Part shown: positions 1-24,133 of the stretch, piece by piece
Numbering within the stretch: position 1 is the first letter of the stretch
How the letters are laid out: every line of letters begins with the position of its first letter
DNA from: Candidatus Nanohalobium sp.
Lineage (GTDB): Archaea > Nanohalarchaeota > Nanosalinia > Nanosalinales > Nanosalinaceae
Assembly: GCA_042217545.1 (NCBI GenBank)
Contig: JBDGSM010000007.1
Coordinates: 1 to 24,133, forward strand
DNA length: 24,133 nt
Direction: 5' to 3'
Program-made: the position numbers and the translations under genes
The notes under the pieces: generated by a model
What the model was told of the DNA's origin: nothing
The model's input: the letters and a program-made list of their open reading frames with translations, nothing else
Databases searched by the model: none

Positions 1-59
1 TACTACCCGCCAGAAGAGCAGCAGGCCTTGAACCCGCGGAAGCGCTCAGATACGAGTGA
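1..59 (+). CDS. 3' end of an ABC transporter permease (FtsX/MacB-like), partial at window edge
   Basis: Frame starting at base 3 reads LPARRAAGLEPAEALRYE* (TGA 57-59), matching the typical MacB/FtsX C-terminus PAxRAxxLxPxEALRYE. Confidence 0.8.
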   Translation, partial: LPARRAAGLEPAEALRYE

Positions 60-90
60 AGAATAGAGAAAAAATGTGGAGACTGATTTT

Positions 91-1128
91 TCAGAAGTGT
101 TCGGTGAAACTCTCTGAAGCATCGACTACGAAATCCACTGCAGCCCGTACATCCGACATCTTAACGACCTCCGTCGCCGAATGCATGTTCCTCAGAGGTA
201 TCCCGATGGACCCTGTAGGGATCCCCTCCCTAACCAGCTCGATGTTGGCCGCATCGGTTGCCCCACCTTCCATCACTCCGCGGGAATAATCGTGATCACC
301 TTCTTCCGCAGTCTCAATAAGCCAGTTTCTAACCGTCTCAGGCGTGATAAGGCCTCTTCCCGATGACTGCACCATCTGTATATCGACTCCGCCACCGAGT
401 TCAAGCGTGGACTCATCAGGTTCAACACCGGGAATATCACCGGCAATACCTACATCTACTGCGAGAGCGATATCCGGATCAACCCTGAACGCAGAAGTCT
501 TTGCACCTTTAAGGCCCACCTCTTCCTGCGTGGAAAAGACCACGACCAGTTCGCCTTCACCATCGTACTCTTTCAGAGTCTCGATCGCTACAGTACAACC
601 GACACGGTTGTCCATGGCCATACTGGTGATGTATCCCTCACGTAGCTCAGCAGAATCTCTTTCAAAAGTTATAGTATCCCCGACCTTTACACCGGCGTCC
701 TCAACTTCGTCCTCATCTTCTGCACCAAGATCTATGAAAAGCTGTTTCTTCTCAGGCAGCTTATCCCTCTCCTCTTTATCCATAAGGTGAGGCGGCTTCA
801 TGCCAATAACACCGGTTACCTCGCCGGTTTCAGTATGGACAGTGACCCTCTGATTCATCAGAGACTGCAGAGTGACCCCTCCAACAACAGAGAACTTGAC
901 AAAACCTTCTTCAGTAATCCTCTTAACAGAAAGACCTATCTGATCCATATGAGCCGCAACCATCAATGTCTTGTCGCCAGAACCTTTCCTCGCGATCAGG
1001 TTGCCCATATCATCTTCCTCAACGCTCTCAGCATGCTCCTCAACTTTTTCACGGATTTTATCCCTAATTTCGCTCTCCTGGCCGGACACTCCAGGAGTCT
1101 CAACGAGTTCCCTAAGCAAACTCTTCAT
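91..1128 (-). CDS. M42 family metallo-aminopeptidase (TET/Frv-like)
   Basis: Motifs PGVSGQE, AAHMDQIG, DNRVGC, STQEEVGLKGA, AVDVG, GGATDA, MHS. Start moved to ATG 1128 (MKSLLREL) because the longer ORF overlaps the divergent fxsA. Confidence 0.93.
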   Translation of the reverse strand: MKSLLRELVETPGVSGQESEIRDKIREKVEEHAESVEEDDMGNLIARKGSGDKTLMVAAHMDQIGLSVKRITEEGFVKFSVVGGVTLQSLMNQRVTVHTETGEVTGVIGMKPPHLMDKEERDKLPEKKQLFIDLGAEDEDEVEDAGVKVGDTITFERDSAELREGYITSMAMDNRVGCTVAIETLKEYDGEGELVVVFSTQEEVGLKGAKTSAFRVDPDIALAVDVGIAGDIPGVEPDESTLELGGGVDIQMVQSSGRGLITPETVRNWLIETAEEGDHDYSRGVMEGGATDAANIELVREGIPTGSIGIPLRNMHSATEVVKMSDVRAAVDFVVDASESFTEHF

Positions 1129-1178
1129 GTAAAAACCTGCTGATTCAATCTTTAAATCTTCAACACAAAGGCCTTCAC

Positions 1179-1559
1179 ATGCTCCGATACCTGGTGCTGG
1201 CACTACTCGTACTTCCGTTCGTCGACCTATACCTGCTTATACAGGTCGCAGGAGTGCTAGGCTTCTGGAAGACGCTCGCCGCAGTACTGCTCACAGGCCT
1301 TGTAGGAGCCGAACTCATCAGGCGAGAAGGCAGACACGTCTTCATGAAGCTCCAGACCTCGGTAACAGGAGGAGAAATCTCCAGAAACTTCCTAGAAGGG
1401 GCAATACTCGTACTGAGCGGCCTCTTCCTCCTCAGCCCGGGATTCATCACGGACGCACTCGGATTCCTCCTGGTTCTAAGACCAGTCCGGGAAAGAGTGG
1501 TCGCCTACATCATGAACAACAGGAACAGCAACCTGCAGGTCGAAGTACAGCGCATCTAA
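1179..1559 (+). CDS. fxsA: FxsA family membrane protein
   Basis: LPFVDLYLLIQV...TGLVGAELIRREG...LLSPGFITDALG matches the FxsA pattern (PxxE/D..., LLxPGFxTDxxG). Confidence 0.88.
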   Translation: MLRYLVLALLVLPFVDLYLLIQVAGVLGFWKTLAAVLLTGLVGAELIRREGRHVFMKLQTSVTGGEISRNFLEGAILVLSGLFLLSPGFITDALGFLLVLRPVRERVVAYIMNNRNSNLQVEVQRI

Positions 1560-2227
1560 CCCCTGTCATACGACAGGACGACAGAAAACACGAACAATAC
1601 CAGGCCCAGGTGCATAGGAACGTCGTAACCGAACAGAGACGCTGAAATAACTGCCAGAATAAGCGCGCCGCCGCCACGGATATACCTCAGCGAAAGATTC
1701 TCCCTGTAAAGATGCGAAGCCAGATAAAGAGCCAGAACAGCAGTACCAGAAGTTAAAAGCGCCGGAACAACGTATTCAAGGCTCAGTGAAATACCTACGG
1801 AAGATCTCAGAGACAGAACCATTCCTGTAACTATTATAGCCGGTACGGAAAACTTCTCCGCCAGTTCAACATCCGCAAGCTTTGCAGAGATCGTCAGTAA
1901 CGCAAGGCCTGCAGCATAACGAAGCCTGGAAACATAGAACACCTGATCGAACACCGGTGCAATCAAAGCGACTGCAAGTGCTCCAAGAAGCAGCAATGGC
2001 GCAACCTGGTTCACCAGCGACAGAGCCTCCTCCCTGGAACCGGCCTCAGAGTACAGAACCGCTAAAGCACCTGCACCCGTGAAGATCGTAAGGCCTATCG
2101 AAATCACGTCCGAGAAAGTCGACACAGCATCAGTCACAAGCAGTGTAGCGAACACTCCGTCGACCAGAGGAAGACAGAGAACCAGCAAGAGCCGTTGGGC
2201 GCCGTCATCGAGTTGTTCCAGAACCAT
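1556..2227 (-). CDS. Polytopic membrane protein, probably haloarchaeal DUF5794-like
   Basis: About 7 hydrophobic segments; LCLPLVDGVF and IFTGAGALAV resemble the haloarchaeal LPLVDGIF...FGGSA motif (from recall). Confidence 0.65.
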   Translation of the reverse strand: MVLEQLDDGAQRLLLVLCLPLVDGVFATLLVTDAVSTFSDVISIGLTIFTGAGALAVLYSEAGSREEALSLVNQVAPLLLLGALAVALIAPVFDQVFYVSRLRYAAGLALLTISAKLADVELAEKFSVPAIIVTGMVLSLRSSVGISLSLEYVVPALLTSGTAVLALYLASHLYRENLSLRYIRGGGALILAVISASLFGYDVPMHLGLVLFVFSVVLSYDRG

Positions 2228-2262
2228 ACAGAAATACAGGCCTCGTCCGTGGTTCTGGGGCT

Positions 2263-2382
2263 TTAATTAAAGGTAAACTTAGCCCCAGACTTGAACATGG
2301 TAAAATTCTGTTTGAACCACATGGCAGCAGCTGTTCCAACTTCAGAAAGTTCAGATACTTCAGGCACAGCTGCCAGGTTCAT
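2263..2382 (-). CDS. Putative 39-aa small protein (MNLAAVPEVSELSEVGTAAAMWFKQNFTMFKSGAKFTFN)
   Basis: ATG 2382 to TAA 2263 fills most of the 197-bp gap; TTTTAA box about 25-30 nt upstream. No recognised homology. Confidence 0.35.
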   Translation of the reverse strand: MNLAAVPEVSELSEVGTAAAMWFKQNFTMFKSGAKFTFN

Positions 2383-2424
2383 CCAAACAGTACTTAGAAC
2401 CCGTAAGTTAAAAAACCACACGTA

Positions 2425-4497
2425 TTACTTGCTGTTCGCAACCTTCACCAGGGCTTCGGACAGTCTCTGAACCTTCTCCTGAAGATCCCTGAACTCATCC
2501 CGCGAAACATTTTCACCGGAATCAACCTCCTCCTCAACGCTCTCAACACGGTCGCTCACATCGGAAAAGTCGGAAACAAGTTCGTTAACCTGCTCCTCAA
2601 GCTTTTCAATATCCGAGGCCCTATCACCCTGCTCAGATCTCATTTCCTCGACCTCGCTCTTCACATCGGAGAGCTTCTCGAAGTTCTCAGTAACGTCTTT
2701 TTCAAGGCCTTCGACCTGGCCAGCGTTCTCATCCTGTTTGTCGTCCATCTGCTCCAGGCTATCCCAAAGCGAACGGATCTCCGACTTCGAAGCAAGCTGC
2801 TCCTGGGCCCTGTGCCTTGACTCAGCGATTCTGACGCCCATTTCCTCTCTAACATCGTCCAGGGCTCTCTCGAGCTCTGAGGCCTCGATCTTGTCCTCAA
2901 TCTCCGCTTTCTTGAACTCATCCCGGTCAAGCTTTCCTTCACGGAGCTCGTCAAGAGACTTCTCCTTCTCCTCGAACCGCTCCTCAAGCTTTTCAATATC
3001 GTTAAAGGCCTCCTCCAGTGCAGGAAGCACCTGTTCGACCTCCTCGGTCTTCTCCTCGATCTCGTCCTGCAGGCCATCAAGCTGATCTGAAAGCCGTGAA
3101 ACCCTGTCCCCAAGGCCTTCTATACTCTCTGCTTTTTGCTGGAACTCCTCCTGCGAGACCTTGCCCTGCTGTTCCTCACGGATCTCCTTCAGTACCTCGG
3201 CCTTCTCGTCCAGCTTTTCCTGGAGCCGGGAGACATCCGAGTCAACGTCCGAGATCTGGCCTTCAGCCGATTCTATCTCCTCCAGGGCCTCGTCATGCCT
3301 GTCCTCCAGCAGCTCCATGGAGTCCCAAAGCGAACGGATCTCCGACTTCGAAGCAAGCTGCTCCTGGGCCCTGTGCCTTGACTCAGCGATTCTGACGCCC
3401 ATTTCCTCTCTAACATCGTCCAGGGCTCTCTCGAGCTCTGAGGCCTCGATCTTGTCCTCAATCTCCGCTTTCTTGAACTCATCCCGGTCAAGCTTTCCTT
3501 CACGGAGCTCGTCAAGAGACTTCTCCTTCTCCTCGAACCGCTCCTCAAGCTTTTCAATATCCGAGGCCCTATCACCCTGCTCAGATCTCATTTCCTCGAC
3601 CTCGCTCTTCACATCGGAGAGCTTCTCGAAGTTCTCAGTAACGTCTTTTTCAAGGCCTTCGACCTGGCCAGCGTTCTCATCCTGTTTGTCGTCCATCTGC
3701 TCCAGGCTATCCCAAAGCGAACGGATCTCCGACTTCGAAGCAAGCTGTTCTCGAAGCCTGTGTTCTGTTTCAAGTATGCTTACGCCGATCTCGTCTTTCA
3801 GCTCATCCAGCTCCTGCTCAAGTTCGGAACCGTCGACTTTTTCACTTACAGAAAGTTTTTTCACGCGATCACGGATGCGGGAAAGCTCCACTATCTGGTC
3901 TCCACGCACCTGCTCAAGCCTCTGCTCAAACCGGGATCTGTCAACCTTTTCCTCGATCTCCGAATCCTTCAGCTCCCGTCCCATGTCAGAAAGGCTGTGA
4001 TCCATATCCTCCATCCGGGCCTTCAGCTTCTGGATCTCCTCCTCACGTTCCTGGAAAGTATCAATCCTGTCCTGTATATCCTCAACGTCCTCCTCAGTAA
4101 CTATAGAACTGTTTTCAATCTCCTCAATATCGTCGAAAGCAGCCTCAACCGTCGGAAGAAGCTCCTCAATCCGTTCACGTTTATCCTCGAACTCTTCAAC
4201 CATATCGCTGAACTCGTAATCCTTCGGCAGAGAACTGTAGTCAATCTTCAGATCGGAGACATCCTTTCTCAGGTCATTGACCTCTTCAAGAAGCTCCTCC
4301 TGCCTCTCCTTAACCTCACTATCCTCCGAGTTATCGTACTGATTCAGACGATATTCAAGCTTGGAAACTCGGTTCAGAAGCTCCTGGATCTTCGACTCCT
4401 CATCTCTGATCTCGCCTTCATACTTTTCGGCGTTATCCTTGGTCTCTGCGACCGCATCACTCACCGAGTCCTCAACGTCAGAGTTCAGCAATCCCAT
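2425..4497 (-). CDS. Long acidic coiled-coil protein with internal repeats
   Basis: About 690 aa of E/K/L heptads; no Walker A motif, no TM segment. ATG 4497 (MGLLNSD) chosen, with TTTAAA (4528-4533) about 30 nt upstream. Confidence 0.85.
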   Translation of the reverse strand: MGLLNSDVEDSVSDAVAETKDNAEKYEGEIRDEESKIQELLNRVSKLEYRLNQYDNSEDSEVKERQEELLEEVNDLRKDVSDLKIDYSSLPKDYEFSDMVEEFEDKRERIEELLPTVEAAFDDIEEIENSSIVTEEDVEDIQDRIDTFQEREEEIQKLKARMEDMDHSLSDMGRELKDSEIEEKVDRSRFEQRLEQVRGDQIVELSRIRDRVKKLSVSEKVDGSELEQELDELKDEIGVSILETEHRLREQLASKSEIRSLWDSLEQMDDKQDENAGQVEGLEKDVTENFEKLSDVKSEVEEMRSEQGDRASDIEKLEERFEEKEKSLDELREGKLDRDEFKKAEIEDKIEASELERALDDVREEMGVRIAESRHRAQEQLASKSEIRSLWDSMELLEDRHDEALEEIESAEGQISDVDSDVSRLQEKLDEKAEVLKEIREEQQGKVSQEEFQQKAESIEGLGDRVSRLSDQLDGLQDEIEEKTEEVEQVLPALEEAFNDIEKLEERFEEKEKSLDELREGKLDRDEFKKAEIEDKIEASELERALDDVREEMGVRIAESRHRAQEQLASKSEIRSLWDSLEQMDDKQDENAGQVEGLEKDVTENFEKLSDVKSEVEEMRSEQGDRASDIEKLEEQVNELVSDFSDVSDRVESVEEEVDSGENVSRDEFRDLQEKVQRLSEALVKVANSK
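2592..3747. repeat. Intragenic exact repeats: A (2592-2799 = 3540-3747, 208 bp) and B (2762-3000 = 3323-3561, 239 bp)
   Basis: Base-by-base comparison by eye. Offsets of 948 and 561 bp are both multiples of 3. Confidence 0.9.
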
Positions 4498-4541
4498 GGA
4501 ATCAAGTAACAATTACGTGAAGCCGAGTTTAAAATGTAACC

Positions 4542-5480
4542 TCACAGAAAAACCGGTTCCCCCGAATCCAGAACCTTCTCATCATCAAACCAGACAGTAG
4601 GCTCAACACAGACACAGTCCCAGTGAACCTCACATTCTACTTCCCTATCATCGCTAACGTACGAAGAGTTATCTCCGACAGCGATATGAACAGTCCCGAG
4701 AACCTTCTCATCCTGAAGCGGATTACCGATCAGAGAGGCCTCGGGATTCGTACCAAAACCGAACTCCGCCACATTCTTCACACACTCAAACTTTGAAAGG
4801 CCTTCCTCCATCCTGGTGCCTTCCTCACCCCTGTAAGCGACGACCTCGTTGTCCCTGATCTCGAGCTCCGCGCCCTCACCGGAAACAACGCAGTGATCGA
4901 TCACAAGAGTTCCCTCAGCATTCGCCGCCGCCCCATCCGTCTCTCCCGCCGGAAGATTTCCAAAGCCTCCTTCCCCGTCGATAAGGCCTGTATCAGTATG
5001 GAAAGTATCGATATCGATATCGAGAGTTAGATTGGTGCCCGAAGGAGTCTCTATGCGGACCTCATCGGTGTCCTCAAGCATCTCATAGACCTTCTCGGAG
5101 ATCTGCTTCACCCTCTCATAATCTGCCTGAAGCGAATCATTCCAAATCTCCCTGTTTATCGCCGGAAGCGTCACCACACGAGTTCCTGACTCGCAGGCCT
5201 CCCTCCTGGCCTCCGTATGTGAAAGAGACTTCATAGTCGGCGCGATGACAACATCGGCGTCCTTCATCGCCTGCGCAACCTCCTCAGGAGGTTCATCTCC
5301 GTGGCTTCCAGGCTCCTCGAACTCCTTCAGAAGTGCAAGGCCTGCCTCTTCCTCGAGAACTTCAAGGATAGCGTCGATTAACTCCTGGTCGTTGGAATCG
5401 TTCAGAACAAGAACGCGTTCATCTTTCTGGACATTTAGACACTGTTTAACTATAGTTTCAGCCCCGGATCTCAAAGACAT
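4542..5480 (-). CDS. M29-type (aminopeptidase T / thermophilic metalloprotease-like) aminopeptidase
   Basis: Motifs SLSHT, TPSGTNL, NLPAGE, AEFGFGTNP, DEKVLGTVHIAVGDN, VHWD. Confidence 0.88.
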   Translation of the reverse strand: MSLRSGAETIVKQCLNVQKDERVLVLNDSNDQELIDAILEVLEEEAGLALLKEFEEPGSHGDEPPEEVAQAMKDADVVIAPTMKSLSHTEARREACESGTRVVTLPAINREIWNDSLQADYERVKQISEKVYEMLEDTDEVRIETPSGTNLTLDIDIDTFHTDTGLIDGEGGFGNLPAGETDGAAANAEGTLVIDHCVVSGEGAELEIRDNEVVAYRGEEGTRMEEGLSKFECVKNVAEFGFGTNPEASLIGNPLQDEKVLGTVHIAVGDNSSYVSDDREVECEVHWDCVCVEPTVWFDDEKVLDSGEPVFL

Positions 5481-5519
5481 AGAAAAAACTTGGATACAGA
5501 AGGTTAAAACCGTAAGGCC

Positions 5520-5723
5520 CTACTTCAGGCGGACAGCACTGCCACGTTTCTTATCAACGAACTCGAGTTTCTCCTCGCGTGCAAGCCATCCGATCGCCAT
5601 GTAAACCTTGGTGCCTGGGGCATCAACCCCCTTTGTAACCCCAGAAACAGAGGTCTCTCCGTTCTCATCAAGGAAATCCCAGACATCTCCTGCGACTTCA
5701 CCTATCGTTTCTTCCAAAATCAT
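5520..5723 (-). CDS. Small winged-helix protein (DUF2582-like)
   Basis: IGEVAGDVWDFL...MAIGWLAREEKL matches the IGxxAGxVW...AIGWLARExK signature; GGTGA lies directly before the ATG. Confidence 0.85.
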   Translation of the reverse strand: MILEETIGEVAGDVWDFLDENGETSVSGVTKGVDAPGTKVYMAIGWLAREEKLEFVDKKRGSAVRLK

Positions 5724-5820
5724 TCACCAGTAAACAGAGATTCCCCTTCCCGGTTTAAATTACCTTCCCGAAACCAGGACCAACCGAAAAACTATTAACT
5801 ACTGAAACATAACAACAATT

Positions 5821-6501
5821 ATGGTTGTCCAGACACTTCTCCAGGGAGAATCAAAAAACCGTGTAGCCGACGAAAAAGCAGCAATACAGCACGGAGAAGT
5901 GATCAGGACAGGAACACATAAAGACGTCTACATAGGCCTCCGCGGAGCCGTGAAGCCCGTAGAGGAAGACGACTTCGAGGAGGAAAACCACGAAAGACTG
6001 ACAGGAACAGAACTTACAGCAGACGCAGAAATCAACCTCAGGGACTTCACCGACATAGGCCTCTGGCCCGACACAGTAGTAATCAAACAGCAGATGGCGG
6101 ACAGAGAACTGGAAGAAGCAGTACAGCACTACAGAACAGGCCACGTAGTCGAGGAAACCGTCGAAAACCTGCTTGACGAATTCACGGAAAGAGGCCTGGT
6201 CTACAGCGACCCCGGAGACAACATAGGATTCTTCTCAGGCAAAGCAAAGGCCTTCGACGTCTACGACGAGTCCAGCTTCGACCTCTACCAATCAAGGCCT
6301 GAAGAAATGTCACAGGCAGATTTTCACAGCTTCTCAAAGAAAGCACCGGTCATGTACCAGAAATTCGCCTGCGATCTGGCCAGATACGCGCCGGAAGAAA
6401 CAGAAGAAGTCGTCGACAAAGTCTCAGAGGCCTCAGACTACCTTATCTCCGGAGAGGCCTCGATAACAGACTTCCAGCAGGCCTTCGAATACCGGCGGTG
6501 A
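5821..6501 (+). CDS. Hypothetical protein with protein-kinase-like motifs
   Basis: Acidic ORF with TATTAA about 25 nt upstream; motifs TGTHKDVY..AVK and GLVYSDPGDNIG....AFD. Confidence 0.7.
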   Translation: MVVQTLLQGESKNRVADEKAAIQHGEVIRTGTHKDVYIGLRGAVKPVEEDDFEEENHERLTGTELTADAEINLRDFTDIGLWPDTVVIKQQMADRELEEAVQHYRTGHVVEETVENLLDEFTERGLVYSDPGDNIGFFSGKAKAFDVYDESSFDLYQSRPEEMSQADFHSFSKKAPVMYQKFACDLARYAPEETEEVVDKVSEASDYLISGEASITDFQQAFEYRR

Positions 6502-6537
6502 CTACTAAAAACTTCACTGAAGAAACCTTTCTACACC

Positions 6538-6747
6538 GCCTCGTTGGCTCAGCTTGGCTAGAGCGGTCCCCTCGTAGGCGTGGTTAGTGCATCTTCCTTC
6601 AGGGAAGCATGCTTTGAGCAGGTCAACTTCCTAAGGAAGTAGACTGCGATGCTCGAGCCGGACGCAACAGGTCATGCCTCCGGCATCGCTTACAGGCAAC
6701 TACGTTGAGTTAGGGACAGGTCCCGGGTTCAAATCCCGGACGGGGCT
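6538..6747 (+). tRNA. tRNA-Thr(CGT) with a 135-nt intron at 37/38 (exon 1 6538-6576, intron 6577-6711, exon 2 6712-6747)
   Basis: Acceptor stem GCCTCGT/ACGGGGC, D arm GCTC..GAGC, anticodon stem GTCCC/GGGAC around CT-CGT-A^A, T arm CCGGG-TTCAAAT-CCCGG, discriminator U. Canonical BHB: CUCG/UGAG helix with UAG and UUA bulges. Confidence 0.95.
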
Positions 6748-6815
6748 CTCACCCATTACAGTCTCTAAGCCCTTTCTGGCGAGATAGCTGATCCTTGTTA
6801 GAAAAAATTTGTTAC

Positions 6816-6920
6816 CTAGAACATCTTTCCGATACAGAATTCGTGGGCTGTGCCTTCCTTTATCTCGACTCCTTCCTTTTCGATTTCATGGCCACAGACA
6901 ACACAGACATCGTCTCCCAT
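6816..6920 (-). CDS. 34-aa small zinc-finger protein (MGDDVCVVCGHEIEKEGVEIKEGTAHEFCIGKMF)
   Basis: CxxCG...HxxC ligand set, acidic composition, ATG 6920 to TAG 6816, TTTAA about 25 nt upstream. Too short for the ORF track. Confidence 0.7.
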   Translation of the reverse strand: MGDDVCVVCGHEIEKEGVEIKEGTAHEFCIGKMF

Positions 6921-7006
6921 ACAGTATTTTTACGTTTGCCAGGGTTAAATATGTATCTTCAAACATTCGTTTATTTTAAGTGGTTTCAGAACTACACTTA
7001 TACAAC

Positions 7007-7456
7007 ATGAAACCAAATGAGAGAGACATTCGAATAATTGAACAGTTGAATAGGGATGGACGGGCCTCTCTGCGGAAGATAGCGGAAAACCTCGAGTATT
7101 CGGCTTCTACAGTCAGCAACCATTTCAGGACGCTTCTCGAGGAGGGAGTGATAAAGGGTTTCAGGCCTGACCTGGATTACAGCAAATTAGGCTTCAGTTT
7201 TACCTGTCTCACTCAGATCAAGGCGGAGGCGGGGGAGCAGGAAAGGGTTGCAGAAGAGCTCTCGGAGAAGACCTACATCCATTCACTGTACCAGGTCACC
7301 GGAGACACAGATCTGATCGCTATCTGCAAATTCAGAAGCCGTGAAGAGATGAAAGAGAACCTGACACAGGACCTGAACCAGCTGGACGGAATAACCGATA
7401 CGAAGACGAACGTCGCCCTCGACTCCAAAGTTGAATGCCGGCCTGTAGAGCTCTGA
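7007..7456 (+). CDS. Lrp/AsnC family transcriptional regulator
   Basis: HTH DIRIIEQLNRDGRASLRKIAENL...GVIKGF, then RAM domain YQVTGDTDL; TTTTAA box about 30 nt before ATG 7007. Confidence 0.93.
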   Translation: MKPNERDIRIIEQLNRDGRASLRKIAENLEYSASTVSNHFRTLLEEGVIKGFRPDLDYSKLGFSFTCLTQIKAEAGEQERVAEELSEKTYIHSLYQVTGDTDLIAICKFRSREEMKENLTQDLNQLDGITDTKTNVALDSKVECRPVEL

Positions 7457-7474
7457 GGCCTGGAAAAACTACTT

Positions 7475-8256
7475 TTACTCTGCTTCTTCATGGACAAGTC
7501 CTTCTTCGATCGCTGCCTGTATGTAGTCCTCCAGGACGCTGCTCCTGACATCTTTCACGTCTCCGGAGTTGCGTAGCCAGTACTGGAGTTCCGCCTGGAC
7601 TTTGCCGTCTTCAAGGCCTTTCAGCATTACTTTTGGTTCTGGATTGGTCATGACTTCTCCCTGTTTGTTCGCCGCCTCTTTCAAGAGCTCCGCGTGCTCT
7701 TCCTGTTTCAGCGTATCGAGCGGGATCTCCAGGCTGGTCTTTGTCTTTGTTCCTTTCGTGAAGTTTTTGACTGGGCTGGTTACGAGGGTGCTGTTCGGTA
7801 CGACAAGTTTCTCGCTTGAGTAACCGTTCAGGACTGTCGCTCTCAGCTTGATCTCCTTTACGACACCTTCGTAGTCGCCTGTCTTGATGTAGTCCCCTCT
7901 GGTGAAAGGGTTGTCAAGATGGATGAAAGTGCCGCCCACGATACTGGCGACCTGATCCCGCATGCAGAACCCTACTGCTACAGTAAGTGCAGCCGCGATA
8001 GCACCTATTATGGTTGCAAGTTCCCGAATTCACCGGCCTGGAGAGCAACAGTAAAGGATACGAAGAGTCCTAGCACGCCCACAAGATTTCCTAGAGACTG
8101 TACAGCCTTCGAATCCGCTCTCCTTCCTACAAGCTTCCTGGTGAGAGGTATCAGGAGCAGCCTGGTAAGTGCTACGCCAATTATTAAAGCAATGAAGAAC
8201 CTGACAAGCTGTATGTAGGCGCTTGTTCCGTTAAGGAGTGGGATTTCAAATACCAT
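7475..8256 (-). pseudogene. mscS: Small-conductance mechanosensitive channel, split by a 1-nt frameshift near 8020
   Basis: N-terminal TM part (8008-8256) and MscS beta domain (PFTRGDYI..GVVKEIKLRATVL..VVPNS) join if AACTTGCA is read AAC-CTT-GCA, giving GNL-ATIIGAIAAALTVAVGF. Confidence 0.8.
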
Positions 8257-8301
8257 GTAAAGGTCTTATAAAGAAAACGTGTTAAGAGTTTTCCTGCGAC
8301 G

Positions 8302-8835
8302 ATGTTTGAATCGAACCGTTACCAGGTCCGGGAGAAAACCCTGTCAAAGGGCGATCAGCACAAGGTCTACGAGGAAGACGATCTTATTCTCTACTCCAGG
8401 ATCGAGGACAAGGATCTCCGGGAGGACGTGGTCTTCGTGGACCAGGACGACAATACCCGGCTTGTAGTCACGACCAATCCTAAGCTTGATGTCCCGGTTT
8501 CCTACAGCATAATAGATAGTGAAAAAGACGAAGTTGTTGGAGGCCTCAGAAGAGAATGGGGATCTCTAAGACATCGCTGGAAACTGATAGCAGGCGACAA
8601 CAGCATAGTTGGAACGATAAAGGAGGACCATCTCTCGCTCTCACTCATCAGAAGGTTCATAACAACCGTCCTGCCCTTCAGATACGACATGGTAGATGAA
8701 GACGGCGAACACCTGGCGGACATCGATGGAGAGTTCAACATGAGAGATGTCTACAACGTTAACATCCACAGCGACCTGGATCCCCGGCTAGTGCTTGCTG
8801 CAGCGCTCGTAATGGACTTCATCGAGACGAAATAG
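8302..8835 (+). CDS. LURP-one / scramblase (Tubby C-like) family protein
   Basis: YQVREKTLS...Y.I.D..GE..A.IDG.F..RDVY beta-barrel pattern and C-terminal DPRLVLAAALVMD helix. Confidence 0.8.
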   Translation: MFESNRYQVREKTLSKGDQHKVYEEDDLILYSRIEDKDLREDVVFVDQDDNTRLVVTTNPKLDVPVSYSIIDSEKDEVVGGLRREWGSLRHRWKLIAGDNSIVGTIKEDHLSLSLIRRFITTVLPFRYDMVDEDGEHLADIDGEFNMRDVYNVNIHSDLDPRLVLAAALVMDFIETK

Positions 8836-9967
8836 CCGCAGCCAACTTCTCGCGCGTCAAGATCTCCAGATCACTTGAAGAAGCAGTATCAGACCTCGAC
8901 ATACCGGCAACGTAGTCTACATCGTATTCTTCAGCCATCGAGACAAGATCACTATCAACCTCGCCATCCAGAACCACTGCAAAGGCCTCACCCTGCGACT
9001 TGCGCAAAGCCTCCTCCACTCTATCCAGTGGCGCCTTCTCAATCACTTTAAGATCCTCATCCAGTACGTTCACAGCCCTGGTCGCAACAAGGCCTTCCAG
9101 CGCCTCAAGTATACCGGATCTCAACTTTTCATCGACCTCTTCATCAACTTCGGTCGAGTTAGCGTACTTTACAGGCCTTTTATCCCTGAGAGCCTCGTGA
9201 GCCTCCTGCTTGGACAGTTCCTCTACCTCCTTCCCTTCAGGAGCTCTCGCCACGTAACGGGGCTCGGCTTTCTCCTTCAGCTCCTCCAGGATAAGATCGC
9301 CGCCCCTGTCGCCGTCCAGGAACGCGGTAATATCCTTATCCTCCGCTATCTTCGAGATGCCCTCGGGAACGTCCGTGCCATCGATCGCCACAGCGTTCTT
9401 CAAACCATGCTTCAGCAGGTTAACCACATCGGCCTTACCCTCCACCAGAACGACCTCATCCTCGCGTTCGGCGTCAGGCCCGGCAGTGAAACCCCGGAAA
9501 TCAGATACCTGGTTCTCACGGACCTCCTCCTTTATCTCATCCTCAAGCTCCGCCTTCGAAGGCGTCTCCTGCTCGATATCATCCAGTAACTGTTTCGCAC
9601 GCTTCACAATATAGTCTCTCTTCGACGTACGGTCATCCCTGATTCTCTCAACAGTCAGATCAGCGTTCGTAGGCCCGACACGCTCTATCGTCTCCAGAGA
9701 AGCACCAAGCAACGCGGTATCGGTCGCATCAAGAGAAGTAGGAAGCTCAATAGTAGCCTCGGTCTTACCATCCTTCCTCTGAATCTCAACATCCATACGG
9801 CCGACCTTCCCGGTCTCCTTCAACTCACGAAGGTCCAGCTCCTCGCCGAGAAGGCCCTGAGTCTGTCCGAATATCGCACCGACGATATCCGACTTCTCGA
9901 TCACTCCGCCTGCCTCAAGACTTGCCTCTATAACATAACTTACCTGATCCTGTGCCACCTTACCCAT
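8819..9967 (-). CDS. dnaG: Archaeal DnaG-type primase (exosome-associated)
   Basis: GVIEKSDIVGAIFGQTQGLLGEELDLREL..GKVGR; TOPRIM VEGKADV and FLDGDRGGDLIL; GKEVEEL. Confidence 0.95.
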   Translation of the reverse strand: MGKVAQDQVSYVIEASLEAGGVIEKSDIVGAIFGQTQGLLGEELDLRELKETGKVGRMDVEIQRKDGKTEATIELPTSLDATDTALLGASLETIERVGPTNADLTVERIRDDRTSKRDYIVKRAKQLLDDIEQETPSKAELEDEIKEEVRENQVSDFRGFTAGPDAEREDEVVLVEGKADVVNLLKHGLKNAVAIDGTDVPEGISKIAEDKDITAFLDGDRGGDLILEELKEKAEPRYVARAPEGKEVEELSKQEAHEALRDKRPVKYANSTEVDEEVDEKLRSGILEALEGLVATRAVNVLDEDLKVIEKAPLDRVEEALRKSQGEAFAVVLDGEVDSDLVSMAEEYDVDYVAGMSRSDTASSSDLEILTREKLAAAISSR

Positions 9968-10211
9968 CGTAATTTTTCAACCTCTTTTCGAACTCCTGTT
10001 TATCCATATCCAGTTTCAGCTTTTTACGTCTGGACCTGTGCCCCGAAATGATGGCAGGCCTCTCTCCGGTGATCTCCTCCACACGCCGAACAAGCTCCGA
10101 ATTAGCCCTGCCCCGCGAGGCCTCCGACTCCAGGAAGAACAGCGGAAAATCCCCTAACTCCACAGAGAACTCCTCGCATTCAGGCCTCACCTTGACGTAT
10201 ACCTCGCCCAC
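9960..10211 (-). CDS. DUF167 / UPF0235 (YggU-like) protein
   Basis: VKVRP...GRANSELV...IISGHRSRRK. GTG 10211 is preceded by GGAGGTG (10220-10226); the stop overlaps the dnaG start. Confidence 0.85.
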   Translation of the reverse strand: MGEVYVKVRPECEEFSVELGDFPLFFLESEASRGRANSELVRRVEEITGERPAIISGHRSRRKKLKLDMDKQEFEKRLKNYDG

Positions 10212-10243
10212 TGGAAAAACACCTCCTAAGTGAAAAACAGGGA

Positions 10244-10319
10244 TTTGGCTGCCCGGTAACACACGCAATCATTCCGGGTCCCTTTTCCGGTCATCCGTGC
10301 TGACCAAAGGGCAGCCAAA
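10244..10319 (-). ncRNA. Candidate structured ncRNA or 5' leader (three-way junction)
   Basis: Closing stem UUUGGCUG/CAGCCAAA, two inner hairpins with complementary loops, upstream TATA-like box (10351-10360) and downstream T-tract. Confidence 0.5.
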
Positions 10320-10366
10320 AAATACTAGCCCATATACTCCTTTGACGGGTTAAACTTATACCGGTT

Positions 10367-11026
10367 TCACTGGAAGAAGATCCCTTCCTCTAGGTCCGGT
10401 TCGAAGTGGGCCTGGCGTGTCTTGGTCTGGGTCGGCTCCTCACCGTGATACTTCCTTACGTACCTGACGTACTCCATCATCTTCTCTCGAGCGTACTCGC
10501 CGTCGTACTCTATCATCTCCTTACCGATATACTTCATGAAAGCCCATCTGAAGAACCTGTTCAGAGGCCTCGCCACAAGTCTTGGAAGGAAGTCGATTCC
10601 CTGAGGCATATCATACTTCATCTCAACTCTTGACCAGTACTCCACCAGGCAGAAATTATTCTCCCCTGACGGAGCGGACTTGGTCCTGATCCTTGGCTTG
10701 ATCCTGTAACTGCCCCGGCCACTCGGCAGAGGCATCTCACAGAGCATTGTCGACTCGAACTGATTGCTGTCAACGTTCTGGTAGTAGTACTTCTCGAAAG
10801 GCCTTGTCATATTCATGTTCTCCTTCATAAGGTACTTGTGCTCCTCGTAGATAGTCGGAACATTCGGCGACTCGTACCAGTCCAGGCGGTTCACTAGCTC
10901 CACCCATCCACCGTCAAAGATATGGATGTCGCTCCAGATATTGTCGTCCTCGTCTTCATCCGGTTCAGGCGTCCTGAACCAGTACGCAACTTTTTCCACA
11001 AAATCTTCGTCATCGTGGTCGCTCAC
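10367..11026 (-). CDS. Hypothetical protein, paralogue 3 of a tandem family
   Basis: 219 aa, GTG start with GAGGTGA SD; shares EKYY.VD and the C-terminal helical pattern with its neighbours. Confidence 0.8.
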   Translation of the reverse strand: MSDHDDEDFVEKVAYWFRTPEPDEDEDDNIWSDIHIFDGGWVELVNRLDWYESPNVPTIYEEHKYLMKENMNMTRPFEKYYYQNVDSNQFESTMLCEMPLPSGRGSYRIKPRIRTKSAPSGENNFCLVEYWSRVEMKYDMPQGIDFLPRLVARPLNRFFRWAFMKYIGKEMIEYDGEYAREKMMEYVRYVRKYHGEEPTQTKTRQAHFEPDLEEGIFFQ

Positions 11027-11040
11027 CTGTATTTTTCACC

Positions 11041-11658
11041 TCAGCCCCACGGAGCGTCGTAATGAGACGCTCCTGTCCTTCCAATAGACTCCTGAACTCC
11101 AAACTTTTGACGCATCAAGTTATGAATCCTCAACACAGTTTCCTCCGCTTCCTCCTCATACCTCTCAATCTCCTTCGAGTAAAACTTGTTATGCCAGATC
11201 CCTACAAGTATTCTATAAAGCTTGGAACGCTGAAAACGGGTCTTCTCCTCAGCAGTGGGCGCACCCGGCATCCTCTCCTGCTCCAGGTAAGAAGGACCAC
11301 GAGGCGTCCAGGAGGCAGGATTCCAGCCAGGATAAACCGAAATAACATCCGCCGAGACCTGTACACGGGCCTTCAAGATATCCTGAGTCCTCTCCTGCTT
11401 GTAAATATCTTTAGGCGGTTTCGCCTTGAACGAAAGATTGTAATGGATCACAGTATGAGGAGACTTCTCCTTGAAAGCATGCATACGGACACGGTCCTTG
11501 GGCTTTGAAACATTGAACTCCATCTTCCCTTCCTCAATCCTGTCCATATCGAACTCGTCCACAAGAAGGTCCTTGAGGCCTCTGTAAATCCTGGCCGGAT
11601 CCTCATCCACGAAGAAGTGGTCTGCCTTCTTGATAACATCTTCCTCGAACTTAACCAT
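11041..11658 (-). CDS. Hypothetical protein, paralogue 2 of a tandem family
   Basis: 205 aa; Y..LKDLL, YP, and Q.S.LY...FY....E.YE...EE shared with 11789-12235. Confidence 0.82.
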   Translation of the reverse strand: MVKFEEDVIKKADHFFVDEDPARIYRGLKDLLVDEFDMDRIEEGKMEFNVSKPKDRVRMHAFKEKSPHTVIHYNLSFKAKPPKDIYKQERTQDILKARVQVSADVISVYPGWNPASWTPRGPSYLEQERMPGAPTAEEKTRFQRSKLYRILVGIWHNKFYSKEIERYEEEAEETVLRIHNLMRQKFGVQESIGRTGASHYDAPWG

Positions 11659-11660
11659 GC

Positions 11661-11806
11661 TCAGGCCTCCAGTGTCTCACCAATCCCACTGCCAGACGAA
11701 GCATTCGAAGCTCGATAGAGCTTCTGCATGTCCAGAAAATCTCTTAGAGATTTTCGAGCAGTTGGACAGTTCTCGTTTTCCATGATTTTCAGGCCTCCAG
11801 TGTCTC
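11661..11806. mobile_element. 110-bp hairpin-rich insert (11679-11788) flanked by an 18-bp direct repeat; MITE-like; holds a 40-aa ORF at 11661-11783(-)
   Basis: TCAGGCCTCCAGTGTCTC at 11661-11678 and 11789-11806; perfect hairpins at 11707-11724 and 11735-11755. Mobility is inferred. Confidence 0.6.
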
Positions 11807-12235
11807 CCTCAACCTGTTGACTAACGTGTCCATTTTTTCCTCTACCGCAGGTTCATAGCCTTCGCGGACGCTGCCGTACAGGAACTTGTCATAAAGCGAT
11901 CTGTAGGCGTAGTACCAGAGGCTTTCCTGCCAGAATCTTTCATCCGGGTACTCTGTCACAAGCTTGCCATTAACCTGGATATCGACTTCTCCCGTGGCCT
12001 TGTTGATCTTGAAGAAGATCTCCAGCTCCTCCGCCGTCTCACCATCAAGCCCTTCCTCAGTCTCTATCTTCACTCTTATCATGTCGCCGTCGACGTCGTT
12101 GTAGTACTTCTCCTCGTGGACGTGGTCGAACGTCATCCTGTTCTCCAGGAGGTCCTTGATCTCGCTGTAGGCCTCCTTCGGATATTCGACCTCCACAGTA
12201 AGTCTGCGACGCTCGACTTCCTCGACGATATTCAT
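11789..12235 (-). CDS. Hypothetical protein, paralogue 1 of a tandem family
   Basis: 148 acidic aa; YSEIKDLL..EEKYYNDVD..TEYP..WQESLWY..LYDKFLY. Confidence 0.82.
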   Translation of the reverse strand: MNIVEEVERRRLTVEVEYPKEAYSEIKDLLENRMTFDHVHEEKYYNDVDGDMIRVKIETEEGLDGETAEELEIFFKINKATGEVDIQVNGKLVTEYPDERFWQESLWYYAYRSLYDKFLYGSVREGYEPAVEEKMDTLVNRLRETLEA

Positions 12236-12310
12236 ACAAGTCTAGTTTTGGAGGCCTCCGTAAAAAAGCCCTTCGGTGCAGAAGAAAAAATCAGGGGAAA
12301 AACAAGGCTC

Positions 12311-12841
12311 TCAACGGCATTCAGGACAGACCCACATGCCGTTGACCTGTTCCAGGTCCTCCGAGAAGTTCTCACAGGATTCACAGTTGCCGTTCCGGGA
12401 TTCAGGTCTAGGAGACGCCTCGGCCTCCATCTCCTCCTCTTCCTCCATGATCTCTGCGAAACCAGGCCATGCACGGAGGATATCGGACTGAGTTACAATA
12501 CCGACAAGCATATCATCTCTCACCACCGGAACACGGGAGACATCGTTCCTGACCATCGCCATAGCAACCTCATCAAGGTACTCGTCCTCTTCAGCGACAA
12601 TAAGGTCAGTACTCATTATGTCCTCGACAGCCACTTCGGAAGGATCCTTCCCGTCTTTCGTAACCTTGTAGACGATATCACGGCAGACAACAACACCCAC
12701 TGCCTCACCGTCATCAACGACGATCAGGCCTCGAATGCCTTCATCTTCAAGTAATGCTGCAGCTCTCGTAACCGGTTTATCCTGCTCAACGGCGATCACA
12801 CCATCTGTCATGACTTCTGCAATCTCAACGTTCTGGCTCAT
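12311..12841 (-). CDS. CBS-pair protein with C-terminal zinc finger
   Basis: Two CBS repeats (EVMT..GLIVVD..VGVV; DIMS..RVPVV..LVGIVTQSDIL) followed by CESC...VCPEC. Confidence 0.9.
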   Translation of the reverse strand: MSQNVEIAEVMTDGVIAVEQDKPVTRAAALLEDEGIRGLIVVDDGEAVGVVVCRDIVYKVTKDGKDPSEVAVEDIMSTDLIVAEEDEYLDEVAMAMVRNDVSRVPVVRDDMLVGIVTQSDILRAWPGFAEIMEEEEEMEAEASPRPESRNGNCESCENFSEDLEQVNGMWVCPECR

Positions 12842-12912
12842 ATTTACAGGGAAGAGGCCTCGAAACTAATTAACCTTACGCTCTCGACGGGAAAAACGGG
12901 TTGAAAAAAGTT

Positions 12913-15900
12913 TTACCCTGCGAACTGTCCAAGGCCTGTCTGGCGCTGATCCTTGCCGAACAGGCTCTGCAGGGTCTTGTTCAGCATCAGCACCTGCTGG
13001 CGCAGATACGGCGTAATCTCATACTCATTGATGATCTCCTTCGACGGCTGCATATACTTCTTGATAGTTCCCTCAGAAATCGTCAGCAGCACCTTGCCCC
13101 CGCACTCCGGACATTCCGCGGTCTCCTTGCCTGAAGGCGCGATCGTCTGCTGTGTCATCGGAACACGCCTGAACTTCTCGTTACAGTCAACACAACGCAT
13201 CTCCTGGCTGGAAAAGCTTCTCAGGTTACCTCTGATATCCGGAAGGAAGTGCTTCTGTAGCAGGAGCTCCGCGACCTTGTCCTCATCCACCGCTTTCAAT
13301 TTCTCACCAAGGCCTAACTGCGCAGAGGTCTTCTCACTCATCTCATCCAGCGTAACGTACTCCGACTGATTAGGCCCGTTCTCAACACTGGTCGATTCAT
13401 GAGTGAAACCATGCCTGTACGGCTCATCACTGTGAACGATGTCCTCGCCGATCTGGATCTCGTTGTCCAGGTTCCACGGCTTCTTGTACTCCTGCGTCTC
13501 CTCGTAGAAACCGAGAGGATATTCATCCACCGTTTCGATAGCCCAGGCCTCATCATCGATCTCGTCAGCGTTCAAAACAGTTGAAAGGATCAGAGGAGCG
13601 TCCATCGTGTTGTGAGCGAATACAGGATGCGGGCCGCAGAGGAAGTTCTGGTTCCCCGGCACTTCCAGATCATACACGTAGTCATCGCCGTAATCCCTCT
13701 TCTCCACCTCTTTAACACGTTCAACAGATATATCTCCCCTAACCGGCTTCTCCAGCGAGTCAAGGCCTTTACCGTAAAGTTCCTCTACTCTCTGTTTGGA
13801 GGCAGTTTTCATCCTGTCGTTCTTCCTGTCATTGGAGAAAGACTGCTTTATCTCCTTGTAGTCGGCGCCGTCGGCTCTCAGAGCTTCTCTTCCTTCATCC
13901 AGCACGTTCCATAGAGGCCAGTAAGGATCCTTGTCAGTCCATTCCGAGTAGAGGACCTCCCAGGTCTCGCCCGCCTTCCGGGTTGAAGACTTGAAGCCCA
14001 GTTTCCTGACAAGTAGAGAGAGCTGTGTGGCCATCTCTCCACTCTTGGTGTAGAGCTTGGAGAAACCTTTCTCCTCGTAGATAGAGCCGTCTCCAGCCCG
14101 GTAGGCCTGTACGAACTCCTCTACTTTCTCTTCTTCGGCGCCGAACACGAACGAAGGAATGCTTTTTTCGTCGAACTTCTCCCTTTCAAGACCTAGCTCT
14201 TCCAGCGCCCGCATCAGGACCGCAGGAGTATCGACCCAGTAGCACTTCTTTTTTCCTTCTCTGTCGTCTATATGAGTTCTCGGCTCCACACCTGTCAGCT
14301 CACGTATGCAGTGCTCGACGTCTTCTATCACATCTTCATCTGTATTTGTTATCCTTCCCCTGTCCAGGTCGCCCTCTGAAAGCAGGTAGCCCAGCAGGCG
14401 GTAAAGCTCGGCCGAGTTCTCGATGAACCGGTCTACTGGATCTGTATTAGCTCTCAGCCTTACCTTGCAGGAAGGTACGACTCCCACATCCTTGTAGAAC
14501 TCCAGAGGTGCGTCCCTTCTACCTGTCCTGTACCTGTAGATATTGTGTTCTCCGTACTCCTCTTTCACTTCCTCTCCTGCCTCGGCCTTGATCTCCGACT
14601 CCAGTTCCTCGAGCTCTTCCTCAGGAACCTTCACGTAGCATTCATCGTCCGGCAGCAACTCGAAGAGATCGATCTCATCCTCAAGGCCTTCAGCCTCCAG
14701 CTCAGGGTTCGAAGGAACCACTATACAGTCTCCTTCCTCAAGCTCCCTGACAGGCCTTGCCTCTATCTCATCTCCTTCAGTAACGAAAACACTGTGATCG
14801 CCGGTTACAGAGATCTCTCCACGGGAAGTACTGACCTCGAACACTTCCTTATCGTTCTCGTGCCTAATCAGAGCGGAGACATCCCTGAACTCGACGTCGC
14901 CCGAATCTTTATCAAACGAGACAGCCTTGATATCTTCATCAAAGCTTCTATTTACCTCAAACCCATCTTCACGCGTTTCAAAGCCTTCTTCCTCCAGCAC
15001 TTCGTCTATAAGCTCATCCGCTCTCGGAGCCTTGATCTCTCCGTTCCTCTTGACAACAAGCCTCGTATCCCTCGTAATACTCCTCGCTCCCGTCATGTCC
15101 GGGAGATACTTCCTTGAGAAGTTCAGTAATCCGTCCATCATCAAAAGGATAGCGTCCTCGTCGCCGTCAGCGTTCCTCCTCTTCGCTGCATGCCAGTAAG
15201 GATGAGCGTAGATGCCTTTGGCGTCCGTGAAACCTATTATACGGCCCACGGTTCCTCCGGACGTGTGAGGTGCCAGACCTATCACAAGGGAGCCGACAAG
15301 ATCCTGTTTCTCCTCGACATCGTAGTAAGAATCAAGGCCGTAGAACTCCTCCAGCAGCTCATCGACGTAGTTCGCAACTCTCACGAAGTAATCGGAGGCC
15401 TTCAACGTGTTCTCGCCATCAGGTATGACCAGATCCTGAGGCTTCAGCTCCAGAACCTGATCCTCGTTCTCTAGTTCTTCTCCGTTCACGTCCTGTTTGT
15501 AGCCGATCTCCCGCAGCTTCTCGACGGATACATTGATCTCTTTCGGCTTGAAATGGGTCATAGGAATGTCCGAGGCATCGTATCTTACTGTGCCGTCCTT
15601 GTTCGCGTATAGATCGTATTTCTCACGTAGAAGGCCTTTCTCGATAGGTTCCACATGCTTGTGCTTCGATGTCATCCCTCTGAAGGATTTCAGGAGTTCT
15701 GGAGGCTCTCTCATGCCAAGGTTCTCCAGGGCGTCGTCCATCATCTTCCTGACATCGATATCGGTCTCCCTGTACCTGTTCAGCCAGGTACCGCCGCAGT
15801 TACCGCATTTATCCTTTTCCTCCGTGTATTCCTTGCCGCAGTCGCTGCAGACCCAGACAGCTTCCGCAGGAGCGTCGCATTCACGGCAGAAGCTGTAATG

Positions 15901-17883
15901 CGTGATCTCACCACACTCCGTACATCTATTATGAATTATCTGCTCCCGTACAATTCCCTGCTCTCCATGCATTGTCTGCTTGTAGGAAGCGGACAGGTTT
16001 CTCATACGTCCGCCCTCCTGCTTGCCGCAGGGGAACAGAAGCTGTGGATCGCCGTTCAGGGTCCTGCGCTCGGCTTTCTCAGGCCTCCCCATACGTCCTC
16101 CAAGGTAATGCGGTGCCTGATCCCTGACCTCTATACCTGAAACATCCTCTATGAACCCCGGTATATCTGAGGCCTTCTCAACTTCCTCAAGTCTTTCAGT
16201 ATTGTCGTTTTCAAGGTCGAGAACTTTTCTCATCACCGCCATATCGTTTTCCCTGAGCTCGATCTCGCCTTCTTTCTCCCTGTGCTGTACAAGTATATCT
16301 TCCAGGGCCTTTTTCGCCTTCGAGTTCCATTCCTCGTTGCGCAGGGCCTTGTACAGGGCCTTGAACTTTGCTGGAGAGGTCTCTCTCCAGTGGTACGTCC
16401 ACTTGGGATGTAGAGGCATTCCGAGAGCTTCGGATATCTTGAAAGCTTCCTCCGGCGTCGGATCCCGTTCCTCGAAGCTTTTGCCAAGCTTTACATCCTG
16501 CTCTTTCAGCTCCTTATCCAGTTCTTTCTCCCACCATTCGCTTACGTATGGTGAGGGCAGCAGTTTCTTACCGTTCTCCACGAACTCGCCATACGTTACA
16601 AGTATATCGCCGAGGAACAGTATCTCCTCTATATCGTTCTCCAGTTCCTTTGCTTCTTCCCTCGTATCGACTTTTACCACATCTCCGTTCTTCAGACGGG
16701 CTACAGGCGGATGGATGCTGTCGCACGGGCTCCCGACCGTTGCCTTGCCCGGGTACTCCACTTTCATCTGGGTTCCGATCGCGAGGAACCGCTCTGTGAT
16801 CTCCATCGTCGCCGGGTGGAAGCTGGTCGCTGCGAGGCCGTTGGTCCTGCTGTGACCGTACCTCAGGCGGAAACCTCCTTTCCTCCCGGGATGTCCGAAG
16901 ACAGGCCTTCCAGCGGTTAGGGAACCGAGATACTTGTCGCTCGGCGTGTACTTGTCCTTCTCCTCATCGTCCTCTTCTTCATCGTCGCTTCCGGACGAGT
17001 GGAGCTCTTTCTGCAGGTCAAGATATTCTCCTATCCATTCCCAGTGCTCCAGGCCGAACTCCTCGCCCCATTTCTCGATACGTTTCTTGATCTTCGGAGC
17101 TTTCAGCGGTAGGCCGTCCAGGTAGACCAGGCAGAGGCCTCCACGGATCTGGTTCGTGTCAACGCGGTCGAGGTCCTTGTAGTTCGAGACGTCCAGGTCC
17201 TCAGTAGGGCTTCCTGTGACCTCGACAGGAACGTTCTCGGCAATCATCTCTGTCTCCTCCCTCTCCGGCGAATACTGCTTCGCCGTAACCCTGTTAATAT
17301 AGTCATCAACTTCTGTAGAATAACGTTTCACGACAGTATCTGAAGGCTTGAAACGGTCAAGGCCTACGCCGATCCTGACGTAATCGGAAAGCAGGACGGA
17401 CATGGCGCTCGCAGTACCGCCCGCGGATCTGATAGGTCCTGAGTAGTAGACCGCCAGGTACTTACTTCCATCATCGTTCTCACGTACACGGATGTCTCCA
17501 ATACCTTCCAGCGGCGCAGTCGTGATACCCCCCGTCATGTAAGAGACACCTACACGAATACCTGCGTCGCAGGCCTTCTCCACGTCGTCGAAGTCGTAGA
17601 AGTTTCCCTCCGCGATCTCCCGAGCAATAGAGAACGAAACCCTCTCGTCGTTCTTCCCGTACTCGTCCTCAAGCTCCCTGATCCTAGCGGCGACGCCCTG
17701 ATCCTCCAGCTCCGGGAACATCGCCGCGATAACCAGCGAAGAGGCCTTCTCAGGCAGATCTGTGGCTACAGGGATGTCTACCTTGTCTTCAGGATCCTTG
17801 GACTGATCTCTCGCCTTCTCAGCTACATCGTAGGCCTTTTCAGTTTCCTGTGATATTTTTCCAAAGTATTCCTCCGTTTTCAT
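12913..17883 (-). CDS. polC: DNA polymerase D large subunit DP2, intein-containing (about 1165 aa after splicing)
   Basis: APLEGI, GPIRSAGGTA, GGFRLRYG, GRMGRPEKA, GLAPHTS, HAAKRRNxDGDED, MDAPL and Zn-finger clusters. Confidence 0.97.
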   Translation of the reverse strand: MKTEEYFGKISQETEKAYDVAEKARDQSKDPEDKVDIPVATDLPEKASSLVIAAMFPELEDQGVAARIRELEDEYGKNDERVSFSIAREIAEGNFYDFDDVEKACDAGIRVGVSYMTGGITTAPLEGIGDIRVRENDDGSKYLAVYYSGPIRSAGGTASAMSVLLSDYVRIGVGLDRFKPSDTVVKRYSTEVDDYINRVTAKQYSPEREETEMIAENVPVEVTGSPTEDLDVSNYKDLDRVDTNQIRGGLCLVYLDGLPLKAPKIKKRIEKWGEEFGLEHWEWIGEYLDLQKELHSSGSDDEEEDDEEKDKYTPSDKYLGSLTAGRPVFGHPGRKGGFRLRYGHSRTNGLAATSFHPATMEITERFLAIGTQMKVEYPGKATVGSPCDSIHPPVARLKNGDVVKVDTREEAKELENDIEEILFLGDILVTYGEFVENGKKLLPSPYVSEWWEKELDKELKEQDVKLGKSFEERDPTPEEAFKISEALGMPLHPKWTYHWRETSPAKFKALYKALRNEEWNSKAKKALEDILVQHREKEGEIELRENDMAVMRKVLDLENDNTERLEEVEKASDIPGFIEDVSGIEVRDQAPHYLGGRMGRPEKAERRTLNGDPQLLFPCGKQEGGRMRNLSASYKQTMHGEQGIVREQIIHNRCTECGEITHYSFCRECDAPAEAVWVCSDCGKEYTEEKDKCGNCGGTWLNRYRETDIDVRKMMDDALENLGMREPPELLKSFRGMTSKHKHVEPIEKGLLREKYDLYANKDGTVRYDASDIPMTHFKPKEINVSVEKLREIGYKQDVNGEELENEDQVLELKPQDLVIPDGENTLKASDYFVRVANYVDELLEEFYGLDSYYDVEEKQDLVGSLVIGLAPHTSGGTVGRIIGFTDAKGIYAHPYWHAAKRRNADGDEDAILLMMDGLLNFSRKYLPDMTGARSITRDTRLVVKRNGEIKAPRADELIDEVLEEEGFETREDGFEVNRSFDEDIKAVSFDKDSGDVEFRDVSALIRHENDKEVFEVSTSRGEISVTGDHSVFVTEGDEIEARPVRELEEGDCIVVPSNPELEAEGLEDEIDLFELLPDDECYVKVPEEELEELESEIKAEAGEEVKEEYGEHNIYRYRTGRRDAPLEFYKDVGVVPSCKVRLRANTDPVDRFIENSAELYRLLGYLLSEGDLDRGRITNTDEDVIEDVEHCIRELTGVEPRTHIDDREGKKKCYWVDTPAVLMRALEELGLEREKFDEKSIPSFVFGAEEEKVEEFVQAYRAGDGSIYEEKGFSKLYTKSGEMATQLSLLVRKLGFKSSTRKAGETWEVLYSEWTDKDPYWPLWNVLDEGREALRADGADYKEIKQSFSNDRKNDRMKTASKQRVEELYGKGLDSLEKPVRGDISVERVKEVEKRDYGDDYVYDLEVPGNQNFLCGPHPVFAHNTMDAPLILSTVLNADEIDDEAWAIETVDEYPLGFYEETQEYKKPWNLDNEIQIGEDIVHSDEPYRHGFTHESTSVENGPNQSEYVTLDEMSEKTSAQLGLGEKLKAVDEDKVAELLLQKHFLPDIRGNLRSFSSQEMRCVDCNEKFRRVPMTQQTIAPSGKETAECPECGGKVLLTISEGTIKKYMQPSKEIINEYEITPYLRQQVLMLNKTLQSLFGKDQRQTGLGQFAG
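13609..15081 (-). mobile_element. Intein with LAGLIDADG homing endonuclease (491 aa, residues 935-1425 of DP2)
   Basis: N-terminus SITRDTRLVV, block B VTGDHSVF, LAGLIDADG motifs LLGYLLSEG and AYRAGDGSI, block F VYDLEVPGNQNF, C-terminus AHN with +1 Thr. Confidence 0.93.
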
Positions 17884-17884
17884 C

Positions 17885-18682
17885 CTACTCCTGGCCTCCG
17901 TAACGTTTTTTTACAATTTCAAGTATGTCTTTGAACTCTCCTGTCTCCGCGTCAACATTATTGTACTCCACCTGTTCATGGTTCTCCACCATGAATGAAT
18001 TCTCGGCTTTTTCAGCGATATCAACGTCGTTCGCTCCGTTGCCTACGAAAACGATCTTCCGGACTCCTGCTTCCTTCATCTCGTTGAAGGCCTTGCTCTT
18101 ATCATCGGCGTAGACGTCTTTCTCTATAAATTTGAACCTGCCATCGCTGAACTTGAAGGTCCAGCTCGGGACTACAAAGTCTGCATCCAGGTTCCTGGCC
18201 GCTTTACACGACATGCTCTCCGACGTATGGGAGAGAATGCCTACCTTGAAGCCTGACTCCTTGAAAGCCTTCACAAGCTCTGCGCTGCGATCTCTCAAGT
18301 TCAGGAACGACTTGTTGTACCACTCCACAAGGTCTTCCGCGGTCTCATGGTCTGTCTCCTCCAGTAACTTGTTCAGCTGCTGGACGTTCTCCTGCTCGAA
18401 CTCCTCCCGTGAAATCTGTCCGTTCCACCACTTGTCCACGCGTCTGAAGTACTCTTCAGGCGTTTCACCGGCAAGGAGATGGAGTCCGCTCCAGTAGCCA
18501 AGATCCGTCTTTATTTCAAAGCTCTCCCCTTCAAACATCCTGTAAACGTGTTCAGGCCTCGGGTTCGGAGGCACATGCCGGTCACCTGGCTTGAGAGTTC
18601 CCTCTACATCCATGAGAACAACTTTTTTCCCTTCAAAGGCCTTGAAATCTTTTTTTCCCGATAGTACTTCTATATCTTTCAT
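17885..18682 (-). CDS. HAD-superfamily hydrolase (phosphoserine phosphatase-like)
   Basis: Motif I LMDVEGTL, motif II ILS, motif III K, motif IV FVGNGAND. ATG 18682 is preceded by GGAGGTGA. Confidence 0.82.
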   Translation of the reverse strand: MKDIEVLSGKKDFKAFEGKKVVLMDVEGTLKPGDRHVPPNPRPEHVYRMFEGESFEIKTDLGYWSGLHLLAGETPEEYFRRVDKWWNGQISREEFEQENVQQLNKLLEETDHETAEDLVEWYNKSFLNLRDRSAELVKAFKESGFKVGILSHTSESMSCKAARNLDADFVVPSWTFKFSDGRFKFIEKDVYADDKSKAFNEMKEAGVRKIVFVGNGANDVDIAEKAENSFMVENHEQVEYNNVDAETGEFKDILEIVKKRYGGQE

Positions 18683-18848
18683 CAGAACTGTTTCACCTCC
18701 GAACTTCTGAACTCTAAGACTCCTCGAGTCTTCCCCGGCCAGCAACCATAGGTTGCGGGAGTTCGACCATCATAATACATGGCTCGAGAGAGCCATTTCT
18801 TGCGTGCCAACTGAGCGTAACCAGTTGTCATCAGAACTGTTTCACCTC
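18679..18848. mobile_element. 128-bp hairpin-rich insert (18700-18827) flanked by a 21-bp direct repeat; holds a 49-aa ORF at 18682-18831(-)
   Basis: TCATCAGAACTGTTTCACCTC at 18679-18699 and 18828-18848; four hairpins with 6-7 bp perfect stems inside. Mobility is inferred. Confidence 0.6.
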
Positions 18849-20639
18849 TGTGTTCCTGTTCTTGAAGTTTAGTATAGTTACTTTTCCTGGATCTGGCTCG
18901 TGCCCTACACGTTTCTGGAAATCTGTCTGGGCCTGGAACGTCGACGAGCAGATGACGTTCACGCCCTTGTAGCTGCTTACTGCATGGCTGTGGAAGTGAC
19001 CTGAAACCATTACATCCGGCTTCTCCTCGATAACCATGTGATCAGTAGCCTCGGGCGAAAGCATGTTTGTTCCGTACGTCGGCGCAAGATGCCTGCGCTT
19101 CAGAAGATCTATCATAACACGGTCCGGCTCGTCGTAAGCGTGCTCACGAAGCTCCTGAATCTTATCCACGTGATCGTCAAAGCTATAGCCGTGATACATC
19201 AGATGCTTCAGGCCTTTTGACTCGATGCCGTGAAGCCTGACAGTCTGAGGATTCTGGACCCTGTGAACATTATCATATTCAGGAATCCTTGTGAACGCTT
19301 CCCTGGGCAGCCTTGGCTGTGGCTCGGAAAGCCTTGTTATATCGTGGTTGCCCGGTCCTATAATTATCTGTATGTCCTCCGGTATCTTGTCAACCCAGTC
19401 CTCAAACAGTTCGTACTGCTTGTAAATATCGGTTACACGCAGTTCCTCTTCCTGTCCTGGGTAAACGCCCACGCCTTCAACAAGATCGCCTGTGATAACA
19501 AGATAGCCGATCTTCGACGCCGCATCCGTGGAAAGCCACTCGGCAAAACGGTCCAGACGGTCATCAAGAGTATCTATCGATCCAAGGTGTAGATCAGAGA
19601 TGTAAGCCGCCTTGACCTCATCTTCAGTGGAGGCTGTCCTGCCCTGAGGAATAGGAAGGTCAGGCCTCACCACGCTGTTCGCGTAGATGATGTCGCCCCC
19701 CATGCTTCCCTGCACGCCGATCATCTCATCCGGAACAATCAGTTCGCCAGGCCTCTCATCAACAAGGGCCTTGAAAGTCCCTGTCTTGTCCTCAATCTCT
19801 ACTATGTATTTACCTGAGGATGTGGAGTACTTGTCCTTTACAAGGCCTACTGTGGTCGCCTGTTCCCCTTCATCTCTCTTCTCCAGTCTCTTTATGGTTG
19901 TTGCTGACTGAAGCTGCGTTCTCCGGGTAAGAAGCTTTCTCATCCTGTCGTAACGGTCGTTGTAATAGGATAAGAACTCTGGGACGTCTTTTTCTTCTTT
20001 ATTGATATCTGCCTCGTCCATTATCTCGACCTTCGTCCTCAGCTGATCTCTTCTACCTGAATCACGAAGTCTTACAGTTTTCTCTGAGGAGAACTTGGAG
20101 CCTCTGCGGTCGTAAAGCTCCTCCTCTTCCTCGCTCAGATCATTGTTAAGCTTGCTCTCGTCCACTTCTTCATCAAAGTCTTCATCTGTGGAGTCGGTGC
20201 CCTGAGAAGTCTGATCCTGGGAAGGTTCTTCCTGATCCTGTTCAGTATTTCTTTGCTGTTCGGAGGCGTCTTCATCTTCTGAACTATCCGAAACTATAAC
20301 GCTGTCCTCCATCTCCCCCTCCTGTTCAGTAGTTGTACCTTCACTTATTTCAGTCTCGGAAACAGCTTCAGGCGAAGAATCACCGGGCTGTGAAGAAGAT
20401 TCCTGCTCCACCTCTGAGCCTCCACCAGGCCTTGCCTTAACGACCTGCCTCTGCTTGCCCGTGGAGACGTCCTGAGAAAGCTTCTGCCTGAGCCTCTGCA
20501 CCATATCAGCTGAAACATACATCGGAGTGGTGTCAAGCTCTCTGATCAGCTCTACATCTCTCTCAGTCAGTTTCTCTGCTGCTTCTCTTCCCACCATGCA
20601 GCCCTGTTTAGTAAGTTCTTTTACCGCGTTTTCTTCCAT
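18831..20639 (-). CDS. polB: DNA polymerase D small subunit DP1 (proofreading exonuclease)
   Basis: OB fold, then calcineurin-like phosphoesterase motifs ISDLHLGS, GDLVEGVGVYPGQ, PGNHD, YHG, SGHFH, FQAQTDFQ. Confidence 0.96.
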   Translation of the reverse strand: MEENAVKELTKQGCMVGREAAEKLTERDVELIRELDTTPMYVSADMVQRLRQKLSQDVSTGKQRQVVKARPGGGSEVEQESSSQPGDSSPEAVSETEISEGTTTEQEGEMEDSVIVSDSSEDEDASEQQRNTEQDQEEPSQDQTSQGTDSTDEDFDEEVDESKLNNDLSEEEEELYDRRGSKFSSEKTVRLRDSGRRDQLRTKVEIMDEADINKEEKDVPEFLSYYNDRYDRMRKLLTRRTQLQSATTIKRLEKRDEGEQATTVGLVKDKYSTSSGKYIVEIEDKTGTFKALVDERPGELIVPDEMIGVQGSMGGDIIYANSVVRPDLPIPQGRTASTEDEVKAAYISDLHLGSIDTLDDRLDRFAEWLSTDAASKIGYLVITGDLVEGVGVYPGQEEELRVTDIYKQYELFEDWVDKIPEDIQIIIGPGNHDITRLSEPQPRLPREAFTRIPEYDNVHRVQNPQTVRLHGIESKGLKHLMYHGYSFDDHVDKIQELREHAYDEPDRVMIDLLKRRHLAPTYGTNMLSPEATDHMVIEEKPDVMVSGHFHSHAVSSYKGVNVICSSTFQAQTDFQKRVGHEPDPGKVTILNFKNRNTEVKQF

Positions 20640-20671
20640 ACAAAGATTCTCCCCCGTTGATTAAGGCCTTT

Positions 20672-21880
20672 CTACCCGATGTAGAACTTGTCCTCTACCA
20701 TTTCTTCAAGCCTTCCACAGATATTATCCGAAAGGTCTACGCTGATCTGTCGAGTCCTGCCGTAACGTCCCTTGCTGATGACTTTGGCATTGATAACACC
20801 AAGCATGTCGAGCTCCGAGATAAGGCCTGAAACTCTTCTCTGCGTAAGTTCTGAAACATCTACTGTCTTGCAGAGGGCCTTGTACTCGCTGTAGACATCT
20901 CCTGTAGCGATCTCGTCCTCGTCCTCCGTCATATCAAGTATTGTGTAAAGGACTAGCTTCGAATGCTTCGGCTGGCTTCTTACAGTCTCGACCACTCTGT
21001 CACGCTCGATCTTGCTCTGTGCCTTGTTCACATGTTCTTTCTCTATTCTTTCTACTTCGGAACGCTCGGCCAGTTCACCTGCGACACGTAGCAGGTCGAG
21101 AGCTCTTCTTGCGTCCCCGTGCTCCTGTGCAGCTAATGCAGAACATTTCGAGATAACTCCGTCCTGGAGAGCGCCTTCGACAAAGGCCTTGTCAGTCCTG
21201 GCTCTCAGGATCTCTCTCAACTCGATAGCGTTGTAAGGAGCGAAAATTATCTCCTCCTCGGAAAGCGAGGACTTGACTCTTGAATCCATGTAATCAGTGA
21301 AGTTGAGATCGTTGCTGATACCTAAAATGGAGACCTTGGTCTCGTCCAGATCGTCGTTGATCCTGGTAAGGTTGTAAAGGAACTCGTCTCCGACCTTCTT
21401 CACGAGCGCGTCGATCTCGTCCAGCGCGATAACTACGACTCCGCCCTGGTCCTGTAAGGCCTCGAAGAACCTGTTGTAGATCTCATCTGTAGGAAGGCCT
21501 GTGCTAGGCACTTCTTCACCTAATTGACGAGCAAGTTTAGCTAGTAAACGGTATTCAGTATCTGCAACCTTCTTCATCTTGCAGTTGATGTATAGTATGT
21601 TCAGATCTATCTCCTGCTCATGTGCAACATCTTGAAGCTCATCTGTAACATGTTTTACGACCAGTGTTTTCCCTGTACCTACAGATCCGTAAAGGAAAAC
21701 ATTGCTAGGATCATTGCCTTTCAGTGATGGCGCTAGAATAGATGCCAGATCATTGATCTGTTCATCCCTGTGAAGGATGTTATCCGGTTTGTAGCTGGTG
21801 GTCAGAGCGTCCTTGTTTTTGAAAACAGAATCCTTATCGATGTAGTTAGAGAACATCGACTTCAGATTACTCTGACTCAT
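20672..21880 (-). CDS. cdc6: Orc1/Cdc6 replication initiator
   Basis: Walker A GSVGTGKT, Walker B LDEID, HGDARRALDLL, C-terminal wHTH ELDMLG..SKGRYGRTR; GGAGG SD upstream. Confidence 0.97.
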   Translation of the reverse strand: MSQSNLKSMFSNYIDKDSVFKNKDALTTSYKPDNILHRDEQINDLASILAPSLKGNDPSNVFLYGSVGTGKTLVVKHVTDELQDVAHEQEIDLNILYINCKMKKVADTEYRLLAKLARQLGEEVPSTGLPTDEIYNRFFEALQDQGGVVVIALDEIDALVKKVGDEFLYNLTRINDDLDETKVSILGISNDLNFTDYMDSRVKSSLSEEEIIFAPYNAIELREILRARTDKAFVEGALQDGVISKCSALAAQEHGDARRALDLLRVAGELAERSEVERIEKEHVNKAQSKIERDRVVETVRSQPKHSKLVLYTILDMTEDEDEIATGDVYSEYKALCKTVDVSELTQRRVSGLISELDMLGVINAKVISKGRYGRTRQISVDLSDNICGRLEEMVEDKFYIG

Positions 21881-21931
21881 TCGACCCCCTCCGTAAAGTC
21901 AGAATCCAGAATCATCTTTGTCCCCGTATCA

Positions 21932-22410
21932 TTTCTACTTGAAACCAAGGTTTATAATCCCTTTCCAATCGAAGTCGGGGTGATTTGGACCCCCACCCCC
22001 TGATTTCGTGTGGAAAACTAATCTGCCCAAAGTTTCTGAGTATAACAGTGTTATATAGTTATAACGTTGTTATACAGTATAGCAGTGTTATATCCGAACT
22101 CCCAGCTCAGAAGCTTTCTTCCACTTGAAACAAAGGGGTGGGCGGCTTCTTCCACAGTAGCTCGAGATCACTGAAACAGCATATTTCCAGCACAGCAGAA
22201 ATCCTTTCCGGCATACGGCTACTTCCGCGAGCAGGCCTACCTGTATAACGCCGTTATACTTTTCTCCTCGGGTCGCAGGAAAAAATCTGGCCGACCGATC
22301 TCCCGCTCCCGAACTCAGAATTTTGTTTTCTCCAGTCGAAGGCCTCAGCTTCCTTCCTCGCATCTACTTCTCGAGCAAAGGCCTTTTCCACCCCCTGATT
22401 TCATGTGGAG
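21932..22410. other. Replication origin (oriC) with ORB elements
   Basis: ORB-like boxes: 22119-22142(+) TTCCACTTGAAACAAAGGGGTGGG; 21990-22015(-) TTCCACACGAAATCAGGGGGTGGGG; 22388-22410(-) CTCCACATGAAATCAGGGGGTGG; mini-ORB 21932-21950 TTTCTACTTGAAACCAAGG. Directly upstream of cdc6, with flanking genes pointing away. Confidence 0.88.
22041..22258. repeat. Four TATAAC-N3-GTTATA palindromes (22041-55, 22060-74, 22078-92 with one mismatch, 22244-58)
   Basis: Read directly from the sequence. Confidence 0.8.
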
Positions 22411-22697
22411 ATTTGGTTAACATTCCTGTCTCGGTGACAAATTTCCTGCCTTTCGAGATATGTTTGTGTAATCCTTGGCTTTTCTTGTAAGAATTTCTGG
22501 AACTTGATATCTGCTCATAAAGAAACTGATTTTCTTGGTATAAACTTGAGCTCTTCTTTATGGAAACCCTTGTTCTATGTATGCACCCATTTAAAACAGC
22601 TGTTTGTACTGAAGAGGAAGTCTTATTTTGTAAAGATGCCTGAGATCTTTATCTGTTTGCAGGATTTTTTATAGAGATATCTTCTCCAATATGAGTT

Positions 22698-22982
22698 ATG
22701 GAGAGGGAAAACTTCGGTTCAACGAGAGGCAGGTTCGAGTCCGTTGAGACGGAGGAAGCTGAAGCTGAGGCCTTTGTACCTCCTGAACTTCCTGTGGAGA
22801 TCGAGCCGGATATGGAGTTGCTTAATCTTCTTGACACTGCTCGGGGCAACCTTGGAAGGCTGTACAGCATGTCCGAGGATCTCGAGAATCCAGCTCTCTA
22901 CTATGGGCCTGCGCTGATGCAGGAGGCGGCTTCGAGCTCCAGGATCAAGGAAATTATCAAAGGGGAGAAAGCCGAGGCCTGA
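22698..22982 (+). pseudogene. Truncated Fic-family gene (N-terminal domain only)
   Basis: AFVPPELP...A..NLGRL......NP.L......EA.SSSRI matches the Fic N-terminal domain; the ORF ends before any HPFxDGNGR motif. Confidence 0.72.
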
Positions 22983-23062
22983 AAAACCTGAAAGGCCTCT
23001 AAACCGAGTTGTTTCACCCTTTGAAACAAAGGTATTTAAACCGTTTCAACTGTCATGAAACC

Positions 23063-24133
23063 ATGAAGAAACAGATTCTGGCAGCAGCGATAGTTTTCAC
23101 GTTCCTTGTCTCCTCCACGGCAGCGGCTTCAAACAGTTCAGCAACGCAGAACATCACGGAAAATATCTCGGACACCGCTACTGAGAAACCTGACATAGTT
23201 TTCTTTTACTCGCCGACCTGCCCACACTGCGACCACGTAGAAGAGTACATTCAAGGCCTGAACCGCTCAAAGTTCAACCTGAAGAAGTACAAGGCCTCAA
23301 CTCATTCAAAACTGTTCTCGGCCTACATACAGAACCACTCAGTACCGGCGCGGTTTGCGGGAGCGGTACCCACAGTCTTCATCGATGAAAAATCCGCGGT
23401 CGGCTCCAAAAACTCCATACAGCTCATCAAAAAGACTTTAAACAGCGAGGATAGAGGTGAAAAGCAGGAAAGCAGTTCTACTGGTCAAGATGCAAAAGGA
23501 GAGGTAGGGAAACAGGAAAACGCTCTCTCCAAGCTTGGAATCATAGGATTGGCGGGTCTGGCGGCGACCGACTCCGTGAATCCCTGTGCGTTGGCTGTCC
23601 TGCTGATTCTGATCGGCTCGATCATGTCCGGCAACCTGGAAGACCAGTTGAAGGCCTTGAAGTCAGGAGCAGCATTCACCGCAGGAATCTTCGCCTCATA
23701 CCTCACCATGGGCGTCTTACTGGTGTTCGGCATTAAATCAGTCCAGAAAGCAACCGCTTTGAATATTGACGGAGTCTACCTGTTCTTCGGCGGCTTCGCA
23801 GTCCTGATAGGTCTTCTCAATCTGAAGGACTGGTACAGCCATGGCCTCGGAGGCTTCGCAATGGAAGTACCGTTCTCCTGGAGGCCACAAATGAAGTCCT
23901 ACCTCAAAAAAGTTACAGGCCTGGGAGGAGCTTTCCTCACAGCTCTGATAGTCTCACTTTTCCTCCTGCCCTGCACATCCGGACCATACTTCGTAGCAGG
24001 AGGAATACTATCCAACACAGCCTGGAACCTGGCAATCCCTCTCCTGATACTCTACAACGCTATATTCATCGCACCGATGCTCCTGATAATCACAGCACTC
24101 TACCTCGGGGCGACAGAAGTCGAAAAAATCCGG
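23063..24133 (+). CDS. Thioredoxin/glutaredoxin-domain plus CcdA/DsbD-like membrane protein, partial at window edge
   Basis: Signal peptide MKKQILAAAIVFTFLVSSTAAA, FFYSPTCPHC, VPTVFI, then TM domain with DSVNPCA and LPCTSGPY. Absent from the ORF track because there is no stop in the window. Confidence 0.88.
   Translation, partial: MKKQILAAAIVFTFLVSSTAAASNSSATQNITENISDTATEKPDIVFFYSPTCPHCDHVEEYIQGLNRSKFNLKKYKASTHSKLFSAYIQNHSVPARFAGAVPTVFIDEKSAVGSKNSIQLIKKTLNSEDRGEKQESSSTGQDAKGEVGKQENALSKLGIIGLAGLAATDSVNPCALAVLLILIGSIMSGNLEDQLKALKSGAAFTAGIFASYLTMGVLLVFGIKSVQKATALNIDGVYLFFGGFAVLIGLLNLKDWYSHGLGGFAMEVPFSWRPQMKSYLKKVTGLGGAFLTALIVSLFLLPCTSGPYFVAGGILSNTAWNLAIPLLILYNAIFIAPMLLIITALYLGATEVEKIR

Follow-up and report, generated by a model that had tools for sequence, protein, structure and literature searches.

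What causes a genome to fill with one short palindrome, as cyanobacterial genomes do with HIP1, is a question three decades old. The same question is raised by a 24,133-nucleotide stretch of DNA from Candidatus Nanohalobium sp. (contig JBDGSM010000007.1, positions 1 to 24,133; hereafter the window), in which the hexamer AGGCCT recurs from end to end. Close relatives, whose genomes measure 1 Mb, show the trait on, off or changed, and the usual methylases are missing from them.

AGGCCT in the window and in the genome

The first-pass annotation had estimated about 85 copies against about 6 expected. The plus strand carries exactly 85 (23..23922, no strand assigned; the first at 23 and the last at 23917; 3.5 per kb), against 5.7 from base composition, and the estimate of about 18 for AGGCCC, AGGCCA and AGGCCG together is also exact (9, 5 and 4 on the plus strand). 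With genes called by a codon model (87% coding; some genes were missed), 74 copies lie within 23 genes and 11 outside them or across gene ends. All eight copies said to be intergenic (2238..2243 and those starting at 12252, 12855, 20664, 22233, 22340, 22379 and 22993; no strand) fall outside the 23 genes. The gene of DP2, the PolD large subunit, which also served as the phylogenetic marker (12913..17883, minus strand), contains 17 copies, about four in its intein stretch and 13 in the exteins. Three (22233, 22340 and 22379) are located in the non-coding stretch upstream of cdc6 (21881..22697, no strand), which is likely the replication origin and carries repeats at 21996 (minus) and 22119 (plus) that we take to be like the origin-recognition-box. 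Scans of the window for tRNAs and Rfam families gave no match.

The whole genome (G000) has 3,699 copies in 1,032,751 bases, making AGGCCT its commonest hexamer, with one copy per ~280 bases (3.6 per kb); it occurs on all 82 contigs at 1.3-5.9 per kb. The genome-wide comparison of observed and expected counts that the annotation had proposed gives a 15.2-fold excess over an order-0 and a 5.1-fold excess over an order-2 Markov model.

Reading frames, spacers and protein sequences

The annotation had described the motif in several frames and considered codon choice an unlikely cause, and both statements hold. Within the window it is read as Arg-Pro, xAG-GCC-Txx and Gly-Leu 14, 28 and 32 times, against 2.9, 4.9 and 3.8 in 1000 synonymous-codon shuffles of the 23 genes (mean total 11.6, maximum 23, observed 74). 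The corresponding genomic counts are 528, 1045 and 1536 against 126, 208 and 262 in 20 synonymous shuffles, i.e. 4-6-fold per frame, so the excess is found in all three frames, confinement to one being what the annotation had named as refuting it. Between genes, 546 copies were found where 26 are expected (20-fold), with 251 against 9.1 in spacers of up to 250 bases; this intergenic excess is independent of codons. A di-codon-preserving shuffle would have no power in the Arg-Pro frame, where the hexamer forms a di-codon by itself. Because genes hold most of the sites, preferences for certain codons or amino acids might be suggested, as might an error of assembly, but the probability of such an explanation is negligible: it is already refuted by the excess over shuffles in every frame, by that in spacers and by the recurrence of the excess in seven assemblies from four genera, and contigs of two public runs cover the window with near-identical sequence.

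The motif occupies 73-79% of protein-compatible positions, and amino acids are shifted by it. Where Gly-Pro is encoded, the form GGGCCT is 5.0-, 10.5- and 6.5-fold in excess in three AGGCCT-rich genomes, against 0.8 in the poor relative G021. Inner-base mismatches in rich genomes are near the G021 baseline, and one-base deviations are biased to the first and last positions, as they are for HIP1. At orthologous sites of rich genomes (~62% protein identity) the odds ratios are 1.5-11, with frame 1 confounded by Leu/Ser codon class and occupancy near saturation.

Distribution among relatives

The comparison across nanohaloarchaea found seven AGGCCT-rich genomes among 41; the poor ones are 18 of the same family and 16 of other families. 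Two poor genomes, G021 and G015, are single contigs (99% and 96% complete), and rich G022 is 97% complete in 70 contigs. No viral relatives were found. The core genome has an excess of AGGCCT, and acquired DNA has few copies, the latter judged on one island of rich G019, which looks recently acquired and is AGGCCT-poor, with a 13.4-kb gap.

In G019, AGGCCN and NGGCCT are each 3.2-3.6-fold in excess, AGGCCT is 12.2-fold in excess and other NGGCCN words stand at 0.45-1.2, which is the behaviour of a pentameric unit (3.5 x 3.5 = 12-fold). G014, which is AGGCCT-poor, has a different iterated word, GGACC/GGTCC, counted 105 times against 57 in 12 kb. Its genome has 1162 AGGWCCT against 683 of the reversed control, the sole ratio above 1.0 among the 41 genomes, and 633 CGGWCCG against 97-155 in four of its kin.

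Methylation and the HIP1 mechanism

The annotation had attributed the motif to a DNA-level system, naming methylation-directed repair around GGCC and a recombination signal among the options. The HIP-like iterated palindrome beyond codon choice stood; the methylation option failed, and the recombination signal has the best correlate, an AddAB-type gene pair described below. Regarding the C5 and N4 methyltransferases that the annotation had proposed to look for, PF00145 is present in one of seven rich genomes, and for PF01555 only a weak, tRNA-methylase-like gene is shared; no rich-genome DNA methylase is thus held in common. PF02086 and MutS were each absent from the five genomes tested. The only GGCC-type systems found, an M.HaeIII-like methylase with an NgoPII-family endonuclease, belong to two of the most motif-poor genomes, with 73 and 97 AGGCCT, and G021 avoids GGCC (0.41).

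These data bear on the mechanism put forward for HIP1 (the Elhai model), in which a GGCC-type methylase, here unrecognised or supplied by the host, would mark the core and methyl-directed repair would write the flanks. The gathering of near-misses at the first and last base is HIP1-like, as the available part of PMC4390886 describes it; export of a methylase between nanohaloarchaeon and host is proposed, in the other direction, in the accessible portion of PMC11001535; and CAGGCCTG is named in excerpts of PMC5861425 as an alternate HIP in one Synechococcus. Set against the lack of a shared methylase and of MutS, and against the few sites or outright GGCC avoidance in genomes with GGCC systems, this mechanism is highly improbable. 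Methylation of AGGCCT is recorded for Alcanivorax SK2 in the part of PMC12128166 that was available.

An AddAB-type gene pair

Outside the window, G000 encodes two adjacent genes: addA-like (910 aa; C17, 39063-41795), a UvrD helicase (SF1A) with a C-terminal PD-(D/E)XK nuclease, and, upstream of it, addB-like (855 aa; C17, 41792-44359), an inactive helicase with a C-terminal nuclease of the same type. The predicted model of the B protein (pLDDT 86.9) has Bacillus AddB (3u44_B) as its best PDB match (E 1.9e-13, TM 0.48-0.51), followed by 3u4q_B and 4cej_B, with AdnA and RecC after Bacillus AddB, which points to an AddB/RecC fold; a single-sequence fold (pLDDT 35) was discarded. The B profile gave no sequence match to Bacillus AddB, B matched no NCBIfam model, and addA_Gpos scored 161.9 bits on A, far below its cut-off of 707.65. 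In the Atlas, the N-terminal half of B has Halo_UvrD_like and ADDB_N clusters among its neighbours, which serve as a lead only.

Both genes, with A full-length (open frames of 901-933 aa), are present in all seven rich genomes. In the 18 poor genomes of the family, neither gene was matched in 11, A is shortened to about 760 aa in three and full-length in four. The association of the full-length pair with AGGCCT richness has a Fisher p of 7e-4, kin not being independent. The AddA tree contains a clade of nine (SH-aLRT 100), comprising six rich genomes, all full-length, and three poor ones, all truncated. The nuclease of AddA is lost in the poor complete genomes G021 and G015; G010 is not a clean loss, since it carries another addA, a partial one that includes a nuclease domain. 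G014, the genome with the changed word, has a full-length pair close to that of G019. In G005, G011 and G013, A is full-length, yet the genomes are AGGCCT-poor, and the G005 pair is sister to that of G019; the B gene also occurs in seven genomes of other families, all poor. Screens of 6-16 kb of these ten genomes found no word comparable to AGGCCT, and the alignment of relatives shows no B residue pattern that clearly separates rich from poor genomes. A metagenome scan with the AddA alignment gave 80 loci, nearly all generic UvrD; the three inspected had no excess word.

Spacing and orientation of sites

A second AGGCCT is depleted to 0.36-0.47 at 6-15 bases and recovers by about 60, while other palindromes and hairpin-forming pairs are flat at these spacings. 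Forward half-sites in G019 have an occupancy of 0.45 alone, 0.32-0.37 near a half-site of the same orientation and 0.25-0.30 near one of the opposite; the scarcity of second sites up to about 50 bases away does not depend on orientation. AGGCCT occupancy is flat versus gap size. Polarity, testable on half-sites only, is nearly absent in G019 (1.05 on the G-rich strand against 0.99 on the other, z 1.9-2.2), alongside a replication skew that is present. Between 8 and 120 bases no periodicity peak occurs, the power staying within 3.3 times the median.

Such features might be produced by a dimeric protein that sits on double-stranded AGGCCT with a footprint of about 50 bases, as a chromatin organiser or protective factor, the sites being kept by selection or protection-biased gene conversion and AddAB merely marking recombining lineages. 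The perfect palindrome, its obligatory GGCC core and graded outer bases (GGGCCT for Gly-Pro), the orientation-blind depletion with flat controls and the pseudo-palindromic word of G014 would suit it. Gene subtraction was made with one poor genome because full reading covered G000, G019, G021 and the first 360 kb of G003; it gave no candidate among the 96 G019 proteins shared with G000 or the read part of G003 and absent from G021. A coiled-coil histone or paralogue is present in all 24 family genomes, with no diagnostic histone-fold residue, and a DUF2582 winged-helix gene is present in poor G018 and only weakly matched in rich G003; as readers, neither discriminates rich from poor. Control words, too, are flanked by the 10-base W/S phasing and by TT at -3/-4, both of which are also seen in poor G021, and the truncation pattern of the AddA tree is left unexplained. 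A double-strand binder is thus unlikely, if far from negligible.

Three further ideas on site context were rejected. Avoidance of mRNA hairpins does not account for the spacing gap, hairpin controls being flat; a nucleosome dyad fails because phasing at 10 bases runs through the whole genome (amplitude -0.073 for control words in poor G021, -0.057 to -0.088 for AGGCCT); and the extended consensus TTnnAGGCCTnnAA is largely generic.

Uptake signal and other candidates

AGGCCT might instead be a tag of DNA uptake or transfer, spread via a giant surface protein with a HerA/VirB4-like ATPase. The DNA uptake sequences of Pasteurellaceae and Neisseriaceae are 9-10-base asymmetric words that are dense and alter protein sequences. 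The ATPase is encoded in six of seven rich and two of 18 poor family genomes, and in cyanobacteria a correlation between HIP1 and type IV secretion proteins is given in the available text of PMC13756078. The ATPase was not found in rich G022, its closest type is in poor G015 and it is present in nine of 16 poor genomes of other families; the 50-base redundancy scale would also be short for an uptake fragment. An uptake tag is therefore improbable.

Other candidates were set aside. DnaG (window 8819-9967) is encoded by 20 of the 24 family genomes regardless of their AGGCCT density, and NucS by all five tested, of both kinds. The island integrase is located in the motif-poor G019 island, and the Methyltransf_11 protein has a close homologue in one of three rich genomes tested. 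Population variants from three public runs (40 of about 2,584 rows, mixed organisms) were uninformative.

A possible Chi-like signal

Chi is a kind of signal known from bacteria. The pair itself, the full-length A in all seven rich genomes, the truncations in the AddA tree, the word change in G014, the pentamer behaviour and the site-poor island suggest that AGGCCT may be a palindromic Chi-like signal that stops an archaeal helicase-nuclease of AddAB type, a reading to which we give a little under even credence. Once loaded at a double-strand break, the enzyme would digest both strands; on one of them the inactive helicase domain of AddB would at some point read a short word, probably AGGCC or its complement GGCCT, whereupon degradation would end and a 3' tail would be left for recombination. 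As a palindrome, the word would be on both strands and so serve forks and breaks from either side. It might build up under selection for repair; alternatively, repair itself would be biased, a copy without the word being resected beyond the site in question and rebuilt from the word-bearing copy. The force would stop on loss of the AddA nuclease, and the arrival of a GGCC restriction system would work against it.

Several published observations on Chi are relevant, as far as the available parts of the sources go. Bacillus Chi is a pentamer read by AddB, whose Chi-binding residues in motifs Ia/Ib are named (PMC3321194). Chi is scarce in recently acquired DNA, and E. coli Chi is strongly polarised at one per 5 kb (PMC8022716). 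A Chi site is recognised with a probability of about 0.2, and the reading of sites in a cluster may not be independent (PMC5443536), with which the flat occupancy versus gap size agrees.

Other observations weigh against it. Half-sites are barely polarised, and spacing exclusion that ignores orientation is not predicted by one-strand reading; GGCC and GGWCC, palindromic or pseudo-palindromic, rather suit a dimer on double-stranded DNA. Full-length A, or the B gene, coexists with AGGCCT poverty in the ten genomes named above, diagnostic B residues and a Bacillus AddB sequence match are lacking, the addA score is below cut-off, the density is far above that of E. coli Chi, and, counted by genomes, the giant-protein ATPase is about as good a correlate. 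The fuller proposition, that nanohaloarchaea have a bacterial-type AddAB with its own Chi, palindromic and unpolarised, driving itself to one per 280 bases, rewriting proteins, decaying on AddA nuclease loss and changing its word (AGGCC to GGACC) between lineages, is given slightly lower credence.

If true, Chi-controlled break repair would extend to archaea, where no described Chi sequence was found, a repair signal would be strong enough to alter amino acids, and a methylase-free route to highly iterated palindromes would exist. The iterated motif itself was found in no paper. With two genes as the candidate, and with loss-of-function alleles and one word change occurring in nature, the cause is testable.

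Comparison with known systems

HIP1 (GCGATCGC) and the alternate HIPs, including CAGGCCTG of Synechococcus PCC 6312, are likewise palindromes with a 12-20-fold excess in all frames and spacers, with outer-base near-misses and with words switched on, off or changed between relatives, as given in the accessible parts of PMC4390886 and PMC5861425. Here, in contrast, no cognate methylase, MutS or clear periodicity at 8-120 bases was found, and AGGCCT is tenfold denser than CAGGCCTG (0.37 per kb in the available text of PMC5861425). Restriction-modification systems of the HaeIII/NgoPII (GGCC) and StuI (AGGCCT) types share the letters, but a GGCC system accompanies avoidance here, not excess. The uptake sequences of Pasteurellaceae and Neisseriaceae are also dense words that alter proteins; here the word is a six-base palindrome, with no receptor identified.

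The putative B subunit is ~300 residues shorter than Bacillus AddB, 10-11% identical to it and with no N-terminal Walker A motif seen. The host is an archaeon, the word is palindromic, nearly unpolarised and present at 3.6 per kb, proteins are reshaped and Chi activity is putative. Like AddAB of Bacillus subtilis with its Chi (5'-AGCGG) and RecBCD of E. coli, the system comprises a helicase-nuclease encoded by two genes, with a single UvrD motor and a pair of PD-(D/E)XK nucleases, a B subunit whose predicted model has the AddB fold of B. subtilis, and a short over-represented word that is pentamer-like in G019 and scarce in an island.

Abundance of AGGCCT

The first-pass annotation had put AGGCCT at about 85 copies in the window and AGGCCC, AGGCCA and AGGCCG together at about 18, and exact counting bears out both figures (85 copies where 5.7 are expected; 9, 5 and 4 of the variants). 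The use of several reading frames also holds: among the 23 genes of the window 14, 28 and 32 sites fall in the three frames, compared with 2.9, 4.9 and 3.8 over 1000 synonymous shuffles, and all eight sites listed as intergenic lie outside these genes, which include cdc6, DP1, DP2 with an intein, and acidic proteins. Genome-wide, AGGCCT occurs 3,699 times in the source genome (G000, in which the window is contig C67), with copies on all 82 of its contigs; this is 15.2 times the number predicted from base composition. The coding frames hold 528, 1045 and 1536 sites (126, 208 and 262 expected) and the spacers 546 (26 expected).

The DP2 intein (about 13608-15078) carries AGGCCT at about 2.7 per kb; an intein is also found in a few relatives (G017, G007, G020 and G032), with none at that position in G001 and G002. 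The region 21881-22697, adjoining cdc6, is a likely replication origin, including an AT-rich repeated stretch and repeats presumably of origin-box type at 21996 (minus strand) and 22119 (plus strand), with a similar box near 22385-22405. A DnaG-type TOPRIM gene (8819-9967) was not found in single-contig G021 and G015, nor in seven of seven genomes of family f4. An acidic coiled-coil protein of 695 aa (2425-4512) contains a long internal duplication (near 2700-3010, again near 3270-3660), and a small mechanosensitive-channel-like gene (7475-8256) apparently consists of two ORFs (8008-8256 and 7475-7963).

Pressure on protein sequences

Occupancy, the share of protein-compatible positions using AGGCCT, is 73-79% in G000 at Arg-Pro (531/705), [KEQ]-Ala-[FYCW] (491/619) and X-Gly-Leu (1542/2115), with 525/1057 in the looser class [KEQ]-Ala-[LS]; across conservation classes it is 0.72-0.81. 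At Arg-Pro it reaches 238/268 in the first 360 kb of G003 and 295/522 in G019, two other genomes dense in the word (rich), and 16/323 in G021, where the word is scarce (poor). The Arg-Pro dipeptide itself is over-represented in the three rich genomes (observed/expected 1.43, 1.58 and 1.16), in contrast to G021 (0.80). Between G000 and G021 orthologues, Gly-Leu stands opposite Gly-[IVMF] 182 times versus 108 in reverse (control 1213/1212), and [KEQ]-Ala-x opposite [KEQ]-[STGV]-x 84 times versus 29 (control 1665/1607). Amino-acid sequences have thus shifted in rich genomes. Gaps of about 2.8-2.9 kb free of AGGCCT lie in two large surface-layer-like genes of G003 (1049 and 952 aa; 168-174 kb, L192), perhaps as an effect of very high expression.

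Anatomy and spacing of the word

At positions whose amino acids rule out the full word, imperfect matches are favoured only with the miss at the first or last base: at Gly-Pro, GGGCCT is at 5.0 (G000), 10.5 (G019) and 6.5 (G003) times expectation and at 0.8 in G021, with one class of outer-base misses flat in G000 (0.91), and inner-base misses are near the G021 baseline. The half-sites (AGGCCN and NGGCCT) are each enriched about 3.5-fold in G019 and the palindrome 12.2-fold, the product of both; for G000 and G003 the enrichment of the palindrome is above that product.

A second AGGCCT within about 50 bases of the first is disfavoured. Occupancy is 0.35-0.49 when the neighbouring site is less than 15 bases away and about 0.65-0.84 at 60-400 bases, being independent of gap size beyond 60, and pair density at 6-15 bases is 0.36-0.47; other palindromes and hairpin-forming pairs gave no comparable short-range drop in pair density. 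The exclusion in G019 is indifferent to half-site orientation. No periodicity of AGGCCT was found at 8-120 bases. The word is flanked by 10-base W/S phasing and by TT at -3/-4, yet so are control words, G021 included. This phasing is present at synonymous positions throughout the coding sequence of G000, G003, G019 and G021, strongly in the last, poor as it is, and is consistent with histone-type wrapping.

Distribution among relatives

Seven of 41 genomes are rich (G000, G001, G002, G003, G023, G019 and G022; 2,478-4,489 sites) and 34 are poor (32-579 sites), all seven belonging to one family (n=25). In a DP2 tree (quick search, 32 genomes), six rich genomes form one clade with poor G021 (SH-aLRT 99), and rich G019 stands apart beside poor G014 (88). 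Mean protein identity among G000, G003, G019 and G021 is flat at 60-63%. Close homologues of a protein from a relative carry the label Nanohaloarchaea in their source records. An integrase-bearing island of G019 includes a 13.4-kb stretch without AGGCCT.

Search for a methylase

Methylation-directed repair around GGCC, one of the options named in the first-pass annotation, is not borne out, as no common methylase was found and MutS was detected in none of five genomes. A C5 methylase occurs in only one of the seven rich genomes; the N4/N6 family gave a type III-like Mod in G019 and otherwise weak matches to a THUMP-type gene, which poor genomes also have and which we read as a tRNA methylase; D12-class enzymes were found in none of five genomes, and a motif scan of six-frame ORFs detected no DNA amino-methylase common to G000, G019 and the G003 part. 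NucS is present in five of five. With a cognate methylase looked for and none found, methylation is a very improbable source of the word.

Poor G021 and G017 (L002 and L001 loci), the only two of 41 genomes with an NgoPII-family endonuclease, encode an M.HaeIII-like C5 methylase (E 1.8e-95 to 1dct) adjoining it, and have 97 and 73 AGGCCT sites. G021 avoids GGCC (0.41), and it avoids ACGT as well (0.32).

An AddAB-type pair as candidate reader

Subtraction of genes (present in G000 or G003 and in G019, missing from G021) left 97, and none of the 96 scanned was a convincing reader. The approach missed two adjacent genes, addA-like and addB-like, because G021 keeps both. The addB-like product (855 aa in G000, 854 in G019) has a C-terminal PD-(D/E)XK domain, and the addA-like product (910 and 913 aa) has UvrD and PD-(D/E)XK domains. 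In G021 the addA-like product is cut to 759 aa and lacks the nuclease, and the two genes are separated by a ParE-type toxin-antitoxin module (L157:8661-14031); in G011 about 1.6 kb separates them. Sequence searches with the B protein did not reach Bacillus AddB; an AlphaFold model (79 homologues, pLDDT 86.9, pTM 0.63) has a predicted fold matching Bacillus AddB best, then AdnA and RecC.

All seven rich genomes have both genes, A being full-length. Of the 18 poor genomes of the family, 11 gave no match (70-99% complete), three have a short A (G021, G015 and G010) and four a full-length one (G014, G005, G011 and G013). G010 also has a second, partial A with the nuclease, and the highest residual AGGCCT ratio among poor genomes (579 versus 371 control). 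In the AddA tree, six full-length rich and three truncated poor members form a clade of nine (SH-aLRT 100), joined next by G019, G005 and G014 (99), with G011, G013 and other families outside. No AddB residues diagnostic of rich versus poor were found.

A VRR-NUC nuclease, whose C-terminus gives a weak AbrB/MazE-like match, is encoded in G019 (L110:17298-17867) and G000 (C30:4185-4754), with 65% identity between them and 43% to G021.

AGGCCT may be a Chi-like signal of this AddAB-type enzyme, a tentative reading to which we give slightly less than an even chance. AddB would read the word on one strand and thereby attenuate the nuclease of AddA, as with AGCGG, read by AddB in Bacillus (PMC3321194), and selection or a repair bias would spread the word. 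For bacterial Chi, recognition per site is reported to be low and clustered sites may not act independently (PMC5443536). Against a Chi-like role stand a polarity of only about 7%, the indifference of short-range exclusion to orientation, the lack of any comparable word in the screened loci of G005, G011 and G013 despite a full-length A, the lack of diagnostic AddB residues, and a giant-protein ATPase that reaches a similar Fisher p. The giant protein (more than 8,000 aa) has this HerA/VirB4-like ATPase at its end, and another copy of the ATPase gene comes next (G000:C9:32587-61985; G019, 252-283 kb). That the word serves as a transfer tag seems improbable.

A second word in G014

A word screen covering between 6 and 24 kb of coding loci in each genome recovered AGGCC in four of four rich controls (z 14-18) and no 5-mer above z 4.3 in 13 genomes without a B gene. 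In G014, poor with a full-length pair, it gave GGACC/GGTCC (z 6.3; L026, L049, L211 and L233), followed in rank by AACCG in G015 (6.0) and GGAGA in G005 (5.7, high in other genomes too). Genome-wide, AGGWCCT occurs 1162 times in G014 versus 683 for the control, the sole ratio above 1.0 in 41 genomes, and AGGSCCT 231 times; CGGWCCG occurs 633 times versus 97-155 in four kin. These counts put the enrichment of the core pentamer at about 4-5-fold over kin. A changed specificity of the AddAB-type reader would account for this; the pseudo-palindrome fits a dimeric reader as well, such as another protein binding duplex DNA, which we consider rather unlikely as the reader of AGGCCT. In G010 loci (28.6 kb) AAC-N-GTT occurs 30 times (8.7 expected), which may be a local repeat.

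Comparison with known systems

In the open-access literature we found no description of nanohaloarchaea with an excess of AGGCCT or with a Chi sequence; the word is absent from the main texts of two papers on nanohaloarchaeal methylomes (PMC11001535, PMC10266531) and of Elhai 2015 (PMC4390886). Related work includes PMC12128166, PMC11390915, PMC8022716, PMC5704561 and PMC13756078. New here are the structural match of the B protein to AddB, the pattern of truncated AddA across its tree, the second word in G014, the product relation of the half-sites in G019 and the presence of a GGCC restriction system in G021 and G017, together with the findings on orientation and polarity, both counting against Chi. 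Synechococcus PCC 6312 has CAGGCCTG, at 0.37 per kb (Xu et al., PMC5861425). Since neither the replication polarity of Chi nor the cognate methylase tested for HIP was found, we do not claim membership in either class, but AGGCCT behaves similarly to both.

Follow-up and report, generated by a model that had tools for sequence, protein, structure and literature searches.

Gene-less hairpin elements at gene junctions and in tRNA genes of DPANN archaea, with predicted relay micro-ORFs

A real, widespread, and apparently unpublished mobile family of small hairpin-forming elements, with a strong signature of preserved translational coupling, is present in DPANN archaea. The window analyzed here is a 24,133-nt stretch of Candidatus Nanohalobium sp. 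(JBDGSM010000007.1), in which two inserts lie at gene junctions. We put at roughly three in four the probability that these inserts belong to a modular, gene-less family of mobile hairpins of DPANN archaea, whose micro-ORFs would relay ribosomes and whose phase selection would maintain; that their insertion is templated is a weaker proposal, less likely than not. The original prediction, of a non-autonomous structured element, was borne out by a gene-less hairpin family with tens of copies. Random ORF phase, or a lack of further examples or of empty sites, had been named beforehand as grounds for giving it up; further examples occur genome-wide, ORF phase is non-random, and relatives have empty sites. 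The literature searched (mostly without subscription papers, supplements excluded) held no published description of this hairpin family in archaea.

Two inserts in the window and their hairpin modules

Contig C67, which makes up the window, belongs to a 92% complete genome of 1.03 Mb labeled G000 (other G numbers are its relatives), and the genes on it include cdc6, the PolD small subunit DP1, a HAD hydrolase, and an intein-bearing DP2. As already described, exact direct repeats flank both inserts, 18 nt with a period of 128 at site 1 and 21 nt with a period of 149 at site 2 (Table 1); by arithmetic, about 1e-4 exact 18-mer pairs within 400 nt are expected by chance per 24 kb. At both sites the repeat covers the upstream stop and a word resembling a Shine-Dalgarno (SD) sequence, as had been proposed. 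The two open frames do end in the duplicated C-terminus; ORF 1, which was said to begin inside the first repeat, begins after it. Among 89 exact repeat pairs in G000 (at least 13 nt, 40 to 400 nt apart), inspection by eye found no third long repeat at a stop codon.

Table 1. Features of the two inserts and of the tRNA intron in the window
Feature	Position	Strand	Description
tRNA-Thr(CGU) intron, 135 nt (tRNA 6538-6748)	6577..6711	+	module-A variant, double hairpin nested in loop
Site 1, second repeat copy	11661..11678	-	provides SD and stop, 2 nt ahead of 205-aa gene (11041-11658)
Relay micro-ORF 1, 40 aa, predicted	11661..11783	-	start 5 nt past upstream stop; end within duplicated C-terminus; stop 2 nt before next ATG
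Insert 1, 110 bp	11679..11788	-	missing in G001 and G002
Module B of insert 1	11706..11756	-	two GAA..TTC hairpins and conserved linker; last hairpin without SD
Site 1, first repeat copy	11789..11806	-	end codons, SD-like GGAGG, and stop of 148-aa gene
148-aa gene upstream of insert 1	11789-12235	-	no Pfam match
Site 2, second repeat copy	18679..18699	-	re-creates SD and ATG of HAD hydrolase gene (17885-18682)
Relay micro-ORF 2, 49 aa, predicted	18682..18831	-	start overlaps DP1 stop; stop overlaps HAD start (next ATG)
Insert 2, 128 bp	18700..18827	-	missing in G001; G002 orthologue 107/128 identical, without indels
Module A core in insert 2	18800..18827	-	hairpin with GTTACGCT loop and RCACGCAA linker; family's conserved end
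Site 2, first repeat copy	18828..18848	-	DP1 (18831-20639) end: SD, stop, overlapping ATG

Both inserts are real and not an assembly error, because contigs of two runs span both of them and G002 has an insert 2 orthologue. The two runs come from one study of a salt lake and are possibly the source of the assembly itself, and G002 gives independent support for insert 2. None of the listed datasets with this sequence is an RNA set. Several perfect hairpins had been described in each insert. Insert 2 has three, plus the module-A stem, and insert 1 has only two, together with an imperfect closing stem. The fold of insert 1 is more stable than those of its shuffles (z = -3.38; 0/200), and that of insert 2 is not (z = -1.31; 18/200). 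With a cutoff of E = 1, no Rfam covariance model matched the window. Over 22 nt (11691-11712), insert 1 resembles cdc6 coding sequence 9 kb away (20955-20976; 21/22, E = 0.003 in the genome), by chance or by local sequence capture.

Elsewhere in the window, the intein of DP2 (gene at 12913-17883) includes a LAGLIDADG domain, and population contigs carry a different insert near 14938-15172. The region upstream of cdc6 (21890-22420), where a 15-nt repeat recurs after 395 nt and TATAAC-GTTATA palindromes stand in tandem, is likely a replication origin, and 2425-4512 encodes an acidic 695-aa protein with long internal repeats. The word AGGCCT, very common for a 1-Mb genome, occurs 3699 times in G000, against 3321 expected from 5-mers.

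The two inserts had been thought to share no similarity, which is wrong at the level of the family. Insert 1 carries a module B, a pair of hairpins each starting with GAA and ending with TTC and joined by a short linker; insert 2 carries a module A, a hairpin that has GTTACGCT as its loop and RCACGCAA behind it. They belong to one family because modules A and B sit together in other copies (e.g., the tRNA-Ala intron in C58). BLAST of the inserts against their own genome matched many other places, and a motif scan found 43 clusters of at least two B-type hairpins in G000, versus 1 to 3 in five codon-block shuffles. Module B nests within A at fixed points, and copies nest in each other. Stem sequences, which are A/T-rich, vary among copies while pairing stays perfect; linkers and nesting points are conserved, as is only one end. 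In the module-A stem, three pairs are altered on both sides in an alignment that was itself selected by motif, and pairing is strand asymmetric, with U-G in 6/17. A pseudoknot of the module-A loop with the linker is compatible with the alignment and unsupported, as no pair is altered on both sides. We scored 47 family copies in G000, 23 at start codons and 24 elsewhere. An array of five hairpins with tRNA T-arm-like words lies at G000:C40:55-247.

We found the B pattern in 25/50 family genomes, G000 counted (reversed control, 0), and the A 12-mer in 31/61 genomes (control, 3). A 26-nt core matched 99 GTDB stretches, a set that partly repeats the A 12-mer loci, so that the two are not independent. 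The 80 matches listed are all archaeal, from Woesearchaeota, Nanohaloarchaea, Asbonarchaeaceae, an Iainarchaeum, unclassified archaea, and uncultured Methanosarcinales, by titles as deposited; a search of IMG/VR did not recover the core. The identical core recurs at unrelated sites in several phyla. Tandem arrays also occur. Repeats of 12 to 55 nt accompany 20/83 core matches, with the first copy ending mostly 0 to 10 nt ahead of the core; repeats at reversed controls never exceed 11 nt. A T-loop motif lies near the core in 33/80. In one Woesearchaeota record, a dispersed repeat of ~300 nt (L207, L216, L247, L256, L270-L272) encloses module A and includes variable segments.

Micro-ORF phase and the SD hairpin

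We chose by eye 24 copies adjacent to start codons in G000, kept the 22 whose first hairpin has an ATG or GTG no more than 15 nt away, left out two, and took the expectation from each copy's own three frames. In 21/22 micro-ORFs the stop lies between -9 and +5 nt relative to the next start, with 8.0 expected (P = 5e-9); the remaining copy is an in-frame fusion. Among relatives, 24/27 copies with a start are coupled, with 11.3 expected (P = 8e-8), a count that retains seven spacers (with start) not matching the module expression and one frameshifted gene; one further copy has no start. Both P values are overstated, as they ignore shared ancestry and the copies were picked by eye. ORF phase is thus non-random, as predicted. 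A stop just before the next gene is found in 7/8 copies in frame with that gene versus 0/14 others (Fisher p = 5e-5). The micro-ORF starts near an upstream stop in 17/22 copies; in the other five it does not, which would make these leaders and not bridges. The peptides of one and the same module are read in different frames, which argues against peptide function. Tandem micro-ORF pairs occur at G000:C39:10344-10473 and C52:6828-6959, and at atpA the second insert has apparently split off the native N-terminus. Micro-ORFs of this kind may cause errors in start-call annotation.

Junction copies take two forms. Form I, the common one, is 50 to 108 nt from start to start; it is inserted just after the start codon, of which it repeats roughly ATG(A), and its last hairpin contains an SD of its own. 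Its ends have 2 to 6 nt in common at the start codon, a length that permuted pairs reach as well. GGTG or GGCGA is present in the last 16 nt of 23/23 start-codon copies versus 0/24 others, a contrast that is partly circular because the profile that found the copies was seeded largely with SD-bearing ones. The SD is at least half paired in 21/23 start-codon copies. We rejected the idea that the SD hairpin was copied from the target: the SD fits its own locus no better than others (permutation p = 0.62), so it belongs to the element.

Form II, a minority to which both window sites belong, has no SD of its own and duplicates 12 to 55 nt of target. Of nine such cases located at a gene start or nearby, five have the relay arrangement by our reading: the two window sites, G006, G042, and L206. 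The G042 case, with ATG 5 nt before the stop, lies beyond the scripted range and was counted by reading. Of those without a relay, G002 has lost the ATG, G026 starts 12 nt past the upstream stop and stops 13 nt short of the next start, and L257 and L274, two GTDB cases, stop early. The 18- to 21-bp duplication had been proposed to keep translation coupled. This is not the usual arrangement, as most junction copies duplicate 2 to 6 nt and carry their own SD.

Other contexts, empty sites, and filled sites

Copies were predicted to target, or survive only at, SD/stop junctions. That restriction fails, since 24/47 scored copies in G000 are elsewhere: in tRNA introns or flanks, in frame in genes, or intergenic. 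The suspicion that the window's tRNA-Thr intron might be related proved correct (Table 1). ARAGORN found no tRNA in the window by default and found this one once introns were allowed. The intron has an intact 81-nt form in G001 and G003, carries the double hairpin in its loop in G000, and is missing in G011, G013, G016, G017, and G022. Many G000 tRNA genes have long introns (45 to 137 nt), several made of the same hairpins. A MazG-like gene, named from sequence reading, has a 51-nt in-frame insert that is missing in 3/3 aligned relatives (G001, G002, and G014), and a helicase-like gene has two in-frame inserts. The copies observed take shapes that an intact host function could tolerate: an in-frame stretch of a gene, a tRNA intron, an insert following a duplicated tRNA end, or a junction insert whose micro-ORF stops at the next start codon.

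Each window insert is missing from at least one same-genus genome, so the predicted empty sites exist. Site 2 is filled in 6/29 readable genomes by eye (G000, G002, G006, G026, G030, and G031), with one more ambiguous. It is empty in G012 and G019, same-genus partners of filled genomes, and in G001, in which DP1 and HAD overlap by stop and start codon. Site 1, also scored by eye, is filled in 3/24 genomes and holds different inserts in G021 and G006. With spacers of 35 to 200 nt counted as filled, other junctions are filled in 7/30 genomes (L11-L1), 10/26 (L1-P0), 5/26 (L18e-L13), 3/30 (L13-S9), and 8/24 (AtpA-AtpB). Copies therefore come and go among related genomes, and the same junctions are hit in different genera.

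The L11-L1 insert is identical (75/75) in G000 and G002, with flanks 78 to 85% identical, which fits function as well as transfer. Alleles across genera are 96 to 98% identical (50/52 and 55/56), with flanks at 66 to 82%. The population contigs are nearly identical to the window except for short tracts dense in SNPs (12125-12215, 12500-12572, and 13970-13980). Spread through short-tract recombination would account for these alleles and tracts, and so might strong conservation or misbinning. None of the joints listed for the population contigs, which drop rare variants, skips either insert.

Mechanism, alternatives, and known systems

In Haloferax volcanii and Escherichia coli, a spacing of ~20 nt nearly abolishes coupling or reinitiation (PMC10666635), and the H. 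volcanii SD has no driving role in de novo initiation (PMC6728339). If the same applies in nanohaloarchaea, an insert of 50 to 150 nt at a coupled junction would starve the next gene unless it carried a relay, which would give selection its reason. We infer that the micro-ORFs are translated and that their ribosomes would pass to the next gene by termination-reinitiation. Purifying selection would remove wrong-phase copies, and the peptides themselves would not matter. As a natural experiment, the phase bias at junctions of core ribosomal-protein, ATPase, and polymerase genes suggests selection on translational coupling in DPANN archaea that can be cultivated barely or not at all.

As to mobilization, we searched G000, at 92% completeness, for Y1/HUH transposase, RT, Cas1, IS110 (PF02371), and GIY-YIG and found none. 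The RT or HUH/Y1 enzyme proposed as mobilizer is therefore unsupported. The family genomes include RT in 5/34, four of them mutually similar and DGR-like, with no element motif at these RT loci. The DGR-like loci (L339-L341 and L343) are in four family genomes, and two hold a 115-nt repeat pair. An element common to several phyla with no detectable enzyme points to an unknown mobilization route. We tentatively favor templated copying at a nick or break, in which a host or viral polymerase would copy a folded single-stranded donor and rejoin upstream, leaving a variable duplication; filled alleles would then spread by short-tract recombination. Among mobilizer models, this one best fits the variable duplication and the one fixed end. 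A more far-reaching version is doubtful: an enzyme-less family shared across phyla and moved by an undescribed templated insertion, whose start-codon subfamily has a hairpin-buried SD opened only by the ribosome of its own micro-ORF, giving strict coupling, and which would keep generating tRNA introns, tRNA-end duplications, and microproteins, with filled alleles crossing genera. That one family joins start-codon, in-frame, tRNA-intron, and tRNA-end inserts offers a testable route for the origin of archaeal tRNA introns and small ORFs.

Site-specific integration would have a tyrosine recombinase insert small target-bearing circles, as at tRNA att sites, with a start-codon crossover giving rise to the relay ORF. 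Elements integrated at such att sites duplicate the tRNA 3' end from the T-arm to the discriminator. The sharp tRNA boundaries seen here fit att-type integration: eleven tRNA 3'-end repeats of 15 to 27 nt enclose inserts of 40 to 96 nt, and 9/11 end at position 73-74. The one tyrosine recombinase of G000, the tandem arrays, the same junctions hit in several genera, and the near-identical cross-genus alleles also agree with it. However, targets number in the dozens and are unrelated, repeats span 2 to 55 nt, the G006 repeat duplicates that genome's own C-terminus, and no element motif adjoins the G000 recombinase gene. Unlike in att-site elements, the repeat copies here are only 40 to 96 nt apart with no integrase, and tRNA 5' ends (in relatives) and gene junctions are duplicated too. 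We consider integration unlikely. A Y1 HUH transposase moving the elements in trans, as with REPINs or IS200/IS605, would account for hairpins, one conserved end without terminal inverted repeats, and the strand-asymmetric U-G pairing, but we rate it as improbable: PF01797 is in 0/37 family genomes (3/61 overall), the three of five PF01797 loci that were scanned have no module-B or A-core match beside the gene, and HUH transposition is not known to make a target duplication.

Two further explanations dispense with present mobility. Micro-ORF/SD hairpins might be regulatory leaders of the host, no longer mobile and retained because they serve stoichiometry or ribosome sensing. Their clustering ahead of ribosomal-protein and ATPase genes, the SD buried in a stem, and the L11-L1 insert identical in two species are in line with this. 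Yet presence is patchy at every junction tested, peptides come from different frames of the same module, and the same modules occur in tRNA introns and coding regions, which makes leaders a quite unlikely answer. Local slippage and quasi-palindrome correction might also make similar hairpins independently at each site, with no mobile family at all; stems that differ yet pair perfectly, and the lack of an enzyme among those sought, are what this would leave. It is strongly disfavored by the shared unpaired loop and linker; the identical 26-nt core stands at unrelated sites in several phyla and linkers and nesting points are conserved.

A mobile hairpin family has several known counterparts. TPRT retroelements differ in that no cognate RT was found in G000, and casposon-derived elements in that G000 has no Cas1 and terminal inverted repeats are also wanting. 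The double-hairpin elements of fungal mitochondria, the Methanocaldococcus MJRE, and the Nostoc SDR are also very small hairpin repeats, lie within spacers, introns, and reading frames, and have no known enzyme; they have other hosts, and we liken them by description, not by sequence. MITEs are likewise short, non-autonomous, foldable, and flanked by duplications in the part of the source available (PMC3184786), whereas the archaeal family has no family-wide terminal inverted repeats and its duplication length varies. REPINs, mobilized with RAYTs, share hairpin doublets, clusters, and non-autonomy, from the available part of PMC3116915; unlike them, the archaeal family has no Y1 transposase in 37 genomes, and its second hairpin is not the first in inverted orientation. 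Rickettsia RPEs and intragenic REPs are palindromic, gene-less, and in frame in proteins, some families without a dedicated transposase (PMC3733652, in part), and the archaeal family likewise has in-frame inserts in intact protein genes with empty orthologues. By eye, the GTAG or CGTC tag is absent from the aligned module ends, and long target duplications and relay ORFs are absent from the RPE descriptions in the available part of that source.

Closest are the mycobacterial MIRUs (Supply et al., 1997, as summarized), which are reported to land at start codons and to bring a coupled ORF along (PMC12548453, section 11; PMC3184786). The relay design is thus already known from MIRUs (PMC12548453), and the claim of a new class is not supported. 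In the summaries available, MIRUs are alike in being ~40 to 100 bp with tens of copies, empty and filled sites, start-codon insertion, no transposase, an own ORF overlapping its neighbors, a short repeat around the start codon, and internal inverted repeats. In size and copy number, form I corresponds (50 to 108 nt; 47 copies) and the window inserts are longer (110 and 128 bp). The archaeal family probably works like a MIRU, but with MIRUs compared by description we do not class it as one: the imperfect terminal inverted repeats and G+C-rich stems of MIRUs are replaced by one conserved end and A/T-rich stems. Where MIRUs have a tetranucleotide direct repeat at both ends, form I shares 2 to 6 nt (as in permuted pairs) and form II has 12 to 55 nt. 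Unlike MIRUs as summarized, the archaeal family has GAA..TTC hairpins with an SD in the last one, several stop/start spacings and not -4 alone, a second form with its 12- to 55-nt duplication, sites in tRNA introns, at tRNA ends, and in frame within genes, and modular nesting.

Follow-up and report, generated by a model that had tools for sequence, protein, structure and literature searches.

A probable palindromic repeat insertion at a coupled gene junction of a nanohaloarchaeon, and the dispersed twin-hairpin family to which it belongs

A stretch of 128 bp between two coupled genes of the archaeon Candidatus Nanohalobium sp. represents, with a probability that we put at roughly 0.7, a palindromic repeat without coding function that was inserted in this lineage only. 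It consists of a 110-nt insert and one copy of an 18-bp repeat, and it lies in what we call the window, the whole 24,133-nt stretch of DNA analysed here (contig JBDGSM010000007.1 of assembly GCA_042217545.1). The genome of the window, referred to as G000, measures 1.03 Mb and is 92% complete. Genomes of host-dependent archaea, about 1 Mb in size, are thought to be short of room for repeats. In this one, roughly 45 copies of the repeat occupy the most sensitive positions that such a genome has to offer, namely tRNA introns, coding frames and the start codons of genes for ribosomal proteins, ATP synthase and the exosome. Our verdict, reached by sequence comparison, is that the family would be an undescribed variant of the MITE-, REP- or RPE-like palindromic elements.

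We refer to the upstream open reading frame (ORF) of the pair as pA and to the downstream one as pB. Both are encoded on the minus strand, pA (148 aa) at 11789..12235 and pB (205 aa) at 11041..11658. The last codons of pA, GAG ACA CTG GAG GCC TGA, make up the 18-bp repeat (GAGACACTGGAGGCCTGA), which reads from 11806 to 11789 and again, with a match of 18/18, from 11678 to 11661. The two copies start 128 nt apart and enclose the 110-nt insert (11679..11788, minus strand). The upstream copy (11789..11806, minus strand) is the native 3' end of pA: it encodes ETLEA and the stop codon, carries a GGAGG Shine-Dalgarno (SD) sequence inside and has homologues at the end of pA in relatives. The downstream copy (11661..11678, minus strand) is the source of the stop codon of a 40-aa ORF and of a GGAGG placed 7 nt before the ATG of pB, and it ends 2 nt short of that same ATG, so the exact recurrence described in an earlier note on this DNA is confirmed. 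Random pairs of flanks taken from G000 and from G001, the complete genome of a member of the same genus, shared a word of at least 14 nt in only 1 of 2000 cases; the 18-bp repeat is therefore not explained by chance.

The twin-hairpin core of the insert spans 11700..11762 (minus strand, as do all parts of the insert named here) and is matched by the covariance model of the family, R1, with 54.3 bits (E = 4e-9) and by nhmmer with E = 7.9e-14. It contains hairpin 1 (GAAAATCTC-TAA-GAGATTTTC, 11735..11755), the conserved linker TGGACATGCA (11725..11734) and hairpin 2 (GAAGCTC-TATC-GAGCTTC, 11707..11724), the latter being a variant devoid of an SD; both helices covary in the family. Around the twin hairpin the arms CCAACTGC and GCAGTGGG (11765-11758 and 11692-11685) make up an outer stem (11685..11765), and this outer pairing encloses both hairpins in the minimum-free-energy fold, in agreement with the stems that had been proposed for these 110 bp. 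Taken alone, the 156-nt stretch folds with unexceptional energy (z = -1.45, with 20 of 200 shuffles folding as well); the hairpins are backed by covariation in the family and not by energy. The insert is composite: a twin-hairpin unit of roughly 62 nt occupies the loop of a second, surrounding hairpin, yielding a 'long form' of 110 nt. The outer arms are also present around the copy at G000:C64:2266-2329 (59 of 91 aligned positions identical), and an outer-hairpin-like sequence that has no core forms a simple hairpin in the intron of tRNA-Arg(cct). Exact words of 21-23 nt are common to the insert and copies on other contigs. A 26-mer from its right side (11688..11713) was found in only two of 50 family genomes, and its single place in G001 (G001:669044-669069), where it is identical, is not orthologous.

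The 40-aa bridge ORF (11661..11783, minus strand) opens at the ATG at 11783, 5 nt past the first stop codon, and terminates at the duplicated pA stop; the ORF translation bears out this description, including the final ...ETLEA, after which only 2 nt remain to the pB start codon. It matched no Pfam family. Its frame through the twin hairpin is the frame of the 'MTKIxDFxD...' mini-ORFs found in other copies, and it begins at an ATGG that resembles the ancestral start of pB. The G000 sequence past the first repeat copy, TGAAAATCATGG, resembles the native junction of G001, TGAAAAAATATATGG, which suggests that the original duplication continued through the ATGG of pB; the start of the bridge ORF is thus probably a copy of the pB start.

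Two further features of the insert were considered and set aside. A 22-nt piece of its right arm (11691-11712) is complementary at 21 of 22 positions to the mRNA of an orc1/cdc6-like gene of the window (20955-20976, plus strand); the G001 counterparts reach only 19 of 22, counted by eye, and the pairing is probably due to chance. The long form also has a tRNA-like look, with an acceptor-like outer stem and a TTCGAAT loop; this reading was given up since T-arm pairing is seen in a few copies only.

The insert is not an assembly artefact, because contigs of two public runs from one study cross it without a gap, with word depths of 474 and 288; these two runs may include the sample behind the window's assembly. 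The contigs of the two runs, which lose rare variants, yielded no insert-free allele. The public runs listed for the stretch are salt-lake metagenomes, consistent with a nanohaloarchaeal source, and no RNA run is among them.

The relatives offer the empty site. A search of 24 further genomes of the taxonomic family found gene pB in every one, and pA adjoins it in each of the 19 relatives whose locus was read. The insert is missing from 17 of these 19, where the pA match stops just 4-11 nt short of the start of pB; the tight junction is seen in both same-genus genomes, G001 (...ctggaggccTGAAAAAATATatggta) and G002. In two other genera the junction contains inserts unrelated to this one, 54 and 61 nt long, each with one hairpin in which an AGG or GGAGG lies immediately before the ATG, and on a low-depth contig of a relative from a separate study the 201 nt of the window are replaced by 77. 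The earlier note had stated that taking out the insert and one repeat leaves a normal coupled junction, and this is what most relatives possess; a conserved small gene, which the note had named as an alternative to an empty site, was found at the pA/pB junction in none of the relatives read. An empty site alone does not prove a gain, since precise losses occur in the family as well (at the start of Rrp42, see below). The polarity at pA/pB follows from parsimony, with one gain standing against many losses, and by this comparison of sequences the 128 bp are a lineage-specific insertion. Neither pA nor pB matched a Pfam family, and the same holds for the ORF that follows them (219 aa; the three span 10367-12235 of the window, minus strand). 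The pair is nonetheless conserved throughout the taxonomic family, and elsewhere in the order, in other families, the matches to pB are weak, several in tandem, suggestive of an array of paralogues.

The repeat family was built from a seed alignment and then extended with nhmmer and R1. Its consensus unit reads CGAAAAYC, a loop of 3-7 nt, GRTTTTC, a TGGnnnnCA linker, GAAAnnn(n), a loop and (n)nnnTTTCG. The ends of the unit are terminal inverted repeats (CGAAA at the start, TTTCG at the end), and R1 matches both strands of the same places. Searching genome-wide for the insert and its hairpins, as the earlier note had proposed, shows that the core does not stand alone: nhmmer and R1 gave 62 matches at E <= 1 in G000, which come down to about 46 places once matches to the two strands of one place are counted together and a single tRNA hit is left out, and the window's core is one of these. 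What the note had called a small insertion element is hence a member of a dispersed and polymorphic repeat family. At E <= 1e-3, R1 finds matches in 20 of the 24 genomes of the taxonomic family, with 0-22 per genome versus 35 in G000; the four genomes that have no match at all are 79-99% complete. Outside the taxonomic family, 7 of 16 genomes from other families of the order contain 1-3 matches.

To a large extent the case for the two stems lies in their covariation. When 43 R1 matches were aligned by fitting to the model (39 places from G000 and G001, four of them on both strands), 96.4% of the cells pair and 9 of the 13 pairs changed on both sides; this combination of pairing and double changes was reached by 0 of 500 shuffles, and slid controls were 25-67% paired. 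A separate run of MAFFT and RNAalifold found compensatory changes in 8 of 13 pairs. Judging from these alignments, both stems are kept by compensatory changes. They are nearly all Watson-Crick, and neither the G-U counts nor the comparison of sense with antisense folding shows any asymmetry, so a constraint on the DNA explains the stems no less well than one on the RNA. In five loci that contain copies, Rfam 15 had no match at E <= 1 and ARAGORN reported no tRNA.

The copies are old and diverged, with a mean identity of 56% and a maximum of 85%, and there is no sign of a recent burst. A near-identical donor is not found among them, the best paralogue of any G000 copy being 81% identical. In viral contigs, a degenerate 17-base pattern of the core gave 18 hits, only one of which fits the model, and weakly so (21.6 bits); these hits thus give no sign of the family on viruses. 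Full-text literature searches returned no description of this repeat family, and none is given in passages of a census of prokaryotic MITEs (PMC11602168), whose supplements might list such repeats.

Most copies of the family sit exactly on a start codon within an operon, as do about 25 of those in G000. The genes downstream, named by reading their N-terminal translations rather than by a family search, include L1, L4, S7, S27e, SUI1, Rrp42 and a subunit of ATP synthase. The order of parts is the same in these copies: the native SD, an ATG, 0-5 nt, the unit and ...TTTCGAATG, the final ATG of which is the start of the gene. The 3' arm of hairpin 2 here forms a new SD (GGAGGTG or AGGTG). From the first ATG runs a mini-ORF of 16-22 codons, which reads MxENQRFSGH... 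or MTKIxDFxD... depending on the frame, and in about 20 of the 25 G000 copies, as in 9 of 10 in G001, its stop is found between -3 and +11 nt relative to the start of the following gene; shuffled bodies are open in this frame in only 24% of cases. Copies away from start codons have no SD in hairpin 2, and the window's copy is of this subtype. Among them, copies in tRNA introns were found with R1 (Ala-tgc and Arg-gcg) or by eye (Glu-ctc and Trp-cca), and some lie beside tRNA ends, within duplicated tRNA 3' ends. Another four or five are located inside long ORFs, either in sense (C70:5369 and C18:1901) or in antisense orientation (C23:31954 and C18:2357), with C18:1901 and C18:2357 both inside a single open frame of 555 codons.

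The tRNA genes themselves deserve a short description. Many of them in G000 (on C14, C54, C62 and other contigs) contain long introns of 45-221 nt at the canonical position according to ARAGORN; the window holds one such gene, a tRNA-Thr(cgt) at 6538-6748 with an intron of 135 nt. Several of these introns have the 5' motif (A)ACTGGTTACGCTC in common, and those of Arg-tcg, Arg-gcg and Lys-ttt are present in G000 and absent from G001. Several tRNA genes are also followed by a second copy of their final 23-25 nt, beginning in the T-arm and including the discriminator base, which is either preceded by a family hairpin or has its T-loop split by a twin hairpin. Such blocks are found at G000:C14:142-220, G000:C17:20400-20490 and G000:C71:11170-11300, and near 631 kb and 854 kb in G001.

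To follow gains and losses, the flanks of each G000 copy were mapped onto G001. Of 41 places that could be mapped, 21 lie in stretches that are 46-147 nt longer in G000 and 10 in stretches equal within 7 nt, the remainder falling in rearranged regions; in the reverse direction, 4 of 12 G001 places are 55-104 nt longer than in G000. Pairwise alignments show whole units that are present in one genome and absent from the other, including a 55-nt unit in the intron of tRNA-Ala(tgc), and the copies at C70:5369 and C23:31954 are in-frame differences of 51 nt from G001 within genes. Species of a single genus therefore differ in which orthologous sites contain a copy.

Two gene starts illustrate how copies come, go and persist. 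At the start of Rrp42, where 17 of the 24 returned loci were read, the twin hairpin is found in 3 of the 17. The left SD-ATG copy of G000, GGTGACGAATAATG, matches the native initiation region of genome G014, and G001 and G002 retain the element-type GGTGATTTCTAATG (G001:732531-732543 and the G002 start; loci L149 and L150). From these sequences, GGTGATTTCTAATG in the two genomes looks like the footprint of a deletion between the SD repeats, in which the native spacer would have been replaced. At the start of SUI1, where 16 of 25 returned loci were read, 9 are empty and 2 more hold degenerate copies, and G000 and G006, which belong to different genera, carry the same variant with a frame-preserving indel. 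Some copies, such as this one at the SUI1 junction, have diverged between genera no more than the coding DNA beside them, which argues for a function and not merely for selfish persistence.

Flanking direct repeats of at least 18 nt, on the other hand, are an exception: they occur in only 3 of 60 family copies, those at pA, tRNA-Arg and tRNA-Ala. Each of the three duplicates the 3' end of the neighbouring gene, the two at tRNA genes being 23 and 24 nt long. Most copies have no flanking repeat or show imperfect microhomology at their ends, in words of 4-13 nt. The earlier note had described an insertion with a long target-site duplication. The insertion stands, whereas the duplication need not be of the kind that a transposase makes; being atypical for the family, a long target-site duplication may not be its usual mode of insertion.

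A mobilising enzyme did not emerge from the genomes searched. Y1_Tnp was absent from all 24 family genomes and from G000, 92% complete as it is, and RVT_1 (reverse transcriptase) from the five genomes in which it was sought. Ssn is described as a small GIY-YIG nuclease (PMC11893778); G000 contains no GIY-YIG match, and the relatives gave only long frames of UvrC size or weak matches. A single TnpB-like ORF is present in G000, with no family hairpins in its flanks; the match (Cas12f1-like_TNB, G000:C21:22385-22570) belongs to an open frame of 348 codons and has no strong counterpart in G001. Among the Y1_Tnp matches sought and the flanks of the TnpB-like ORF, the genomes searched likewise provided no parent insertion sequence with the same ends. 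What the insertion sites do offer is similarity to the element itself. At the C70 insertion, the element reads CCGAAAAACGAAG and the native sequence CTGAAAAACGTAG; in the duplicated T-loops, the native TTCAAATC stands beside TTCGAATC; and at start codons the native SD...AATG resembles the end of the element. That several insertions abut element-end-like sequence weakly favours copying at microhomologies by host recombination or repair over a dedicated transposase, and we would cautiously suggest that the family may spread by host repair copying guided by microhomology.

Other readings of the junction have to be weighed against insertion of a palindromic repeat. The twin hairpin could be mainly a functional RNA, a portable cassette for translational coupling or a leader in which the mini-ORF and an SD-sequestering hairpin set the ratios within operons, the pA/pB copy having been recruited; we hold this to be unlikely. 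In its favour, about 29 of 35 start-codon copies have an open mini-ORF that ends at the next start, against 24% of shuffles, the 3' arm of hairpin 2 is an SD (GGAGGTG or AGGTG) while its 5' arm resembles an anti-SD (AUCAC), copies cluster in ribosomal-protein, ATP-synthase and exosome operons, and the SUI1-junction copy is conserved in two genera with an indel that keeps the frame. However, hairpin 2 of the window's copy contains no SD, and the family extends to tRNA introns, to the flanks of tRNA ends and to coding regions, where both orientations are seen. Orthologous sites are often empty in congeners, and four family genomes (79-99% complete) have no match at all. The Watson-Crick stems and the missing advantage of sense folding are what one expects of a DNA-level palindrome, and an attenuator would depend on pairing of the 3' arm of hairpin 1 with the 5' arm of hairpin 2, which several copies do not maintain.

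A very unlikely alternative sees the 18-bp repeats as the attL and attR cores of a larger element that integrated in the 3' end of pA and has since been deleted down to 110 nt. Duplicated tRNA 3' ends are the classic footprint of integrase attachment sites, and the other two long repeats of the family (23 and 24 nt) are precisely that, reaching from the T-arm to the discriminator base. Yet the 110 nt consist wholly of family hairpin sequence with no cargo between the repeats, the pA/pB site bears no integrase remnant, and at tRNA-Arg the stretch between the tRNA and its extra copy is native flank that G001 has as well, so that the extra copy and the hairpin there were inserted as a block rather than as a flanking att pair. 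We consider it highly improbable that the insert is an archaeal intron of the bulge-helix-bulge type, spliced from the pA-pB mRNA and akin to the long tRNA introns of G000, although twin-hairpin units with an outer stem fill the introns of tRNA Ala-tgc, Glu-ctc and Trp-cca, tRNA introns were gained or lost between G000 and G001, and the AGGCCU in both repeats is self-complementary, the two copies pairing in the minimum-free-energy fold. Direct repeats do not make a helix-bulge geometry, and a 40-codon ORF that stays open over the insert is expected if the insert remains in the mRNA; a scan for bulge-helix-bulge motifs returned no candidate that removes the insert, and it likewise missed the annotated tRNA introns that served as positive controls. 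That there is no element at all, only a local tandem duplication of the junction with hairpins that arose in place or by chance, is hardly credible: the 18-bp repeat is indeed local sequence, but the core fits the family model at E = 4e-9 and exact words are found on other contigs (21-23 nt) and in G001 (26 nt).

We therefore return to insertion of a palindromic repeat, and the question becomes how such repeats could be tolerated at start codons. A copy in that position would be tolerable in that it brings its own SD in hairpin 2, a start in ...TTTCGAATG and an open mini-ORF of 16-22 codons; the mini-ORF would let ribosomes pass the hairpins and terminate at the start of the displaced gene. 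The subtype in the window brings neither SD nor start, and it should thus be viable at a coupled junction only if the junction is duplicated. Accordingly worded for pA/pB, the SD-less copy may survive only because the native junction was duplicated alongside it, a duplication that would comprise the end of pA with its GGAGG and stop codon and probably the ATGG. In this proposal pB keeps an SD at 7 nt thanks to the duplication, and the leftover first ATG opens the 40-codon ORF over the insert, by which coupling through termination and reinitiation is predicted to be preserved.

Taken one step further, and as a tentative proposal that we regard as more doubtful than probable, the family could be a self-spreading 'start-codon cassette' of nanohaloarchaea: a unit of about 60 nt that combines a mini-ORF, a hidden SD and a start, is harmless on essential starts, also enters tRNA introns and spreads by host repair with no transposase, its SD-less copy at pA/pB surviving only through duplication of the junction. 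If this were true, the tolerance would be explained by a rebuilt SD and start codon together with a short ORF kept open for coupling. The family would then also be a source of false small-gene calls and misplaced start codons in the annotation of such genomes, and it would provide a natural system in which to study archaeal termination-reinitiation and the transposase-free spread of palindromic DNA.

Several known systems share part of these features. Rickettsia palindromic elements (RPEs) are short palindromes of a host-dependent organism whose genome is small; no transposase is linked to them, and they occur between genes, within RNA genes and, in frame, within protein genes. The family resembles them in all of this, being made of short palindromes that have no linked transposase and that include intergenic, RNA-gene and in-frame protein-gene copies, but the insertion in frame into genes is a likeness of behaviour and not of membership. 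It differs in the domain of life, in its shorter unit of 51-63 nt with two hairpins, and in having most copies exactly on start codons with an SD, a start codon and a mini-ORF. With MITEs (e.g., Correia elements; census in PMC11602168) the family has in common that it is small, non-coding and multi-copy, that its ends are inverted repeats (CGAAA...TTTCG) and that its presence is polymorphic between related genomes. Unlike MITEs, it shows no target-site duplication of fixed length (flanking repeats are missing, are imperfect words of 4-13 nt or, in three copies out of 60, measure 18-24 nt), no parent insertion sequence was found for it in the genomes searched, and its copies are on average only about 56% alike.

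REP and REPIN elements are extragenic hairpin doublets that are mobilised by RAYT (Y1) transposases. The family, too, consists of hairpin doublets that insert with no true duplication, and the covariation of its stems is consistent with recognition at the DNA level; in contrast to REP and REPIN elements, it is found mostly on start codons within operons, and no Y1 transposase is present in the 24 family genomes or in G000. Finally, in leader-peptide attenuators such as that of ermC, a leader ORF of about 19 codons is translated from an SD of its own, and the SD of the gene behind it is hidden in a hairpin. A short leader ORF with its own SD and a hairpin hiding the SD of the next gene are found in the family as well, whereas the alternative pairing is not conserved, dozens of unrelated genes are involved and the window's copy has no hidden SD.

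Apart from the junction, the window shows two features of minor interest. Between 2592 and 3839 it contains three copies of a direct repeat of about 300 nt, with identities of 100%, 68% and 88% to the reference copy, within an apparently repetitive coding region. On the minus strand at 12913-17883, an ORF of 1656 aa resembles, by its translation, the large subunit of DNA polymerase D and carries an inserted segment that is possibly an intein.

Follow-up and report, generated by a model that had tools for sequence, protein, structure and literature searches.

The 128 nt between the genes for DP1, the small subunit of DNA polymerase D, and a HAD-family hydrolase in genome G000 are, judged by comparison with related genomes, an insertion, and their sequence places them in a modular, dispersed family of archaeal hairpin repeats. 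The preliminary description of this DNA did not recognize the insert as a member of such a family. Because it is one, the ribosome relay proposed there is best read as a condition of survival and not as a purpose-built device. Overall, we consider it rather probable that a family repeat inserted here and that the relay acted as a survival filter.

The source genome, G000, which we take to be that of a nanohaloarchaeon, originated from a salt-lake metagenome, is 1.03 Mb in size, and is 92% complete. The window, meaning the entire 24,133-nt stretch of DNA analyzed, carries on its minus strand cdc6, DP1 (18831–20639; Pfam DNA_pol_E_B), a 265-aa HAD-family hydrolase (17885–18682; Pfam Hydrolase/HAD), and an intein-bearing DP2, the large subunit of DNA polymerase D (12913–17883; Pfam PolC_DP2, Intein_splicing, and LAGLIDADG_3). 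DP1 scored 444.4 bits against the NCBIfam PRK04036 models, for which the cut-off is 445. One nucleotide separates the HAD stop from the DP2 start. The operon had been described as essential, which holds for the downstream DP2; HAD is not a fixed member, as DP1 is followed directly by DP2 in 37 of 51 relatives and by another gene in 14. Elsewhere in the window, near-identical 22-nt repeats upstream of cdc6 (21993–22014 and 22388–22409) resemble origin recognition boxes and likely mark the replication origin. A tRNA-Thr(CGT) gene (6538–6748) contains a 135-nt intron and was detected by ARAGORN only when introns were permitted. An acidic 695-aa protein (2425–4512) has long exact internal repeats in its gene (239 nt, 561 apart). 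Finally, a non-coding stretch at 10211–10367 is mostly kept in G002 (0.81 over the shorter copy), returned no Rfam match at the gathering threshold, and is possibly a structured RNA.

In G001, of the same genus, the DP1-HAD junction is present as a single copy in which the DP1 stop overlaps the HAD start. This is the empty site that the preliminary description had proposed looking for. G002, a sister genome of the same genus, contains the same 149-nt insert as G000. Protein and codon trees of DP1 group G000 with G002 (support of 0.94 and 0.98, respectively), and since the trees pair these genomes, one insertion event explains both. That the two genomes recently exchanged the entire locus is unlikely: the codons directly beside the insert have diverged. 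One contig from each of two runs, 5801 nt for X1 and 5990 nt for X2, spans the insert and both repeats. For neither contig is a difference listed, and neither has a joint that skips the insert; these are contigs rather than reads, and the runs are possibly the source samples of the assembly. Run X3 barely covered the stretch. The pattern for a filled DP1 right junction occurred in 0 metagenome contigs.

The insert is read on the minus strand and is bounded by exact 21-nt repeats at 18679–18699 and 18828–18848, 149 nt apart. Compared with the empty junction, copy 1 (18828–18848) contains the real DP1 end, EVKQF and its stop, followed by an SD-like GAGGTG and the overlapping ATG of the bridge frame. 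Next is hairpin H1 (18808–18827), the conserved 5' module of the family, whose loop holds GGTTACGCTC and whose stem covaries among 137 copies. A conserved linker, GCACGCAAG (18799–18807), leads to hairpin H2 (18779–18796), whose stem varies across the family. The 3' module (18700–18778), delimited by an alignment of family copies, comprises the linker ATTATGATGGT and the arms of H3, CGAACT (18765–18760) and AAGTTCG (18706–18700), which are split here by a nested double hairpin (a, 18742–18756; b, 18716–18732). Both nested hairpins are imperfect in G002. In copy 2 (18679–18699), the G at 18700 completes the SD GGAGGTG, and the bridge stop then overlaps the HAD ATG. The predicted 49-aa bridge frame (18682–18831) reads from 18831 to 18682 with a TGATG overlap at each end. 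The original duplication was probably 24 nt, because copy 1 runs on as ATGACA, as does the HAD start in the empty G001.

These results bear out the anatomy given in the preliminary description, i.e., the duplication, the four hairpins at precisely the coordinates reported there, the pairing that encloses two of them, and the 49-aa frame whose stop overlaps the HAD ATG. All four hairpins are perfect in G000, and 0 of 2000 dinucleotide shuffles contained four such hairpins (mean, 0.13). The enclosing GAACTC/GAGTTC (18709–18714 and 18759–18764) pair in the predicted fold around the hairpins at 18716–18732 and 18742–18756. The total folding energy was unremarkable, with z-scores of -1.0 for 170 nt and -1.7 for 128 nt. 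An Rfam search of the insert returned 0 matches at the gathering threshold (best E, 6.8). A model for sigma-70-type promoters and terminators, which is not archaeal, predicted none, and no TATA-like word or T-run lies inside the insert. The words CTGATGA and ATGATG suggested a hammerhead, an HDV-like/theta ribozyme, or a C/D-box RNA; these were rejected as the required partners are misplaced, judged by eye against their consensus sequences.

The 5' part of the insert recurs in G000 within the introns of tRNA-Trp, tRNA-Glu, and tRNA-Ala and near other tRNA genes. Allowing at most one mismatch, a 13-nt core was present in 49 of 61 genomes, with up to 11 copies per genome; a reversed-core control also matched many of the 61 genomes, at 0–3 per genome, below the motif counts. 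A 25-nt form retrieved 120 stretches from GTDB, all 120 archaeal by title, the titles naming Woesearchaeota, Nanoarchaeia, Nanohaloarchaea, Asbonarchaeum, and uncultured Methanosarcinales (the depositor's label). The compact form of the 3' module was present in 17 of the 61 genomes, compared with 0 for a control pattern. An alignment of 12 copies revealed the order H1, linker, variable H2, linker, and H3; additional pairs of hairpins are nested within H1 or H3. In the 137-copy H1 set, for part of which the selecting pattern itself dictates the inner pairs, one stem pair is T-A in 71 copies and T-G in 64, with no A-C-type swap; this indicates selection of the fold on one strand. In the same set, two bases after the stem repeat two bases of the left arm (AC/AC, GC/GC, AT/AT), which may point to a tertiary contact or to a palindromic site of recognition.

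Target duplications of 12–77 nt were identified in 38 of 149 distinct copies, 19 of these 38 being at tRNA genes; no duplication was detected in the remaining copies. Family copies occur in both orientations and also at gene starts. A 26-nt motif matched 0 viral contigs. The family is undescribed in the literature covered (open-licence PMC and bioRxiv), and the four unassigned ncRNAs in the available portions of PMC10266531, including its supplement, do not contain the motif. In Woesearchaeota-type loci L095, L103, L108, L164, L177, L179, and L181, copies lie in the T-loop region of tRNAs and at other non-canonical positions. In one Woesearchaeota record set (L090, L098, L099, L140, L153, and others), the 5' motif is part of a larger unit (~300 bp) that is multi-copy and has long inverted ends. 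This MITE-like unit is a possible lead to the mobilizer.

The junction was then compared across the 52 genomes in which it was readable (G000 and 51 relatives). Excluded from the counts were L018 and L213, whose contigs end before the junction, spacers shorter than 40 nt, and G032, which appears to have hairpins in frame at a DP2 start that the script left unplaced. By eye, the double hairpin of this last junction (L026) is apparently in frame within the DP2 N-terminus. Family modules were found in nine of the 52 junctions (G000, G002, G006, G042, G046, G047, G054, G062, and G064), corresponding to about eight events as judged by eye and from the empty sisters G012 and G019. For example, G042 is filled and its sister G012 is empty. 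G006 and G042 each have their own DP1 end duplicated, from the same SD boundary, and the 3' module is reversed in G046 and G062. Judged from these junctions, the DP1 end is an insertion hot spot. A copy of the same subfamily precedes another gene in G063, which we take to encode ribosomal protein L10; its frame ends, by eye, in a TAATG overlap. The window itself contains a second insert, at 11661–11806, with an 18-nt duplication (128 apart) and a 40-aa bridge frame; this site is empty in both G001 and G002.

In the explanation we favor, a dispersed archaeal hairpin repeat without an enzyme of its own sits between two copies of the junction. Insertion would have taken place in DNA, either as copying into a staggered break or as template switching, with host repair enzymes. 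Such a process fits better than a cut-and-paste transposase because the duplications are long and variable, the left ends are ragged, both orientations occur, and the family nests within itself. The raggedness amounts to a few extra bases, and nested copies lie in the family's own loops. The repeat likely survives at this site since the old start codon now opens a stop-free frame, which would carry the ribosome through the hairpins onto the HAD start, with termination-reinitiation at both TGATG overlaps. Selection would purge any insert that interrupts the path leading to HAD and DP2, and would later constrain the insert sequence. As for the machinery, searches of the 92% complete G000 found no Y1, no RVT_1 (RT) or Cas_Cas1 of the kind that a retroelement or casposon relic would call for, and no DDE_Tnp_1, and Y1_Tnp was present in 0 of 34 family relatives (3 of 57 overall). 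G000 encodes one XerA-like tyrosine recombinase, which scored below the NCBIfam cut-off. No neighbor protein recurred across the 80 GTDB loci compared (of 120), the largest cluster covering three loci.

The relay claimed in the preliminary description was evaluated using a bridge definition in which the frame starts at -4 to +6 of the upstream stop and stops at -8 to +6 of the next start. These windows were set after the first cases had been seen, and the events have modules in common and are only partly independent. Long DP1-end spacers contained a bridge in five of eight cases, compared with 0.70 expected from shuffles with free length, and in four of seven compared with 0.64 when the G000 case was omitted; the set of eight includes G021 and G031, which were not recognized as family. 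For the G000 insert alone, the chance of a bridge was 0.06–0.14. Genome-wide, using a start window widened to +15 and gene starts from a simple caller, 15 of 30 hairpin-rich spacers contained a bridge versus 4.0 expected, and 15 of 278 other spacers did so versus 15.2 expected. The excesses at the DP1 end and at hairpin-rich spacers lend statistical support to the proposed relay. G000 has at least 13 more hairpin-rich spacers with bridge frames (on C17, C24, C26, C28, C35, C64, and C78), many with their own SD and GGVFE-like ends; these spacers represent a different sub-type from the DP1-HAD insert.

Bridge frames are not universal. Among 11 genomes fetched after the windows had been fixed, one of three long spacers contained a bridge versus 0.63 expected, and the G063 spacer missed the definition by 2 nt. 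Over 404 kb of G002, one of five hairpin spacers contained a bridge. At the junction in that genome, AAG replaces the bridge ATG, and the closest start codon in frame is a TTG lying 20 nt further on. In the inserts of G042, G047, and G064, the overlap lacks a start codon, and several Woesearchaeota copies at gene starts have no bridge. Based on these start-less and bridge-less inserts and on the fractions in the later genomes and in G002, the putative relay is a frequent outcome and not a rule. In all nine family inserts at DP1 ends, a frame runs without a stop to the next start, and four of the nine have no start codon; the corresponding statistic (8/8) carries little weight, its null being high for short spacers (0.10–1.0). 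Nor is it notable that G002 retains an open frame (P about 0.3). An upstream in-frame extension of HAD, which the preliminary description had named as an alternative, is not conserved: a stop cuts it in G002, and it is absent from G001.

Of 211 closely coupled genes, 95 have an SD motif upstream, versus 47 of 467 leading genes, a pattern that the available text of PMC6728339 ties to reinitiation in Haloferax. There, genes further downstream are strictly dependent on coupling, and the SD is not used for fresh initiation. According to the portion of PMC10666635 available, a distance of ~20 nt nearly abolishes coupling in Haloferax.

The bridge peptide is basic in an acidic proteome, as originally noted: its pI is 10.0, compared with a median of 4.7 over 1138 predicted G000 proteins. 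Between G000 and G002, 15 codons of its frame differ so as to alter the amino acid and 2 differ silently, with 11, 8, and 3 changes at codon positions 1, 2, and 3, respectively, and no indels. In G006, the motif falls in a different reading frame. No homologue was found among proteins of 26–86 aa, and the peptide had no Pfam or NCBIfam match. The ratio of changes, the G006 frame, and the absence of a homologue argue that the peptide is not what is selected, in agreement with the preliminary suggestion that the frame does not serve a protein function.

The insert itself is well conserved. It is identical at 107 of 128 positions (84%) between G000 and G002, compared with 48 of 126 four-fold sites in DP1 (38%), and it ranked second among 40 shared spacers (0.83; median, 0.56), which were drawn from 404 of the about 900 kb of G002. 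The top-ranked spacer is a hairpin cassette at G000:C26:27361-27429, with a 20-aa bridge frame, that is identical at all 69 positions in G002 although flanking third codon positions differ. It lies between two genes read as those for ribosomal proteins L11 and L1. Within the DP1-HAD insert, the first 29 nt contain no change, compared with 21 in the other 99 (P = 0.001), and two of the four hairpins are still perfect in G002, the other two stems having decayed. Any one of three processes could account for this conservation: selection in place, homogenization among the copies, or a spread of the allele that carries the insert. The unchanged first 29 nt are not explained by the relay alone.

The leading rival to the reading we favor holds that the insert is a neutral passenger: the duplication restored an SD and a start, HAD is initiated afresh, and the open frame reflects an inherited ATG and a lucky length. 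The complete GGAGGTG in copy 2, the persistence of the G002 insert despite loss of its ATG, three further start-less family inserts, and the chance of 0.06–0.14 for a bridge in the single G000 case are consistent with this. Such a passenger would not, however, account for bridges being in excess at hairpin spacers and not at others, or for conservation far above that of silent sites and of most spacers; moreover, leading genes in this genome are rarely preceded by an SD. We consider a passenger unlikely, though it deserves more credence than any other rival. A domesticated regulatory element, in which H1 with its linker and the hairpin abutting the SD form an RNA switch or protein site that tunes HAD and DP2 and is melted by the ribosome, would account for the invariant 5' end, for H1 covariation indicating strand-specific pairing, and for a second cassette identical between two species. 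Nevertheless, conservation of the motif is just as strong in tRNA introns and flanks, so it may be a mobility signal of the family or have been homogenized among copies; only two of the four hairpins are perfect in G002, and most relatives have no insert at this site. This possibility appears distinctly less probable than a passenger. A broader scenario is slightly more plausible but still doubtful: an enzyme-less element across DPANN would supply tRNA introns and would have been repeatedly domesticated as a conserved control cassette at operon junctions, with a host factor reading the invariant H1-CACGCAA and ribosomes crossing even without a canonical start.

The other alternatives are much weaker. 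As family copies form tRNA introns, which must be spliced, the insert might be excised from the mRNA as an intron by the tRNA splicing endonuclease. A test of limited power, which recovered the Trp control and missed the Ala control (1/2), found no strict bulge-helix-bulge at the ends of the inserts in G000, G002, G006, and G042, and splicing would render the duplication and the bridge unnecessary; we regard an mRNA intron as very improbable. Still less probable is a functional 49-aa basic protein. Its frame is open in both sister genomes and free of indels, but the predominance of amino-acid-changing substitutions and their spread over codon positions, the lost G002 start, the different G006 frame, and the lack of a homologue all oppose such a role. 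Least credible of all is an assembly artefact around the 21-mer. Twenty-one is a common assembler word length, and other repeats of this assembly flank N-gaps; however, the X1 and X2 contigs span the insert unchanged, and the orthologous insert in G002, with its 21 substitutions, refutes an artefact.

Several known systems resemble the insert in part. Mycobacterial interspersed repetitive units (MIRUs) are short, apparently mobile repeats found at operon start codons, whose overlapping frame is thought to preserve coupling (available portions of PMC12548453 and PMC3184786). Like them, the insert is short, multi-copy, apparently mobile, and without its own enzyme, has filled and empty sites, and landed at a start codon in an operon, where its frame overlaps the neighboring genes in G000, though not in the sister G002. 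It differs in being archaeal, in having a duplication of 21–24 nt versus 4 in MIRU, in taking its stop, SD, and start from the duplicated target with -1 overlaps, where MIRU has a built-in -4 overlap, and in belonging to a modular, self-nesting family mostly found in or beside tRNA genes; the two are set apart on these features and not by sequence comparison. By analogy, then, the insert would work like a MIRU and is not one. With MITEs, as portrayed in the available part of PMC3184786, it shares a length below 200 bp, the absence of an encoded transposase, a target duplication, and folding into stems. Unlike MITEs, it has no terminal inverted repeats, its ends CAACTGG and AAGTTCG matching at a few bases at most by eye, and the duplication length is not fixed (12–77 nt). 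DDE_Tnp_1, the one DDE family in the G000 search, was not found in that 92% complete genome, and one Woesearchaeon has the motif within a larger inverted-ended unit.

REP, BIME, and REPIN elements are modular hairpins associated with RAYT Y1 transposases. The insert resembles them, as far as the consulted portion of PMC3184786 describes them, in its modular hairpins, a conserved short motif beside a stem, and strand-specific pairing; it differs in its long duplications and in the absence of Y1_Tnp from G000 and the 34 family relatives. The bridge also shares TGATG and an upstream SD with the termination-reinitiation reported at -1/-4 overlaps in Haloferax volcanii (available text of PMC6728339 and PMC10666635). 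That organism is a haloarchaeon and not a nanohaloarchaeon, and here the insert makes the coupled upstream frame. For archaeal tRNA introns, the route of arrival is described as open in the accessible part of an Asgard study (bioRxiv 10.64898/2026.10.13.758758). The present family similarly has copies at several tRNA intron positions; where that part of the study reports no shared donor family, one motif recurs here across tRNA types and beyond. In the DP1-HAD copy, no strict bulge-helix-bulge splice motif was found at the ends.

The logic of the MIRU is already known; the archaeal family, its long and variable duplications, the tRNA link, and the unexpected conservation are absent from the literature covered (open-licence PMC and bioRxiv). 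This family also occupies tRNA introns, and how such introns arrived is a question that a 2026 preprint, in its accessible part, calls open. Finally, a single junction struck independently about eight times within one family of tiny archaea amounts to a natural experiment on what an insert has to retain to survive in an essential operon.
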